The translations under genes were made by a program, and so were the position numbers. From contig DASCPX010000047.1 in NCBI GenBank assembly GCA_036012755.1, positions 1-64,000 of the forward strand: a stretch of DNA of 64,000 bases, given 5' to 3'. The notes under the pieces were generated by a model. That model did not search any database. It saw only the letters and a program-made list of their open reading frames with translations, and was not told the DNA's origin. Source of the stretch: Myxococcota bacterium. Its GTDB lineage: Bacteria > Myxococcota_A > UBA796 > CAJQPC01. This document shows, piece after piece, positions 1 through 64,000 of the stretch; position 1 is the first letter of the stretch; each line of letters begins with the position of its first letter.

Positions 1-20
1 GGCTCGGAGGGAGGACTGGG

Positions 21-1999
<1,979 letters not shown>

Positions 2000-2042
2000 G
2001 AACAACGCTCCGTTAATTTCGGGGGTTCGAAAAGTGGGGAGA

Positions 2043-2072
2043 GCAGGTAGGCACTTCGCCCGATGGCGTCAA
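2043..2072 (-). promoter_or_regulatory. Putative groES promoter TTGACG-N17-TACCTGC
   Basis: Same two boxes recur upstream of dnaK on the other strand. Confidence 0.65.
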
Positions 2073-2098
2073 CGGAAAATGTCGGCGCAGCGGGTCCC

Positions 2099-2137
2099 AG
2101 AGAAAGAAGACCCCACCGGTTCTCACCAGCGGGGTCT
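2099..2137 (-). terminator. Rho-independent terminator-like hairpin
   Basis: Minus strand AGACCCCGCTGGT-GAGA-ACCGGTGGGGTCT (13 bp, two G-U pairs, GNRA loop) followed by TCTTTCTCT. Confidence 0.7.
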
Positions 2138-2241
2138 CTTGGTCTGGTACGAGAAACGTCTGCTGGCCAAATCCAGCAGGGCTTCCCGGGACCTCCACGA
2201 GCCAGGTCAGGGCAGGGGGAACAGGCTCGTCTTGGTCTCGG
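2099..2241 (-). ncRNA. Candidate sigma54-dependent small RNA, about 140 nt, three stem-loops
   Basis: Bounded by a sigma54 motif and a terminator; hairpins at 2197-2230, 2160-2179 and 2108-2137; no convincing ORF. Confidence 0.55.
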
Positions 2242-2250
2242 CCGGAGTAG

Positions 2251-2267
2251 TTGCAGGACGCGTGCCA
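2251..2267 (-). promoter_or_regulatory. Sigma54 (-24/-12) promoter
   Basis: TGGCACG-CGTC-CTGCA versus consensus TGGCACG-N4-TTGCW; correct GG-N10-GC spacing. Confidence 0.65.
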
Positions 2268-2369
2268 ACACCCAAGTTGCGGAAATCACGTGTGGACGCT
2301 GGGTGGAACCAGCTGATGCATGACATGTGCGTCGTGGTTGCGCGCTCCAAGCTCCGGGACCGAAAGAGA

Positions 2370-2398
2370 TTGACGCTTTCGCGAGTGGCCTTACCTGC
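2370..2398 (+). promoter_or_regulatory. Putative dnaK promoter TTGACG-N16-TACCTGC
   Basis: Twin of the groES upstream motif. Confidence 0.65.
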
Positions 2399-2457
2399 AG
2401 GGCGTCGGCGGGAACCGCCATGGGTGCCCCGCCAGAGAACGCCTTCCAGAGGAACAA

Positions 2458-4353
2458 ATGGGCAAGATCATCGGCATCGACCTTGGAACCACCAACTCCG
2501 TCGTCTCCGTCATGGAAGGCGACAGCCCCGTCGTCGTCGTGAACGACGAGGGCGCCCGCACCACGCCGTCCGTGGTCGGCTTCACCAAGGACGGGGACCG
2601 GCTCGTCGGCGTCACGGCGCGGCGCCAGGCGATCACGAACCCGACCAACACCGTCTTCTCGGTCAAGCGCTTCATGGGCCTTCGCTTCGACAACGCCCAG
2701 AGGGAGATCGACCGCGTGCCCTACAGCGTCGCCCGCGGCTCCAGCGGCGACTGCCGCATCAAGGTCGGCGACAAGCTCTACAGCGCCCCCGAGGTCTCGG
2801 CGATGGTGCTCCAGAAGCTGAAGGCCCAGGCCGAGAAGTATCTCGGTCAGCCCGTCACAGAGGCCGTCATCACGGTCCCCGCCTACTTCAACGACGCCCA
2901 GCGCCAGGCGACGAAGGACGCCGGCCAGATCGCGGGCCTCGAGGTCAAGCGCATCATCAACGAGCCCACCGCCGCTGCTCTCGCCTACGGTGTCGACAAG
3001 AAGGAAGACGAGGTCGTCGCCGTCTACGACTTCGGTGGTGGCACCTTCGACGTCAGCATCCTCGAGGTCGGCGACAACGTCGTCGAGGTCAAGTCGACCG
3101 CCGGCAACACCCACCTCGGCGGAGACGACATCGACCAGGAGCTCATCCAGTGGCTCGTCGCCGAGTTCAAGAAGGAGCACGGCATCGACGTCGCGGGCGA
3201 CAAGATGGTGCTCCAGCGCCTCAAGGACGCCGCGGAGAAGGCCAAGATCGAGCTCTCTTCGAGCCCGACCACCAACATCAACCTGCCCTTCCTCAGCGCG
3301 GACGCGACCGGCCCGAAGCACCTCATCCGCGACCTCTCCCGCGGTGAGTTCGAGCGCATGATCGACAAGATCGTCGAGGACACCCTCGGCCCCTGTCGGC
3401 AGGCCCTCAAGGACGCCGGTGTCAGCGCCAGCGAGATCGACGAGGTCATCCTCGTCGGAGGCTCCACCCGCATCCCGATGGTCCAGCAGAAGGTCATCGC
3501 GCTCTTCGGAAAGGAGCCCAACCGCAGCGTCAACCCGGACGAGGTCGTCAGCGTCGGCGCCGCCATCCAGGGCGGTGTGCTCGCCGGTGACGTCACCGAC
3601 ATGCTGCTCCTCGACGTCACTCCGCTGTCCATGGGCATCGAGACCCTCGGCGGCGTGATGACCGTGCTCATCCCCCGCAACACCACCATCCCGACGAGCA
3701 AGGGCGAGATCTTCTCCACCGCCGCGGACAACCAGACCGCCGTCGACGTCCAGGTCTTCCAAGGCGAGCGGCAGTTCGCCAGGGACAACAGCCGCCTGGG
3801 CGAGTTCCGCCTCGACGGCATCCCCGCCGCGCCTCGCGGCATGCCCCAGATCGAGGTCAGCTTCAGCCTGGACGCCAACGGCATCCTGAACGTCAAGGCC
3901 AAGGACAAGGCCACCGGCCGCGAGCAGGAGATCACCGTGACCTCCCAGGGCCTCTCCCAGGACGAGGTCGACCGCCTGGTCAAGGAGGCGGAGGCTAACG
4001 CCGCCGAGGACAGCCGCAAGAAGGACGTCGTGGAGGCTCGGAACAACCTCGACAACCTGACCTACCAGACCGAGAAGCTCCTCGGCGAGCACAAGGAGAA
4101 GCTCCCGGCCGAGCACGTCACCGCCATCGAAGCTGCGCTCGAGAAGGCCAAGGAGGCCAAGGACTCGGACGACCTCGAGACCCTCAAGGGCGCCTTCGAC
4201 GAGCTGACTTCGGCGAGCCACAAGCTGGCCGAGGTGATGTACCAGCAGGGTGGCGCCGCCGGCGGGCCGGCCCCGACGCCCGAGACCGGCAGCGACCCGA
4301 GCTCCGACGACGGCGGTGACGACGTCATCGACGCCGAGTTCGAAGAGGCCTGA
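2458..4353 (+). CDS. dnaK: Chaperone DnaK (Hsp70)
   Basis: [34 protein letters not shown]-terminal DAEFEE. Confidence 0.99.
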
Positions 4354-4418
4354 GAGCCACGAGACGTGACGGGGCCGCGTATCGCGGGTACGTGGCCCCA
4401 CGCTTTGTTGGAGCTGTG

Positions 4419-5513
4419 GTGACCAAGCGCGACTACTACGAGGTCCTTGGTGTCCAAAAGGACGCCGACGCCAAGGCGCTCAAGAAGGCCTATCGCACGC
4501 TCGCCATGCAGTTCCATCCGGACCGGAATCCGGATGATCCCCAGGCAGAGGACAAGTTCAAGGAGGCCTCGGAGGCCTACGAGGTCCTCTCCGATCCGGA
4601 AAAGCGGGGCACCTACGACCGCTTCGGCCACGCCGGACTCCAGGGGCAGGGCTACCAGCCCGGCTTCCAGGACATGTCCGACATCTTCAGCCACTTCGGC
4701 GACATCTTCGGAGACATCTTCGGCGGTCGGCGAGGCGGCGCCCGGGGGCCTCGTCGCGGTGCCGACCTGGAGCTGCGGCTTCCGATCGAGTTCATGGAGG
4801 CCGTCCAGGGGGCCGAGAGGGAGATCGAGGTCCCGCGCAGCGTGGGCTGTGAGACTTGCGCCGGAAGCGGTGCCAAGCCCGGCACCAAGCTCGTCTCCTG
4901 CCAGACCTGCGCCGGGCGCGGCGAGGTCGTCCAGCAGCAGATGTTCCTCCGCATTCGCACGACCTGTCCGGACTGCAGGGGCCAGGGCAAGCACATCGAG
5001 ACCCCTTGCGAGGAGTGCAGCGGGCGGGGCAAGGTCCGCCGCGTCGAGAAGCTCACGGTGAAGTGGCCCGGTGGGGTCGACACTGGCACGCAGATCCGCA
5101 ACCGCAGCCGGGGCGAAGCTGGCGAGCCGGGGGCGCCCGCCGGAGACCTCTACGTCACGCTCGTCGTGCAGCCCCATCCCTTCTTCAAGCGCGACGGGGC
5201 GGACATCTACTGCCAGGTCCCGATCAGCTATCCCCAGGCCTGCCTCGGGGCGGAGCTTCAGATCCCCACCGTGGCGGAGGAGGCGACGCTGAAGATCCCT
5301 CGCGGCACCCCCAGCGGCAAGGTCTTCAAGCTCTCGGGGCATGGCATCCAGCCTCACAACCGTCGAAGCCGGGGCGACCAGCACGTCCAGGTCGTCGTCG
5401 ACGTCCCGAAGAAGCTGTCGGCCGAGGAAGAGGAGATCATTCGCAAGCTGGCCGAGTTCCAGGACGGCTCGGTGGGCGAGAAGAACTGGTTTGCGGACCT
5501 CTTCAACTTCTGA
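4419..5513 (+). CDS. dnaJ: Chaperone DnaJ
   Basis: J-domain HPD, G/F region, four CxxCxGxG repeats; GTG start after GGAG. Confidence 0.97.
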
Positions 5514-5529
5514 GGTCGGGAGAGACAGG

Positions 5530-6521
<992 letters not shown>

Positions 6522-6522
<1 letters not shown>

Positions 6523-7376
6523 TGCTGACGACGGAGGAGCTGAAGCAGATCCGGCGCATCAGCCTCCAGGCCGGCCGACGGGTCGATTCGCTCTTCGCCG
6601 GGGGCTACCGCTCGGCCTTTCGGGGGCGGGGCATGGAGTTCGAGGAGGTGCGGCCCTACGTGCCTGGAGACGACGTGCGCCACATCGACTGGAACGTCAC
6701 GGCCCGAAGCGCTGACGAAGTCTTCGTGAAGGAGTTCCACGAGGAGCGCGAGCTCACGTTGATGCTCGCGCTCGACTGCTCCGGGTCCATGGCCTTCGGG
6801 TCCGAGACCGACAAGCGCCTGCAGATGGCTCGGCTCGCCGGAGGGCTGGCATACGCGGCGATCCGGAACGACGACCGGGTCGGGCTCTGCGTCTTCACGG
6901 ATCAGATCGAGCTCTTCGTCCCCCCTCGGAAGTCCCGTGGCCATGCCTGGAGGGTGATCCGCGAGGTCTTCGAGCATCGCCCGGCGCGCGCAGGGACCGA
7001 CGTCATGGGGGCCGCCGAGCACCTCGGAAAGGTCTTGAAGCGCCGCGCGGTCGTCTGCTTCATCAGCGACTTCCTCGTCTACCAGGACACCCGGCGCGCC
7101 ATGGCTTCGTTGGCCTCCCGGCACCGGGTGCACGGCTTCGTCCTGCACGACCCGTTGGAGGCGCGGCCCCCACGTGGATCTGGTCTCGTCGAGGTCGTCG
7201 ACTCCGAGACCGGCCAGGGTCGCCTCGTCGAGCTCTCGTCCTTTCGAGGCGCCCTGGGGGTCGACGCGCGGGTCGCAATGCTGCGCCGGGCGGGCACGTA
7301 CGCATCAGCCGTGAGCACGACGCAGGACCCTTTCCGCGTGCTGTTGTCCCACTTCGAGCGAGTGGCACACCGGTGA
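6522..7376 (+). CDS. DUF58 vWA-like protein
   Basis: GMEFEEVRPYVPGDDVRHIDW, DCSGSM; follows moxR. Confidence 0.92.
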
Positions 7377-8167
7377 TCCTGCTGTTGGCATGCACCCCTA
7401 GGCTGGGCGAGCTCCGCGAAGGCCCGGTCGTCCAGACCCGGATCGAGGTGGGCGATGCCATCGTCGTCCACGTGGCCGCCCCCGGCGCGGACGGGATCGA
7501 ACTCGTCGAGCACGAGGAACTCACGGTCGATGTCCTCGAGGTCTCGGACGGCGCCTGGGATGTCACCTACAGCGGGCCGCCCGGCTCCTATGTGATCGAG
7601 GGTGTGCGCGTGCACCTCGGCGAGGAGATCGTGGAGGGGCCCCGGCACTTCGTCGATCTCGGCGTCGACGGCCCCCGCTCCGAGCTCGAGCCGCTCGCCA
7701 GCCTGGCGCCCCCGGTCGAGCGGCCCCTGTGGCCGTGGTTCCTTGGGCTGGCGCTGACCGGCTTCGTCACCGGCGCTGGCATCACGGGTTTCCTCGTCTG
7801 GAAGAACCGGGACACCAGCGAGCCACCGCCGCCGCCGGTCCCGCCGGACGTGGAGGCGCTGAAGGCGTGGGCCGCCGCGCTGACCCGGGGGCTGGACGAC
7901 CACGCCCTGGCGCTGGAGCTCTCGGCGATCTTCCGCCGCTACCTCGAGCGCATCACCGGGTTCCCCGCGACGGCGCTGACCTCGCCAGAGGTCCTCGATG
8001 TCTGCGGCCGGGTCGACGGCCTCGACCGCGACATGGCCAAGCGCCTCTTGATGGCGACCGACCTCATCAAGTTCGCGCGAGAGCAGGGCAGCCGCGAGCT
8101 CTTCGAGGAGCTCGGCCAGGGCCTCCGCGACATAGTCATCTCCACTCGACCCCCGCCCGAGCAATGA
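7373..8167 (+). CDS. Bat-operon membrane protein (DUF4381-like position)
   Basis: Single TM segment, IFRRYLE and DLIKFA motifs, operon position; coupled overlaps at both ends. Confidence 0.7.
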   Translation: MILLLACTPRLGELREGPVVQTRIEVGDAIVVHVAAPGADGIELVEHEELTVDVLEVSDGAWDVTYSGPPGSYVIEGVRVHLGEEIVEGPRHFVDLGVDGPRSELEPLASLAPPVERPLWPWFLGLALTGFVTGAGITGFLVWKNRDTSEPPPPPVPPDVEALKAWAAALTRGLDDHALALELSAIFRRYLERITGFPATALTSPEVLDVCGRVDGLDRDMAKRLLMATDLIKFAREQGSRELFEELGQGLRDIVISTRPPPEQ

Positions 8168-9156
8168 CGAGCCACTTCGAGTTCATGCACCCGTGGTTCC
8201 TCTTGCTGGCGCTCCTGCTGCCCCTGCTCGCGCTGCGGCCCTACTTCTTCGGTGGGCGCGCCCGCCTGAGGTGGTCGAACATCCACATGACCGAGGGCGG
8301 CGGGTCACTCCGAACGTCGCTCGCCAAGGTGCCAGAGGTCCTGGGTCTGGCCGGCGTCGCCCTCTTGATCGTAGCCCTGGCCCGGCCCCAGCTGACCCAC
8401 CGCGAGCGGGTCGTCGAGAGCGAGGGCATCGACATCGTCCTCGCTCTGGACACCTCGGGCTCGATGGATGCCCAGGACTTCGAGTACCACGGCCGCAAGC
8501 TGTCCCGACTGGAGCTCGCGAAGGCCGTGGTCAGCGACTTCGTCGAGGCCCGCGAGCACGACCGCATCTCGCTCGTCGTCTTTGGTGAGGAGGCCTTCAC
8601 CCAGGTCCCCCTGACCCTCGACCACCAGGCGCTCCTGCGCTTCCTGGACATGGTCCAGATCGGCATGGCCGGAGAGAACGCCACCGCGATCGGCCAGGCG
8701 ATAGCGGTCTCGACGACCCGCCTCGACACCCTGGACAACCCCACCAAGGTCGTCATCCTGCTCACCGACGGCCAGGACAACGCCAAGGGCACGATGAAGC
8801 CGCTGTTGGCTGCCGAGGCCGCGGCGGCACTCGGGGTGCGGGTCTACACCATCGGCGTCGGCTCGACCTCTGGGGGAGGGGGTGTCCTCGGCTTCTTCTC
8901 TCGACGCGGGAGCGCCGTCGACGAGTCCACCCTGGAGGCCGTCGCCGAGACGACGGGGGCGAAGTACTTCCGAGCCACCAACAGCCGCGGGCTCCAGGAG
9001 ATCTACAACACCATCGACGGCCTCGAGCGCAGCACGGCGGAGGTCAAGGAGTACGTGCATCGGGACGAGCTCTACCGCTACGCGCTGCTGTCCGGCCTCT
9101 TGCTGCTGGCACTGAGGGTGCTGTTGGACGCCACGTTGTTCCGGAGGATCCCGTGA
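8164..9156 (+). CDS. batA: BatA-like vWA membrane protein
   Basis: FMHPWFLLL N-terminus, ALARP, MIDAS DTSGS, LLTDG, YTIGVG. Confidence 0.88.
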   Translation: MTSHFEFMHPWFLLLALLLPLLALRPYFFGGRARLRWSNIHMTEGGGSLRTSLAKVPEVLGLAGVALLIVALARPQLTHRERVVESEGIDIVLALDTSGSMDAQDFEYHGRKLSRLELAKAVVSDFVEAREHDRISLVVFGEEAFTQVPLTLDHQALLRFLDMVQIGMAGENATAIGQAIAVSTTRLDTLDNPTKVVILLTDGQDNAKGTMKPLLAAEAAAALGVRVYTIGVGSTSGGGGVLGFFSRRGSAVDESTLEAVAETTGAKYFRATNSRGLQEIYNTIDGLERSTAEVKEYVHRDELYRYALLSGLLLLALRVLLDATLFRRIP

Positions 9157-10907
9157 GCTGCGCGGCTGGACAGTTCCTCCACCTCGGCTGGGCGCTGCCA
9201 GTGCTGGTGCTGTTGGCCTTCTGGGCTTCCCGTCGCCGTCGCCGCGATCTCCGCCGACTCTTCGGTGACCGCGTCGAGGTCGTCGTCACGCCGGGTCTGG
9301 AGGCTCGGCGCGCATGGTCCATCACCCTGGTGCTGATCGGTGTGGCGGCCTGTGTCTTCGCCGCTGTCCAGCCGCGCTGGGGCTTCACCTGGAGGGACCT
9401 CGAGAGCCGCGGCGTCGAGATCGTCGTCGCCATGGACCTCTCTCGCTCGATGGACGCGCAGGATGTCGATCCCAGCCGCCTCACCCGGGCGAAGCGAGAG
9501 GTCGTCGACCTCGTCCAGGAGCTCCACGGAGATCGGGTCGGCCTCGTCGTCTTTGCTGGGGGGGCCTACCCCAGGGTGCCCCTGACGGTCGACTACGACG
9601 CCCTCCTCCACATCGTCGAGTCCTGCGAGACCTCCACGCTGCTGGCCCAGGGGAGCTCTCTCGACTCGGCGATCTCGACCAGCCTCGAGCTCCTCGGCGA
9701 GGCCGGCGAGGCAGACCAGGCGATCGTCGTGCTCTCCGACGGCGAGGACCACACAGAGGGTCTCGACGAGGTCATCGCCGAAGCGAAGGCCGCCGGTGTC
9801 CGCATCTACGCCGTCGGGATCGGCACTGATCGTGGCGCCCCGGTCCCGAGGGCGGACGGTGGCTTCGTGTCCTACTCCGGAGAGGTCGTCGTCAGTCGCC
9901 TCCAGGAGGACGCGCTGCGCGAGCTCGCGGCAGGGACCGGTGGGGCCTACGTGCGCTCCTCTGCGGGGGCCTCCGACGTGAAAGGGCTCGCAGCGGACCT
10001 CCACGCCGCCCTCACCAGGCAGGCCATCGAGGTCCGCAAGGAGAAGGTCTGGGACGAGCGCTACCAGTGGCCGCTGGGCTTCGGGCTCGCGCTGATCGTG
10101 CTCGGCATGGGGCTCGGCGACGGCAGGAAGCGCTCCGCGGTGGTCCTCGCGCTGCTCCTGGTCGCGGCCCCGGCTCGAGCATCCGAGGTCGACCTGGGAC
10201 CAGCCGAGCTGCTCATGTCCCAGGGGCGCTACGACGAGGCCGTCACGGAGCTGGAGCGCCTCCAGGCCGAGGACCCGCTTGATCCGCGCGTCGCCTGGGC
10301 ACTCGCGGGGGCACGCTATGGTGCCGGGGATGCCACCGGGGCGGCCAGGGACTTCGAGGATCTCGCCGAGCGCATGCCCGAGGAGGCGGACCGAGTCGAG
10401 GCGCTCTACAACGCGGGCAACGCTCGCTACCGCGCCGGGGAGCTGGAAGATGCCGTCGGCGACTGGCAGCAGGTCTTGGCGGAGGACCCGGAGCACGAGG
10501 CCGCCCAGCACAACGCGGAGCGCGTGAGCCAGGAGATCCTGAGGCGCACGCAGGACCCTCCCGACCAGCAGCAGGGTCAGGGCGACGGCGGCGAAGGACA
10601 GCAGCAGGACGGACAGCCAGGCGGCGACACGGGCGAGAGCTCGGAGAGCTCGGAGACGGAAGGCTCGGATGGCACCAACGAGCACGAGGGACGAAAAGGC
10701 GAGGGCGAGCGTGACTCGGGGCTGGAGCAGCTCACGGAGGCGCTGCAGTCCGGCGAGCCAGGCGCGGAGTCCGAAGATCCCGGGACCCCTCGCCCCTACG
10801 GCGTCGAGGAGATGTCGGAGGAGGAGGCGCGGAGGCTGCTCGACGGGGTAGATGAGGGCACGCCGCGCGTCACTGTGCGCGGCCAGTCGTCGGGGAAGGA
10901 CTGGTGA
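9153..10907 (+). CDS. BatB-like vWA protein fused to BatC-like TPR region
   Basis: MIDAS DLSRS, PLTVDY, LSDGED, then TPR (ALYNAGNARY), Q/E-rich linker, MSEEEARRLL...KDW end. Confidence 0.85.
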   Translation: MSCAAGQFLHLGWALPVLVLLAFWASRRRRRDLRRLFGDRVEVVVTPGLEARRAWSITLVLIGVAACVFAAVQPRWGFTWRDLESRGVEIVVAMDLSRSMDAQDVDPSRLTRAKREVVDLVQELHGDRVGLVVFAGGAYPRVPLTVDYDALLHIVESCETSTLLAQGSSLDSAISTSLELLGEAGEADQAIVVLSDGEDHTEGLDEVIAEAKAAGVRIYAVGIGTDRGAPVPRADGGFVSYSGEVVVSRLQEDALRELAAGTGGAYVRSSAGASDVKGLAADLHAALTRQAIEVRKEKVWDERYQWPLGFGLALIVLGMGLGDGRKRSAVVLALLLVAAPARASEVDLGPAELLMSQGRYDEAVTELERLQAEDPLDPRVAWALAGARYGAGDATGAARDFEDLAERMPEEADRVEALYNAGNARYRAGELEDAVGDWQQVLAEDPEHEAAQHNAERVSQEILRRTQDPPDQQQGQGDGGEGQQQDGQPGGDTGESSESSETEGSDGTNEHEGRKGEGERDSGLEQLTEALQSGEPGAESEDPGTPRPYGVEEMSEEEARRLLDGVDEGTPRVTVRGQSSGKDW

Positions 10908-12526
10908 GCTTCATCGTCGCCATCGTCGCCCCCGTCAGCGCCGCCCAGGTGCTCCTGGACGCTGACAGCCAGCGTCTCCAGGTGGGCCAGAGCGTCGGCC
11001 TGCACGTGACCGTGGTCGACGGCAGCAGCAGCCGCCCGGAGCTGCCGGAGGTGGAGGGGCTCCGCTTCGTCCCCGCCGGCCAGCAGGTCGGCTTCCAGAT
11101 GCTCAACTTCAAGAACATCAAGACCGTCACCTACAGCTGGCAGCTCACAGCCGAGCAGGAGGGCAGCTTCGGCATCCCGAGCGTGCCGGTCGAGGTCGAC
11201 GGCACCACCCTCTACAGCAACCCCCTGAGGCTCAGCGTCAGCTCCCGAGAGGCCACCGAGGGCGAGGTCATCGAAGCCACGCTCTCGAGCGGTGAGTCCA
11301 CCCTCTGGGTCGGCCAGACGGTCGTGTACGACCTCCGCTTCGCGACGCCCAAGCGCATGGTCGACCGGCGATGGACACCCCCCAGCTTCGAGGGCATGGT
11401 CAGCGAGCAGGGCACCGAGCGCCGCGTCCGCGAGTACCAGGCAGCCATCGACGGCGAGCCCCACGAGATGATCGAGGTCTCCGAGCCCCTCGTCATCACG
11501 GCCGCCGGGCGTCGGAACATCGCCCCCAGCGTCTTCACGGTCCAGTACGCCCTGCGCAGCGGCCGCCAGAGCCGCGACCCGCTGGGCTTCGGAGCCTTCG
11601 TCGAGACAAAGACAGAGGTCTTCACATCAGAGGCGCTCCCGATCGACGTCCTGGAGCTCCCGGCAGAGGGCCGGATCGACGAGCTCTGGACTGGACTGGT
11701 AGGGGACTTCTCCCTGACCGCAGAGCTGAGCGAGGAGCGCGTGGCCCTGGGCGAGTCCGCGACCCTCGAGGTGGTGATCGTGGGCGACGGAAGCCTGGCC
11801 GGCTTCGAGCTGCCGGTCCTCGAGGAGCGAGATGGCTACCGCGTGTACGACGACGAGGCAGAGGTCGAAGCCGAGATCGTCGAGGGACGCTTCCTGACCA
11901 AGGGCGTCTATCGGCGCGCCATCGTGCCTGAGTCAGTCGGGCGCATCGACATCGACCCGGTGGAGCTCCAGGTCTTCGATCCGAGCGCGGGCAGCTACCG
12001 CCTGATCCGCAGCGAGCCCGCTGTCCTGGACGTCACCGAGGGCGAGGCCGTCGGTACCCTGGAGTCCTTCAGCGACGGCGAGGTCGATGCCCGCCGCGAC
12101 GTGAAGGATCTCGGCGAGGACATCCTCCCCATCAAGACGAGCCCCTCGGGTCAGAGCGGTGTCTTCTCGCCCTGGATGTTCCTGTGGTTCGGGGTCATCC
12201 CCGGTCTGGCCTTTTGCGGTGTCCTCGGAGGGAGCTGGCTTCGGTCCCGGAGCCAGCTCGTCGACCCCCGGACGGAGCTGAGGCGGCGGCTCGCCGCGCT
12301 CCCGGACGACCTCGCCGAGATCGAGGACGTCTACCGCGAGTCCCTGGCCCTCCACCTCGGCGTCTCGGCAGCGGGGATCGAGAAGAGGGACCTCGCCCAG
12401 CTCCCTGCGGGTCTCCGCGAGCGCTGCGAGTCGCTCTACACCGAGCTCGAGGCGGCACGCTACGGCGGGGCCGGGGGCGATCTGCGAGGCCGGGTCGTGC
12501 AGATCTGCGAGGAGCTGGTCCCATGA
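10904..12526 (+). CDS. batD: BatD-like protein
   Basis: Signal-like N-terminus, beta-rich repeats, GLVGDFSL, late TM segment; operon position. Confidence 0.8.
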   Translation: MSFIVAIVAPVSAAQVLLDADSQRLQVGQSVGLHVTVVDGSSSRPELPEVEGLRFVPAGQQVGFQMLNFKNIKTVTYSWQLTAEQEGSFGIPSVPVEVDGTTLYSNPLRLSVSSREATEGEVIEATLSSGESTLWVGQTVVYDLRFATPKRMVDRRWTPPSFEGMVSEQGTERRVREYQAAIDGEPHEMIEVSEPLVITAAGRRNIAPSVFTVQYALRSGRQSRDPLGFGAFVETKTEVFTSEALPIDVLELPAEGRIDELWTGLVGDFSLTAELSEERVALGESATLEVVIVGDGSLAGFELPVLEERDGYRVYDDEAEVEAEIVEGRFLTKGVYRRAIVPESVGRIDIDPVELQVFDPSAGSYRLIRSEPAVLDVTEGEAVGTLESFSDGEVDARRDVKDLGEDILPIKTSPSGQSGVFSPWMFLWFGVIPGLAFCGVLGGSWLRSRSQLVDPRTELRRRLAALPDDLAEIEDVYRESLALHLGVSAAGIEKRDLAQLPAGLRERCESLYTELEAARYGGAGGDLRGRVVQICEELVP

Positions 12527-13209
12527 TGCTGCTGTCGACTGCGCTGGCGTTGGCCGGCGACGCGAACGAGGCCTGGGCTGCTGGTGACCATGCCACCGCC
12601 CTGAGCGAGTGGGAGCACCAGATCGAAGAGGGTGATCGCTCGGGCGACCTCTACTACAACGTCGGCAACGCGCACTACCAGCTGGGCGAGCTGCCCGAGG
12701 CCATCCTCGCCTGGCGCTCGGCGCAGCTCTTGTCGCCACGCGACGGAGACATCGAAGCCAACCTCGCCAGCGTGCGAAAGCTGACCACGGACCGCATCGA
12801 GCCGGCTCCGTCCAGGAGCCCGGTGCTCTTCTGGCGGACCTCGTTGTCCGCGGCGGAGCAGGGCTGGGCCGCTTGCCTGCTGATGGCGGCGTTCTGGGCC
12901 ATCTGCGTTCTCTGGCGCTTTCGCCGAGTCTCTTTGGGCATCCCTGCGGTGCTCACGGGCGTCCCCGGTCTCCTGCTGACCGTCTCGACCCTGCAGACCC
13001 TCGGCGAGCTCGGCACCGCCGGCGTTGTGCTGGCCGAGGCAGAGGTCCGGAGCACCGCCTCCGGGGGCGTGGTGCTCTTCGAGCTGCATCCGGGGGCCGA
13101 GGTCCAGCTGGGTGACGGGCTCGGTGACAACGTGCTCGTCTCGTTGCCGGACGGTCGCAAGGGATGGATGCCGGCGGCCTCGCTGGGGGTCGTCGACCCG
13201 AGGCGTTAA
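12523..13209 (+). CDS. batE: BatE-like TPR + SH3-like protein
   Basis: LYYNVGNAHY TPR, two TM segments, LFELHPG...LPDGRKGW. Confidence 0.82.
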   Translation: MMLLSTALALAGDANEAWAAGDHATALSEWEHQIEEGDRSGDLYYNVGNAHYQLGELPEAILAWRSAQLLSPRDGDIEANLASVRKLTTDRIEPAPSRSPVLFWRTSLSAAEQGWAACLLMAAFWAICVLWRFRRVSLGIPAVLTGVPGLLLTVSTLQTLGELGTAGVVLAEAEVRSTASGGVVLFELHPGAEVQLGDGLGDNVLVSLPDGRKGWMPAASLGVVDPRR

Positions 13210-13231
13210 GCATGCGCCTCCGGAGAGCCAC

Positions 13232-13744
13232 ATGCGTCACGCCCTCGTCTTCGTCCTCGCTCTGCTCGCCTTCTCGGGCTGCGGCTACGAGCGCCACATG
13301 AAGCGCCTGTCCGACGTCGAGTTCGACCACTACTACGCGCTGCGGCCCTACATGAACGAGGACTCCCGCAAGACCTACCTCAAGCTGAAGACGGAAGAGG
13401 AGCGGAACCAGTTCCTGAAGGACAAGGGGCTGTGGGATCGCTTCTACAAGTACGACCAGGAGGCCCGCGACTCCATCGTCGCTGGCGATGTCCAGGTCGG
13501 CTGGACCAAGGACAAGGTGTTGATGGCCTGGGGAAGGCCCTACGACAAGCAGAAGCTGGCGGGCCGGGAGGCCCAGCGCAGCGAGCGCCTGGTCTACCGC
13601 TTCGAGAAGCACGAGGACGGCTCGATCCTCGTCTGGGAGGCCAACTCGAAGACCGAGTACAAGGCGGTCCAGCTCTTCCAGCGGGACGTGCTGCTCGACG
13701 ACGACGTCGTGGCCGAGATCAGCCAGCGGGACCGCTGGGAGTAG
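13232..13744 (+). CDS. Lipoprotein of unknown function
   Basis: Canonical lipobox (FSGC, Cys17); GWTKDKVLMAWGRP resembles the SmpA/BamE-type motif. Confidence 0.7.
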   Translation: MRHALVFVLALLAFSGCGYERHMKRLSDVEFDHYYALRPYMNEDSRKTYLKLKTEEERNQFLKDKGLWDRFYKYDQEARDSIVAGDVQVGWTKDKVLMAWGRPYDKQKLAGREAQRSERLVYRFEKHEDGSILVWEANSKTEYKAVQLFQRDVLLDDDVVAEISQRDRWE

Positions 13745-13775
13745 AGTAGCTTGGCGGCTTCGGCATGGTCCTGAG

Positions 13776-15380
13776 ATGAAGATCGCACTGGTCAGTCCCT
13801 ACCCGGACATCACGAACTACGGCATGCGCACCCTGAGCTCGGTGCTCAAGCAGGACGGGCACGAGGTCCGGTTCATCTGCATGCCCGACTTCGCCGGTGA
13901 TGGCGAGTTCGTCCACGTGCGCATGAGCGAGGAGCGGTACCCGGCCCGGATCATGGACCAGTTCCTCGAGCTGACGGCGGACGTCGACCTGCTGGGCGTC
14001 ACGCTGATGACCCACTACTTCGACACCGCGAAGCAGCTCACGGAGGCGGCGCGCTCCGCTCACGGCATTCCGAGCATCTGGGGCGGGTTCCACCCCAGCG
14101 TCCGCCCCGACGAGTGCGCCAAGCACGCCGAGTACGTCGCCATCGGGGACAGCGAGGACCTCATCCTCGAGCTCGTTCGTCGCATGGAGAACAAGGACCC
14201 GGACCTCTCCGACATCAAGGGCCTCGTCTGGCGAAGGGGCGAGACGGTCGTCCGCAACCAGCCGGGCAGCCTCGAGCAGCACCTCGATCTGTACCCCTTC
14301 CCGGACTTCGGTCTCGACGACCAGCACATCCTCTTCGAGGGTCAGCTCCTGCCGGTGACCAAGGACCTGCTCCGTCGCTACCTCCACAACGGCACCGTCA
14401 GCCGCATGTTCGGCAAGATCGGCTACCAGACGATGACTGGGCGGGGCTGCCCGCACGCCTGCACCTACTGCGGGAACAGCTTCTACCGCGACCTCTACAG
14501 GCGCCAGCGCTACGTCCGCTACCGCTCGACCGAGAACGTCATGCAGGAGTTGGAGGGCGTGAAGCGGGAGTACCCCTTCATCAACTTCATCTGGTTCTCC
14601 GACGACAGCTTCTTCGGGCGGCCGTTGCCGGACATGATCGACTTCGCCGAGCAGTACAAGCGACGCGTCGGCGATCCCTTCTACCTCCTCGGCAGCCCCG
14701 GCACGATCACCGAGGAGAAGTACGAAGTCCTCGTCGATGCAGGTCTCCACTGCGTCCAGATGGGCGTGGAGCACGGCAGCAAGCGCATCCAGAAGCTGAT
14801 GAAGCGTTCGACGATGAGCAACGACAAGATCCTCGCCTCGGCCGAGATCATCACGAAGTACGCGGACCGCACAGCCCCTCCCCAGTACGACATCATCTAC
14901 GACCTCCCCTACGAGACCATCGAGGACAAGCTCGACACCCTGCGCCTCGTGGCGGAGCTGCCCAAGCCCTTCCGGTTGCAGGCCTTCTCCGTGATCTTCT
15001 ATCCGGGCACCTCGCTGCACACCCTCGCCATGCGCGACGGCCTCGTCAACGACGAGAAGGAGGAGATCTACGACAAGATGTACTTCGAGAAGAACGACAC
15101 CTACACCAACGTGTTGCTCTACCTCGCCCAGTCGGGGCGCTTCCCCAGCCCGCTGCTCAAGGTGCTCATCGACCGGCGCGTGGTCGACTTCGCGACCTCC
15201 GACTACGCCCGTCCCTTCGCGAAGCTCGCGAAGCTGGGGGTCGGCAAGGTCCGCGCGGCCCTGCGCAACCCTGCGCTGGAACGCGCTCGCGCCCTCGGTA
15301 CCTTCGAGGCTCGCCTGGCCGGAATGACCGGCGCCAACGCGGGGGCGGCTGCGTCGAAGATGGCGGACGCCGCGAAGTAG
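13776..15380 (+). CDS. Cobalamin-binding radical SAM protein
   Basis: N-terminal B12-binding-like domain (WGGFHPS), GRGCPHACTYC, SDDSF, GVEHG, YPGT. Confidence 0.92.
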   Translation: MKIALVSPYPDITNYGMRTLSSVLKQDGHEVRFICMPDFAGDGEFVHVRMSEERYPARIMDQFLELTADVDLLGVTLMTHYFDTAKQLTEAARSAHGIPSIWGGFHPSVRPDECAKHAEYVAIGDSEDLILELVRRMENKDPDLSDIKGLVWRRGETVVRNQPGSLEQHLDLYPFPDFGLDDQHILFEGQLLPVTKDLLRRYLHNGTVSRMFGKIGYQTMTGRGCPHACTYCGNSFYRDLYRRQRYVRYRSTENVMQELEGVKREYPFINFIWFSDDSFFGRPLPDMIDFAEQYKRRVGDPFYLLGSPGTITEEKYEVLVDAGLHCVQMGVEHGSKRIQKLMKRSTMSNDKILASAEIITKYADRTAPPQYDIIYDLPYETIEDKLDTLRLVAELPKPFRLQAFSVIFYPGTSLHTLAMRDGLVNDEKEEIYDKMYFEKNDTYTNVLLYLAQSGRFPSPLLKVLIDRRVVDFATSDYARPFAKLAKLGVGKVRAALRNPALERARALGTFEARLAGMTGANAGAAASKMADAAK

Positions 15381-15392
15381 TCTCTGGGTCCG

Positions 15393-15902
15393 GTGACGCT
15401 GACGATTCGTGAAGCCACAGAGGATGACGCGCTCGACACCCTGGCGCTGCGGCGGGCTGTGCTCGCCGAAGGCCGCTGGTTCATCACAGAGGAGGACGAG
15501 CACGTCGACTCGCTGGAGCTCGAGCAGTCGGTCATCCGCCAGCTCTCCCGTCAGCCGAACTGCCTGTACCTCGTCGCCCACGAGGGCTCGGCCCTGGTCG
15601 GGTTGGTCCAGCTCCAGGGTGGAGCGCTGCGCCGGATGCGTCACGCAGCGAAGATGGAGATCCTCGTCGCGGAAGGCCATCGTGGCCAGGGCACTGGCGG
15701 CGCCTTGCTCGGCGAAGCCCTGGACTGGGCCAAGGCCAACTCCGGGCTGTCCAAGATCGGACTCGCGGTCCTGGCCCACAACACCAGGGCCATCGCCCTG
15801 TACGAACGCCACGGCTTCCAGATCGAGGGTCGGCGCGACAAGGAGTACCTCACCGTCACCGGGCAGTTCTGGGGCGACGTGCTGATGTACCGCTTCGTCT
15901 GA
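15393..15902 (+). CDS. GNAT N-acetyltransferase
   Basis: HRGQGTG acetyl-CoA motif, NTRAIALYERHGF. Confidence 0.9.
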   Translation: MTLTIREATEDDALDTLALRRAVLAEGRWFITEEDEHVDSLELEQSVIRQLSRQPNCLYLVAHEGSALVGLVQLQGGALRRMRHAAKMEILVAEGHRGQGTGGALLGEALDWAKANSGLSKIGLAVLAHNTRAIALYERHGFQIEGRRDKEYLTVTGQFWGDVLMYRFV

Positions 15903-15906
15903 CCCG

Positions 15907-16617
15907 CTAGCGCTTCCGGGTCAGCCTCGCGACCAGCCGAGCTCTCAGCTCCGGAGAGGTCCAGGCCGGGATCACCTCGTCCCGGAAGGCTGCCTCCTGC
16001 GCAGGTGAGATCTGGAGGACGTGGCCCTGCAGCATCTCCTTCGTGCGACGGTAGACCGTCGGGTCGTAGCTCGACAGCTGCGCCAGCCGTGCGGCCGCGG
16101 CCTCGCGAGCTCCCACGACGACCTCGTCGACGAGGCCCAGGGCCCGAGCTTCTCGCGGTGGCACGAGCGCTGCGCCCAACAAGACCCGGGTCTGGGCGTG
16201 GGCCGGGATTCGGAAGCGCACCATGTTCCAGATGCGCGGTGGGAACAGCACGCCCACGGCGATCTCCGTGAGGCCGATGCGGATGGCAGGGTCGTCCTCT
16301 GCGATGCGCTGGTCACAGGCCAGGGCGATCACGCCTCCGCCTGCGATGGCGTGGCCGTCGACCACGGCGACGGTGGGCGCAGGCCACTGGAAGATCCGCC
16401 GGGTCACCCCATCGAGCAGCTCGAGGTAGCCGGGCATCTCCTCCGGGCCCAGGGCCGCGATCTCCTTGAGATCGACCCCGGCGGAGAGCGCGCCGTCTTC
16501 GCCGCGCATGAGGAAGGGCTCGCGGGGATGGTCGTCGAGCCGGGCGTGGATCGACCGCAGCATGTCCGTCGACAGCGCGTTCTTGCCGGGCCCGTCCAAG
16601 ACGAGCTCGAAGCCCAT
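15907..16617 (-). CDS. Enoyl-CoA hydratase/isomerase family protein
   Basis: SAGVDL, GHAIAGG, GLTE, ALGLVDEV. Confidence 0.9.
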   Translation of the reverse strand: MGFELVLDGPGKNALSTDMLRSIHARLDDHPREPFLMRGEDGALSAGVDLKEIAALGPEEMPGYLELLDGVTRRIFQWPAPTVAVVDGHAIAGGGVIALACDQRIAEDDPAIRIGLTEIAVGVLFPPRIWNMVRFRIPAHAQTRVLLGAALVPPREARALGLVDEVVVGAREAAAARLAQLSSYDPTVYRRTKEMLQGHVLQISPAQEAAFRDEVIPAWTSPELRARLVARLTRKR

Positions 16618-16619
16618 GC

Positions 16620-17327
16620 TCAGAAGGCCTTGCCCGCGCCGAAGCGCACCGTGGGCTGGGGCTCCTGGCCGACCACCATCGTCTCGACGGCGAGGCTCAG
16701 GGCGAAGCCATCGCGGAGTGGCTGGCTCACTCCCACCGCGGCGCCGAGAGCAGGGTCGCGCGCGACGGCGAAGACCTCTGCGTAGGGGGAGAGGTAGGCG
16801 TTGCTCAAGGTCGCTCGGGTCGCGACGCCAAGGTCCGCCCCCTCGAGACCAGCGGTCCCTCGCAGAGCGACACCGAGGTGGTCCCCGCCGACGCCCGCGT
16901 GGACGTACATCCCGGCGCTTCCGAGGCTACCGGTCCATCCGAGCTCCACTTGCGGGTGGAGCTGACGCTCGCTGACCGGCTCGACATAGGGCGGAACCTG
17001 GTCCCCGACCGACAGCGTCTGGACACCGACCGTATTGGGCGCCTGGAGCGCGAGGCGCTGCTGGGCCAGCGCGGCCTCGACCCGGGTCGTCTCCGCCTTG
17101 CCGAGCTCTGGACCGGTCTCTCCGAGCGCGTCGAGCTTCTGCCACGCCAGCTCGGAGAGCTTGCTGTTGGGGAAGGCGACGATGAAGGCCGTGAGATCCC
17201 CGGAGTCGGCTGGGTCCACGCTCTCCCAGGCGGCGATGTCGTCGCCGTCGCGCACGCTCGCCGAGTCGATGTCGAGCGCACGGCTCCGGGCATCGGCAGC
17301 GGACAGTGACAGCAGTAGCAACAGCAT
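16620..17327 (-). CDS. Exported hypothetical protein with beta-strand-rich C-terminus
   Basis: Short signal peptide, alternating beta pattern, terminal Phe. Confidence 0.6.
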   Translation of the reverse strand: MLLLLLSLSAADARSRALDIDSASVRDGDDIAAWESVDPADSGDLTAFIVAFPNSKLSELAWQKLDALGETGPELGKAETTRVEAALAQQRLALQAPNTVGVQTLSVGDQVPPYVEPVSERQLHPQVELGWTGSLGSAGMYVHAGVGGDHLGVALRGTAGLEGADLGVATRATLSNAYLSPYAEVFAVARDPALGAAVGVSQPLRDGFALSLAVETMVVGQEPQPTVRFGAGKAF

Positions 17328-17355
17328 GATTGGGGGGAGTTAGAAGCAGCGGACG

Positions 17356-17982
17356 ATGAACATTCTCGCCCACCTGGTGTGTCTCTCGAGTCCGGCCTCT
17401 GCCGGCGAGTCCATCCGGGACCTCGAAATGGGGGTCAGAGGTGAGCTGCCCCTGGTGGCCAGCCCGTCTATCACGGAGGCCGCCGACGGCAAGGGCAACA
17501 GCCAGCTACACGTCGGCTGGGAGGGCTTCTTCGCCTATGTGCTGACTCCGCGGTGGGCCTTCACCGGGACCTTCGGGACGCGGTGGCAGTACCTGGGCTG
17601 GCCAGCTGACGAGGGCTTCGACCCCCTCATCCAGACCCGGGCGATGCGCGTCTACGTCGGGGCGCGCGCGTCGTTCCTCCAGGCGCCCACCTTCGTTGCT
17701 GTCAACGCCTCGGGTGGACTGGTCAGCAGCTACTGGCGGCTCGACATCGGGGGTGTCAACGGCGACCGTCGCGCGGCGGGGCCCGGCGCCCTGCTCGGAG
17801 TCGAGCTGACCCACTTCGTCAACAGGCGCTTCGCGCTGAGCGTCGAGCTGCGCGGCTGGACCGAGCTCCACGACGACGAGCTCCTCGCCGTCGCCGAGAC
17901 CGACGACAGCCGCGGGTGGGCTTTTCAGCACCAGAAGAGCCAGAGCGGCGTGTCCCTCCTTGCTGGCGTGCTCTTCCGGTGA
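17356..17982 (+). CDS. Putative outer-membrane beta-barrel protein
   Basis: Signal-like N-terminus, amphipathic strands, ends GVLFR. Confidence 0.6.
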   Translation: MNILAHLVCLSSPASAGESIRDLEMGVRGELPLVASPSITEAADGKGNSQLHVGWEGFFAYVLTPRWAFTGTFGTRWQYLGWPADEGFDPLIQTRAMRVYVGARASFLQAPTFVAVNASGGLVSSYWRLDIGGVNGDRRAAGPGALLGVELTHFVNRRFALSVELRGWTELHDDELLAVAETDDSRGWAFQHQKSQSGVSLLAGVLFR

Positions 17983-18040
17983 GCGGGCGCGTCGCTGGCG
18001 ATGAGGCTGCGGCTATAGTTCCCGGCGCAGAGGAGGCATC

Positions 18041-18775
18041 GTGTTCATTTTTCTCATCGCCTGTGCCGGCTCGAAGGACATCGATGGCATCTGGGCCATC
18101 CTGATCCCGGGCGCCGTCGAAGCGGACTGCTCGGAGAGCATCTCCCACAACTTCACCGACGCTTTCGTGCCCGACGACGACGAGGACTCCGACCAGCCCT
18201 TCGTGAGCGAGCAGGAGACCGAGAGCTCCGAGGCGATGCAGCTGATCCAGATCACGCGCCACTCCAAGCGCGAGGCGACCCTGATCAAGGGCACCCGTGC
18301 CTACCCCGGCAGCCTCGGGGACAACGGCGCGTGGAAGTTCGAGTGGGGGGGCAACGACATCACGACGACGACCCAGACGCACCAGGATGGCTACGACTAC
18401 ACCGCCGACGAGGACGTCACGACCACGACCACGATCAGGCTGACCAAGAACAAGGAGACCGTCGGTGGGACCTGGACCGGTGTCACGCACACGATCGCCG
18501 GGTACACGGAGACCGACGCCTGGAGCAGCGAGATCACAGAGGTGGGTGACCGCGGGCAGATCCCCAGCGCGCTCTACCTCATCACCGATGTCACCGGCGC
18601 GGAGCGCCCTGCCGAGAACGAGCGGGACTTCGCGGAGTGCAGCGGGAGCGACTGTGAGCTCGACCTCGACATCACCTGTACGTCCGAGCGCGAGTACTCC
18701 GGATGGCGCACCGGATACGACGACGAGGACGCCTATGGCCACCTCGGCGCGGTCGGGCAGCCGGCGGGGGGATGA
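18041..18775 (+). CDS. Acidic putative lipoprotein
   Basis: RBS AGGAGG, MFIFLIAC start, GC3-rich codons. Confidence 0.7.
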   Translation: MFIFLIACAGSKDIDGIWAILIPGAVEADCSESISHNFTDAFVPDDDEDSDQPFVSEQETESSEAMQLIQITRHSKREATLIKGTRAYPGSLGDNGAWKFEWGGNDITTTTQTHQDGYDYTADEDVTTTTTIRLTKNKETVGGTWTGVTHTIAGYTETDAWSSEITEVGDRGQIPSALYLITDVTGAERPAENERDFAECSGSDCELDLDITCTSEREYSGWRTGYDDEDAYGHLGAVGQPAGG

Positions 18776-18785
18776 GCAATGCGCC

Positions 18786-18814
18786 TTGACGCCTGACTGA
18801 CAGGCTCCGATAAT
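18786..18814 (+). promoter_or_regulatory. Sigma70-like promoter TTGACG-N17-GATAAT
   Basis: Near-consensus boxes, 17-nt spacer, upstream of the CBS gene. Confidence 0.6.
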
Positions 18815-18845
18815 GGTGTTCTTACGCCCTGAATCGAGGTGCACG

Positions 18846-19337
18846 ATGCTCAAGGGTGATCGCATTCCGCGCGCGCGCGACATCATGACCAAGAAGCTCA
18901 CCTGCCTGTCGGAGGACGACCTCGTCTACGACGCGGTGAGGAAACTCCTGGCTCGGAAGATCAGCGGGGCACCTGTCATCGACAGTCGCCGCCGCCTCGT
19001 CGGGGTGCTCTCTGAGAAGGACTGCATCCGGGCGGCGATGCGCGCGTACCACGACGGCCTCCCGTCCCCGAACGTCGGCCAGGTCATGACCCGCGAGCCC
19101 GTGTCCGTGAAGGAGGAGACCAACGTCGTCACGATCGCCCACCTCTTCGCGACCAGCCCCTTCAGGCGCATTCCGGTCGTGCGTGAGGGGGACGTCCTCA
19201 TCGGCCAGATCAGCCGCCGAGACCTGCTGAAGGCCGTCGCCAGCGTCTTGGAGCCGAGCCGCGGCCGCAAGGCCTCGCCGCTGTACCTCAGCGCGCTCGA
19301 TGACGCCGAGATCACCGCGGAGATCACGCTGGGCTGA
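18846..19337 (+). CDS. CBS-domain pair protein
   Basis: ARDIMT, ISGAPV, LVGVLSEKDC, IGQISRRDLL. Confidence 0.9.
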   Translation: MLKGDRIPRARDIMTKKLTCLSEDDLVYDAVRKLLARKISGAPVIDSRRRLVGVLSEKDCIRAAMRAYHDGLPSPNVGQVMTREPVSVKEETNVVTIAHLFATSPFRRIPVVREGDVLIGQISRRDLLKAVASVLEPSRGRKASPLYLSALDDAEITAEITLG

Positions 19338-19403
19338 TCAGCCCGAAGTCAGACATTCTGTCAGACGATTGACAGCATGACGTCATCATGTCAGGTTGTC
19401 GGC

Positions 19404-20762
19404 ATGCCTAAGATCCTCGTTGTCGACGACGAAGAAGCCAACCGCGTCACCCTCGATCGAATCCTGCGTCGGGAGGGCTGGAGCGTCATCCAGGCCCCGG
19501 ATGGCCGCACGGGCCTGGAGCTCCTGCGCGAGGAGGGCGCTGACGTCGTCGTGACCGACTTCAAGATGCCGGGCATGACCGGGCTGGAGCTCCTGCGGGC
19601 GGTGAAGGCGGTTGCGCCGGACGTCGAGGTCCTCGTCATGACCGCCTACGGCACGGTGGAGGTGGCGGTCGAGGCCATGAAGGAGGGCGCCTACGACTTC
19701 GTGACCAAGCCGCTGAGGCGCATCGAGCTGGTCGGCTCGATCAAGAAGGCGCTCGAGAAGCGGGGCCTCATCCTGGAGATCGGTCGCCTGAAGCAGCAGC
19801 TCGCCGAGGGTGACGGGACCCACATCATCGGGTCCTCGCCGGCGCTCCGGCAGCTGATGGAGGAGGTCGACCAGGTCGCTCCGAGTGACGCGAGCGTCCT
19901 GCTCGTCGGAGAGTCCGGCACCGGGAAGAGCCTGCTGGCCCGAGCGCTGCACGAGCGCTCGGCGCGCCGGCGTGGCCGCATCGTGACCGTGAACTGCGCC
20001 GCGATCCCGGAGACGCTGTTGGAGTCCGAGCTCTTCGGGCACGAGGCGGGGGCCTTCACCGGCGCGACGGGCCGCAAGGAAGGACGCTTCGACCTGGCCC
20101 GCGGCGGGACGCTGTTCCTCGACGAGATCACCGAGGTCCCGGCCAGCGTGCAGGTCAAGCTCTTGCGTGTGCTGCAGGAGGGGGAGTACGAGCGCGTCGG
20201 CGGCACGAGGACACTCGCCGCGGACGTGCGTGTCGTCGCCGCGACGAATCGCCCCATCGAGACAGAGGTGGCCGAGGGCCGCTTTCGCGAGGACCTCTAC
20301 TACCGGCTCAACGTCATCCAGCTCCGCGTGCCGTCCCTGCGCGAGCGACCAGAGGACGTGCCGCTGCTCGCGGCCCACTTCCTCACCCACTACTCGAAGA
20401 AGAACCGCAAGGCCGTGCAGGCCCTGAGCGCGGAGGTGCTCGATGCGCTCTGTGGCTATCGCTGGCCTGGCAACGTGCGCGAGCTCGAGAACGCCATCGA
20501 GCGCTCCGTGGTGCTCTCCCGCGGGGACATCGTCCGGCTCGAGCAGCTCCCCCCGGCAGTTCGTCAGGGCCAGGGAGGCCGGCAGGTCCTGAGCTTCCCG
20601 GTCGCTACGCCGCTGAAGAACGTCGAGCGCCGCATGATCGAGGAGACCCTTCGCCACACTGGCGGGGACAAGACCCTGGCCGCCAGCCTCCTGGGCATCA
20701 CGGCGCGCACGATCTACCGCCGCGAGGCTGAGTGGGCCGGCGAGTGCCCCGCCCAGGGCTAG
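19404..20762 (+). CDS. NtrC-family sigma54-dependent response regulator
   Basis: Receiver (VVDD, DFKMP), GESGTGKS, GAFTGA, WPGNVREL, Fis-type HTH. Confidence 0.96.
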   Translation: MPKILVVDDEEANRVTLDRILRREGWSVIQAPDGRTGLELLREEGADVVVTDFKMPGMTGLELLRAVKAVAPDVEVLVMTAYGTVEVAVEAMKEGAYDFVTKPLRRIELVGSIKKALEKRGLILEIGRLKQQLAEGDGTHIIGSSPALRQLMEEVDQVAPSDASVLLVGESGTGKSLLARALHERSARRRGRIVTVNCAAIPETLLESELFGHEAGAFTGATGRKEGRFDLARGGTLFLDEITEVPASVQVKLLRVLQEGEYERVGGTRTLAADVRVVAATNRPIETEVAEGRFREDLYYRLNVIQLRVPSLRERPEDVPLLAAHFLTHYSKKNRKAVQALSAEVLDALCGYRWPGNVRELENAIERSVVLSRGDIVRLEQLPPAVRQGQGGRQVLSFPVATPLKNVERRMIEETLRHTGGDKTLAASLLGITARTIYRREAEWAGECPAQG

Positions 20763-21379
20763 ATGTAGTAGTCCTTGAGGTCGCGGCAGCGCGCCGCGTT
20801 GAAGTGGATCGTGACCTCGCCCTCGGTGTCTCCGTCCTCGTCGACCATCATCGTGGCGAAGTTGCCGCGGATCGACTCGCCGGGGGTGTGGCCGTTGATG
20901 TTCAGGACTCCCTCGTCCGAGTGGTACCAGTCGTCACCGGTCCAGACGTCGCCGAGGAGGTCCTCTTCCTCCGGGTACTCGGTCCAGTGGCGTGCCAGGA
21001 CCTTCGCCTCGTCGTCGTCGGTGATCGGATCATCCCAGTCCACGCCGTCCCACTCGCCCTTGTTCTTGTCGTCGACGTCGTCCACGCGGATCTTGATGTC
21101 CCAGACCCAGAAGTCCTCTGGCACGCTCGCTTCCCACTCGTCGATCGCGTCGTCGAAGTCCAGGTTGTTCAGCTCGTCCTCGAAGTCGTCGGAGGCTGAA
21201 ACCCACTCCTCGCAGTTCAGCCCGTGGGTGGCGAGCAGGACCATGATCACGCCGTCGTTGCCGTAGTAGTCGTCCTCCTCGACGAAGACGGCGGTGTTGA
21301 TGTTCACGCTGCGCTCGTCGACCTTGCCGTTGACGTTGTTGCACGCGGACAACGCCAGGACTCCGATGATGGGTGTCAT
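20759..21379 (-). CDS. Acidic putative lipoprotein
   Basis: RBS GGAGGA, MTPIIGVLALSAC. Confidence 0.7.
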   Translation of the reverse strand: MTPIIGVLALSACNNVNGKVDERSVNINTAVFVEEDDYYGNDGVIMVLLATHGLNCEEWVSASDDFEDELNNLDFDDAIDEWEASVPEDFWVWDIKIRVDDVDDKNKGEWDGVDWDDPITDDDEAKVLARHWTEYPEEEDLLGDVWTGDDWYHSDEGVLNINGHTPGESIRGNFATMMVDEDGDTEGEVTIHFNAARCRDLKDYYI

Positions 21380-21412
21380 TGCTCCTCCAGCCGAGCACCA
21401 TATCCTGGTCAC

Positions 21413-22954
21413 ATGCGGCCACGTGGCTCACTGCGCGTTCGAATCCTCGGCGCCTTCCTTTTGTCCTTCGCGTTCTTCCTCACGGCGCTTGGCTATGGGC
21501 TCGTCGAGTTCCGTCGGGTGGGGCAGGCCCTGGAGGTGATCGACCAGGGCTACGTCCCGCTGTCAGCCGCCGCGACGCGCATGGAGTCCTCTCTGGTGCG
21601 CATGGAGATCGACCTCGACTCCGTCCAGGATCGGCGCATCGCCGCCCACCGCAGCCGCGCGGCGCTCCATCACGGGATCATCCGCGACCGCGTCGAAGAG
21701 GCTCGCGCGACCGTCGATTCGGTCCGGCGCCTGGCGCGAGACGAGTCCGAGGCGGCGGACCTCGACAGCCTCGACAGCCAGCTCGAGACCATCGGCCAGC
21801 TCAACGCGGTGCTCGAGGAGCGCACCCTGCACTTCCTGGCCCTGAGCGAGACCGGAAACACCAGCGATGCCCGCGCGGTCCGGCCCGAGCTGGTCAACAC
21901 GCGGCGCGAGCTGGAGACCGCGATCTCCCAGCTCTCATCGGCTGTCGACGGGCGAATCCGACGGCTGGCAGAGGAGACCGCCCAGGCCCAGCGGACCGCG
22001 CTCATCGTGAGCGGCTCGCTCGCGCTGGCCGCCCTGGGCCTCGGCTTCGTGTTGTTGCTCTTGGCCATCATCGCGCTCCGCCCGATCGGCCGCATGTCAG
22101 ACGAGGTTCGCCGCATCGAAGCTGGCGACTACGAGGTCGAGCTGGGCCCCAGCGGTAGCGATGAGCTCGACCTGCTCGCAGAGCGAATCAACGCCATGGC
22201 AGCAGCCATCAGGCAGCGGGACGAGGATCTCCGCCGGAAGACCGTCGAGGAGCTCGCCAACAGGGACCGCCTGGCCCGAGCCGAGCGGCTGGCCCTCGTC
22301 GGCCAGATGCTCGCCCAGATCACGCACGAGGTCCGGAATCCGCTCAATGCGATGAGCCTGAATGCCGAACTGCTCGCAGAGGACCTCGAGAGCGTCGATG
22401 AAGATGGCGCCCTCGGCGACCGGAGAGAGGAGGCCCTGGCGATGCTGGCGACGGTTCGAAGCGAGATCGAGCGGCTGGAGCGTACGACCGAGCACTACCT
22501 GGCCCTCGCACGCCGGCCGGCGCCGAAGCTCGCCCTGGCGGACCCGGCGGAGCTCGTCTACGGGGTCGCCCACCTGCTGGAGGAGCAGCTGCGCCGCGAG
22601 GGTGTGGCCATAGAGGTCGAGGTGGGGGCCACGTCTCCGGTCGAGCTTGACGATCACCAGATTCGGCAGGCGCTGATCAACGTCGTTCGCAACGCCGCCG
22701 AGTCCGGTGCCACCGCCATCCGTGTCGAGGTCGACGGCAGCGGTGGCACCTTGAACATCGCGGTCTGCGACGACGGCTCCGGCCTCGACGAGACCGCCGC
22801 CGAGCGGGCCTTCGACCCCTTCTTCACGACGAAGGCCAAGGGCAGCGGCCTTGGGCTCGCGATCACGCGACAAATCCTCGAAGACCACGGCGGCAGCATC
22901 TGCCTCGAGCCCTGCGACAGCGGCACCCGCCTCGTGCTACGGGTGCCAGCATGA
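21413..22954 (+). CDS. Membrane sensor histidine kinase (HAMP, HisKA, HATPase)
   Basis: Two TM segments, HEVRNPL H-box, N-box, DDGSG, FDPFFTTK, GSGLGL. Confidence 0.95.
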   Translation: MRPRGSLRVRILGAFLLSFAFFLTALGYGLVEFRRVGQALEVIDQGYVPLSAAATRMESSLVRMEIDLDSVQDRRIAAHRSRAALHHGIIRDRVEEARATVDSVRRLARDESEAADLDSLDSQLETIGQLNAVLEERTLHFLALSETGNTSDARAVRPELVNTRRELETAISQLSSAVDGRIRRLAEETAQAQRTALIVSGSLALAALGLGFVLLLLAIIALRPIGRMSDEVRRIEAGDYEVELGPSGSDELDLLAERINAMAAAIRQRDEDLRRKTVEELANRDRLARAERLALVGQMLAQITHEVRNPLNAMSLNAELLAEDLESVDEDGALGDRREEALAMLATVRSEIERLERTTEHYLALARRPAPKLALADPAELVYGVAHLLEEQLRREGVAIEVEVGATSPVELDDHQIRQALINVVRNAAESGATAIRVEVDGSGGTLNIAVCDDGSGLDETAAERAFDPFFTTKAKGSGLGLAITRQILEDHGGSICLEPCDSGTRLVLRVPA

Positions 22955-24195
22955 AGCTCCCGGTCAGCGAGCATCGGCTGGAAAACGGTCTTCGTCTGGT
23001 GCTCTCTCCCGACCCGGCGATCCCGGTCGTCGCCTTCGCGCTGTACTACGACGTTGGCTCCCGCAACGAGGAACGAGGGCGCAGCGGCTTCGCCCACCTC
23101 TTCGAGCACATGATGTTCCAGGGCTCCGCGAACGTCGGAAAGGCCGAGCACTTCGCCCACATACAGGGCTGCGGCGGCCAGACCAACGCCACCACCAGCG
23201 AGGATCGGACCAACTACTACGCCACCTTGCCCTCCAACCAGCTGCGGCTGGGCCTCTGGCTCGAGGCTGACCGCATGCGCTCCCTTGCGGTGACGCCGGA
23301 GAACTTCGAGAACCAGCGCCAGACGGTCATGGAGGAGCGGCGGGAGCGCGTGGACGACGCCCCGTACGGCGAGGCCATGGTCGCGCTCTGCGAGCTCTCA
23401 TGGGGAAACTGGGCCTACGGGCATCCGGTCATCGGCTACTGGAAGGACCTCGAGGCCTGTGCCTACGAAGAGGTCGTCGCCTTCCATGACCGCTTCTACC
23501 GGCCGAACAACGCCGTGCTCGCGGTCGCTGGCGACTTCGAGGAGGAGGAGGCGCTGGCTGCTGTCGCCGACTACTTCGGCGACATCGACGCGGGCCCGCG
23601 CCAGCCAGCCCCGGACATGCACGAGCCGCGCCGCGTCGGGCACCAGACAGAGGTGGTCGGGGACGAGCTGGCTCGTCTGCCGCTGGTCTTCGTCAACCAC
23701 CAGGCGCCCGGTTTCGGGAGCAGGGATTTCTTCGCCTGGGAGGTCCTGGAGACCGCGCTGTTGCGCGGGCCGAGCTCCCGTGCCTACCGCCGCTTCGTCG
23801 TCGAGGAGCAGCTCGCGGTGCAGGTCTCCGGTGGCTTCGACGCGCGGCGGGGACCGGGGCTCTTCAGCTTGACCGGCGTCGCCAGCAGCGCAGAGGGGCT
23901 GCCCCGGATCCGCGATGCCTGGCTCGAGGAGCTCGAGCGCGTCGCCTCCGAGCCGCTGTCCCGGCAGGAGTGGGACAAGGTGCTGGCCCGTGCCAAGGCC
24001 GCAGCGGTCTACTCGGTGGAGGGGGTGCTCGGGCGCGCGATGCAGCTGGGCCGCTCCACGCTGTACCTGGACGACCCACAGTGGGACAACCGCTACCTGG
24101 AGGAGCTGGCGAAGGTCGAGCCGCCAGACGTCCAGCGGGTCGCCCGTGACTGGCTCCAGGACGGCTGGGTCTCTCTCGAGGTCCACCCGAGATGA
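22951..24195 (+). CDS. M16 zinc peptidase, catalytic subunit
   Basis: LENGL, GFAHLFEHMMF (HxxEH), NATT. Confidence 0.94.
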   Translation: MKLPVSEHRLENGLRLVLSPDPAIPVVAFALYYDVGSRNEERGRSGFAHLFEHMMFQGSANVGKAEHFAHIQGCGGQTNATTSEDRTNYYATLPSNQLRLGLWLEADRMRSLAVTPENFENQRQTVMEERRERVDDAPYGEAMVALCELSWGNWAYGHPVIGYWKDLEACAYEEVVAFHDRFYRPNNAVLAVAGDFEEEEALAAVADYFGDIDAGPRQPAPDMHEPRRVGHQTEVVGDELARLPLVFVNHQAPGFGSRDFFAWEVLETALLRGPSSRAYRRFVVEEQLAVQVSGGFDARRGPGLFSLTGVASSAEGLPRIRDAWLEELERVASEPLSRQEWDKVLARAKAAAVYSVEGVLGRAMQLGRSTLYLDDPQWDNRYLEELAKVEPPDVQRVARDWLQDGWVSLEVHPR

Positions 24196-25550
24196 GCTTC
24201 CCGACGACACCACCGCCGGCGGGACCGGCGCTGCCCTGGACCTTCCCCGAGAGCCACGCCGCGACCCTGGAGTCCGGACTCTCCGTCGTGGTCCTCCCGC
24301 AGCGGCGCCTGCCCATCGTGCAGCTTCGCCTGGTGAGCCGCATCGGGCGTTGGCTCGAGGGCCCAGAGGAGCGAGGTCTCTGCAGGCTGCTCGCAATGAC
24401 GACCCGGCACGGCACCGAGCGCTTCAGCTCCGCTGAGCTCGCCCACTACCAGGACGCCCTCGGGCTCCGGCTGTCCTCGTCGATGTCTCCCGACGATCGT
24501 GGTCTCGCGGTGAAAGCGCTCTCCGAGCACATCGACGAGGCCTTCGTGGTCCTCGGCGAGCTGGCCTGCAGGCCCACCTTCCCAGAGGAGCACGTCGCTC
24601 GCGAGGCGAGGAAGTCCGGCGAGGCTCGTCGCCAGCAGCGCGCACAGCCCGACAACCTCGCCGGCGAGTGGTTCTCCTGGGCGGTCTACGGACGGGCCCA
24701 TCCCTATGGGCGCCGGCGCCCGGAGGCAGAGGACTTCCTCGCCCGCAGTCGGGACGAGGTGCTCGCCTGGCATCAGAGCCGCTTCGGACCCGAGCACGCG
24801 CTGCTGGTCGTGGTGGGGGACACGGAGCCTGCTTCCGCCATCGACCTCGCCGAGCGCACCTTCCGCGACTGGAGCCCTGCCGCGCCGCTGCCCGAGCTGC
24901 CCTCCACGCCCCCGGATCCGCAGCCCAGGGTGATCCTCGTCGATCGGCCTGGCAGCGAGCAGGCCACCATCCTCGCTGGGAACAAGGCCATCGCCCGCCG
25001 AGCACCCGGCTACGACGACGCCCGCGTGATGAACCGGGTGCTCGGTGGTGGGGCGAGCTCGCGGCTGTTCATGGACCTGCGAGAGACGCGCTCGCTGACC
25101 TACGGCGTCTACTCGGCGCTCGACGGCGGCCGCTTCGGCGGTGACCACTCTGCCAGCCTGTCGTGCTCGACGGACAAGGCCTCCGAGGCGCTGGCTGCGC
25201 TGTTTTCGCACCTCACCCGCATCCGCGAGGAGCCTGTCACCGACGGCGAGCTCGACGCGGCGCGGCGCTACCTCTGCGGGGCCTTTCCCATCGGCGCCAG
25301 CAGCCTCGGTGGCATGGCTTCGCTGCGCACCACCCGTTGGCTGAACGAGCTCCCGGAGGACACCTGGGAGACCTTCGTGCCGCGCGTCGCGGCCGTCACC
25401 GTGGAAGATGTCCAGAGAGCCGCCCGGACCGTGGTGCGACCGGAGGAGGGTGTGCTCGTCGTCGTGGGGGAGGCTGCCGCGCTCGAACCGGTTTGCGCCC
25501 GCTACGGCGAGGTCGCCGTCGTGGATTCGGAGCGACGTCCGCCGGATTGA
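24192..25550 (+). CDS. M16 peptidase, non-catalytic partner subunit
   Basis: Lacks HxxEH; SRLFMDLRETRSLTYG (R/Y pair). Confidence 0.9.
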   Translation: MSFPTTPPPAGPALPWTFPESHAATLESGLSVVVLPQRRLPIVQLRLVSRIGRWLEGPEERGLCRLLAMTTRHGTERFSSAELAHYQDALGLRLSSSMSPDDRGLAVKALSEHIDEAFVVLGELACRPTFPEEHVAREARKSGEARRQQRAQPDNLAGEWFSWAVYGRAHPYGRRRPEAEDFLARSRDEVLAWHQSRFGPEHALLVVVGDTEPASAIDLAERTFRDWSPAAPLPELPSTPPDPQPRVILVDRPGSEQATILAGNKAIARRAPGYDDARVMNRVLGGGASSRLFMDLRETRSLTYGVYSALDGGRFGGDHSASLSCSTDKASEALAALFSHLTRIREEPVTDGELDAARRYLCGAFPIGASSLGGMASLRTTRWLNELPEDTWETFVPRVAAVTVEDVQRAARTVVRPEEGVLVVVGEAAALEPVCARYGEVAVVDSERRPPD

Positions 25551-25604
25551 CTCGCATTGGGCGTGGGTTAGACCAGCAGGTCCAACCTTCGAGGAGGCAA
25601 CCCG

Positions 25605-26621
25605 ATGCGGACCACCTGGATTCTCCTGGCCTTCGGGCTCGTCGCGTGCGACGGCAACAGCACGACGGCGCCGACTAGCACGACCACATCCGCAGCTGAC
25701 ATCGGCGAGGTCCTCGCCACAGTCGACGGGCTGCCGGTCGGATCCGTCGAGTTCGAGCTCGCCGCCAGCCGCGTCAGCCCGGATGACGGCAAGAGCCTGT
25801 CGCTGGAGGAGCGAAAGGACATCCTCGACCGCCTCGTCAACGACAAGGTGCTCTACCTGGAAGCCCTGCGTCGCGGCCTCGACAAGGACCCGAAGGTCCA
25901 GAAGGTCATGGTGAACACCCTCCTGCGGGACGAGGTCTACGCCAACGTGCGCAACAGCGACTTCACCGACGAGGAGCTCCGCGCCCACTACGAGGCGAAC
26001 AAAGAGGACTTCGTCGTGCCGGAGAAGGTGCAGGTCAAGCGGATCCTCATCCAGATCTCCGATGACCGGCCCGCCGAAGAGGCTCTGGCCATCGCCGAGA
26101 GCGTGCGCGCGGAGATCGCGTCGGACCCGAAGGGGCTCTTCAAGGACGCCGCCACGAAGCACTCGGAGGACCCCTACCGTCGCCGCGGCGGTGACGTCGG
26201 CTTCGTGTCTGCGGAGGGCAAGCCCGGCCTGGACCAGGACATCGTCGATGTGGCCTTCAGCCTCGACGTGGAGGAGCTCTCAGGTGTCTTCGAGAGCGCC
26301 GACGGCTACAACATCCTCTACATCGCGAACAAGCGCGAGCGCGTCGAGCGTACCTTCCAGCAGATGAAGGGCTCCGTCCTTCGCAAGGTCAAGAACGACA
26401 AGCTCAAGGAGATGTACGAGAGCTACGTCGCCAGCCTCAAGGACGGGGTGAGCATCCAGATCAACGAGGACAAGCTCGCCGCCCTCGACGTGAAGACCGC
26501 CGTGCGTCCGAGCATCGCGCCCGAGTTCAGCCTCGGCCCGGGGGCGGACAACGCGCTCCGCCCGTCTGGGGCCCCCACCGCCCCGACAGAGGAGCCCGAA
26601 GCCCCCGAGGGCGGCCTGTGA
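25605..26621 (+). CDS. PpiC-type peptidyl-prolyl isomerase lipoprotein
   Basis: Lipobox LVAC, HSED...GGDVG parvulin motif. Confidence 0.88.
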   Translation: MRTTWILLAFGLVACDGNSTTAPTSTTTSAADIGEVLATVDGLPVGSVEFELAASRVSPDDGKSLSLEERKDILDRLVNDKVLYLEALRRGLDKDPKVQKVMVNTLLRDEVYANVRNSDFTDEELRAHYEANKEDFVVPEKVQVKRILIQISDDRPAEEALAIAESVRAEIASDPKGLFKDAATKHSEDPYRRRGGDVGFVSAEGKPGLDQDIVDVAFSLDVEELSGVFESADGYNILYIANKRERVERTFQQMKGSVLRKVKNDKLKEMYESYVASLKDGVSIQINEDKLAALDVKTAVRPSIAPEFSLGPGADNALRPSGAPTAPTEEPEAPEGGL

Positions 26622-27556
26622 TCGCACTCTTCGGCCTCCTCTCTGTCGCCGAGGCCGAGATCGTCGATCGCATCGCCGCGGTCGTCAACGACGAGGTCAT
26701 CACCCTCTCAGAGGTCTACGAGCTAGGTGGGGACTACATCTCGGCGGCACCGAGCGAGGGTCAGACCACGAAGGGAGCGGAGATCGAGGTCCTCGACTCC
26801 CTGATCCAGCGGGCCCTGGTCGCGCAGCAGATCGACGAGCTCGGACTCGGCGTCACGCGCGACGAGCTGGAGCGCACGATCGATGATGTCGCGAGGCAGA
26901 ACGGGCTCACCCGCGAGCAGCTCCGGACAGAGGTCGAGCGCAGCGGGCTTCCCTGGTCGCTGTACCGCGAGGAGCTCGAAGAGAGCGTTCGCCAGATGAA
27001 GTTCAACCAGGTCGTCCTGCTGCCTCGGGTCGCTGTGAGCGAGGACGAGATCCGCGACCTGTACAACCGCCGCGTGCGGGACAACGTCGCTCCGGCGACG
27101 CGGGACTTCGAGGGCATCCTGTTGCCCCTGCCGGCAGAGGCGACCCCGGAGGCCACCGCCGAGCTCGACGGCCGCGCCTCGGAGATCAAGGCCAGCTTCG
27201 ACGAGGGCACTCCCTGGCCGGACCTGCTGTCGGACAACGCCGACTCGGTGCTCTTCTCCCAGGGCGGAAAGCTCGGCTCCTTCAGCGAGGAGGAGATCAT
27301 CCCGGCGCTGAAGGTCGTGGGGTTCTCCCTGGCGATCGGCGAGCTGTCGGACCCCATCGCGCTCGAGTCCGGCGTCATCCTGCTCTACGTCTCGGGCGAG
27401 TCTTCCGCCGAGAAGCCCGCCTACGAGCTGGTCCGTCCGGACCTCGAAGCCGAGCTCCAGGCTCAGCGGATCGAGGAGGAGCTGGAGCTCTGGTACAGCG
27501 CTGCGCTTCGCCAGGCCTCCGTCGAGATCAAGCTCGAGGCTCCCGAGAGCCAGTGA
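26618..27556 (+). CDS. surA: SurA-like periplasmic chaperone
   Basis: VDRIAAVVNDEVITLSE N-domain, parvulin-like GGKLG; adjacent to pdxA. Confidence 0.85.
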   Translation: MIALFGLLSVAEAEIVDRIAAVVNDEVITLSEVYELGGDYISAAPSEGQTTKGAEIEVLDSLIQRALVAQQIDELGLGVTRDELERTIDDVARQNGLTREQLRTEVERSGLPWSLYREELEESVRQMKFNQVVLLPRVAVSEDEIRDLYNRRVRDNVAPATRDFEGILLPLPAEATPEATAELDGRASEIKASFDEGTPWPDLLSDNADSVLFSQGGKLGSFSEEEIIPALKVVGFSLAIGELSDPIALESGVILLYVSGESSAEKPAYELVRPDLEAELQAQRIEEELELWYSAALRQASVEIKLEAPESQ

Positions 27557-28398
27557 TCCTGGTCACCGTCGGCGACCCGGAGGGCATCGGGCCCGAGGTC
27601 GCCGCGAAGGCCGCTGACGGCGACTGCGTGCTGGTGGGGGACCCAGGTGCCATCGAGCGCTGGTCTCCGAAGGTCCCGGTGGTGGCGCCCCCGGATGGAG
27701 ACGAGCCGGTCGAGATCCGCGCCATCCGGTTCGCGGTGGCGGAGTGCCTCGCATCTCGCGCCGAGGCCCTGGTCACCGGTCCCATCCACAAGGCCCGTCT
27801 GGCGGCGAGAGGCTTCGAACACCCGGGCCACACCGGCTTCCTCGGCGAGCTCTGTGGCGCCAGGCCGGTCATGGCCTTCATCGGCGCGGAGCTGCGCGCC
27901 TGCCTGGTGACGACCCATGTGCCCCTGTCGCGGGTCCCCTCCTCGATCACCTCCGAGCGCCTGCTGCACGTCTTCCGGGTGGCCGCTGGCGAGCTGCGCT
28001 CCAAGCTGGGCCTGGAGGGCCGCCTGTTGGTCTGTGGGCTCAACCCCCACGCAGGTGACGGGGGGGTGCTCGGGTCAGAGGAGATCGAGATCATCACCCC
28101 GGCCATCGAACAGGCCTGCTCCGAGGGCCTGACGGTCGGCGGCCCGATGAGCGCCGAGGTCGCCTTCCGGCGCCAGCGGTCCGGCCACGCCGACATGGTC
28201 GTGGCGATGTTCCACGACCAGGGCCTCGCACCGCTCAAGCTCGTCGAGAGCGGGCAGAGCGTGAACTGGTCGATGGGTCTCCCGATCGTGCGCACCTCCG
28301 TGGACCACGGCACCGCAGACGACATCGCCGGTCAGGGCGTCGCCGACCCGACGTCCATGGCCTCGGCCATCGGCCTCGCTCGAGTCCTGGCCCGCTGA
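27553..28398 (+). CDS. pdxA: 4-hydroxythreonine-4-phosphate dehydrogenase
   Basis: GDPEGIGPE, GHT, GLNPHAG, MFHDQG, RTSVDHGTA. Confidence 0.95.
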   Translation: MILVTVGDPEGIGPEVAAKAADGDCVLVGDPGAIERWSPKVPVVAPPDGDEPVEIRAIRFAVAECLASRAEALVTGPIHKARLAARGFEHPGHTGFLGELCGARPVMAFIGAELRACLVTTHVPLSRVPSSITSERLLHVFRVAAGELRSKLGLEGRLLVCGLNPHAGDGGVLGSEEIEIITPAIEQACSEGLTVGGPMSAEVAFRRQRSGHADMVVAMFHDQGLAPLKLVESGQSVNWSMGLPIVRTSVDHGTADDIAGQGVADPTSMASAIGLARVLAR

Positions 28399-28403
28399 CG
28401 CTG

Positions 28404-28874
28404 TCAGCTCTCCTCGGCCCAGAGGCTGCACTCGTCGAAGCCCAGGGTCTCCGGAGATGAGCCGAACACGGCGCAGTCCTCTTCGTTGCCGTCGAGATCC
28501 TCGACGATGATGTGCCAGTTCACGCCGCCGTCGGAGTCGGTGCAGGCAAAGAGGGTGGACTCGCTGGCGACCACGTCCTCCTCGGCGTGGACTCGCTCGA
28601 GCTCGACCGTGTAGATCCAGGCCTGCTCGTCATCGCTCCAGTCGGGCAGGGTCATCTCGTGGGCTTCGTCGTAGTTGGTGGACTCGTCGTAGATCTCCAG
28701 CGTTCCATCGCCGGGCTCGCCCCAGGCGATGATCTCGTAGCTCCAGCCCTCGGGATCACAGGTGAAGCGGATGCCGGCGATCCAGGCGGTCTGGGGGTCG
28801 CTCGTGTCTGCGGTGTCCGTGGACATCGACGGCACGCACTCCGGGAACAGCAGTCCGAAGAGTCCGAAGAGCAT
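28404..28874 (-). CDS. Cys-rich exported paralog 1 of tandem array
   Basis: EAH, TLFAC, DCAVFG motifs shared with neighbours. Confidence 0.75.
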   Translation of the reverse strand: MLFGLFGLLFPECVPSMSTDTADTSDPQTAWIAGIRFTCDPEGWSYEIIAWGEPGDGTLEIYDESTNYDEAHEMTLPDWSDDEQAWIYTVELERVHAEEDVVASESTLFACTDSDGGVNWHIIVEDLDGNEEDCAVFGSSPETLGFDECSLWAEES

Positions 28875-28947
28875 GGACAGACACTATCCCAGAGCGAGAC
28901 GGCCCCGCCGCCAGGGCAGGGCCGTCGTTGGCATCAGCCGAAGAGCA

Positions 28948-29526
28948 TCAGCTCCAGTCGGCGCAGCCCGTACCGAGCGAGGAGGGGGCGTCGCCCCACA
29001 CGGCGCAGTCGGCCTCTGTGGCGCCGTCGGTCTCCCAGATCACGATGTGCCAGGTCAGGGATTGCTCGCGCGAGGTCGTGCACTCGTACAGGGTCGTGCT
29101 TCCGGAGACCACCTCGTTGGGCGTGGCGACCTGGCCCAGCGCCACGTAGAGGTTGTCCCAGTGGCCGCCATCGGCGAAGTCGTAGGAGGCGATGTCGTGG
29201 ACCTCGTCCCAGGGGTTCGAGGAGCCGGTCTGGAAGATGTAGACGGTGCCGCCACCGGTCCAGCCGACCGTGTAGACGTCGAACCACCAGTCGACGGTGT
29301 CGCAGTCGTAGCCGATGGCCACGGTGCCCGCGGCGACATCCGGCGTGTCACACAGCGAGTCGTCGAAGCCGATGTAGGTGGCACCCGTGTAGTTGGGGCA
29401 GTTGACCGTGGAGTCGTCGATGACGGCGCTTTCGCCGCTGTCGCAGACTTCGCCGCTGTCGCAGATCTTGCCCGTACAGGCAGTGAGGGCCAGCGTTCCG
29501 CCAGCGATGAGAAGGATCTTCTTCAT
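28948..29526 (-). CDS. Cys-rich lipoprotein paralog 2
   Basis: Canonical lipobox LTAC; TVGW, EVH, DGGHW, TLYEC, DCAVWG. Confidence 0.8.
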   Translation of the reverse strand: MKKILLIAGGTLALTACTGKICDSGEVCDSGESAVIDDSTVNCPNYTGATYIGFDDSLCDTPDVAAGTVAIGYDCDTVDWWFDVYTVGWTGGGTVYIFQTGSSNPWDEVHDIASYDFADGGHWDNLYVALGQVATPNEVVSGSTTLYECTTSREQSLTWHIVIWETDGATEADCAVWGDAPSSLGTGCADWS

Positions 29527-29583
29527 TGTTCTTGCGTCTCCTGGTAGGGCTCAAAGGGACCCGACCGCCGTGGAGTGTATCCA

Positions 29584-30057
29584 CTACTGGCGGTGGTCGC
29601 ACTCGCTGTAGCTGGCGATGGCGTTCCAGTCGATCTCTGCGCCCCAGGTCGCGCAGTCGGTTTTTTCGCCCGTCTCCGGGTCCGAGACCATCACGCGCCA
29701 GGCCATGTTCGCCTCCGTGCTGCCGTCGCAGAGCCAAGCGCTCGTCTTGCCCTCCTCGGCGTCACGGGGATCGGCCACGATGTCGAGGGAGAGCTCGAGC
29801 CGATCCCACGCGCCGTCCGCCGCTGCCTCGACTGACTCGATCTCGTGTGCTTCGACCCGGTGGGCGTCCGCGGTCAGGCTCCAGAGACCACCGCTGGTCC
29901 AGCCTTCGGTCTCGACGACGAGGCTCCACGTGTCGTCCTCGACCGAGCAGCCCCCCTCCAGCGAGGTGATGGTGGTGGGCCCTTCGTAGGAGAACGCGCC
30001 CGCGCTGTCGTCCGGGCTGACATGGGGCGCAAGGCAGCCGCTCAGAGCGAGGAGCAA
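29584..30057 (-). CDS. Cys-rich lipoprotein paralog 3
   Basis: TTG start after GGAG giving MLLALSGC; YEGPT, TEGW, EAH, DGAW, DCATWG. Confidence 0.75.
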   Translation of the reverse strand: MLLALSGCLAPHVSPDDSAGAFSYEGPTTITSLEGGCSVEDDTWSLVVETEGWTSGGLWSLTADAHRVEAHEIESVEAAADGAWDRLELSLDIVADPRDAEEGKTSAWLCDGSTEANMAWRVMVSDPETGEKTDCATWGAEIDWNAIASYSECDHRQ

Positions 30058-30455
30058 TCCGTCTCCAAGCGGTCCGGGTCGAAGCCCCACACCCGGCAGT
30101 CGGCGTCCTCGCCGTCGGCGTCGGTGACGACGAGGTGGAAGGTGGTCTCTTCGTCGAGGCAGTCACTGGCCACCTCGAGCACCGAGATCTGCCAGGCGCC
30201 GTCAGGGTCCCAGGCCTCTGGGATCGGGTCGAACTCGAAGGCGGAGTCGTCACCCGCGGAGACGACGCGCAACAGCTGCAGCTGGCTCCATCCCACCGTC
30301 CGGACCTCGACGACCCGGGTCGGCGGGGTGCAGCCGACCTCGACTTCGTCGATCGAGGTGGGACCGTCGTAGTGGTACTCAGCTGTGTCGACGACCGCGA
30401 CGAGGTCGTCCGTTGAGGCGCCGGAACAAGCCAACAGGAGCATCATGGCCTTCAT
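30042..30455 (-). CDS. Cys-rich lipoprotein paralog 4
   Basis: LLAC; YDGPT, TVGW, DGAW, DCRVWG. Confidence 0.75.
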   Translation of the reverse strand: MKAMMLLLACSGASTDDLVAVVDTAEYHYDGPTSIDEVEVGCTPPTRVVEVRTVGWSQLQLLRVVSAGDDSAFEFDPIPEAWDPDGAWQISVLEVASDCLDEETTFHLVVTDADGEDADCRVWGFDPDRLETDCSSL

Positions 30456-30869
30456 CTAGCAGGCGCTTCCGTCGCAGTCGAGCACCTCTTCTCCGGACTG
30501 TAGCCAGAGGGTCCACGTCCCCTCCGCCTTGGAGCAGGGGACCTCCGTCGTCTGGGCGGTCCCCGAACCGGCGTGCTGCAGGGTGAGCGCATAGACCGCC
30601 CACCAACCCCCCGGGTCCTGGTCTGCCAGCGGGACGTCGTGCTGCTCCTCCACGTGCCCGGCGCTGGAGTCGTCGGAGTCGCGCGGGTGGTCGTAGGCGA
30701 GTCCCAGGACCACGGAGCCGACGCCGCGGCTGTAGATCCGCCATTCCTGGTCCTCTCCGCGGCAGGTCAGGTGGACCTCCGTGAAGACGCTCTCACCGGT
30801 GTAGGCCCCCGCCTGAGGCACGGTGTCGTCCACATCGGCCCCCCCCACGCAGGCGATGATCCAGATCAC
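30456..30869 (-). CDS. Cys-rich lipoprotein paralog 5 (divergent)
   Basis: MIWIIAC; YTGES, EQH, PGGWW, TTEVPC, LDC; start overlaps hflX stop. Confidence 0.7.
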   Translation of the reverse strand: MIWIIACVGGADVDDTVPQAGAYTGESVFTEVHLTCRGEDQEWRIYSRGVGSVVLGLAYDHPRDSDDSSAGHVEEQHDVPLADQDPGGWWAVYALTLQHAGSGTAQTTEVPCSKAEGTWTLWLQSGEEVLDCDGSAC

Positions 30870-32512
30870 CGGGCTCGCCGGCTGTTCTGCCAGATCGCTT
30901 GCTCGAGGCCGACCATCAGGCGTCCGAGGCCCTCGCTGGTGTGGGCGCTGCAGAACAGGGACCCGGGGTGTTCCTGCCGCAGCTCCTGCAAGGCCGCCGG
31001 GGCGAGGGCGTCGATCTTGTTGAAGACCACCAGCGTGGGGGTCTCCGTGACGCCCAGGCGGCCGAGCACCTCGTCCACAGAGGCCATGTGTCCGTCGCGC
31101 TCGCTGCTGCTGCTGTCGACGACGTGGAGGAGCAGGTCGGCCTCGACGACCTCTTCGAGGGTGCTGCGGAAGGCCTCGACGAGCTCCTTGGGGAGGGCGC
31201 GGATGAAGCCGACCGTGTCTGTCAGGATGACCTCGCGCTCCTCCGGAAAGCGCAGCCTCCGACTCGTCGGATCGAGGGTCGCGAAGAGCGCGTCCCTGGC
31301 ATCGACCTTGGAGCGGGTCATCCGGTTCAACAGCGTGCTCTTGCCGGCGTTGGTGTACCCGACGATCGAGACCATCGGCAGGCCGACCTTGCGCCGGCGT
31401 TCTCGGCGCATGCCCCTGTGCTTTCCGAGCTTCTTCAGTTCCCGCACGATGCGTGCGAGGCGCTCGTCTGCGCGGCGACGGTTGATCTCCAGCTTGGTCT
31501 CGCCCGGGCCGCGGGAGCCGACGCCGCCGGTGAGCCGCGACATGGCCGTCGGCATGATCGCGAGACGCGGCTTGCGGTAGCGGAGCTGGGCCAACTCGAC
31601 CTGCAGCTTGCCCTCCTTCGTGGTGGCGCGCTGGGCGAAGATGTCGAGGATGAGCTGGGTCCGGTCGAGGACCGAGAGCTCGGTCACCGTCGCGATGTTG
31701 CGGAGCTGCGAGGGCGCCAGCTCCCGGTCGAAGACGAGGACCTCTGCGCCGAGGTGCATCGAGCGCAGCAGCACGTCCGAGAGCTTGCCCTTGCCGATCA
31801 GCGTGCGGTTGTCGGGCTTGCGGCGCATCTGCAGCACCGTGTCGACGACGTCGAGGCCAGCTGTGTCTGCCAGGCGCTCGAGCTCGTCCAGGGACTCTCG
31901 GGTCGATCGGTTCTCACGCCCGAGTCCGACACCTACCAGGATGGCCTTCTGGCGCCCATCGACGTCGCGGAGGCGGTCGCTCCTGGCGAAGCGCCGCTGC
32001 AGGTCGGTGATGAAGGCGATGAAGTCGTCATCCCAGTGGTGGACGCTGGGGCGGGACTCCCTGTGTGAGATCTCCTCGCCGGCTTCCTCTGGCGGGAGCA
32101 TGTGCGCCCACTCGACAGCTCCCGGCAGCCCATCCGTGCCGGCGTTGACCACGATGATGGCGTCGAGGCTCAAGAGCGTGAGGTCGGTGAGGTTGTCCTT
32201 GTTGAGCCCCTCGCCGCGCAGCTGCGCGATGACGAGGCGGAGGCCGCGGAAGCGCCCGGAGCCAGCCCGCGCTCGGCCGAGGTCTGGGATGAAGACCTGG
32301 TGCGCGTCGCCGACGAGCACCTTGTCCACGAAGCCCATGCGGTCGACGACCAGGCCGACCTGGCGGCTGCAGCCCCGGGCGGTCTCCGTGAGTCGCCTCG
32401 CGAGCTCTGGGGTCAGGAAGCGCCCCTGGGGGATGCGCCGCTCGTAGAGCGACTTCAGCGCCTTGACCTGAGAGGTCTTCAGGCCGGCGGTGTTTCCGTG
32501 GAGATCTGGCAT
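30866..32512 (-). CDS. hflX: GTPase HflX (long N-terminal form)
   Basis: DRTQLILDIF, GPGETKLE, GYTNAGKS, LFATLD, DTVGF, NKID; start MPDLHGNT at 32512. Confidence 0.96.
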   Translation of the reverse strand: MPDLHGNTAGLKTSQVKALKSLYERRIPQGRFLTPELARRLTETARGCSRQVGLVVDRMGFVDKVLVGDAHQVFIPDLGRARAGSGRFRGLRLVIAQLRGEGLNKDNLTDLTLLSLDAIIVVNAGTDGLPGAVEWAHMLPPEEAGEEISHRESRPSVHHWDDDFIAFITDLQRRFARSDRLRDVDGRQKAILVGVGLGRENRSTRESLDELERLADTAGLDVVDTVLQMRRKPDNRTLIGKGKLSDVLLRSMHLGAEVLVFDRELAPSQLRNIATVTELSVLDRTQLILDIFAQRATTKEGKLQVELAQLRYRKPRLAIMPTAMSRLTGGVGSRGPGETKLEINRRRADERLARIVRELKKLGKHRGMRRERRRKVGLPMVSIVGYTNAGKSTLLNRMTRSKVDARDALFATLDPTSRRLRFPEEREVILTDTVGFIRALPKELVEAFRSTLEEVVEADLLLHVVDSSSSERDGHMASVDEVLGRLGVTETPTLVVFNKIDALAPAALQELRQEHPGSLFCSAHTSEGLGRLMVGLEQAIWQNSRRAR

Positions 32513-32522
32513 CCGCGCGAAG

Positions 32523-33629
32523 CTAACCGCCCGCGGCGGCGAGGCGAGCTTCGGCCTTTGCCGCCCACTCTTCGCCGAGGCGCTCGCCGTAGGTCTGGTG
32601 CAGCTCGCGGGCCTGCTCCAGCGCCCCGTTGTGGAGCGCCCAGTCGAAGCGGCTCGGGATCTGCTGCTCGACGAGCACGTCCAGCTGCTCTTGCGCCGCC
32701 GTCGTCCACTCCGGGCCCATCTCGGAGGCCCAGGTCTCGACGACGCGCAGTCCATCGTCGAGGTCGCCCCGAGCCAGGGCCGTCTCGTAGGCGGCCTGGG
32801 CGTGCTCTTTGGCGGAGTTCCGGTACCCGGGTCCGCAGAAGTCGAGGACGGGGTCGATGTCCTCGCGGATCGCGATCCCCTCGTCGAGGTCGGCCTCGGC
32901 GAGGTCGTCACCGGCAGCTTCGCAGAGCGCCGAGGCCTGGACGGCGGCGGCCTCCGGGCAGGTGGAGGCGGCATAGCCGGCCAGGGCGTTGCGGTCGGTG
33001 CTCAGGGCCTGGTACTCGCTCGGCTCGGCCAGCTGCAGCGCCTGGCAGCGCCAGCCCTCTGCGACCTCGGAGTCGAGGTCGAAGGCCAGCAACAGGACAT
33101 CGACGGGGACGGTGCGCGGCGGGTCGACGAAGTGGACGGGCACGCCCTCCGCGCCGGCGAGTCCGCCCTCGAGGCCCAGGGCGATGTGGCTCACGTCGAC
33201 GCCATGGAAGTCGGCCAGGACCAGCGCCGCGCCGAGATCCTCCACGTCCGCTGCCAGCACGCCGCCGACGAGCTGCAGGGCCACCTCGGAGTCCGACAGC
33301 TCGACCGGGGCCTGGAAACCGAGGGTCAGCCGACGGTGATCCACGCCTCGCTTCGGCCCACGCAGGGGCAGGTCGTTCGTGGTCTGGACCACGAGGCGCC
33401 GCTCGGGGTCGGACTCGGACAGCGGCCTCCAGTCCGAACAGGGCACCCGAGCCTCGCCGATGCCGTCGTACCAGATGAAGTTCTGGATTCGCCAGGAGCA
33501 CACATCGCGCACCTGGCCCTGCAGTTCGATGCCGAAAGGGGTCACGTTGACGGTGGTGAGCTGGGCGTCCTGGGCTACCAGGGTGACGGTCTTGACCGCG
33601 AGGGCCGATGCGGACAACAGGTGGAGCAC
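32523..33629 (-). CDS. Exported hypothetical protein
   Basis: Short signal peptide, 368-aa ORF filling the gap in a minus-strand run. Confidence 0.65.
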   Translation of the reverse strand: MLHLLSASALAVKTVTLVAQDAQLTTVNVTPFGIELQGQVRDVCSWRIQNFIWYDGIGEARVPCSDWRPLSESDPERRLVVQTTNDLPLRGPKRGVDHRRLTLGFQAPVELSDSEVALQLVGGVLAADVEDLGAALVLADFHGVDVSHIALGLEGGLAGAEGVPVHFVDPPRTVPVDVLLLAFDLDSEVAEGWRCQALQLAEPSEYQALSTDRNALAGYAASTCPEAAAVQASALCEAAGDDLAEADLDEGIAIREDIDPVLDFCGPGYRNSAKEHAQAAYETALARGDLDDGLRVVETWASEMGPEWTTAAQEQLDVLVEQQIPSRFDWALHNGALEQARELHQTYGERLGEEWAAKAEARLAAAGG

Positions 33630-33651
33630 GCCCCCCGACTAACCGGGCCGG

Positions 33652-33939
33652 CTAGAGCGCCTCGAGGGAGAGTACGAAAGCGCGCCAGGCGATCACGGCC
33701 GTGGCGATGCCGAGGCCGAAGCACAGCCCGGTGAGGGAGCGCCCGATGATGCTCTTGATGTAGCCGTCGATGATGTCCCAGCGGCGCTCTGGCTCCACGT
33801 GGGGCACGACGCGGAGGTGGTGGGGGCGTCCACGCAGAGTCTCGTGCTGGGGCCTGCGGGTCTCGGCGAGAGTGTCCCGGTAGGCCAGCACGAGCTCTGG
33901 GGTGAGGGTCTCCGGGGGTCGTCTTCGGTGCGGGACCAT
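33652..33939 (-). CDS. Small membrane protein
   Basis: C-terminal TM helix; GGAG upstream. Confidence 0.5.
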   Translation of the reverse strand: MVPHRRRPPETLTPELVLAYRDTLAETRRPQHETLRGRPHHLRVVPHVEPERRWDIIDGYIKSIIGRSLTGLCFGLGIATAVIAWRAFVLSLEAL

Positions 33940-33991
33940 GCGTCTTCTCCGTGTTGCATGGCCCCTCGGATCCGAGGGAGATCCCCTTTAC

Positions 33992-35257
33992 TTACGACTC
34001 GCTCTCGATCTGCTTGGTGCCGCCCAGGTTGTTGGCGATCTGGGCGAGGTCGACGCCGATGCCGGCCTTCAGCTCCTCGACCAGGGTCACTGCGCTCGCC
34101 GCTCTACCGCCGCCGCCCTTTGGCAGCACCGTGATGCGGTCCACGCGCACGTCCTGGATGGTGCCGACCAGGGCGGTCATCACCTTCTCCAGCTTCTGCA
34201 TGAGGAAGATGTCGCGGGCGTTCTCTCCACCGTTCTGCCAGGTCTGGATCATCTCCTCCAGCACGGTCGCGCTGGCCTTTCCGTCCTCGATGATCTTGGC
34301 GGCCTTGGCCTTCGCGTCGGCCTGATCGGCTATCATCTGGGCGTGCGCGGGGGCCATGACGTCCGCCTGGAGACGACGGCGGGTCTGCTCGACGCGAGCT
34401 GACTGGGTCAGGAGCTCGGCCTGGGCCTTGGCGACGAGCGCCTCGACCTCGCCCTGTTCCTTGGCGACCAGGGCGCCGCGGCGGGTCTGGGCGTCCTTGA
34501 CGCGCTTGTCCGCCTCTGCCTCGGCGATCTGGACCTCGGCCTTGCACTCCGTGATGCGGGCCCACTGGCGGGCCTCCGCATCCTGGATCATGGCCATCGC
34601 CCTTGCCTCGGCCTCTGCGATCTTGGCCGTGCGGATGAGCTCGGCGGTGGTCTTTCGCCCGATGCTGTCGAGGTAACCGACCTCGTCGCTGACGTTCTGG
34701 ACCTTCAGCACGTCCAGGGTGAGCCCCAGCTTCGAGAGGTCGTGCTCGGCCTCGTCGAGCAGCTTCTCGGCGAAGGCGATCTTGTCTTCGTTGACCTCCT
34801 CCGGGGTGAGCTGGGAGAGCACGCCGCGGAGGTTGCCCTCCAGCGTGTCCTTGGCGACGGAGATGAGCTCCTTGCGAGGCCGGTCCAGGAAGCGCTCGAG
34901 GGCGTTTCCGAGGGCAGGCTGGTGGCCGGCGACCTTCAGGTTGGCGACTCCCTGGACGGTCAGGGGGATGCCGCCCTTGCTGTAGGCGCCGTGCACCTGC
35001 ACATCGACGGTCATGTTCGTGAGGTCCATGCGGGACACGGACTCCACCAGCGGCCACTTGATGCGCCTGCCGCCCTTGAGGAGCTCGTAGCCCTTCTTGC
35101 CGGCGGAGGGCTTGTAGTCACCCCCGGAGAAGACGAGGACCTCGTTGGGTCCGGCGATGTAGAGCAGGTTCTTCACGGTGAGCCAAAGGGCGATGCCACC
35201 GAAGAAGATGAAGGCCAGAACGACCATTACGGTCATGGTGATCGAGACGGGGTCCAT
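33992..35257 (-). CDS. Flotillin/SPFH protein
   Basis: N-terminal TM, AYSKGGIPL, LEGNLRG, TPEEVNED, AEA coiled coil. Confidence 0.93.
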   Translation of the reverse strand: MDPVSITMTVMVVLAFIFFGGIALWLTVKNLLYIAGPNEVLVFSGGDYKPSAGKKGYELLKGGRRIKWPLVESVSRMDLTNMTVDVQVHGAYSKGGIPLTVQGVANLKVAGHQPALGNALERFLDRPRKELISVAKDTLEGNLRGVLSQLTPEEVNEDKIAFAEKLLDEAEHDLSKLGLTLDVLKVQNVSDEVGYLDSIGRKTTAELIRTAKIAEAEARAMAMIQDAEARQWARITECKAEVQIAEAEADKRVKDAQTRRGALVAKEQGEVEALVAKAQAELLTQSARVEQTRRRLQADVMAPAHAQMIADQADAKAKAAKIIEDGKASATVLEEMIQTWQNGGENARDIFLMQKLEKVMTALVGTIQDVRVDRITVLPKGGGGRAASAVTLVEELKAGIGVDLAQIANNLGGTKQIESES

Positions 35258-36556
35258 CTAGTTGTCCTCCTTTTCGTCGCTGTCTGTGGTGGCGTCGATG
35301 CCTGGGGTCGCCAGGATTCCGACCACGTCGACGCCCGTGGACTTGTGGAGCTCTCCGAGGATCCCGGAGACCATCGCCGGGTAGCTGGAGACGTGCGCTG
35401 GCAGCGCTGTCCCGCCTCCGTCGTCGAGCAGCGTGACCTCGTCGACCTCGATGGCGTTGACCTTCTCCACGACGGTCTCGAGCACCGTCTCGAGGTTCTG
35501 GATGAGGAAGATGTCCTTTGCGTCGTCCCCGGCCTTGTTCCAGGCGTCGGTCATCAGCTGGAGCACCTCCGCGGAGGCGCGCCCGGACTGCTCGGCGTAG
35601 GCCGCGTTTCCGCGGGCCCGCAGGGTCTCGGCTTCCTGGGCCGCCTGGGCGGGGAGGACCACGTCGGCCATGAGCCGGAGCTCCTCGAGCTGCTTCCTGA
35701 TCTCCTGGAGCTCCAGCTCGGCTTCGGCCCGGGCCAGGAGCGCCGCCTGGGCGGTGCGCTCGTCCTCTGAGTTGGCCTTCGCGTCGAACTCGGCCTTGGC
35801 CTGGGCGACGCCGTTCTTGGCCTGGATGATGGCGGCCTGCGACTTCTGGCTGGCGACCTCGCCGGCCTGGCGGGCCTTCGCCTCGGCCTGCTCGGCCTCT
35901 GAGAGGTTGTTGGCCTCTGCCACCTTCGCGTCCCGGAGCACATCGGCGATGGACTTTCGGCCGATGCTGTTGAGGTAGTTCACGTCGTCGGTGACGGACT
36001 GGATCTTCAGCGTGTCGAGCTGCAGTCCCAGGCGGCGGAAGTCCTCGTCGGACTCGCCGGTCAGCTCCTCGGCGAAGCGCAGCCGGTCTTCGTTGACCTC
36101 CTCTGGGGTGAGCCCGGCCAGGACGCCGCGGAGGTGACCTTCGAGGGTCTCCTTGGCGACCCGCTTGATCTCGCTGGGGTCACGACCGAGGAAGCGCTCG
36201 ATGGCGTTCCCGATGATGGCCGGGTTCTTGGAGACCTTGCAGTTGGCGATCGCGTGCACGTTCAGCGGGATGCCGCCCTTGCTGTAGGCGTTGGTGGTCC
36301 GGATGTCGATCGCGATGTTCCGGACGTCCATGCGCTCGACGCGCTCGACGATCGGCGTGCGCCAGGCCATGCCACCGAAGATGATGCGGAAGCCCACCTT
36401 GGTGCCGTCCGCGAGCTTGCGCTGCTTGCCGGAGAACACGAGGATCTCGTTCGGTTCACAGATGTGGAGCAGGCTCTTCGCCACACCGGCGATGAGTCCG
36501 AGCACCGCTACGGCGGCGATGGAGCCGCAGAGAAGCGCCGACAGGCCTTCGATCAT
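35258..36556 (-). CDS. Flotillin/SPFH protein (paralog)
   Basis: Same motifs as neighbour. Confidence 0.93.
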   Translation of the reverse strand: MIEGLSALLCGSIAAVAVLGLIAGVAKSLLHICEPNEILVFSGKQRKLADGTKVGFRIIFGGMAWRTPIVERVERMDVRNIAIDIRTTNAYSKGGIPLNVHAIANCKVSKNPAIIGNAIERFLGRDPSEIKRVAKETLEGHLRGVLAGLTPEEVNEDRLRFAEELTGESDEDFRRLGLQLDTLKIQSVTDDVNYLNSIGRKSIADVLRDAKVAEANNLSEAEQAEAKARQAGEVASQKSQAAIIQAKNGVAQAKAEFDAKANSEDERTAQAALLARAEAELELQEIRKQLEELRLMADVVLPAQAAQEAETLRARGNAAYAEQSGRASAEVLQLMTDAWNKAGDDAKDIFLIQNLETVLETVVEKVNAIEVDEVTLLDDGGGTALPAHVSSYPAMVSGILGELHKSTGVDVVGILATPGIDATTDSDEKEDN

Positions 36557-36574
36557 GGGAAACCTCGGTTTCGG

Positions 36575-37264
36575 TCAGTTGCTCTTCTTCGTGGGCATCG
36601 CCGTGACTTCGGCGATCCCGTCCTCGATGCGTACGACGAGCACCCTGGCTCCTCGCGGGATCTCTCCTTCCGTCGTCGTCGCCAGCAGCTCGACGTCGGT
36701 TCCGCCCATGCGAAGCCGGATCTTGCCGGTCCTCTCGGGCGCCAGCGCGATGACGACGTCCGCGAGCTCGCCGGTGAGGCGGCGGGAGTCGGTCAAGGTG
36801 CGCACGGTGTTCTTCTTGAGCTTGCGGAAGACCGCCGCTGCGCCGTAGCCAATGAAGAAGCCGGTGGGCACGGCGACCCCGGCGACCGCGATGGTTCCCA
36901 GGGCGCCGATGGCGGTGAGCGCCGCTCCGACACCACCAAAGCTGGCCAGGAAGAAGGTCCAGTAGCGGAAGGAGAGGAAGGGGTTGAAGATCAGCGCGTC
37001 CGCAGCGTGTCCGACGTCGCCTTTGACCAGAGCCAGGTCCTTGTCGACCTCTGCGTCTCCATCGGCGTCCGCGTCTGCGTCTGCGTCTGCGTCGATGTCC
37101 GCGTCGGCGTCTGCGTCTGCGTCGATGTCCGCGTCGGCGTCGGCGTCGGCGTCGAGATCGAGGTCGATGTCCTTGTCAGCGTCGAAGTCCTTGCCTCCGA
37201 GCACGATGGAGGCTCCGATCAGGACACTTCCGAAGGCGAAGGCTGCGAGGTATGCGGTGAGCAT
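36575..37264 (-). CDS. NfeD-like membrane protein with Asp-Ala repeat
   Basis: TM segments, (DA)n tract, C-terminal OB-like GARVLVV; upstream of flotillins. Confidence 0.85.
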
Positions 37265-37343
37265 CAGGGGGTGCTGGTGATACGGGGTTTTCGCGCTGGC
37301 ATTTCACTGTGCCCTAACCGGGCCTGGGCGCTCTGAGGTCCTG

Positions 37344-39695
37344 ATGCTTGCCCTCTTTTTCCTCTCAGCTTGTTGCCGCGACGAGGCCCCGCCGATCCTC
37401 GCGTCCCTGGACCCGCTGGTCGCCGAGGAAGGTGTGGTCATCGAGGTTCCGATCTCGGAGCTGGTCCTCGACGGCGAGGACGTCGAGTTCGAGCTGTCCG
37501 CGGATCGCGAGCTGTCCGCGGCGGTCGACGGAGACCTGCTGCGGATCGTGCCCGACGTCGGCTGGACCGGCGAGGCGAGCGTGGTCGTCACCGCCACCGA
37601 TGGCTGCGGAGATGCAGCTGTCACCGAGCTGATCGTGCAGGTCGGCAGCGAGTACACCTCGGCGGGCCCCTGCGAGACGGTCTTCGAATACTCGGGCTCG
37701 GCGCAGTCGGTCTACGTCGCGGGCGAGTTCAACGGCTGGGACCCCAGCGCGACACCGCTGGAGCAGGACGGTGGGGTGTGGCGGGCCTCGCTGGAGCTCG
37801 CAGCGGGGGCGTGGCCATACAAGCTCGTCGTCGACGGCAGCTGGCAGTGCGACCCGAGCGCAGAGGCCATGCAGTGCGACGAAGGCTACAGCTGGGACCC
37901 CGACTGCTCCGGCGGCGACTCCTGCAACTCGATGGTCATCGTGCCCGACTGCGAGCAGCCCAGGCTCGTGCTGGAGGAGCTCGACCACGGTGACGGCCGG
38001 GTCGAGCTCTCGGTCTCCTTCCTGCCGGCCACCAGCGGCGCCCAGCTCGAGTCCGCGTCGGTGAGGGTCAACGGGGTCGAGCTCGCCGATGAGCTGGGCG
38101 AGCTCTCCATCTCCCTCGACGAGCCCATCCGGTACACCATCCGAGTCGGCGCCACCGACGCGGAGGGCCAGGAGGCCGAGGAGCTCTACATCCCGCTGTG
38201 GAACGACGACCGCGACTGGGAGTCGGGGCTGATGTACTACGCCTTCGTCGACCGCTTCGCCGACGGGGACGCGACCATCAACGGCCTGGAGGGCACGAAC
38301 CACTGGGAGACGGACTACTTCGGCGGCGACTGGCAGGGCGTCATCGACAAGCTCGACTACCTCGACGAGCTCGGGGTCACCGTCATCTGGCTGACGGCCC
38401 CCCAGGACAACGGCCAGGGGGCCTGGGGCGACCAGTGCAGCGCCGACTACAGCGGGTACCACGGCTACTGGCCCTCTGACGCCTTCGCTCCAGAGGAGCA
38501 CTTCGGCGACGAGGACAAGCTCCGCGAGCTCATCGACGAGGCCCACTCACGCAACATGCGGGTGCTCACGGACTGGGTCGCCAACCACGTCCACGAGGAC
38601 CACCCCTACGCGACGGAGCACCCCGAGTGGTTCAACGGCTACCTCATCTGCGAGGGCGACGTCTGGAACACCGATCCGGAGACCTGCTGGTTCGACGACT
38701 TCCTGCCGGACATCGCCTACTACCAGACCGATCCGCTGGTGCAGATGGTCGACGACGCTGTCTGGTGGGTGAAGGAGTACGAGCTCGACGGCTACCGTGT
38801 GGACGCCGTGAAGCACATGCCGCACTCCGTGTTCTTCAACTTCCAGTCCCGCGTCCGCGCGGAGATCGAGCACAGCGACGTCGGCGGGGTCGAGGACTTC
38901 TACACCGTCGGCGAGACCTTCAGCGGTGACCGGGACCTCATCGGCTCCTACGTGAACGCCCAGGAGCTCGACGCCCAGTTCGACTTCACGCTGTACTGGT
39001 CGATCCTGTCTGCGTTCGCGCGTGACGAGGCCTCGCTCCTGGAGTTGGAGGGGACCTTCGAAGACAGCGAGTCGGCGTACGCGGGCTTCACCATGTCGAC
39101 CTTCCTGGGCAACCACGACGTCGAGCGCTTCATCGCTCACGCCTCTGGAGAGGTGGGGAGCCTCTACGGCGACGGCGCCTGTCCGGAGGGCTGGATCCGA
39201 GGCCCCGACGAGGCCCCCGAGTGGGACGAGCCCTACCTGCGCCTGAAGCTGGCGTGGACCTGGCTCTTGACCCACGAGGGCCTCCCGCTCGTGTACTACG
39301 GCGACGAGATCGGCATCCCTGGCTACCACGACCCCGACAACCGCCAGATGATGCGCTTCGACGACGAGCTGTCCTGGCGCGAGTCCGACGTGCACGACCA
39401 CGTGGTGTCCCTGGGCCAGGCGCGGCTGGAGCACTCGGCGCTGTGGACCGGGTCACGCACGCGCTGGTGGGAGGAGGACAGCGTGCTGGCGTGGGCCCGG
39501 GTCGACGGGGACAGCTCGGCGCTGGTGGTGATCAACCGCTCCTGGGACGACCGGACCCTGGACAACGGGCTGTCCTTTGCCGGTCTGTCCGATGGCACCT
39601 ACACCGACGTGCTCACGGGCGAGACCTTCGTGGGCAGCGGGGACTCGCTCTCCGTCAACGTCCCGGCGATGAGCTCGAGGGTGCTCGTTCGGTAG
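37344..39695 (+). CDS. GH13 alpha-amylase-family lipoprotein with CBM48-like domain
   Basis: VYVAGEFNGW; YHGYW, GYRVDAVKH, GETF, FLGNHD. Confidence 0.92.
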   Translation: MLALFFLSACCRDEAPPILASLDPLVAEEGVVIEVPISELVLDGEDVEFELSADRELSAAVDGDLLRIVPDVGWTGEASVVVTATDGCGDAAVTELIVQVGSEYTSAGPCETVFEYSGSAQSVYVAGEFNGWDPSATPLEQDGGVWRASLELAAGAWPYKLVVDGSWQCDPSAEAMQCDEGYSWDPDCSGGDSCNSMVIVPDCEQPRLVLEELDHGDGRVELSVSFLPATSGAQLESASVRVNGVELADELGELSISLDEPIRYTIRVGATDAEGQEAEELYIPLWNDDRDWESGLMYYAFVDRFADGDATINGLEGTNHWETDYFGGDWQGVIDKLDYLDELGVTVIWLTAPQDNGQGAWGDQCSADYSGYHGYWPSDAFAPEEHFGDEDKLRELIDEAHSRNMRVLTDWVANHVHEDHPYATEHPEWFNGYLICEGDVWNTDPETCWFDDFLPDIAYYQTDPLVQMVDDAVWWVKEYELDGYRVDAVKHMPHSVFFNFQSRVRAEIEHSDVGGVEDFYTVGETFSGDRDLIGSYVNAQELDAQFDFTLYWSILSAFARDEASLLELEGTFEDSESAYAGFTMSTFLGNHDVERFIAHASGEVGSLYGDGACPEGWIRGPDEAPEWDEPYLRLKLAWTWLLTHEGLPLVYYGDEIGIPGYHDPDNRQMMRFDDELSWRESDVHDHVVSLGQARLEHSALWTGSRTRWWEEDSVLAWARVDGDSSALVVINRSWDDRTLDNGLSFAGLSDGTYTDVLTGETFVGSGDSLSVNVPAMSSRVLVR

Positions 39696-39915
39696 GGACG
39701 CGTACTCGGCTGGCGAACGGTGTATGAAATACACTGACAAGAAATGTGCGATTATCGTCGCCTTGGGGTTGCGGCCCGGCTGATCGGTGCGCAACCTGAT
39801 GACAGGACGACAACGCCGTCAACGCCCTCCGGAGGCGGCTTTGCACCAGAATTGCAGGGATCGTGTGAACAAGAGTCACGCCTCTGGTGTCCGTGCCTGT
39901 AGGAGGATGCATACA

Positions 39916-40245
39916 GTGAACGCCTACGCCATCGAGCCCGTGCCGCCGCGTGTGGAGCTTGCCGAACTGAGGCATGAGCTGGTGGAGTTGGCTGGTCGTC
40001 TCTACCTGGAGCTGTCCGACTCAGAGCTGGTCTGGGCTGGAACCACACTCCACCGCTTGCTCGAGCCAAAGGTCCTCGAGCAGGGGCTCGACGACTGGGT
40101 CGTGCGCGCTGCACTCGTTCTTCTGGTCGAAGGGTGCACTCGTATCGGCCTCGTCGGCCCCACCATCAGCGCGCCGACGCGCTCTCTCGAGCTGCTCGAT
40201 CAGCTCGATCAACCTCCGGATCGGAGGTCCCGCTACGGCGGGTGA
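39916..40245 (+). CDS. Small hypothetical protein
   Basis: AGGAGG at 39901-39906, 9 nt before GTG. Confidence 0.55.
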   Translation: MNAYAIEPVPPRVELAELRHELVELAGRLYLELSDSELVWAGTTLHRLLEPKVLEQGLDDWVVRAALVLLVEGCTRIGLVGPTISAPTRSLELLDQLDQPPDRRSRYGG

Positions 40246-40246
40246 G

Positions 40247-40331
40247 ATACGGCCGGTGCGGCCCGGGAGCTTGTTGTCCAACGACAACTCTCTTCCCTCC
40301 CACCTTCGCTCCCGGGTCGCACCGACCGTAT
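40247..40331. repeat. 24-bp imperfect inverted repeat (22/24) with 37-nt spacer
   Basis: ATACGGCCGGTGCGGCCCGGGAGC ... GCTCCCGGGTCGCACCGACCGTAT between convergent genes. Confidence 0.85.
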
Positions 40332-40334
40332 TGT

Positions 40335-40880
40335 CTAGAAGCGATGGCCGACGCCGTAGATCACGGCGAGGGTGTCCTCGCGGAAGGCATAGGCGCCGCC
40401 TACGTACATCGTGAAGCCCGCGTAGGTGGACATGTTGAGCTTCACGGCGGCCATCGGGAAGAACTGGTCGCCGGCGGTGCTGCGGAAGGTGCGGCCAGCG
40501 AGCCCGGCGACCTGGGGCTTGAAGAAGGCGGACTCGCTGAGCTGGAGGACGGCGGGAGCCCACGCAGCCCCGGCGGCGATGGCTCCTGCGCTGTGCTCCT
40601 CGACGATGTCGCCGTCAACGAGGTGGCGGATGGGCGTCTGAGGCACGTTCACCAGGCCCACGATGCTGACGCGCGGCCTCCAGAGGTACTCGCCGAGGAA
40701 GAGTGAGCCCTGGACCGGCAGGATCCGCTCCTCGTCCTGTCCGTACAGCGCCTGGTCGACGATGACCATGGACTGGCCGAAGGTGAACTCGAGGCGATCG
40801 GCCAGGAGGAAGGTCTTCTCAGGTGCCGGCTCGTCTTGGGGCGGCTCGGCGGCGAGGGAGAGTGACACGAGCAGCAGCAT
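40335..40880 (-). CDS. Putative small outer-membrane beta-barrel protein
   Basis: Short signal peptide; ends YGVGHRF. Confidence 0.65.
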   Translation of the reverse strand: MLLLVSLSLAAEPPQDEPAPEKTFLLADRLEFTFGQSMVIVDQALYGQDEERILPVQGSLFLGEYLWRPRVSIVGLVNVPQTPIRHLVDGDIVEEHSAGAIAAGAAWAPAVLQLSESAFFKPQVAGLAGRTFRSTAGDQFFPMAAVKLNMSTYAGFTMYVGGAYAFREDTLAVIYGVGHRF

Positions 40881-40887
40881 GGTGGCC

Positions 40888-42440
40888 TCACAGGATGGCG
40901 TCGCCGGCTGGTTCCAGGGACGCGGTTCCGATCACTCGATAGCCCCGGCTGCCCAACCACGGAAGGGGGCCGGCCCCCGGGAGCACCAGCGGCTTCCTGG
41001 GTTCCAGCGCCTTGCGGACCTCGGCGAGCCGGATGGAGTCGACCTGCAGCCGGGTCCGCACCAGGCCGTCGAGGTAGGTGCCGCCCGAGAAGTCGTGGAC
41101 CACGCGATGACCGATCAGGTTCATGCCGAAGCCCGCCTCGACGATGTCCGCGAGGCTCGAGGTTCCCGCGTCGAGGAATGCGGGACCGGCGACGTTGAAG
41201 ATCTCGCTGAAGATCCCATCCGACCAGTGGTCCTCCTCCAACGACTCCCAGCCGACGTCGAAGAGCTGTGCGCCCCGCCGCATCCGCACTCGACCCTCTC
41301 GCCAGTCCACGGGCCCCCAGGTCTTCGGGTAGCCGTAGATCTCGCGGCCGACGCAGAGGGCCTGCTGGTTGTTCGGCTGGATCTGCTGGAAGTAGAGGTA
41401 GCGGGCGCAGCCGACGAGCGCCGGCCGGAGTAGCGCGACCTCCATGTACTCGGTGCCGTCGAGGTCCCGGACGCGCTTGTGGCCGAAGTCCGCGTAGCGC
41501 GAAAGGTAGAGGTAGCCGAGGGTCCAGGGAAACCTCAGGATGTTGCGGGCGCCGGGCGGGATGTTCACGACCCGCGTGAAGCAGACCGGGACCAAGACGA
41601 TCTCGACCTCTCGGGCTTCGTAGGGCCCCGGGAGGAGCTCCCGGCCGCCGATGAACAGCTGGGAGGTGGACATCTCCGCGGCCTGGGCGAGTCGCTCGAA
41701 GCTGTCGACCTCTGCGGCGCTCCAGGCGTCGAGGGCTCTTGCGAAGGCCGGGTGTTGCTGCGAGGCAGCGAGCAGATCTGCTGGCGCGATTGGTTGGAGC
41801 CGGCTGGCCCGGGCGCAACGCGCCGTGACCCGTCGGAGGTTGGTGGGCGGCGCGGAATCGCAAGCCATGGCCACCGACGATGTTGGAGTCCGCGACCCAT
41901 GGCCGCTCGAAGCGGAAGGCGACGCCGTCGATGTTCTCCAGCTTGCGGAGGCCGGTCAACGCGCCCAGTCCGAGGTCGCCGACGACCACCTCGTAGCCGC
42001 CGCTGAGGTCGAGCAGGTGGTGACGACCGTGCACGACCGGCCAGCCGAGGACCTCGCGCAGCCAGGTCGTGGTGTACAGCTCGTCGCACCAGGAGCTGAG
42101 CAGCCACCCGGCTGGATCGCCGTCAGCCAGCACCACCGGTGCGATGAGCATCGTCAGGCTGACCGCTCGTCCCGAGATGTCCAGCTTCCGCGACCAGCAA
42201 CCAGCCGTCCTCGGCGACGTCCCCCTTCGTCCAGGTCTGGAGCAGCGCCTCGTCGCGCCACTCGGACACCTGGCCGCTGTGGATGAGGTAGGCGTGGCGT
42301 GCCGTGTCCCCGACCACGAAGAGGGTGTGGCCCGGAGGCAGGTCGACCACGACGGCGTGGTCTTCCAGGATCTCGCGGACCCGGAGGGGGACGGGGTTGC
42401 TCAGCGCGAAGAGGGCGTCCAGGGTGGCGCCGATGTCCAT
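40888..42440 (-). pseudogene. Disrupted cNMP-binding / acetoacetate-decarboxylase-fold protein in three frames
   Basis: cNMP N-half (42440 to ~42190), Adc-like fragment LREVLGWP in a second frame, cNMP C-half plus Adc domain GREIYGYPK in a third. Confidence 0.6.
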
Positions 42441-42441
42441 C

Positions 42442-42993
42442 TCAGCCCCTGTCGTCCACCGGCACCACCTGGGTCTTCGCGATGCGGTCACCGAGCCGGC
42501 GGCCCGCTGGGTCAGCAACGATCAGGCCGAGGTCCACGAGGATGAACAGGAAGACCGCCATGAAGCCGAAGGTCCCGAAGGGGTCCGGCAGGATGGCCAG
42601 CGCCCAGCAGGCGATGTAGGGAGAGTTCCTCAGGATCGCCTGCTTCGTGCTCGCCGGCGCGCCGCTGAGCGCGTCCACGATCCGGGTCTTGCCGACCCGC
42701 TTGCCGATGCTGTACTTGCCCGCGTCGATGTCCTTGACGGTCATGTAGATGGCGTTGAACAGGCTGGCCAGCATGCCGCTGATGAAGGCGGTGAAGGGCG
42801 ACAGCGCGATGCCGATCACCTCGATGACCGTCAGGATGAAGAACTCCAGCCCCGCTCCGCCGAGCCGGCGCTGCATGTTGGCCTTCGGTAGCTCCAGCGC
42901 GGTCTTCTCCTCGCCCCGGTAGTCGCAGGTCGTGTTCTGGCAGACGCCGTTTCTGCTCAGCGTCTGGCCACACATCGGGCAGTTTGAAGGCAT
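42442..42993 (-). CDS. RDD-family membrane protein with N-terminal Cys ribbon
   Basis: CPMC..CQNTTC; RRLGG, SIGKR, ILRN, RRLGDRIAKTQVV. Confidence 0.85.
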   Translation of the reverse strand: MPSNCPMCGQTLSRNGVCQNTTCDYRGEEKTALELPKANMQRRLGGAGLEFFILTVIEVIGIALSPFTAFISGMLASLFNAIYMTVKDIDAGKYSIGKRVGKTRIVDALSGAPASTKQAILRNSPYIACWALAILPDPFGTFGFMAVFLFILVDLGLIVADPAGRRLGDRIAKTQVVPVDDRG

Positions 42994-43035
42994 GGGCGGA
43001 TGTTACGCCGTGCCGGTCGCCGACGACACCGGTCC

Positions 43036-44379
43036 ATGGGCTCCGTGCTGCTGCTGCTTCCTACCCTGGCGTTCGCCGAAGACGCCGAGACCAGCTTCTC
43101 GCTGGGCTCCTATGGCCGGGTCCAGGCCTCCACCGACCTGTCGGGGGGGCGGGGAGAGGCCACCAACATCGTCGCCTTCGGGCCCCGTCTCGAGGCGGAC
43201 CCCTACGCCGAGATCGACCTGGGCTTTCGTCGCGAGGCCAGCGACCAGGCCACCTTCCGCGCGCTGTTGACCCCGGCGGTCTCCGGGGACCCCTTCCACT
43301 ACGACGGCCAGTGGGAGGCTGATCTCGCCCTGCGCAACCTCTTCGCGGAGGCGACCCTGGCGACGGGGCCCGGTCACACCACCCTGTGGGCGGGCAGCCG
43401 CATGTACCGCGGAGACGATGTCTACCTGTTGAACTTCTGGCCGCTGGATAGCCTCAACACCTTCGGCGGTGGGGCGGGCTTCCAGACGGATGACCTCGAG
43501 CTCCACGCTCACGTGGGCTTCAACCGCCTGAGCTTCGACGACTGGCAGGTCCAGACCTGGGCCCGCCCGGAGCCTGGCGGCGTCGGTGAGCAGGACATCA
43601 TCGTGCTCGATCGGCAGCGGCGCATCGCCTCCTTGAAGGGCTCGATCCTGCGGCCGGTCGGTCCGGTGACCCTGCGGCTGAAGGCCTATGGCGAGCTGCA
43701 CCAGCTGCCAGAGGGTGTGCGCATCGTCGATGACCGCTTCGAGGAGGAGCTCCCGGCGGATCTCGGCAGCCTCGTTGGCGTCCAGGTCTCCGCCTGGGGC
43801 TGGGCGGAGGACTCCTATGTCCACCTCTTCTACAAGCACGCCACGGGGCTCGCTGCCTTCGGTGAGCTGACGGTTCCCCAGGACGGCCTCGCCACGGACT
43901 ACACGACCAAGGCTGCGAGGGAACACCTCGTGGCTGTCGCCGGGAACCACGAGGTCGGCGAGATCCTCAGCATCGCCGCCGGGGGCTACGTCCGCAGCTT
44001 CGTGGACGCTGATGGTCAGGACCTCGACGTCGACGACCGCTGGGAGCTGGCGGTCTCCGCCAGGCCCACCGTGCACATCGGCCAGCACGTCGGCATCGGG
44101 CTGGAGGCCAGCCACCAGTGGCTGCGCCCCAACGGCCTGAACCCCCGCACGGAAGAGCACGACATCCCCCAGGTCACGAAGATCTCGGTCCTGCCGATGG
44201 TCACTCCGGCGCCGCGCACCTTCTCCCGGCCGATGGTGCACCTGACCTACACGATGTCGATCCTCGACGAAGACGCCCTCGACTGGTTCGACCCCCTGGA
44301 TGCCCGCGCCCAGCAGAGCGTCCACCACTTCGTGGGCCTCGGGGCCGAGTGGTGGATCAACAGCGAGAGCTACCGCTGA
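43036..44379 (+). CDS. LamB/maltoporin-like carbohydrate porin
   Basis: RNLFAE, WAGSRMYRGDDVYLLNFW, C-terminal GLGAEWW. Confidence 0.8.
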   Translation: MGSVLLLLPTLAFAEDAETSFSLGSYGRVQASTDLSGGRGEATNIVAFGPRLEADPYAEIDLGFRREASDQATFRALLTPAVSGDPFHYDGQWEADLALRNLFAEATLATGPGHTTLWAGSRMYRGDDVYLLNFWPLDSLNTFGGGAGFQTDDLELHAHVGFNRLSFDDWQVQTWARPEPGGVGEQDIIVLDRQRRIASLKGSILRPVGPVTLRLKAYGELHQLPEGVRIVDDRFEEELPADLGSLVGVQVSAWGWAEDSYVHLFYKHATGLAAFGELTVPQDGLATDYTTKAAREHLVAVAGNHEVGEILSIAAGGYVRSFVDADGQDLDVDDRWELAVSARPTVHIGQHVGIGLEASHQWLRPNGLNPRTEEHDIPQVTKISVLPMVTPAPRTFSRPMVHLTYTMSILDEDALDWFDPLDARAQQSVHHFVGLGAEWWINSESYR

Positions 44380-44449
44380 GGTAGTCGGCACCTGTAAGAC
44401 CCGGGATCCGTCCGCCGTTGTCCTCGCGACGACACAGGAAGGATTCCAC

Positions 44450-46387
44450 ATGAGCCTTCTCCCCCTCCTCGCGCTGGCCAACGCCGACAGCACTACCCTC
44501 GAGCCCTTCCGGAGCTGCGAGGCCTACGACGACGCTCTCGTCGAGGCCATCACCGATCAGCTCGCGTACCAGGACTACTACTACGGCTACTACGGCATGC
44601 TCGGCGGCGTGGCCACGATGGCGAGGGAGTCGGCTGCTCCGTCCGTCTCGGGCTCGGCGGGCGCGGGACCGAGCTCCCACACCACCACCAACGTGCAGGA
44701 GCAGGGGGTGGACGAGCTCGACTTCGTCAAGACCGACGGCAAGTTCATCTACAGCCTCAACGGGCAGGAGCTCGCCATCGTCCAGTCCTGGCCGGTCGAC
44801 TCGGTCGAGAAGATCGGCAGCTTGACCATCGAGGGCCAGCTCAGCAGCCTCTTCCTCGACGGCGACCGCGTCGTCGTGATCTCACGGCTCTACGACAACG
44901 GCGGGTGGGGCTACGGCGCCGGGACGCGGGCCACGGTCGTGGACGTCTCCGACCGGACCAGGCCGCGGGTGATCCGCACCCTGGACATGGAGGGCTCGAT
45001 GACCCAGGGTCGCCTCATCGGCGGCAAGGCCTACTTCGTGCTCAACGACTCCGCGCAGGTCCCCCAGGACATCTGGAACCTCGTGTACGCGGGTGAGCTC
45101 GAGCTTCCCCTCGTCGACTGGAGCTCCGAGCAGAGCCGGCAGGACAGCGTCCAGGCCCGCAAGGACATCCTCCGTCCCGCCATCGCCAAGCGTCTCGCGA
45201 CCCTGGACCGCAGCGAGCGGCTCCCTGCCTACACCGACTCCCTGCCCGGCTGGATGCCCAAGACCGGGACCCTGGTTGACTGCGAGGACATCCACTCCGA
45301 CGGCAGCTCCCGCCAGCCGGGCTTGCTCAGCGTCGTCAAGGTCGACCTGCGCGACATGACCAAGGCCCCAGAGGGCTCCGCGGTCGTCGGCAGCGGCTGG
45401 AACGTCTACGCCTCCACCGACTCGCTCTACGTCGCCCAGAACAGCGGCAGCTGGTGGTGGTGGGGCTGGGGCTGGGGCGGCGGCACCTGGGATCCGGGCA
45501 CCGACCTGCACAAGTTCGACCTGCGAGGCGACAAGCCCGCCTACCGGGCCAGCGGCCACGTGGACGGCTGGCTGTTGAACCAGTTCGCGATGAGCGAGCA
45601 CGAGGGCAACCTGCGCGTCGCCGCCACGGACGACGACTGGTGGTGGGGCAGCGGCAACACCGGCGCCGGCTCCAGCGTGACCGTGCTGCGCGACAACGGC
45701 TACGGCGACCTCGTCGTCACCGGTCGCGTCGAGGGCATCGCCCCCGGCGAGCAGATCTACGGCGTGCGCTTCGACGGGGACCGCGGCTACCTCGTGACCT
45801 TCCGCCAGGTCGATCCGCTCCATGTCATCGATCTCTCGGATCCCAGCGAGCCGACGGTGCGCGGCGAGTTGCAGATCCCCGGCTACAGCTCCTACCTCCA
45901 CCCGATCGAGGGCGGCTACCTGCTCGCTGTCGGCATGGACGGGGATTGGAATGGACGCCTCAACGGGCTGAAGGTCAGCATCTTCGACGTGAGGGACATG
46001 GACCGCCCCCGAGAGGTCCAGAAGTACACGGTCACGGGCGACGACTGGTCCTGGTCAGAGGCCCTCTACGACCACCACGCCTTCACCTACGCCGACGGTG
46101 TGCTGTCGATCCCGACCTACACATACGACCAGACCGACTGGACCTACGAGGCGGGACTGCTCGTGCTGGACGCGGACCCGAGAAAGGGCATCTCCGAGCG
46201 CGGCCAGGTCAGCCACAGCGACCTCGCCGCCCCTGGCAGCTGGGTGGCCGTGCGGAGGTCCATCTACATCGACGACGTGCTCGTCAGCATCAGCAACGCC
46301 GGCATGAAGTTCTCGAGCCTCGCGAAGCCTGGCCACCAGCTGGCCTCGCTGAAGCTCGAGGAGGGCGTCAACAGCTACTACTGGTAG
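44450..46387 (+). CDS. Secreted beta-propeller domain protein
   Basis: TTNVQEQGVDELDFVKTDG, NQFAMSE, TFRQVDPL, GELQIPGYSSYLHP. Confidence 0.88.
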   Translation: MSLLPLLALANADSTTLEPFRSCEAYDDALVEAITDQLAYQDYYYGYYGMLGGVATMARESAAPSVSGSAGAGPSSHTTTNVQEQGVDELDFVKTDGKFIYSLNGQELAIVQSWPVDSVEKIGSLTIEGQLSSLFLDGDRVVVISRLYDNGGWGYGAGTRATVVDVSDRTRPRVIRTLDMEGSMTQGRLIGGKAYFVLNDSAQVPQDIWNLVYAGELELPLVDWSSEQSRQDSVQARKDILRPAIAKRLATLDRSERLPAYTDSLPGWMPKTGTLVDCEDIHSDGSSRQPGLLSVVKVDLRDMTKAPEGSAVVGSGWNVYASTDSLYVAQNSGSWWWWGWGWGGGTWDPGTDLHKFDLRGDKPAYRASGHVDGWLLNQFAMSEHEGNLRVAATDDDWWWGSGNTGAGSSVTVLRDNGYGDLVVTGRVEGIAPGEQIYGVRFDGDRGYLVTFRQVDPLHVIDLSDPSEPTVRGELQIPGYSSYLHPIEGGYLLAVGMDGDWNGRLNGLKVSIFDVRDMDRPREVQKYTVTGDDWSWSEALYDHHAFTYADGVLSIPTYTYDQTDWTYEAGLLVLDADPRKGISERGQVSHSDLAAPGSWVAVRRSIYIDDVLVSISNAGMKFSSLAKPGHQLASLKLEEGVNSYYW

Positions 46388-46397
46388 CCCTCGGGTC

Positions 46398-48845
46398 TCA
46401 GAGCTCGACCTGTACGACCATGCCCAGGGGGGCCTGGTAGGTCGTGGTGTTGTAGAAGTCGCTGTAGGTGTCGCCGACAGAGCCCAGGTCGTCGTAGCTG
46501 GATGCGTAGGCGTAGCCGTAGGCCTCGCCGAAGCCAGCCTCGGTGTTCGTGCTCGCGGTGTCGAAGTAGTAGGTCGTCGTCGCGCAGTCCATGGCCCAGG
46601 CCAGGGCGTAGTAGGTGCCGCTGGTGACCTCGTAGTCCACCGAGACGCTGTGCCAGCCGGCGCTCGTGGAGAGGGTGTCGCCTGTGTCCTTCCACTCGAC
46701 GACCCAGCCGCTCAAGCTGGTGGGGGCGGTGGCTCTCGACAGGATGTAGTAGTCGATGGTGCAGCCCGACGTGGACCCCGACGCGTAGACCTCGAAGGAG
46801 CTGATCGTGTCGTCCGTGTCCGCGAGGAAGGTGTTCGCCCAGACGTCGGTGCCCGTGCTGCTGGAGGTCGTGCCGCCCAGGTCGTAGCTGCTCACGCAGC
46901 CGTCGTCGTCGCAGACGAAGCTCTCGTCGTCGGCGAGGCCGTCCCAGGTGTCGCCCTGCCAGGAGAGGTCGTTGTCCGAGTTGTCGAAGTCGCAGTCGGT
47001 CGCGGTGAACTCGGCTCCGCTGGAGGTGGTGTAGACCGCGCCGTAGGTGGTGTCGCTGCTGCCGTTGGTGAAGCCGAGGCCGGAGACCGTGTCGTCGCCG
47101 ACGCACTCCACCGTCGTGTTGGTGTAGAGGTAGCCGCCGGAGATGCCGCCGGCGGCGGTGTTGCTGTCCATCTCGGTGTCCTCGATGTAGAGGTCCGAGC
47201 CGCCGTCGCTGGACGCGTAGGCATAGAAGATGCCGCCGTACAATGACGCCGCGTTGGACTCCAAGAAGGAGTCGTAGAACTCGACCGAGGCCTCATCCAG
47301 CCAGATTGCGGCTGCATAGCTGGCCGTGTTGTTCGAGACGGTGACGCCGTCGAAGGTCCCGGTGCACTCGTAGATGGCGATGCCGCCGCCCAGCTCGGCG
47401 TCGTTGCTGTCGAAGACCACGTTGTCGGCGCTCACCGTGCTGGCGCCTGTGCAAGCGAGGCCTCCACCGCCCTCCCAGCTCGTGCTGGTGCCGAAGATGC
47501 CTCCGTTGTCTCCCGAGCCGGCCTGGACGGTCAGGTCGCTGATGCTCACGGCCACGCCGTCGGCGTCGATGTCGATGACGGTCCCTGTCGCGGCGCCGTC
47601 GAGAACCACCGCGGTCTCGTCCCCGGAGGCCCCGACGATGTCGACGTCAGCCTCGACGTCGAGGTTCACGTACCAGGTGCCGTCGCAGAGGTTCAGCGTG
47701 CCGTCGGTCGACAGGGTGACGTCCGCCGGCGTGGAGGACGAGCCCGTCAGCGTCGAGGTGTAGTCGGTGGTCGCGCTGCCGTCGTCGAAGAGCGCCGTGC
47801 CGTCCTCGCTGGTCGAGCTGTCGCAGTCGTCGTCGACCCCGTTGCAGGTCTCAGTGGCGCCGGGGTTCACGCTGTCGTCGCTGTCGTCGCAGTCGTCCGC
47901 GACGTCGACGTAGCCGGAGGGCTGGTCACAGGTGATGGTGCTCGTCGCCGGTGTGCCGTAGCCGTCGCTGTCGCTGTCGAGGTACCACTTCGTCACGTCG
48001 ACGGCGTCGTCCTCGTCGATGTCCCCGTCGCAGTCGTCGTCGTGGCCGTCGCAGTACTCGTCGGCGTCGGGGTTGGTGTCCTCGTCCGTGTCGTCGCAGT
48101 CGTTGCTGTTGTCGGTGAAGCCGGAGGGCTGGTCACAGGCCACGTCCGTCACCGCCGAGGAGCCGAAGCCGTCCTTGTCCTTGTCGCCGTACCAGGTCGA
48201 GGCGTCGACGGCGTCGTCCTCGTCGATGTCCCCGTCGCAGTCGTCGTCGTGGCCGTCGCAGTACTCGTCGGCGTCGGGGTTGGTGTCCGCGTCCCCATCG
48301 TCGCAGTCGGTGTCGTCCTCGACGAAGCCGCTGGGTGCGTCGCAGGCGTCCTCGCTGAGACCGGCGCTCCCGAAGCCGTCCCCGTCGCCATCGGCGTACC
48401 AGGTCGTGGCGTCGATCGCGTCCTCGTCGATCTCGCTGTCGCAGTCGTCGTCCTCGCCGTTGCAGACCTCGTCCGCCCCGGGGAACTGCAGGGCGTCGCC
48501 GTCGTCGCAGTCGTCCGCGTTGTCGCTCGAGCCCGATGGGGCCTCGCAGGTCCACTGCTCGTCGCCTGCGCCGTAGCCGTCGCCGTCACCGTCGACGTAG
48601 GAGCTCACACCCGTCGAGGTGTCCACGCTGTCGTCGTCGTCGTCGACGAGCTCGTCGCAGTCGTTGTCGATCCCGTCGCAGACCTCTGCCGCGTCGGGGT
48701 TGATCGCAGCGTCGTCGTCGTTGCAGTCGTCTTCGACGGTGTACCCGTCCTGGTCCGCGTCGGTGGGGCCGGTGACGCCGCTGTCGCCGCTGTCGTCTCC
48801 GGCGGGGGTCTTGTTGCAGGCGAGGGCGATGAGGATGGTGAGCAT
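46398..48845 (-). CDS. Surface lipoprotein with five MopE-type Cys/Asp repeats and a beta-helix-like region
   Basis: Repeated DCDD-x5-P-x3-ExCxGxDxDCD; GGGI/NNTA beta-helix-type motifs. Confidence 0.88.
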   Translation of the reverse strand: MLTILIALACNKTPAGDDSGDSGVTGPTDADQDGYTVEDDCNDDDAAINPDAAEVCDGIDNDCDELVDDDDDSVDTSTGVSSYVDGDGDGYGAGDEQWTCEAPSGSSDNADDCDDGDALQFPGADEVCNGEDDDCDSEIDEDAIDATTWYADGDGDGFGSAGLSEDACDAPSGFVEDDTDCDDGDADTNPDADEYCDGHDDDCDGDIDEDDAVDASTWYGDKDKDGFGSSAVTDVACDQPSGFTDNSNDCDDTDEDTNPDADEYCDGHDDDCDGDIDEDDAVDVTKWYLDSDSDGYGTPATSTITCDQPSGYVDVADDCDDSDDSVNPGATETCNGVDDDCDSSTSEDGTALFDDGSATTDYTSTLTGSSSTPADVTLSTDGTLNLCDGTWYVNLDVEADVDIVGASGDETAVVLDGAATGTVIDIDADGVAVSISDLTVQAGSGDNGGIFGTSTSWEGGGGLACTGASTVSADNVVFDSNDAELGGGIAIYECTGTFDGVTVSNNTASYAAAIWLDEASVEFYDSFLESNAASLYGGIFYAYASSDGGSDLYIEDTEMDSNTAAGGISGGYLYTNTTVECVGDDTVSGLGFTNGSSDTTYGAVYTTSSGAEFTATDCDFDNSDNDLSWQGDTWDGLADDESFVCDDDGCVSSYDLGGTTSSSTGTDVWANTFLADTDDTISSFEVYASGSTSGCTIDYYILSRATAPTSLSGWVVEWKDTGDTLSTSAGWHSVSVDYEVTSGTYYALAWAMDCATTTYYFDTASTNTEAGFGEAYGYAYASSYDDLGSVGDTYSDFYNTTTYQAPLGMVVQVEL

Positions 48846-48890
48846 TCCGGGTCCTTCGAAGTGATGGCCCGACGGCTTTACCGCGCGCCC

Positions 48891-49843
48891 TCAGAGGTTG
48901 CACCCGTCGTCGCAGCTGAAGGTCTCGTCCGCCCCGAGCCCGGTGTGCTCCGTGCCGTTCCAGTCCACGTCGATGCCCGTGTTGTCGAAGTCGCAGTTCG
49001 TCGCGCTGAACTCCGCGCCGCTCTCGTTCCAGGTGAAGATCACGCCGTAGCTGGTGTCGGTGCTGCCGGTGAAGCCCAGGCCCGTGCTCGATGGGTCGCC
49101 CACCACTCCACCGAGGAGTTCTTGGAGATGCGCCCCCCGGGCATGCCGGTCGTCGCCGTGTTGCCGTCCATCTCCGTGTCCTCGAAGTAGATCTCCGAGC
49201 CGCCCCCCGAGTAGTAGCTGTAGGCGTAGAAGACCCCGCCGTAGACGGCCCGGTTCGTCTCGATGAAGGAGTCGTAGAACTCGGCGGAGGCGTCGTCGGT
49301 CCAGATGGCGCCGCCGTAGCTGCCCGTGCTGTTGGACACGGTGACGTTCTCGAAGGTGACGCTGCACTCGTAGAGCCCGATGGCGCCGCCGTAGCTGCCC
49401 GTGCAGCTGTCGACGACCACGTTGTCCAGGCTGACGTCGCTGGAGCCGGTGCAGTCGGTGCCCGGTGCGACCCAGCCAGAGTAAGCCTCGCAGGCCTCGC
49501 GGCTGTCCTCCGGGTCGCCGAAGCCGTCGTCGGTCTCCGAGCTCTCGGAGGGCCTCGCGCAGGCCCACAGGAGGACTCCTGCGCCGAAGCCGTCTCCGTC
49601 TCCGTCCGCGTAGAAGCTCACCCCCGAGGTGGTGTCGAAGTCGTCAGCGTCGTCGACGAGGTCGTCGCAGTCGTTGTCGACGCCGTCGCAGACCTCGCTC
49701 GCCTCGGGGTGGATCGCGGGGTCGTCGTCGTTGCAGTCGAGGTCCGAGGCGAAGCCGTCGTTGTCCTCGTCCGACACGCTGGTGGCGCTGTCTTCGCCGG
49801 GTGTCTTGTTGCAGGCGATCGCGATGAGGGCGGCGAGCAACAT
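48891..49843 (-). pseudogene. Shortened, frameshifted paralog of the MopE-repeat protein
   Basis: Shares ACNKTP start and beta-helix block; 1-nt loss at 49104-49105 (TG where the paralog has TGC). Confidence 0.75.
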
Positions 49844-49884
49844 CTCGGCTCCACGGAGGCGGCCAGAGCCTACCGCCCGCGGGC

Positions 49885-50445
49885 TCAGTCGTAGGTCAGG
49901 GTGTCCAGGGCGTTGTCGAAGTGCTCCGAGCCATAGCCCGGGCCGCGCCAGACCAGCAGGACCTGGCCCTTGCGCTCGGGCATGAAGCCGAAGACAGCGG
50001 AGCCGGTGCCGCCGGCGTGGTCGAAGTCGAAGTAGCCGGCCTTGCCGCCGCCCATGGCGAAGGTGCCGAGCTCCACCCGCCGGTAGCCCGAGATGCTTCC
50101 GCGCAGGTTGCCCTCGACCAAGGCACCCAAGACGGAGATCTCCGTGCTCGCGCCAGCCTGATCGCGAAGGTCATAGCTCACGGCGCTGACCCCCTCGACC
50201 ACGTTCAGGTCCTGCTGGCTGGTGAGCATGTGGATCACCAGCAGCTCCTCTCCCGGGCCCTCGAGCCGAAGGCCCGCGACGCCGCCGTAGGAGTAGACCG
50301 TGGCGTCCTCCATCGACCAGGACGGGGGCACCTCGAAGTCCACCCCGACGTCCGCCAGGCTCGCGGAGCGCGGCCAGCCGAACCAGATGAGCGCCAGGAG
50401 TCCCCCGATGACCCCGATCCACTGGACGACCCGGGTGCGCTTCAT
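49885..50445 (-). CDS. Membrane-anchored hypothetical protein
   Basis: MKRTRVVQW plus TM; start overlaps hydrolase stop. Confidence 0.7.
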   Translation of the reverse strand: MKRTRVVQWIGVIGGLLALIWFGWPRSASLADVGVDFEVPPSWSMEDATVYSYGGVAGLRLEGPGEELLVIHMLTSQQDLNVVEGVSAVSYDLRDQAGASTEISVLGALVEGNLRGSISGYRRVELGTFAMGGGKAGYFDFDHAGGTGSAVFGFMPERKGQVLLVWRGPGYGSEHFDNALDTLTYD

Positions 50446-51284
50446 ACCAGCGCCTCGGCGAAGCCGCGGAGCTCGGACGCCACCTCGTCGGGCCGCTCGG
50501 TGAAGGGGCTGTGGCCCCAGCCCTCCGGACGGCACACCTCTGCATGGGGTAGCTGCTCCCGGTAGTAGGCGAGATCGGCGTCGGCGAGCAGCCGCTCCTG
50601 CAGGCCCCAGTAGAGCCGCGTCGGGGCGGCGATGCGCTCGAGGATCTCCGGCCCCAGGAAGTCGTGCTCGCCCATGCGATCGATGAACTGCCGGATGTGG
50701 TCCTTGTTGAGCTGGTACCTCACGACATGGGCCACCAGCCACTCGAGGGGCACGGGCCCCGCGAAGAGCTTTCGGCAGAAGGCGACGCTCTCTTCGTGGG
50801 TGCGCACGAGCCAGTTGCCGGTCATGCGCTTGAAGTTCTCCAGCGGCGTGACCGCGCCTCCGGGCGAGGCCACGAACAGGCCCCGCACCTTGTCTGGGTG
50901 GCGGGAGGCGAACTGCATCGCCGCGTAGCCCCCGAGCGAGTTGCCGAAGACCACCGCGGGCTCGTCGAGGAGCTCGTCGACGACCTCGCAGAGGGTGTCG
51001 GTGACCATGGGGCCGTCGATGCCCTCGTCCGGGTAGTGTGACCAGCCGTGGGCGAGCAGGTCGGGCACGATCACGCGCCGGAAGTGCGGCAGCAGCCGGG
51101 GAACGAAGCGTCGGTAGTGGGTGCTGCGGGACGAGAGCCCGTGCATCAGCACGAGGTCGGGGAGATCCCCCCGGCCCGGTCCGTCGAGGACGTGCAGGGG
51201 GCCATGCGAGGACTCGACGTAGCGGGACCGCAGGCCGAGCCATCGCAGCCACCGCAAGCTGAGCCAGTCGATCAGCGGGACCAC
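50442..51284 (-). CDS. Alpha/beta hydrolase
   Basis: LMHG, PDLLAHGWS, GNSLGG nucleophile elbow, GH catalytic His. Confidence 0.92.
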   Translation of the reverse strand: MVPLIDWLSLRWLRWLGLRSRYVESSHGPLHVLDGPGRGDLPDLVLMHGLSSRSTHYRRFVPRLLPHFRRVIVPDLLAHGWSHYPDEGIDGPMVTDTLCEVVDELLDEPAVVFGNSLGGYAAMQFASRHPDKVRGLFVASPGGAVTPLENFKRMTGNWLVRTHEESVAFCRKLFAGPVPLEWLVAHVVRYQLNKDHIRQFIDRMGEHDFLGPEILERIAAPTRLYWGLQERLLADADLAYYREQLPHAEVCRPEGWGHSPFTERPDEVASELRGFAEALV

Positions 51285-51370
51285 CCCCCTTTCATCTCAC
51301 GGAATCGAGGGGGCGTCCACGTGGATTCTCTGTGCTGTCCGGCGAGGACGTCGGTCGATATTGGTCCGCC

Positions 51371-53473
51371 ATGTTGCTCTCCATCGCCGCCGCTCTGTCC
51401 GCAGAGCCCCACTTCTCCTACCCCAAGCTCGTCACCGCCAACGGCTACGGCGTGGCGGTGCTCAACGGCGCGAACGACGGGGGCGTGGTCCTCGATGTCT
51501 TCTCCGACCACCTCTACCAGCAGTACTCCGCGGACGACGAGCCGACTCGGGACCTGCTCTGGGACACCTACTTCGGCCTCCGCGCCGAGGGGGACTCCGG
51601 CTGGCTCACCGACTCCGCCTCCTACCAGACCCTGGCGGGCACGGGCGTGCTCGAGATCGACCGGTCCCGCGGCTCGCTGCTCATCACCGAGTACGCCTTC
51701 GCCTCCATGCAGGACGACAGCCCGGCGCTGGTCCACTTGCTGCGGGTCGAGAACCCCACCGGCGATGCCCTCGACGCCGAGCTCTTCCTGCTCGAGAACT
51801 TCCACGTCGGCGACAGCACCAGCGAGAACGAGGCGATCCAGCCCGAGGGCGAGGGGCTCGTCCTCTGGGGCGAGAACACCGGGCTGACGATGCACTTCTC
51901 TCCGCTGGTCACGCCGAGCAGGACGGACTGCTCGCCGAACGACCCCTGGTACGCGGTCAACGAGGGCTGGGACCTCGATGAGTGCTCCTACTCCGCCGGA
52001 GACGACCGGATCGGCGCCTTCCAGTGGAGCCTCGTCCTGGACGCTGGCGCTGTCGAGTGGATCGGTGTCGTCGATCACTTCGGCGACGGCGAGGTGCTCT
52101 CCGGTGACCCCGAGACCCTCTTGGACGAGGAGATCGCCTGGTGGCAGGCCTGGCACGACGAGGGCGAGCCCGCCTACGGGCTCACCGACGAGGAGTACGA
52201 GGTCTACTACCAGGCCCTGGCCTACCTGAAGATGAGCCAGGTGCGCGAAGAGGGCGATGCCTACGGGCAGATCCCTGCATCGCTGCCCCTGTCGGCTCCG
52301 GTCGGCGAGTTCCAGCACATCTGGAACATCAGCTGGGTCCGGGACGGGGCCTACGCCATCCGCGCGCTCACCGCCGCGGGCCACTACCCAGAGGCTCGCG
52401 CCGCCCTGGCCTTCCAGGTCCAGCCAGGCAAGACCGGGGACTGGGTCAGCTACGTCGGCGGCATGGACCACGCCCTGTCGATCTGCCGCATCTACGGCAA
52501 CGGCGACGAGTGGACCGACGTCGATGACGATGGCCCCAACATCGAGTTCGACAACTTCGGGCTCTACCTCTGGGCCTTCGGCGCCTATGTCCGCGCCACG
52601 AACGACGTGTCCTTCGCGGAGGAGCACGAAGAGGCGCTGCTCGACAAGACCGCTGACGTGCTCGTCGTGCTCGTCGATCCCTCGACCGGACTGATCACCG
52701 CCGACAGCTCGATCTGGGAGCGCCACTGGAACGGCAACCAGAAGCAGTTCACGTACACCTCTGCGTGGGCGGTGCGCGGCCTGCGAGAGGCGACCTACCT
52801 GGCCGAGAAGCTCAGCGACGCGCGGTCCGTGACCTACAGCGAAGAGGCCGACGCGCTGGCGGCAGCCATCGAGCAGCACCTCGTGCGAGACGACGGCGTG
52901 CTCGTGGGCAACCTCGAGGAGCACACCGCCAGCGATCCGGCCATGGACCTCGCCGCGGTGGACGCCTTCAACAACGGCGCGCTCGACGTCGGCGGCGAGT
53001 CCTTCTCTGCCTCGATGGAGGCCTGGGAGCGCGACCTGGGCCTGGCCAGCGGTCCGGGCTTCAAGCGCAACGACGACGGTGACCTCTACGACGAGCAGGA
53101 GTGGATCATGGTTGATTTGCGCGTCGCCGAGGCCCTGCGGAGGGCTTGCCGGGACGACGAGGCCGCGGAGATCGAGGACTGGGTCACGGAGCAGGCCCAG
53201 GCCAACCACCTCATCGTGCCCGAGCTGCTGGAGCCGACCAGCGCCGACTACGCCGGACCTGCGCCGATGATGGGCTTCGGCAGCGGGCTCTACGTGCTCC
53301 AGATGCACACCCGCGAGACCGACTACTGCTCCGGCGACACCGGGCCCGACGACACCGGCGGTGACACGGACGACCCGGGCGGCGCCACCCACCCGGACTG
53401 CGGCTGCTCGGCGACGGCCCTGCCGGCCTCGCTCGCACTCCTTCCACTCCTGCTGCTGAGGAGGCGTCGGTGA
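51371..53473 (+). CDS. GH15-like glucoamylase with MYXO-CTERM-type sorting tail
   Basis: SWVRDG, DSSIWE, IVPE; ends GCSA...LLPLLLLRRRR. Confidence 0.8.
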   Translation: MLLSIAAALSAEPHFSYPKLVTANGYGVAVLNGANDGGVVLDVFSDHLYQQYSADDEPTRDLLWDTYFGLRAEGDSGWLTDSASYQTLAGTGVLEIDRSRGSLLITEYAFASMQDDSPALVHLLRVENPTGDALDAELFLLENFHVGDSTSENEAIQPEGEGLVLWGENTGLTMHFSPLVTPSRTDCSPNDPWYAVNEGWDLDECSYSAGDDRIGAFQWSLVLDAGAVEWIGVVDHFGDGEVLSGDPETLLDEEIAWWQAWHDEGEPAYGLTDEEYEVYYQALAYLKMSQVREEGDAYGQIPASLPLSAPVGEFQHIWNISWVRDGAYAIRALTAAGHYPEARAALAFQVQPGKTGDWVSYVGGMDHALSICRIYGNGDEWTDVDDDGPNIEFDNFGLYLWAFGAYVRATNDVSFAEEHEEALLDKTADVLVVLVDPSTGLITADSSIWERHWNGNQKQFTYTSAWAVRGLREATYLAEKLSDARSVTYSEEADALAAAIEQHLVRDDGVLVGNLEEHTASDPAMDLAAVDAFNNGALDVGGESFSASMEAWERDLGLASGPGFKRNDDGDLYDEQEWIMVDLRVAEALRRACRDDEAAEIEDWVTEQAQANHLIVPELLEPTSADYAGPAPMMGFGSGLYVLQMHTRETDYCSGDTGPDDTGGDTDDPGGATHPDCGCSATALPASLALLPLLLLRRRR

Positions 53474-55314
53474 CGTTCCTGCTGCTGTCCTGCATCGACC
53501 CGAGCATCTACGCCCAGTCACCCCAGCTCGAGACCCACGTCGACGACTGGCGCGACGAGGTCGTCTACCAGCTCATGGTCGACCGCTTCGCCAACGGCGA
53601 CGTGAACAACGACTACAACGTCACCCAGAACCCGGACGTCATGGCTCGCTACCTCGGCGGCGACTACCAGGGCGTCATCGACAAGGTCGACTACCTCGTC
53701 GAGCTGGGCGTCACGGCGGTCTGGGTCTCGCCGGTGGTGGTGAACGTCGAAGAGGACGCCGGGGTCTCCAGCTACCACGGCTACTGGACCCAGGACTTCA
53801 AGGGCGTGAACCCGCACTTCGGGGACCTCGCGAAGTTCCGCCAGATGGTCCGAGTGCTGCACGCCAACGGCATCCTGGTCATCCTCGACATCGTCGCGAA
53901 CCACGTCGGGCAGCTCTTCTACTACGACATCAACCGCAACGGGCAGGCGGACATCACCCAGTACGGCTCGGGCAAGGACGGCGACGAGCTCTCGATCATC
54001 ATGGAGTGGGACCCCGCCTACGACGAGCGCGGAGTCCAGGGGTGGACCTCGCTCGGAGAGAGCGGCGACGCCCCGGTCGGCTGGGTCTACATGCCGGAGC
54101 TCAACCGGCTGCCTCCCGAGCCCGCCGTGTTCCACGATGAGGCCTTCTACAACCGGCGCGGGCGCGTGACCGACTGGAACGTGCGCCACCAGGTCGAGAA
54201 GGGGGACTTCCCGGGGGGGCTCAAGGACCTCGACACCCTCAACCCGGACGTGCTCGAGGCGCTGATCGACGTCTTCACCTACTGGATCGTCGAGACGGAC
54301 ATCGACGGCTACCGCATCGACACCCTCAAGCACATCGAGAACGACTTCTGGCAGGAGTTCGCCCCCGCCATCCGCCAGAACGCCGCGGCGGCTGGAAAGG
54401 ACAACTTCCTGATGTTCGGCGAGGCCTTCGACGGCTCCGACGCGCTCATCGGGAGCTACACCTGTGACACTCGCTCGGGGAAGCTCGGCTGGTACCCCTA
54501 CGAGTCCTCTGACGGGCAGTACGTCGGCTGCGACCACGCCGACAACCTCGGCGGCGAGGACTACCAGGGCGTCGACTCGGTCTTCTACTTCAGCCAGAAG
54601 TTCCAGGTCTTCGACGACGTCTTCAAGTACGGCGGTCCCACCTCGAAGATCGAGAGCCTCTACTCCGAGCGGGACCTCCACTACGGCCAGGCGCCGAAGG
54701 CCCACGGCGCCGGTCAGGCTCCTCGGGACATCCTCGTCAACTTCGTCGACAACCACGACATTCCGCGCTTCCTCTACGACAATCCCTCGGTCCCGGCGCT
54801 CAAGAACTCCCTGTTCTACCTGCTCACAGAGGACGGCGTTCCGTGCATCTACTACGGGACCGAGCAGGCCTTCTCCGGTGGCAACGACCCCGCGAACCGC
54901 GAGCCCCTTTGGTGGTCGGGCTACGACACCGACGGCGACGTCTTCCTCCACACCCAGTCCCTGATCCGGCTGCGGAAGGCCTACGAGCCGCTTCGGCGCG
55001 GCCGCTTCTCCGTGGCCTGGGCCAGTGACCGGGTCGACAGCGAGAGCGACGCAGGCATCTTCGCCTTCGAGCGCTCGTCCGCCGAGGGGACCGCGCTGGT
55101 GGTGGTCAACACCCACGACGACCAGGTCAGCCAGACCAGCTTCGAGGTCTACGGCATGCCCGTCTCCTTCGCCGCGGGCACCACCCTGGTCGAGATCTGG
55201 CCAGAGGGCTCCGACCGCACCTTCACCGTCGACTCGGCGGGCGAGGTCGTGGTGGATGTTTCTCCCCGAGGAGGCTCGGTGCTCGTTCCCGAGAGCGAGG
55301 TGGTGAGCTACTGA
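53470..55314 (+). CDS. GH13 alpha-amylase-family lipoprotein
   Basis: DWRDEVVYQLMVDRF, YHGYW, GYRIDTLKH, GEAF, FVDNHD. Confidence 0.93.
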   Translation: MTFLLLSCIDPSIYAQSPQLETHVDDWRDEVVYQLMVDRFANGDVNNDYNVTQNPDVMARYLGGDYQGVIDKVDYLVELGVTAVWVSPVVVNVEEDAGVSSYHGYWTQDFKGVNPHFGDLAKFRQMVRVLHANGILVILDIVANHVGQLFYYDINRNGQADITQYGSGKDGDELSIIMEWDPAYDERGVQGWTSLGESGDAPVGWVYMPELNRLPPEPAVFHDEAFYNRRGRVTDWNVRHQVEKGDFPGGLKDLDTLNPDVLEALIDVFTYWIVETDIDGYRIDTLKHIENDFWQEFAPAIRQNAAAAGKDNFLMFGEAFDGSDALIGSYTCDTRSGKLGWYPYESSDGQYVGCDHADNLGGEDYQGVDSVFYFSQKFQVFDDVFKYGGPTSKIESLYSERDLHYGQAPKAHGAGQAPRDILVNFVDNHDIPRFLYDNPSVPALKNSLFYLLTEDGVPCIYYGTEQAFSGGNDPANREPLWWSGYDTDGDVFLHTQSLIRLRKAYEPLRRGRFSVAWASDRVDSESDAGIFAFERSSAEGTALVVVNTHDDQVSQTSFEVYGMPVSFAAGTTLVEIWPEGSDRTFTVDSAGEVVVDVSPRGGSVLVPESEVVSY

Positions 55315-55335
55315 TCCGGGAGCTACGTTCTCGCG

Positions 55336-55878
55336 ATGCTGCTTCTCCTGGCCTGCACCACGTTCACAGTGAACGACGACAGCGGCGATTCCGTGGGCGG
55401 GACCGGTGACCCCTCCGGCGACCTCGACTGCGACGCTGACTACGACTTCAGCGAGCCGGCGGGCCCCGACTGCATCACCGGCGTGCTCCACTGCGGCGAC
55501 GTCATCGAAGGGCACACCCGCGGCGGGTCCTCGGGGATGGACTCGGAGTTCTACCGGTCCGCCTTCTGCTTCGTCCCGTACACGGCCTACGACGGCCCCG
55601 AGCGCGTCTACGAGCTCGAGCTCGAGGCCGACACAGAGGCTACGGTCACCCTCGAGGCCCCCTGCTCGGATCTCGGCTTTGCAGCCGCCCGGTGGTCGGA
55701 CGAGGACGTCTGTCCCAGCGGAGATGACCACGCGATCCTCGACTGCAACGGCGCGGCCGCGGACTCCGTCAGCGACACGAAGTCCAACACCTTCTGGGCG
55801 GAGAAGGCCACCCGCTTCATCGTCGCTGTAGATGGGGCCTCGCCTGCTGCCTACAGGCTCACCGTCGAGTGTGAGTGA
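55336..55878 (+). CDS. Cys-rich putative lipoprotein
   Basis: MLLLLAC; GPERVY..., FIVAVDG...YRLTVEC resembles PPC-like beta-sandwich modules. Confidence 0.7.
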   Translation: MLLLLACTTFTVNDDSGDSVGGTGDPSGDLDCDADYDFSEPAGPDCITGVLHCGDVIEGHTRGGSSGMDSEFYRSAFCFVPYTAYDGPERVYELELEADTEATVTLEAPCSDLGFAAARWSDEDVCPSGDDHAILDCNGAAADSVSDTKSNTFWAEKATRFIVAVDGASPAAYRLTVECE

Positions 55879-55931
55879 GTCGTCGGTACTGACGACTTGT
55901 GGGCGCATGGGCCTGTTTGTCGACACAAGTG

Positions 55932-55973
55932 GCGACTTGTCGAAGTGAGGTCTGGAGTGTATGATCAAGTCGC
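55932..55973 (+). promoter_or_regulatory. Sigma70-like promoter TTGTCG-N17-TATGAT flanked by inverted GCGACTTG/CAAGTCGC sites
   Basis: -35 at 55937-55942, -10 at 55960-55965; half-sites at 55932-55939 and 55966-55973. Confidence 0.65.
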
Positions 55974-56026
55974 AACATTCGACGAGTAAGGGCCTCTATC
56001 GTCCCTGACTCGTCAGAAGAGGCGAC

Positions 56027-56353
56027 TTGAAGATCACATCCGACCTCAGTGACGACGCCGCGCTCGCCGAGCTGGGCGCGCGCCTTCGACGCCATCGACT
56101 GGCGCTGGACCGCACCCAGCGCGAGCTCGCGGAGGAGGCTGGAGTCTCCAAGCGCACCCTGGAGCGGATCGAGGCGGGCCGGACGACCCAGACCGACAGC
56201 CTGTTCCGGCTGCTTCGAGCGCTCGGGCTCCTGGAGAACCTGGAGGCCGTAGTGCCGCCGCCGCTGGACAGCCCGCTCCCTGGCGCGCGGAGGCAGCGCG
56301 CCCGAGGGGTCAGCGACGACGACCCCGGACCCTGGACCTGGCGGGAGCGGTGA
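56027..56353 (+). CDS. XRE-family HTH antitoxin (HipB-like)
   Basis: TQRELAEEAGVSKRTLERIEAG; overlaps toxin start. Confidence 0.88.
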   Translation: MKITSDLSDDAALAELGARLRRHRLALDRTQRELAEEAGVSKRTLERIEAGRTTQTDSLFRLLRALGLLENLEAVVPPPLDSPLPGARRQRARGVSDDDPGPWTWRER

Positions 56354-57639
56354 GCCGCGCGGAGGTCGTGCTCTGGGGACGGCACATCGCTTCGGTCGCA
56401 CTCGACGACGAGGTCGCCGTCTTCCAGTACCACCCGGACTTCGCCGCCAGCGGCATCCAGGTGAGTCCGCTGCGCATGCCGCTGGGCCGAGCGCCGCTGA
56501 GCTTTCCGGCGCTCCCTCGACCGGCCTTCCACGGCCTGCCGGGGCTCTTGGCCGACTCCCTCCCGGATCGCTACGGGAACGCGCTGATCGACGCCTGGCT
56601 GGCCCGGCAGGGTCGGTCGGCCGCCAGCTTCGACGCTGTCGAGCGGCTCTGCTACACGGGCGCCCGCGGCATGGGTGCCCTCGAGTTCTTGCCGGCATCC
56701 GGTCCCGAACCGACCACCTCCGAGCAGCTCGAGCTCGCCGAGCTCCACGCCCTGGCCGGTGACGTGCTGAGCGACCGCCTGGCGCTGACCGCTGACCTGG
56801 GCGCGCGATCAACTGCGATGCGCCACCTGCTCCAGGTCGGCACCAGCGCAGGCGGTGCCCGGGCCAAGGCGCTGGTGGCGTGGAACGAGAAGACCAACGA
56901 GGTCAGGTCAGGCCAGGTAGAGGCAGGGGATGGCTTCGCTTCCTGGCTGCTGAAGTTCGACGGTGTCCGGAACAACCGGGACAAGGAGCTGGAGGACCCG
57001 CGGGGATTCGGCGCGCTCGAGTACGCCTACCACCTCATGGCGGTCGCGGCGGGGCTCGAGATGGCCGAGTGCCGGCTCATGGAGGAGGGCTCTCGGCGCC
57101 ACTTCATGACCCGTCGCTTCGACCGCACGGTGCAGGGTCGAAAGCTGCACATGCAGAGCCTGGCCGCGCTGGCACACATGGACTTCAACGCCGCGGGGGC
57201 CAACAGCTACGAGCAGGCGCTGCGCCTGGTGCGCGAGCTCGACCTGGGCATGGCTTCGGTCGAGCAGCTCTTCCGCCGCATGGTCTTCAACATCGTCGCG
57301 CGGAACCAGGACGACCACGTCAAGAACATCGCCTTCCTCATGACGCCGGAGGGCTCCTGGTCCCTGGCTCCCGCCTACGACGTGACCTACAGCTACAACC
57401 CGCAGGGTGACTGGACCTCTCGCCACCAGATGACGCTCAACGGAAAGCGGGACGCCTTCGAGCTGGCCGACTTCCGCGCCTGCGCCCGAGCGGTCTCGAT
57501 GAAGCGCGGGCGGGCGAGACGCATCGTCGAGGAGGTCACGGACGCTGTGGGCAGCTGGCTCGAGATCGCCGATGTCGTCGGCATCCCGGAGGCTTGGGCT
57601 GCGGAGGTGCGCGCTCATCAGCGCCTCGAGCTGCGCTGA
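56350..57639 (+). CDS. hipA: HipA-family kinase toxin
   Basis: DSLPDRYG coupling domain, GTSAGGARAK, LLKFD, RRFDR, RNQDDHVKN, LAPAYD. Confidence 0.93.
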   Translation: MSRAEVVLWGRHIASVALDDEVAVFQYHPDFAASGIQVSPLRMPLGRAPLSFPALPRPAFHGLPGLLADSLPDRYGNALIDAWLARQGRSAASFDAVERLCYTGARGMGALEFLPASGPEPTTSEQLELAELHALAGDVLSDRLALTADLGARSTAMRHLLQVGTSAGGARAKALVAWNEKTNEVRSGQVEAGDGFASWLLKFDGVRNNRDKELEDPRGFGALEYAYHLMAVAAGLEMAECRLMEEGSRRHFMTRRFDRTVQGRKLHMQSLAALAHMDFNAAGANSYEQALRLVRELDLGMASVEQLFRRMVFNIVARNQDDHVKNIAFLMTPEGSWSLAPAYDVTYSYNPQGDWTSRHQMTLNGKRDAFELADFRACARAVSMKRGRARRIVEEVTDAVGSWLEIADVVGIPEAWAAEVRAHQRLELR

Positions 57640-57643
57640 GGCC

Positions 57644-58463
57644 CTAGGCGTCGACGAAGAGCCCCGCCTCCTCCAGCGCGCCGACGAGGGCGTCGATCAC
57701 ATCGGTCCGGGTGATCACCGACCGGGGCTTGTCGTCTTCGTCCACCACCGGGATGCAGCCGACCCGACCGGCCATCATCCACCGCGTGACCTCGATCACC
57801 GTGGCGTCGCCTCCGACCGTCCAGACCAGCTGGTGTCTCAGCAGATCCGACACCGGGGAGCCTATCGGTGTGCCTTCGCGCACGAGGTCCCTGTGGGAAA
57901 TGACACCACGGAGCTGCCCCTCTTCGTTCACGACGCAGAGATGTCGGATCCTCATGCTGGTCATCGTGGCCCAGGCCTCTGTGGTCGGCGTGGTCGGCTC
58001 GACGCAGGCCACCGGGCTCGAGCCGCAGTGGGCAGTGGCCAGGCGCTCGTCCACCAGCGCCTGAGCCAGCCTCAGGCCGTCGTGCTCGGTGATGATCCCC
58101 ACCGGTTGCCCTCGGGTCCACCGCGATTGCGCAGTCGGTGTGGCTCTGCAGCATGCGGCGGAGGACCGGCAGCAGGGGCTCGTCGGGCCTGGTGACGACC
58201 ATCGCGGGGACGCAGACATCGGCGGCGGTCCTGTACTCCGCTCCCGGGACGATCACCGCCAGCGCGGGCTCGTCCAGCGAGGTGAAGCCGACGTGGGCAA
58301 AGAGCTCCGTGTCGTCGAGGACCCCGACGAGCGCGCCGTGCCGGTCGATCAGCGGCAGGTGCCGCAGGTCGTTGTCGAGGAGCTTGATCGCGCAATGGGT
58401 CAGGGTGTCCGTGTCCCGGCCCAGGACCAGGCGGGAGCTCATCAGTTGGGCGACGGTGTCCAT
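57644..58463 (-). pseudogene. Four-CBS-domain protein split by a frameshift near 58113
   Basis: ...CAIAVD in one frame continues as RGQPVGIITEHD in another. Confidence 0.75.
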
Positions 58464-58505
58464 CGGGACCTCCCTGCCTGGTGCAGGAGCAAGCCCCGTG
58501 CCAGC

Positions 58506-61500
58506 CTAAAGGCCCTTCGTGTCGAGGCTCGTCGTCACCCCGTTGAGCAGGGCGGCCCCCGTCTTCGCGTCCCTGAGGTCCGCCCCGGACAGATCCGCGT
58601 CGGAGAGGTTCGTGCCGGTCAGGTCGGCCTCGCGGAGATCCGCGTCCACCAGGATCGCCTCGGAGAGGTCCGCGTTGGTCAGGCGGGATCCCCTGAGCTT
58701 CGCGCCTGACAGATCGAGCCCTCGCAGCTGCGCTCCGGTGAGGTCGAGCCCGGAGAGGCGGAGGTCCGCCAGGGGGACGCCCGGGACCAGCAGGATCACG
58801 CCGAGGGCCTCTGGCTGCATGTCGCTCGGCCAGCGGGTCTTTGCGTCGGCGAAGGCGCCGTCGAGCGTCGCGCCGCCCAGGCTCGCGCCCAGGAGCTTCG
58901 CACCGACCAGCGAGGCACCGGAGAGGTCGGCGCCCACGAGGTGGGCGTTGGTCAGCTCGGTCCCCGCGAAGCTCGCGCCGGGGAGCTCGGCTCCGGTGAG
59001 GTCGGCCCCGCCGAGGCGCGCCAGGGCAAAGCTCGCCCGAGGGGCGTGCATGCCCAGCATGCGGGCGTCGGACATGTGACAGCCGCGGAAGCTCGCCTCG
59101 GCGGCGTGGGCTTCGTTGAGCTCGATCTCCGACAGGTCGAGCTCCTGGAAGACCATGCGGTCGAGCACCATCATCGAGGCGTCGGCGCCGGGGCCGATGG
59201 CGCCCCTGGGGGGCAGGTCGCGCCAGATGGTGTGGGCGTCGAAGATGGCGCCGACGAAGTCCGAGCCCAGCAGGTCCGCGTCGAGGTTCGCCCTGCGAAG
59301 ATCAGCCTGGCGGAAGCTGGCTCCTAGCAGGTTCGCCTCGCTCAGGTCTGCGCCGATGAGGCGGGCGCCGTCGAGGTTCGTCCCCTCGAGGCTGGCGCGA
59401 GCGAGGTTGGCCTTCTCGAGGTCCGCGCCCGACAGATCGGCGCCCGCGAGGTCCGTGTCGGAGAGGTCCGCGGCGAAGAGCCGGACGCCGTGGAGGCGCG
59501 CGAAGCGCAGGGAGGTTCCCTGGAGCTCCGCTCCGTCCACTCCGGAGAAGGACAAGAGCCGAACCCAGGTCGCGTTGGCCGCGGCGAAGTCCGTCGGCAT
59601 CTGTCCCACCGACCAGCCCAGGGCGACGAAGAGCAGGGGGGCGGCGTAGCGCCAGAAGCGTTGGCGACGAGCGGCTTTTTTCGCCGTGATCTCCCTGGCG
59701 ACCCAGGCGTCGTAGTTGCGCTCGTGGCTCTGGCGGTAGAAGGCGCGCTCCTCCCTCGTGCGCAGGACCAGGGAGCCGACGTGTTGCTGGACGACCTCGA
59801 AGTGCGCGTCGAGCAACAGGTCCTGCTCCTGCTTGCCCCCCTTGAGCCAGAGCTCGAGCCCCTGCCGGAAGAGCTGGCGGGCGCGGTTCCGCTCGCTGAG
59901 CTCCTCGCCGTAGTCCTGGATGCGGGCGATGAGGGCTTCGTGGGCGATGCGGTAGGCGCGCTCTTCGGGCCAGCGCGGGTCCTTGTAGCCCTGCACGATG
60001 CGCCAGCGGCTCTCGAGCCTGCGAAGCACCTCGTCCACCTTCTCGACGTTGGTGTGGGCGGCCAGCAGGCCGCTGCGGGAGGTCGGGCGCGAGGTGGCGG
60101 AGCCAGGGAGGTGGGTCAGGGCTCGCAGGAGCTCCTTCGCGAGGCCGCGGTCGCCGGGCTCGATGTCCTCGATGGCCTCGTCGAGGATGCGCCCGAGGAT
60201 GCCCTGGGCGCCGCCGAGCCCGGCGCGGTAGTGCTCGCGGGAGATGAGTGGCTCGGGGCTGTCCTTCACCATCTCCCAGAGCCTCGTGCCCACGGCCTGC
60301 ACCCTAGGGGCGACCTCGCCGGCGTCGTCCTCGACGAGGTCGCGCACGATCTCCGCGGCCAGGCCCGGCTCCATCGCGAAGGGCGCGTAGTCGACGGGGA
60401 GTCCGCTTCGGCCCGGTCCCAGGAGCGCCTCCTCGAGATCCTCTGTGGACAGCGGCCGCAGCGGCATGGTGCGGAGCAGCTGGTCGACGGGCAGGGGATG
60501 GAGGGTCCGCAACAGCTGCCCGAGGTAGTCCTCTCGGATGCTGAAGACGAAGCGCACTCCGCGCTCGCCGGCGCCGACCACAGAGGCGATGTCGGCTTGG
60601 AAGCGAGCCTGGTCCTCGCTCTCGCCGGCCGTGAAGAGCTCCTCGAGCTGGTCGAGCACGACGGCGATGGGCCGCCCCTCGATCTCGGCCAGCGAGTCGA
60701 GCAGCATCGGCAGGGGCCTGTCCTCTGTCTCTCCGGAGTGCCGCGTCAGCCGGCGGGTGACGGCCTGGCCCAGCGCCAGGGTCGGCTCGTGGCTCCCACG
60801 CACCACGAGGACCTCGTGCCCGATGTCTTCCAGCGCCGGCACGATCCGCGCGTAGAGGAACGAGGTCTTGCCCACCCCCGAGCTGCCGGTGAGGGCCAGC
60901 AGCGGGACGTCCTCGCCGCTCTCCCAGATCTCCAGGAACTGCCCCGAGTCATCGTCCCGGCCGAAGAAGATGGCCGAGGTCGAGGGCGAAAACGGCGCCA
61001 GGAAGCGGTAGGGCTCGGCGGGGAGGCGCTCTGGCGTCCGCTCACGACCCTTGGCCCTTGTCTCGGTGACGCCCTGGATGCGACGCAGCTCCTCCGAGAG
61101 CGCCGCCCAGTGCTCGAAGCGCGCGCAGGGGTCCTTGGCCAGGCAGCGCAACACCAGCTGCTCGACTGGGTGGGGGATGCTCGCGAAGAGGCTCGGTGGC
61201 TGGGGGGGCGTGTGGACGTGGGCGGAGAGGTAGCCCTGGACCGAGTCGGCCTCGAAGGGGGCCCGGCCGGCGAGCATCTCGTAGAGGATGACGCCGAAGG
61301 CATAGATGTCGGAGCGGTGGTCGATCTCCCAGCAGAGCGCTTGCTCGGGGGCCATGTAGCGAGGCGTGCCGACGAGGGCGCCGGCGCGGGTCAGGCGACC
61401 TGGCGACTCGCTGGGCAGCGGTGGCCTCGGGGGCCGGACCTCGTCCTCGTAGTCCTCGTCGTCTCCGAGCGGGGCCATGGTCTCGAGGCTGCGAGCCTCT

Positions 61501-62039
61501 GGCGGGACCATCTCGATGGACTGGCGGAGGGCCTCGTCGATGTCGCCGTCGAGCGCGGCCCTGCCGCCCTGGAGCGTGGCCAGCCCGAAGTCGAGGATCT
61601 TCACGCGGCCTTCGTCCAGCAACATGACGTTCTCGGGCTTCAGGTCCCGGTGGACGAGACCCACCCCCTGGCCAGCGCCCATGCCGCGGCAGATCTGCGA
61701 GGCGATGGCCAGGGCCGCCTCGAGCTGGAGGGGGCCGTCCTTGCGCATGACCTCCGCCAGGGTCCGCCCCTCGAGCAGCTCCATGACGAGGTAGCGACTG
61801 CCACCCTGCGCCACGCCGACGTCGAAGACCGTGACGACGTTCGGATGCTGCAGCCGGCAGGTCGTGCGGGCCTCTCGCTCGAAGCGGCTGACCACCTCGG
61901 CGCGCACGGTCAGCTCGGGTCGGAGGAGCTTGATCGCGACGCGCCTGTCGAGGGCTGTCTGGATGCCCTCGTAGACCTCGCCCACACCTCCACGCCCGAT
62001 GGGCCTGAGGATTCGGTAGCGGCTTCCGAGGTCGGTCAT
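58506..62039 (-). CDS. Ser/Thr kinase - nSTAND1-type NTPase - TM - pentapeptide-repeat protein
   Basis: HRDLKPEN, DFG, GTPRYMAPE; FFGRD, GSSGVGKTS, LDQLEELF, HEALI; long ADLSG-type repeats; start MTDLGSRY. Confidence 0.9.
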   Translation of the reverse strand: MTDLGSRYRILRPIGRGGVGEVYEGIQTALDRRVAIKLLRPELTVRAEVVSRFEREARTTCRLQHPNVVTVFDVGVAQGGSRYLVMELLEGRTLAEVMRKDGPLQLEAALAIASQICRGMGAGQGVGLVHRDLKPENVMLLDEGRVKILDFGLATLQGGRAALDGDIDEALRQSIEMVPPEARSLETMAPLGDDEDYEDEVRPPRPPLPSESPGRLTRAGALVGTPRYMAPEQALCWEIDHRSDIYAFGVILYEMLAGRAPFEADSVQGYLSAHVHTPPQPPSLFASIPHPVEQLVLRCLAKDPCARFEHWAALSEELRRIQGVTETRAKGRERTPERLPAEPYRFLAPFSPSTSAIFFGRDDDSGQFLEIWESGEDVPLLALTGSSGVGKTSFLYARIVPALEDIGHEVLVVRGSHEPTLALGQAVTRRLTRHSGETEDRPLPMLLDSLAEIEGRPIAVVLDQLEELFTAGESEDQARFQADIASVVGAGERGVRFVFSIREDYLGQLLRTLHPLPVDQLLRTMPLRPLSTEDLEEALLGPGRSGLPVDYAPFAMEPGLAAEIVRDLVEDDAGEVAPRVQAVGTRLWEMVKDSPEPLISREHYRAGLGGAQGILGRILDEAIEDIEPGDRGLAKELLRALTHLPGSATSRPTSRSGLLAAHTNVEKVDEVLRRLESRWRIVQGYKDPRWPEERAYRIAHEALIARIQDYGEELSERNRARQLFRQGLELWLKGGKQEQDLLLDAHFEVVQQHVGSLVLRTREERAFYRQSHERNYDAWVAREITAKKAARRQRFWRYAAPLLFVALGWSVGQMPTDFAAANATWVRLLSFSGVDGAELQGTSLRFARLHGVRLFAADLSDTDLAGADLSGADLEKANLARASLEGTNLDGARLIGADLSEANLLGASFRQADLRRANLDADLLGSDFVGAIFDAHTIWRDLPPRGAIGPGADASMMVLDRMVFQELDLSEIELNEAHAAEASFRGCHMSDARMLGMHAPRASFALARLGGADLTGAELPGASFAGTELTNAHLVGADLSGASLVGAKLLGASLGGATLDGAFADAKTRWPSDMQPEALGVILLVPGVPLADLRLSGLDLTGAQLRGLDLSGAKLRGSRLTNADLSEAILVDADLREADLTGTNLSDADLSGADLRDAKTGAALLNGVTTSLDTKGL

Positions 62040-62065
62040 CGCGGGCCGAGTGTACGCTCCGACTG

Positions 62066-62968
62066 GTGTTCTTCCTGCTGGCCTGTAGCCGCTACGCGGC
62101 CCCGGATCTCCCAGAGGGGAGCTGGTCTCTCCGCGGCGATGACGTCGTTGGGCAGCTCGAGACCTCCAGGGGCTCGTGCATCGTGAACCTGAGGGCGGAG
62201 CGCTGGGGGACCGGCGGGCCCGTGGACTGCCAGTCCCACGAGGTCCCTGGCCGCTTCGTCTTCCCGATCCAGCTCGGCGTCGGCGAGGCCCTGGCCGTGG
62301 CGGACTGGAAGGGCGAGGTCGTGGTCGTGCCACTGAGCTCGCTGGAGGGCTGGCTCGAGGTCGAACTCAGGGTGGAGGAGGGGGTCGTGGACGTGCCGCC
62401 CTTCGAGGCGGACACTGCCTCCTGGTCCGCCGGGAGCTTCGTGCTCCATGGACACGAGGGCGTCGAAGGCCGGCTGGAGATGGCCTCTCTCGAGATCGAG
62501 CTCTTCTCTGCTCGGCTGTTGACCGACGGGCTGGTCTCCTACGCCACGGAAGAACGAGGGGCCGACCTGGCGCTGCAGGTGGAGGTGGAGCCCAGCCTCG
62601 GGGATCCTGCGATGCTGCTCTTGAACCTGCCGACGGGCCAGCTGGCGCTCCCCGGCGGGCCTCATCCGTGGACGGCGACGTTGGAGCCGGGGGTGGTGGA
62701 GGATCCAGGACAGCGGCGAGCCGCGGCGATCGCGGCTGCGGACGCGGCCGAGGCCGAGCAGATGAAGGCAGTGCTGGCGGCGCTGATGGCCGAGCTCAGC
62801 CCGCCGTGCCTGCTGTCCGATGACTGGACTCCCTACTTCGAGGGCTATGCCCTGACCCTCGAAGAGCGCGACGGCGCCTGTGTGATCGCGGTGGAGCCCG
62901 ACCCGGTCCAGCACCGGAGACGGTTCAGGTACTCCTCGGAGGTTCCGCCGGCTAGGATGGCGCCATGA
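62066..62968 (+). CDS. Putative lipoprotein
   Basis: MFFLLAC start, 300-aa ORF. Confidence 0.65.
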   Translation: MFFLLACSRYAAPDLPEGSWSLRGDDVVGQLETSRGSCIVNLRAERWGTGGPVDCQSHEVPGRFVFPIQLGVGEALAVADWKGEVVVVPLSSLEGWLEVELRVEEGVVDVPPFEADTASWSAGSFVLHGHEGVEGRLEMASLEIELFSARLLTDGLVSYATEERGADLALQVEVEPSLGDPAMLLLNLPTGQLALPGGPHPWTATLEPGVVEDPGQRRAAAIAAADAAEAEQMKAVLAALMAELSPPCLLSDDWTPYFEGYALTLEERDGACVIAVEPDPVQHRRRFRYSSEVPPARMAP

Positions 62969-64000
62969 CACTGCTCTTGTCCCTGTCCTGTACCAAGCCA
63001 GCTGTCCCCGTCGGGGATGACTCCTCCGTGGACAGCTCCGTCGAGGACAGCTCCGTCGAGGACACGGACCAGCGCCCGGAGTGGGAGCGGGTGGCGACCT
63101 CCTACGGCGTGCTGACCACCGTCGCCGGCAAGGGGGAGTTCTCGACCAAGAGCTACAACGGCTGGGACGAGAGCTACGAAGGCGGGGACGCGCTCGAGGC
63201 CGAGCTCTCGCGGCCGCACATGGCCCTGACGGACGCCGAGGGGAACATCTACATCGCCGACAAGGACGCCCACGCCGTCCGCAAGGTCGACACCGACGGC
63301 GTCATCACGACGGTGGCGGGGAACGGCAGCGCGGGGGACGGCGGGGACGACCCCGCCCCGGGCACCGAGCAGCCCCTGAGCTCACCCAACGGCATCTGGG
63401 TGCTGCCGGATGGCACCGTCTACATCCACGACATGGGCAACGACAAGGTCCGCAAGCTGGACACGGACGGCGAGCTCACGACGCTGTTCTCCGTGGCCGA
63501 CGCGGGCACTGGCCGCGGGCTCTGGGTCGCAGAGGACGAGTCCCTGGCCTACGTCTCCTGTGGCTCCATCCTCCGCAGTTGGACCCCGGACGGAGGCTCC
63601 GAGGTCCACGCCAGGGGCTTCTCCTCGCTCGGCAACCTGGTCATCGACCCCGACGGACTGGTGGTCGCCGCGGACCGTGGCGGACACACGGTCACCCGCA
63701 TCGAGGCGGACGGGACCAAGGTCCTCATCGCTGGCAACGGCACGACCACCGGCGGCGGAGACGGGGAGCCCGCGCTGGAGACTGGCCTGGGCGAGGCCCG
63801 CGGGGTCTGGTTCCACCCCCTCGGCGGCTACTTCGTGGCCACCCACCAGGGGGGGCAGATCTGGTACGTCGACACCGACGGCATCATCCACCTCTTCATC
63901 GACGGGGACGACGAGCACAGCCACTCCGGCGACGGCGAGGACTACGACACCCAGGGCAAGAAGATCAGCGAGCCCCGGGCGATCACGATGGACGGCGAGG
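62965..64000 (+). CDS. NHL-repeat beta-propeller lipoprotein (runs off the window; absent from the ORF track)
   Basis: Translated by eye: MTLLLSLSC...GNIYIADKDAHAVRKVDTDGVITTVAGNG...PNGIWVLPDGTVYI. Confidence 0.85.
   Translation, partial: MTLLLSLSCTKPAVPVGDDSSVDSSVEDSSVEDTDQRPEWERVATSYGVLTTVAGKGEFSTKSYNGWDESYEGGDALEAELSRPHMALTDAEGNIYIADKDAHAVRKVDTDGVITTVAGNGSAGDGGDDPAPGTEQPLSSPNGIWVLPDGTVYIHDMGNDKVRKLDTDGELTTLFSVADAGTGRGLWVAEDESLAYVSCGSILRSWTPDGGSEVHARGFSSLGNLVIDPDGLVVAADRGGHTVTRIEADGTKVLIAGNGTTTGGGDGEPALETGLGEARGVWFHPLGGYFVATHQGGQIWYVDTDGIIHLFIDGDDEHSHSGDGEDYDTQGKKISEPRAITMDGE

Follow-up and report, generated by a model that had tools for sequence, protein, structure and literature searches.

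In the Myxococcota genome analyzed here, the spacer between groES and dnaK very probably holds a real sigma54-driven small-RNA gene, whose transcription we infer. Judged by its sequence, the segment from 2336 to 2099 on the minus strand of the window (the whole stretch of 64,000 nt analyzed) is a complete gene of this kind, with an enhancer, a sigma54 box, hairpin 1, hairpin 2, and a terminator. We further consider it likely, from comparisons of RNA and mRNA sequences, that this RNA pairs in trans with 5′ UTRs, including those of genes for DUF2330 proteins. The elements of the gene and its surroundings are:

2319..2336, minus strand: predicted sigma54 enhancer, palindrome CACGAC-N6-GTCATG, beginning 95 nt 5′ of the predicted +1
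2252..2267, minus strand: sigma54 (-24/-12) promoter box TGGCACGCGTCCTGCA, from sequence and conserved in homologs
2190..2237, minus strand: hairpin 1, outer and inner stem, from the fold and the arm-swap test
2205..2217, minus strand: conserved loop core CCCUGCCCUGACC, the predicted seed, from relatives' spacers and column counts
2149..2188, minus strand: hairpin 2, loop usually A-initial and often AAU, from covariation on a structure-blind alignment
2099..2138, minus strand: hairpin resembling an intrinsic terminator, GAGA-capped and followed by a U-rich tail, from sequence, with an equivalent in most homologs
2044..2072, minus strand: groES promoter-like motif TTGACG-N17-TACCTG, from sequence, separate and 3′ of the terminator
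1715..1999, minus strand: groES, neighbor outside the RNA gene
2458..4353, plus strand: dnaK, divergent neighbor outside the RNA gene

A preliminary description of this DNA had read a sigma54 box at 2267-2252 (minus strand), followed by two stems and a GNRA-capped hairpin with a U-rich tail, as a candidate unannotated regulatory RNA. All of these elements are where it placed them, and its reading of a sigma54-driven RNA is supported by the sequence comparisons below. The strict sigma54 pattern matched twice in the window, against 0.04 matches expected from shuffles, and rpoN was found in the same genome. The second match lies at 58488-58503 (minus strand), with a reading frame missed by the gene caller close behind it. 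From the spacing of the box and from stems opening at +1 to +5, the predicted start falls at ~2241, giving an RNA with a predicted length of roughly 140 nt. Within it, the inner stem of hairpin 1 (2230-2224/2203-2197) encloses a 20-nt loop (2223-2204), the inner stem of hairpin 2 is formed by 2179-2173/2166-2160, and the GAGA-capped terminator-like hairpin (2138-2107) is followed by an interrupted U-rich tail that runs to about 2099. Two details of the first reading survive in part: the 20-nt C/U-rich loop is present, but only 2217-2205 is conserved, and the 9-mer AGACCAAGA does precede hairpins 1 and 3, but it is altered in a same-genus relative and absent from the family alignment, and by these comparisons does not characterize the family. 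The first reading had missed the enhancer palindrome (2336-2319) altogether. Eight of 24 listed RNA-seq runs (share 0.04), none shown to contain the organism, all left the spacer uncovered, with coverage only on the coding ends of other organisms' groES/dnaK in four runs and nothing in the other four.

The minus-strand RNA of 143 nt folded into three hairpins with z = −5.5, a value reached by 0/200 shuffles, and no alternative breaking the terminator was seen in this fold. Over 2090-2245, the minus strand folded better than the plus strand (z = −4.9 vs −2.6). Across homologs, each 5′ arm of hairpin 1 fits its own 3′ arm better than the arms of others (−25.3 native vs −15.0 kcal/mol swapped), the native arm being the best in 24/43 cases, and the loop core stays open cheaply, at 1.1 kcal/mol in the window RNA. 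Covariation among relatives, proposed earlier as a check, was evident for hairpin 2: when 35 sequences were aligned without regard to structure, its 13 pairs had 80% of their cells paired, two-sided changes numbered 104, and covariation scored 0.64, compared with 0.15–0.21 for slid controls. Because G-U outnumbers A-C in hairpin 2 (58 vs 15 cells across these 35 homologs), the minus strand is supported as the RNA strand, as the first reading had it. Overall, the stems vary in sequence yet keep pairing, while the loop core stays fixed. The loop type of hairpin 2 (A-initial, often AAU) recurred in 38/43 homologs, and this hairpin is possibly a protein or nuclease site. A coding reading of the core, as a start-Pro-stop inside it, was rejected since homologs conserve neither the upstream ATG nor the stop.

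Upstream of the box, the palindrome CACGAC-N6-GTCRYG occurred in 26/32 homologs with at least 9 of 12 positions matching, against a shuffle mean of 2.2. Its start fell at −86/−87, −95 to −97, −107, or −117/−118 in 24 of these 26, i.e., in steps of one helical turn. Sigma54 enhancers are expected at such steps, and the palindrome is a predicted one. A strong enhancer was found upstream of 0/15 candidate activator genes.

Next, we evaluated conservation from loci chosen independently of the loop. Specifically, groES-dnaK loci were fetched via the coding ends of both genes, and spacers were picked by the sigma54 box alone: CCSTGCCC was present in 9/9 relatives with a strict box in the spacer, 23–46 nt past the predicted start. 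Loci fetched in this way do not presuppose the motif, and they thus provide independent support for the core. Its first 8 nt (CCSUGCCC) are common across the order, with the third base being C in the window's family (f1) and G elsewhere. Scanning a species collection for box plus core yielded 43 matches, 26 of which adjoined groES; by their titles, most came from Myxococcota/Deltaproteobacteria MAGs, and others were labeled differently with the same gene order. The other 17/43, with no groES nearby, were regarded as chance matches or unrelated promoters of the sigma54 type and excluded. A covariance model, R2, was then built from 35 of 43 collected elements, among which the invariance of the core holds by construction, as they were collected with core-requiring patterns. 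At ≥37 bits, R2 matched 14/20 same-order genomes, with one such copy each, and 0/130 genomes outside the order; about 30 bits added one further same-order genome and two outside genomes. Promoter and hairpins, on whose presence in relatives the preliminary description had staked its reading, are conserved. Seven R2 matches came from outside the training set, three of them already listed by a looser pattern that included the enhancer; the core was present in 7/7, which adds to its independent support, and the enhancer in 6/7, the model itself containing no enhancer. A second copy in the window's own genome was found neither by BLAST nor by the model, and viral contigs gave two pattern matches, neither with the architecture.

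The order of the elements is kept, as compared across these sequences, while the position and orientation of the unit are not. In one genus (g4), the four genomes examined all carry the unit in the orientation opposite to groES, and in family f3 it lies at unrelated loci, unlinked from groES in 11 loci and in 3 further f3 matches. The f3 core is without the UGAC tail, which is why a stricter pattern gave 0/18 in this family and a looser one including the enhancer was needed to find it. Most homologs have an equivalent of the terminal hairpin with a U tract. Several f7 and f3 genomes differ in that hairpin 2 bears the U tail or comes last. Two weak model matches are less regular: one outside the order (L379, G108:C121:355-465) combines a sigma54-like box with a stretch that resembles the core but is one base longer, and the other (L380, G028:C115:2720-2837), a second copy in an f2 genome, has enhancer and core and no clear hairpin 2. 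In a same-genus relative (G002, L010:560-1480), the terminator is separated from the groES promoter by ~850 extra bases that include palindromes and repeats and look like an insertion of repeats.

A promoter and terminator of its own, independent of neighbors, together with a conserved accessible seed, are features of a trans-acting sRNA. The earlier suggestion that the C-rich loop could pair near ribosome-binding sites gained support from an enrichment of sites in f1 DUF2330 UTRs, alongside the enhancer phasing, conservation, and covariation described above. When the loop was matched against 5704 start regions in its own genome (5762 genes by our own calling, with script-made gene starts, some of them wrong), the best duplex was at a DUF2330 gene, with 12 contiguous pairs ending at −13. 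Matching stretches of at least 8 bases were found for 3/7 of the DUF2330 paralogs in this genome, and of at least 6 bases for 5/7. For other genomes, we used 30, 30 of 47, 28 of 28, and 30 of 37 matches to DUF2330; dropping duplicates and loci without usable N-terminus or upstream DNA left 106 UTRs outside the own genome. Among the matches listed, at least 7 complementary bases were present in 11/42 f1 DUF2330 5′ UTRs, against a background of 2% and a mean of 1.8 for shuffled seeds (P = 0.0005). After collapsing at 55% identity, 7/20 f1 clusters among the matches listed retained a site, vs 1.0 expected. These sites mirror the RNA in their spelling, with GCAGGG sites going with CCCUGC in the RNA and GCACGG sites with CCGUGC. 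Among the matches listed, GCAGGG:GCACGG stood at 9:1 for f1 and at 0:7 for the rest (Fisher P = 0.0004, with non-independent rows), the 0:7 side being weakened by a base composition that favors the G spelling 1.75-fold in f3; by 7-mers, the ratios among the matches listed were 6:1 and 0:3 (P = 0.03). Still among the matches listed, the UTRs with sites precede proteins that are 19–68% identical and spread over the tree, 12/18 site 3′ ends fall at −11 to −18, mostly just 5′ of the Shine-Dalgarno, and in genus g7, 3/4 C-type sites continue with TC, matching the g7 loop.

Several results point the other way. Genome-wide, the seed complement was not enriched upstream of starts, and the two site spellings did not track family in a pattern test of 151 genomes. 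An apparent flip in spelling across 10 genomes was mostly composition, with an ATC control giving G:C ratios of 201:115 in f3 and 151:173 in f1; reversed-pattern controls, including those for family-wise spelling, were unfair because real start sites are enriched. Most DUF2330 UTRs among the matches listed have no site. In f5–f7, 1/34 of these listed UTRs had at least 7 bases, a null result after collapsing, and for the listed f3 UTRs the count was 4/30 (P = 0.02), or 2/11 clusters (P = 0.14). In genera g1 and g4, again among the matches listed, the match is mostly not prolonged by the bases following the site. The DUF2330 family model found no gene in one f2 genome that has the RNA, and other targets must therefore exist if the pairing model is right. 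Genes for exported proteins made up 14/29 of the site-bearing genes in a −45 to −3 window (P = 0.09) and 10/17 in a narrower window chosen afterwards (P = 0.007), the only one in which they were significant, and beyond DUF2330, no protein family was conspicuous in the own genome.

We propose that an activator acting with sigma54, in response to a signal, would switch on the gene and yield the roughly 140-nt RNA, the C-rich loop of which would pair in trans with a G-rich site just 5′ of the Shine-Dalgarno. The target mRNAs, predicted to encode exported proteins and above all the DUF2330 family, would then be turned off as pairing blocks ribosome loading. Hfq was not found in the own genome (96% complete), and the RNA would act without it. 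That pairing represses in this manner is the reading toward which we lean, if only by a little; repression is preferred because it is the default for a site within the ribosome footprint and because it is the mode of C-rich loops in Staphylococcus aureus, as described in the available text of PMC3861533. A broader scenario, which we regard as doubtful, would have one activator driving sibling RNAs and lipoprotein genes alike, with the RNA gating a scattered and repeatedly duplicated family of exported proteins. The UTRs would have gained their sites independently and been re-spelled along with the seed, and the RNA would work free of Hfq, with hairpin 2 docking a partner protein.

Instead of pairing with mRNAs, the RNA could bind CsrA or another factor through the core and the hairpin 2 loop and serve as a decoy, in which case the UTR sites would reflect mRNA folding or a promoter feature. 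The negative genome-wide seed tests would fit this, as would the conservation of the hairpin 2 loop, which often has GGA at its base, and the presence of csrA in the own genome. However, CsrA needs an exposed GGA, usually in several copies, while the GGA here lies within stem pairs and gives way to GCA in 11/43 homologs, with the closing pair changed to match. Sponges such as CsrB/RsmZ have several exposed GGA loops, and the window RNA has one GGA, paired, at the base of hairpin 2. A decoy also leaves unexplained why the spelling of the sites follows that of the RNA, and we consider it unlikely.

The same RNA with the same pairing could alternatively activate its targets, by freeing a ribosome-binding site from a fold of the G-rich UTR site with C-rich signal-peptide codons. 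In predicted folds, many sites are able to pair with the signal-peptide codons of their own gene, which makes internal folding or activation possible, and for most of them the partner in the fold is coding sequence further 3′. With the site blocked, the ribosome-binding region opened more easily by >1 kcal/mol in 18/32 UTRs, an uncontrolled count, and blocking any G-rich stretch would ease opening. The recurrence of the enhancer before several lipoprotein-like genes would suit a joint up-regulation. Pairing partners vary from gene to gene, however, with no conserved inhibitory fold seen, and most sites lie within the ribosome footprint, so that we judge activation to be quite unlikely.

The preliminary description had alternatively offered a sigma54 leader attenuating groESL. 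In favor of such a leader, or of read-through into groESL, the unit is on the same strand and directly upstream of groES in 29/32 distinct folded spacer elements (31 with near-duplicates and the window), and two f2 loci (L038 and L056) are without a clear terminator before the groES promoter, making read-through possible there. A cis leader would always be upstream and on the strand of one gene class, and this unit is not: attenuating groESL cannot be its general job, because it is inverted in g4 and unlinked in f3. In addition, a promoter-like motif belonging to groES follows the terminator, four spacers (L011, L015, L017, and L021) are without the unit, and no fold that would break the terminator was seen, all of which leaves a groESL leader very unlikely. 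Still less credible is a feedback decoy for the sigma54 polymerase, with a loop that mimics or pairs with the -24 element: CCGUGCCC does resemble the template strand of the box and goes with the G-type core of 34/43 homologs, but promoters in the window's family retain the usual box alongside a C-type core, and the -24 element is read as double-stranded DNA.

Having set these readings aside, a trans-acting and probably target-pairing RNA can be compared with known regulators. The Qrr sRNAs of Vibrio are under the control of sigma54 and an enhancer-binding protein, act as siblings under one activator, depend on Hfq, and have quorum-sensing targets. The RNA described here resembles them in its predicted sigma54 and enhancer control and in its candidate sibling RNAs, with no homology in the Rfam scans. 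RybB and MicA are envelope-stress sRNAs that are driven by sigmaE and limit several exported proteins. Similarly, VrrA, as far as the available text of PMC2628432 describes it, is a small RNA limiting several exported proteins via pairing of 5′ regions, which is predicted here as well; VrrA, RybB, and MicA differ in being sigmaE-driven rather than sigma54-driven, and none is homologous. The Rsa-family sRNAs and RNAIII of Staphylococcus aureus, in the available text of PMC3861533, share an accessible C-rich hairpin motif that pairs with initiation regions and find Hfq largely dispensable, a likeness to the host here, in which Hfq was not found. They are likewise not homologous, and the present RNA differs in its predicted sigma54 control, its Gram-negative host, and a predicted site beside, not on, the Shine-Dalgarno.

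The closest analogue is Pxr of Myxococcus xanthus (Cystobacterineae), for which the available texts (PMC5684412, PMC5568312, PMC11928866, PMC10217877) describe an RNA of about 110–140 nt with a predicted sigma54 promoter and enhancer, three stem-loops including a terminator, and functional weight on the C-rich first loop. The window RNA shares the sigma54 promoter and three stem-loops, and also a host without detectable Hfq, as stated for M. xanthus in the available part of 10.1101/2025.09.11.675593. Pxr itself has conserved SL1 and SL2 sequences, is processed to a short form, and controls fruiting-body development. The preliminary description had pointed to Pxr and stopped short of claiming homology, rightly so. 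Rfam 15 gave no match over the element, either in window 1-6000 (E up to 10) or at 10 homolog loci (E up to 5), in the scan that had been suggested for it. RF01812 did not match at the locus up to E 10, with a gathering cut-off of 80 bits and true Pxr copies scoring 111–127 bits; the Pxr model had no match over 101 genomes of the phylum, a set with no positive control. Conversely, neither the core nor the enhancer occurs in five true Pxr copies, which have a different upstream motif and gave no R2 match at E 1; 4/5 have the NtrC-like regulator pxrR upstream, whereas the RNA here adjoins dnaK and groES and does not sit behind pxrR/pxrK. Pxr has a run of C in place of CCSUGCCC(UGAC), here in a loop of 16–55 nt, and the enhancer, the lineage, and the predicted targets (exported-protein mRNAs) differ too. 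A diverged Pxr homolog would account for the sigma54 box, three hairpins, and C-rich first loop found in both, and a short GUUCCCCC run is common to the window and Pxr; this run is not conserved in the window RNA's family, and such homology is, like the polymerase decoy, extremely improbable. By core, model, upstream motif, and synteny, Pxr is an analogue, and the RNA described here is a new sRNA family and a regulator of a known kind.

No description of the window RNA was found in the literature searched, with subscription papers and bioRxiv supplements (possible motif lists) outside that search, and a term search of 10.64898/2026.10.21.760802 returned none either. Pxr is the characterised myxobacterial sRNA in the literature we found, its targets having long been unknown according to the available texts. 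This analysis adds a second sigma54-driven example, found in a sister lineage that is uncultured, and supplies for it an enhancer consensus and a candidate family of targets. It also documents that the unit has relocated in f3, sets it against real Pxr copies, and brings in candidate sibling RNAs with the same enhancer. Hfq-free pairing is now open to reporter testing. For DUF2330, for which we found no match in the literature searched and no solved structure related by sequence, it provides a first regulatory handle. If true, a seed and target that change together across paralogs would offer a clear natural example of an sRNA co-evolving with its targets.

Further candidates of this kind were seen in the same analysis. 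A second sigma54-driven RNA candidate, of about 90 nt, lies at G000:C126:3130-3350 (minus strand; L165/L166), upstream of a diacylglycerol-kinase-like gene (labeled by eye). Its enhancer match is the best found in this genome, with a second site at 3617, and the RNA combines a C-rich loop with a strong terminator. Matches to it were found in 8/40 relatives, 7 of these loci having box, enhancer, and terminator; some copies have GUGCCC in the loop, and L199 looks like an f3 member. At G000:C193:40780-40970 (minus strand; L177), a third sigma54 box is followed by a ~170-nt multi-hairpin RNA and a terminator. Neither locus matched Rfam. Sigma54 boxes with the same enhancer were also found at G000:C53:5526, C1:6719, C149:52425, C179:89557, C129:55647, and C70:99161, with enhancer phases of −86, −96, and −97; all six are 5′ of lipoprotein-like or secreted-protein genes, a sequence pattern that suggests a regulon. 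In the window itself, groES and dnaK share the promoter-like motif TTGACG-N16/17-TACCTG (2044-2072, minus strand, and 2370-2397, plus strand), perhaps a heat-shock sigma factor site, and a TTGAC...GTGCCTA-like motif was read by eye 5′ of groES in many relatives. Beyond dnaK-dnaJ, positions 5530-9156 hold genes labeled by eye as a MoxR-like ATPase, a DUF58-like protein, and von Willebrand A (BatA-like) proteins.

Follow-up and report, generated by a model that had tools for sequence, protein, structure and literature searches.

Lipoprotein signals of the canonical SPase II type (E. coli Lpp type; G+LPPv3, PROSITE PS51257) have a K/R n-region, an h-region of about 7 to 22 residues and a lipobox, [LVI][ASTVI][GAS]C, with an invariant Cys at +1; this Cys stands at roughly residue 15 to 35. 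The G+LPPv3 pattern is given as [RK], then 6 to 20 residues, then the lipobox, in the passage of PMC13068155 that sets it out. The Sec signal peptide is defined as tripartite (n-h-c) in the definition offered by PMC9360617. These rules were learned mostly from model organisms, and about 7% of the genes in the genome described here break two of them (charge and length). With such leaders on about 7% of the genes, predictions of the secretome and lipoproteome probably fall short, both in this order and in many marine MAGs. The expectation that standard predictors would under-call these proteins is borne out for rule-based patterns such as G+LPPv3, which would miss them in the form quoted by PMC13068155. 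The host is an uncultured, marine, myxobacterium-like organism.

The lipoprotein leaders of this genome share with canonical SPase II signals an L-[AS]-[GA]-C lipobox that fits the pattern above, an invariant Cys, the genes for Lgt and LspA, and a flexible-looking, Ser/Gly/Pro-rich, acidic early mature region. They differ in that the K/R n-region is absent (K/R in 46/547 short leaders under a relaxed pattern) and in that the Cys lies at residue 7–13, with a mode of 8. As in tripartite Sec signals, the SPase I-type leaders have small residues at −3 and −1 after a hydrophobic core, on extracytoplasmic families (SurA, LamB-type porin, BatD, BamA, a BamD homologue and OmpA-domain proteins), whereas the n-region is absent and the total length is 9–16 residues without K/R in place of a basic n-region and about 18–30 residues. 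Actinobacteria and Deinococcus have leaderless mRNAs in which a TANNNT −10 box keeps a constant distance to the start codon. Here, too, the hexamer begins 12 nt before ATG or GTG and SD-like motifs are depleted; leaderless transcription in this genome is a prediction from sequence. In E. coli, prl suppressor strains (SecY/SecE/SecA) can export proteins whose signals are defective, and a translocon state that tolerates sub-standard signals would act as proposed here; however, no prl-like change was identified in this genome, where SecY is single-copy and conserved. In E. coli, going by the title of the 1992 study of Hikita and Mizushima, a missing N-terminal positive charge is reportedly compensated by a longer hydrophobic stretch. 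In contrast, charge and length have here been lost together, naturally, in hundreds of genes, so that the E. coli result would point the other way and count against short uncharged leaders on length. The likeness to that engineering work (Hikita and Mizushima, 1992; Chou and Kendall, 1990) is that hydrophobicity, length and N-terminal charge trade off, the short cores here being twice as Leu-rich as canonical ones (Leu fraction of the leader 0.47 vs. 0.24).

Short leaders in the window and across the genome

The window is the whole 64-kb stretch of DNA analysed. All 12 short lipobox starts listed in the first-pass annotation were recovered in it, with the Cys at residue 7–11. On the plus strand, (V)ILLLAC (7373..7393, GTG start) begins a Bat-operon lipoprotein; it shares a 4-nt overlap with the stop of the preceding DUF58 gene and has 219 open codons upstream without an in-frame ATG, GTG or TTG. 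It is followed by (V)FIFLIAC (18041..18064, GTG start), with 12 open codons and no start between it and the upstream stop and a GAGGA 11 nt upstream, by MLALFFLSAC (37344..37373) on a GH13 alpha-amylase with a CBM48 module, and by (V)TFLLLSC (53470..53493) on a predicted GH13 alpha-amylase lipoprotein, which overlaps the preceding stop by 4 nt and whose Cys is kept among homologues. A TANNNT hexamer lies 12–13 nt 5′ of the remaining plus-strand starts: MLLLLAC (55336..55356; −10-like TACGTT at 55324–55329; 7 codons from the in-frame stop), (V)FFLLAC (62066..62086; −10-like TACGCT at 62053–62058) and MTLLLSLSC (62965..62991; TAGGAT at 62953–62958), the last on an NHL-repeat protein, 3 codons past an in-frame stop and again with a 4-nt overlap with the preceding gene's stop. 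The minus strand carries (L)LLALSGC (30034..30057, an ambiguous TTG start), MKAMMLLLAC (30426..30455), whose ATG abuts an in-frame stop (0 codons between them), (V)IWIIAC (30849..30869, GTG start), with a 4-nt overlap with the stop of the upstream gene, MLTILIALAC (48816..48845) on an 815-aa MopE-repeat protein, 15 codons from the in-frame stop, and MLLAALIAIAC (49811..49843) on a MopE-motif paralogue of the latter. The description of the leaders as mostly uncharged is right for the set but not for MKAMMLLLAC, which contains one Lys. At 30057, moreover, an upstream in-frame start does exist, an alternative GTG 11 codons away (at 30090).

Canonical-type leaders stand beside the short ones at the three positions claimed: MRHALVFVLALLAFSGC on a lipoprotein (13232..13282, plus strand), MRTTWILLAFGLVAC on a PpiC-type rotamase lipoprotein (25605..25649, plus strand) and MKKILLIAGGTLALTAC (29476..29526, minus strand). 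Both kinds coexist inside one small paralogue family, in which 29526 is grouped with 28874, 30057 and 30455.

Seven short leaders of the SPase I type had been proposed as well, and each was found. The SurA leader, (V)IALFGLLSVAEA (26618..26656, plus strand), is uncharged, has a single start candidate and precedes Pfam SurA_N and rotamase domains; among SurA orthologues, leader length ranges from 12 to about 30 residues. The others are (V)SFIVAIVAPVSA on BatD (10904..10942, plus strand), MMLLSTALALA on a TPR protein of the Bat operon (12523..12555, plus strand), (V)LHLLSASALA (33597..33629, minus strand), MLLLVSLSLA (40851..40880, minus strand), MSLLPLLALANA on a beta-propeller protein (PF09826; 44450..44485, plus strand) and MLLSIAAALSA on a GH15-like protein (51371..51403, plus strand; alternative GTG at 51332). 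A LamB-type porin begins with MGSVLLLLPTLAFA (43036..43077, plus strand); it would gain an Arg-rich n-region if translation began at the alternative upstream ATG at 43000. Uncharged leaders of 9–16 residues also occur outside the window, on BamA, a BamD homologue and OmpA-domain proteins, and the predicted SPase I sites (slash) follow small residues (SurA ...VAEA/E, BamA ...ALAQS/G, OmpA-domain ...GLAQA/Q). Short leaders do sit on proteins that must be exported, as had been claimed, namely SurA, BamA, the LamB-type porin, OmpA-domain proteins and BatD. A heuristic count shows only a 2-fold enrichment of the SPase I-type class (171/5693 vs. a background of 1.46%); the class rests on these named families and not on statistics.

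For the genome-wide count, the gene caller and the signal rules were custom-made. The short lipobox pattern (M, uncharged residues and [AGS]-Cys, with the Cys at residue 7–13) was sought at the first possible start of each gene and occurs at 424 of 5698 such starts (7.4%), compared with 197 of 82579 internal start codons (0.24%) as a chance control. At the DNA level, ATG(NTN)4GSNTGY occurs 50 times in the genome and the reversed pattern once. In the 424 genes the lipobox has L at −3 (0.59), L at −2 (0.63) and A, G or S at −1 (0.71, 0.15 and 0.14), followed by C, the −1 residue and the C being fixed by the search pattern. Among 36 strict short-lipobox proteins drawn at random, 20 had a Pfam match, with families that include MopE (6 proteins), sulfatase, GH114, ASST, C-type lectin and PQQ_2, and no housekeeping cytoplasmic family was among these 20; one of the 36 was a false start ahead of a rhodanese gene. 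Mature residues +2 to +16 carry a net charge of −2.2 in short-leader proteins vs. −0.8 in internal 15-mers. Canonical-leader lipoproteins of the same genome are about as acidic in this region (−2.1), so the feature does not set short leaders apart.

Start sites and putative leaderless promoters

The TANNNT hexamer peaks sharply at −12, in 73 of 423 short-leader genes vs. 0–17 at any other offset from −25 to −6. Counted at −13 to −11, the box precedes 95 of 423 short-leader genes and 3 of 87 canonical-leader lipoprotein genes, an enrichment of which we know of no prior description. An SD-like 4-mer precedes 56% of the short-leader genes that lack the box, against 23% for internal background positions; where the box is present, the share falls to 19%. 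In leaderless transcription, a −10 hexamer at a fixed short spacing would place the first transcribed base at the start codon, as may be the case here. The same leaders emerge from a start set chosen without regard to the protein: TANNNT at −12 near the onset of coding marks 336 genes, 93 of which are lipoprotein-like. The Cys lies at residue 13 or earlier in 88 of these 93 (mode 8), and K/R is present in 1 of the 88. Coding potential begins at the short start, and the translations upstream of it are Arg/Pro/Gly-rich, like non-coding sequence. The claim that the short leaders are not truncations stands, as upstream stops leave no space and the starts are marked by a −10 box at a fixed distance or by an SD-like motif. 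On this sequence evidence, the short leaders are the true N-termini. They appear to be linked to frequent leaderless transcription, with the −10 box occupying the place of the n-region codons, which suggests that the leaders were shortened as start sites shifted.

Conservation and distribution

The GH13 lipoprotein at 53470 was compared with its 120 best homologues. The lipobox Cys is kept in 117 of them and lies 16 residues ahead of a DDWRDE motif in 104, so that the distance from the Cys to the catalytic domain is nearly fixed in short and canonical leaders alike; the Cys appears to be under selection. Among these homologues, whose N-termini come from the gene calls of other pipelines and could be off for individual proteins, 56 have the Cys no later than residue 11 (55 without K/R), 23 have it at 12–14 (8 without K/R) and 38 at 15 or beyond (2 without K/R). 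The homologue of Persicimonas caeni, a cultured species according to its source, has an uncharged 13-residue leader.

Across 401 genomes of the phylum, the DNA pattern occurs 50 times in this genome, 34 times in genome G014, 2–18 times in family f6 and mostly 0–5 times elsewhere. In five genomes of the order, 9.5, 5.6, 5.5, 4.7 and 1.4% of the sampled genes had such leaders; in four more distant ones the fraction was near zero (0/40, 0/134, 1/153). Within this uncultured Myxococcota order the trait is a lineage character that varies by degree, and this genome stands at the extreme.

Export machinery and competing explanations

The genome encodes an lspA-lspA-lgt-lgt cluster and three more lgt genes (2 matches to LspA and 5 to Lgt pass the Pfam cut-off), a single SecY, a single SecA and three SPase I genes. 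Family members with a strong and a weak trait have similar counts (LspA 1–2, Lgt 4–5, SPase I 1–5), and Lgt is multi-copy (2–6) in 61/61 genomes of the order searched, regardless of the trait. SecY is 69–80% identical among five family members, with few, conservative changes in the columns that separate G000 and G014 from G162 and G182. The putative SecY pore-ring motifs are kept, or changed conservatively as in the weak-trait G182. The SecY comparison among five family members and the gene inventory revealed nothing unusual that would explain the tolerance. The extra export pathway that the first-pass annotation had considered is not indicated, as SecY and SecA are single-copy and the LspA, Lgt and SPase I copy numbers do not track the trait.

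From the sequence, the starts, the conservation, the distribution and the gene inventory, we infer that these leaders are probably genuine, functional minimal signal peptides of the Sec type. In such a leader, fMet would be followed by a Leu-rich core of about 4–6 residues and then by a lipobox ([AGS]-Cys) or a small-x-small SPase I site, with no basic n-region. Export would most likely proceed through the ordinary single SecYEG/SecA, and maturation most likely through ordinary Lgt/LspA for the lipoproteins or SPase I. The very high hydrophobicity of the core, a free or formylated N-terminus, and an acidic, Pro/Gly/Ser-rich, probably unstructured mature start that gives the correct charge difference across the core may compensate for the missing parts. 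Against this reading, a core of 5–6 residues is too short for a bilayer-spanning helix, yet Lgt and LspA would have to hold such a substrate. Because both signal classes are shortened, the relaxation probably lies where their routes coincide, in targeting or translocation, or else in the membrane, and less likely in Lgt, LspA or LepB. That Sec, Lgt, LspA and LepB accept minimal leaders would be the most economical inference.

The leaders may be functional and yet need more than the standard route (obligatory co-translational SRP, help from YidC, a specialised Lgt/LspA paralogue or an unrecognised accessory factor), which we consider rather unlikely. The extremely Leu-rich cores would fit a climb of SRP affinity with h-region hydrophobicity, as stated in the relevant part of PMC5427057, and the several LspA and Lgt genes include divergent, long-branch copies beside the lsp-lgt cluster in G000 and G014. 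However, Lgt is multi-copy throughout the order, tandem lgt-lgt genes are also present in the low-count genomes G062, G072, G112 and G056, the shortening of SPase I-type leaders cannot be explained by Lgt/LspA paralogues, and the targeted gene inventory identified no gene specific to the strong trait. We hold it improbable that the N-termini are not cleaved signals at all and serve as uncleaved membrane-interface anchors or belong to cytoplasmic proteins whose Cys has another role. To our knowledge, a 5–6-residue core is shorter than any experimentally validated signal, which would favour that reading, but the inner membrane has to be passed by SurA, BamA, the porin and the OmpA-domain proteins, the lipobox fits the classical consensus from −3 to +1, the Cys keeps its place in orthologues with canonical leaders, and the families recovered are of kinds typically secreted or displayed at the cell surface. 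It is very hard to credit that the starts are mis-assigned and that normal leaders are restored by initiation upstream at non-canonical codons or by a recoded stop. In its favour, the Cys lies over 20 codons past the upstream stop in 209 of 424 genes, and alternative upstream starts exist at 30057, 43036 and 51371 in the window. In 110 genes, however, the Cys lies at most 12 codons past the in-frame stop; TGA, TAG and TAA occur there in genome-like proportions and so give no sign of recoding. The fixed −10 box, the SD-like motifs and the non-coding character of the upstream stretches point the same way, and mis-assignment is largely refuted by the upstream in-frame stops.

A bolder form of the reading as minimal Sec-type signals, which we put forward tentatively and regard as doubtful, is that the n-h-c signal is not obligatory for Sec export, that fMet and 5–6 Leu-rich residues would suffice for every step from targeting through translocation and lipidation to cleavage in hundreds of proteins, and that the minimisation was driven by the spread of leaderless promoters, with a −10 box in place of the n-region codons. 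If true, this would amount to an undescribed relaxed specificity of Sec/SRP or of the membrane, a natural counterpart of the prl suppressor states, and a minimal functional signal peptide would become directly testable. Orthologous mature proteins here carry leaders that grade naturally from canonical ones down to 6 residues, a series which could address the minimal substrate of Sec, Lgt and LspA, the dispensability of N-terminal charge and the shaping of N-termini by leaderless transcription, with Persicimonas caeni as an experimental entry point. The same leaders are also seen on GH13 homologues in many marine MAGs.

Short uncharged leaders and their start sites

Very short leaders, in which Met and a few uncharged hydrophobic residues run directly into an [AGS]-Cys lipobox or a signal peptidase I (SPase I) site, are real in G000, the source genome of the window, and judging by sequence they are most likely functional. 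The G000 assembly comprises 6.73 Mb in 250 contigs. ORF lists are noisy at the G+C content of the window (66-70%), and a codon log-odds gene caller was therefore trained on G000 itself; it called 5855 genes at 92% coding density. Every gene was read from the first ATG, GTG or TTG after the upstream stop (first-start test), and the short lipobox pattern was defined as M, uncharged residues only and [AGS]-Cys, with the Cys at residue 7-13. This pattern is found in 424 of 5698 genes (7.4%), most often with the Cys at residue 8, against a background of 0.24% (197 of 82579 start codons lying more than 50 codons inside genes). The genome-wide count proposed in the first-pass annotation thus gives a strong excess. 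By a looser initial count, 488 genes had a short start only and 168 a long start only, while 444 were ambiguous. At the DNA level, ATG(NTN)4GSNTGY occurs 50 times and its (NTN)5 form 48 times, while the reversed-pattern controls occur once and not at all, respectively. About 87-176 lipoprotein leaders of 14-29 residues that bear K/R are present beside the short ones. For short leaders of the SPase I type the statistical case is weak, as they are enriched just 2-fold over background.

Recoded stops or upstream starts would restore longer leaders, and both are rejected. The stops upstream of the 424 genes (256 TGA, 130 TAG and 38 TAA) resemble those of the whole genome in their mix, so stop recoding is not the answer. 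For 110 of these genes, the Cys falls no later than the 12th codon after the upstream stop, which makes a normal leader impossible with any start codon. The upstream DNA also marks the starts. The hexamer TANNNT peaks exactly at -12 from the start codon (73 of 423 short-leader genes), and the other offsets from -25 to -6 hold 0-17 each. It occupies -12 in 143 of 2088 genes of a confident-start reference set and lies exactly 12 nt upstream of the start in about 6% of G000 genes. TAGACT, TAGGCT and TAGGAT are the most frequent hexamers; in many short-leader genes, the in-frame stop seen four codons upstream is formed by their TAG. The remaining in-frame offsets have no TANNNT peak, so the hexamer is a -10 element at a set position rather than an artefact of stop codons. 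Within G000 a -10 box precedes 95 of 423 short-leader genes vs 3 of 87 canonical-leader lipoprotein genes, and TANNNT at -12 is 8-fold enriched in the former class over the latter. Shine-Dalgarno (SD)-like motifs are found in 19% of genes with the box and 56% of those without it, the internal background being 23%. These upstream sequences suggest that leaderless transcription is frequent in G000. When starts are defined by the TANNNT box alone, blind to the protein, 93 of the resulting 336 genes are lipoprotein-like; the Cys lies at or before residue 13 in 88 of the 93, and K/R occurs in one of these 88 short leaders. Leaders 9-13 residues long that resemble SPase I signals, for example MLFVALASA followed by EP and MLLIATAFA followed by QD, are also part of the box-defined set.

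Conservation and carriers of the leaders

The GH13 lipoprotein that starts at 53470 of the window was compared with its best 120 public homologues, which stem from many independent assemblies. The lipobox Cys is kept in 117 of these 120, and in 104 it lies 16 residues before a conserved DDWRDE motif. Ahead of the conserved Cys the leader length is bimodal: as placed by the gene calls of other pipelines or by our reading of the open frame, the Cys is at or before residue 11 in 56 homologues (55 without K/R), at 12-14 in 23 (8 without K/R) and at or beyond residue 15 in 38 (2 without K/R). The same mature N-terminus thus stands behind either a canonical or a minimal leader, which is hard to reconcile with a non-functional short form. 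SurA orthologues from seven MAG loci, with N-termini assigned in the same ways, range from a 24-residue leader beginning MKRW to an uncharged one of 12 residues, which has six open codons upstream and no more. One homologue of 53470 (P0106), which its source names as that of cultured Persicimonas caeni, has the N-terminus MLLLLALLVGVSGC, without K/R, and is a possible experimental entry point.

Outside the window, 74 strict short-lipobox proteins are 180-420 residues long; a random draw of 36 was searched against Pfam (E ≤ 1e-5). The 20 that matched include MopE (6 proteins), sulfatase, GH114, arylsulfotransferase, metallophosphatase, C-type lectin, PQQ_2, Kelch, RCC1 and PI-PLC-X, among others, and no housekeeping cytoplasmic family was found among these 20. 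A false start ahead of a rhodanese gene accounts for one of the 36. BamA of G000 begins with MIHLLLAFWIALAQS followed by G, and the OmpA-domain proteins have uncharged leaders of 9-16 residues. The best BamD/YfiO homologue (contig C149 of G000, 39926-40537) begins with MFALLLTLSLPAVAA followed by KNQ; it has no lipobox Cys and would seem to be soluble or processed by SPase I rather than a lipoprotein.

Distribution, export machinery and possible mode of action

The ATG(NTN)4 pattern, which detects a Cys at residue 7 alone, was counted in 401 genomes of the phylum. It occurs 50 times in G000, 34 times in G014 (same family, other genus), 0-8 times in the remaining family members, 2-18 times in family f6 of the same order and mostly 0-5 times, with a maximum of 12, elsewhere in the phylum. 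Because of this limit to residue 7, the pattern under-counts the trait by missing genomes with leaders longer by one to four residues, and genes were also sampled from 58-280 kb of each of eight genomes with self-trained callers and the first-start test. Genes with only a short start, followed by the frequency of TANNNT at -12, were 9/95 and 8.4% in G014, 5/89 and 5.6% in G202, 10/181 and 5.5% in G162 and 3/216 and 2.3% in G182, all of the same family. They were 7/150 and 8.0% in G387 (family f6), 0/40 and 7.5% in G007 (same class), and 0/134 and 1.5% in G013 and 1/153 and 0.7% in G176 (same phylum). G162 had scored 0 by the DNA pattern. The distant genomes sampled have 12-13% canonical lipoproteins instead. 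Taken together, the pattern counts and sampled fractions show a trait that is graded across the order, extreme in G000 and close to zero in those genomes sampled from further away. TANNNT at -12 varies in frequency roughly in step with it, with the exception of G007 (a small sample); such comparisons are associations only, because related genomes are not independent.

The first-pass annotation had proposed either machinery that accepts minimal leaders or an extra pathway. The latter, an extra export pathway, finds no support here. Each of the five genomes compared has one SecY and one SecA (in G182 the SecA matches are fragments split between two contigs), the SPase I matches per genome are 3, 5, 5, 5 and 1, and no extra SecY, SecA or SPase I tracks the trait among these five. 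G000 does have an lspA-lspA-lgt-lgt tandem cluster (contig C59, 100000-102591) and three further lgt genes elsewhere, and LspA numbers 1-2 and Lgt 4-5 in the four family members compared. A trait-specific extra Lgt or LspA paralogue is rejected: the Lgt tree has four clades common to all five genomes, with divergent extra copies in G000 and G014 and also in G182; Lgt is multi-copy, with 2-6 matches, in 61 of 61 genomes searched in the order; and tandem lgt pairs occur in low-trait genomes too. SecY identity is 69-80% among the five genomes, with G000 closest to G202, and the columns that separate G000 and G014 from G162 and G182 are few and conservative. G000 SecY aligns full length to E. coli SecY, and nothing obviously unusual was seen in that alignment, given the residue roles that we take to hold in E. 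coli. These comparisons of SecA, SecY, Lgt, LspA and SPase I identified no adaptation.

The short leader consists of Met and a core, followed directly by the lipobox or a small-x-small site, and Leu makes up 47% of the core vs 24% in canonical leaders of G000. The mature protein opens with an acidic stretch of 15 residues rich in Pro, Gly, Ser and Thr, with a net charge of -2.2 vs -0.8 in internal segments. Canonical-leader lipoproteins are equally biased, so the acidic flank belongs to the background of this genome and does not compensate for short leaders in particular. Targeting and orientation may come from the combination of extreme hydrophobicity with the N-terminal amino group and the negative flank. 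Since both signal classes are shortened, the tolerance would lie at a common Sec/SRP step or in the membrane. Work in E. coli suggests the opposite for length, Hikita and Mizushima in 1992 having reportedly found that lost charge calls for lengthening of the core rather than shortening.

A review and a pattern definition ascribe a basic n-region to lipoprotein and Sec signals (PMC9360617, PMC13068155), and the published search pattern asks for K/R and 6-20 residues ahead of the lipobox (PMC13068155). The G000 short leaders differ in that they have no K/R and place the Cys at residue 7-13. A full-text search that covered few subscription journals found no description of such minimal leaders.

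Short leaders and gene neighbourhoods in the window

All 12 lipobox-like starts that had been annotated are present, seven on the plus and five on the minus strand, with the Cys at residue 7-11. Two of the annotated starts need correcting: MKAMMLLLAC (30455) has a Lys, and for 30057 a GTG lying 11 codons upstream is an alternative start. Several genes have hardly any open frame upstream, with 0, 3 and 7 codons between stop and start at 30455, 62965 and 55336, and the genes at 7373, 30869, 53470 and 62965 overlap the upstream gene's stop by 4 nt. TANNNT lies 12-13 nt before 55336, 62066 and 62965 (55324-55329, 62053-62058 and 62953-62958) and also at 28881-28886 on the minus strand; SD-like motifs precede 18041, 37344, 48845, 49843 and 53470. 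The seven SPase I-type short leaders were likewise found, and longer starts are possible for 51371 and the porin at 43036. Pfam confirms SurA (26618), BatD (10904) and the LamB-type porin (43036), along with two GH13 amylases, MopE-repeat proteins and a PF09826 beta-propeller. The leaders at 13232, 25605 and 29526 are indeed canonical and coexist with the short ones, even within one paralogue family (29526 with 28874, 30057 and 30455), as had been claimed. The minus-strand tandem at 28404-30869 encodes small proteins of 137-192 aa without Pfam match, four of them demonstrably paralogous, and their leaders vary from MKKILLIAGGTLALTAC down to 8-10 residues.

A Bat/MoxR-type operon on the plus strand (5530-13209), in which gene ends overlap by 4 nt, encodes an AAA_3 MoxR ATPase, a DUF58 protein, the short-leader lipoprotein 7373 (without Pfam match), two VWA proteins, BatD and a TPR protein. 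The region 37344-55314 is a probable alpha-glucan utilisation neighbourhood, with two GH13 lipoproteins (one with CBM48), the LamB-type porin, the PF09826 beta-propeller and a GH15-like protein, and all of these have short leaders. By eye, we take 21-5513 to be a chaperone block, with GroEL and GroES on the minus strand followed by DnaK and DnaJ on the plus, and 58506-62039 (minus strand) is presumably a large Ser/Thr-kinase-like gene.
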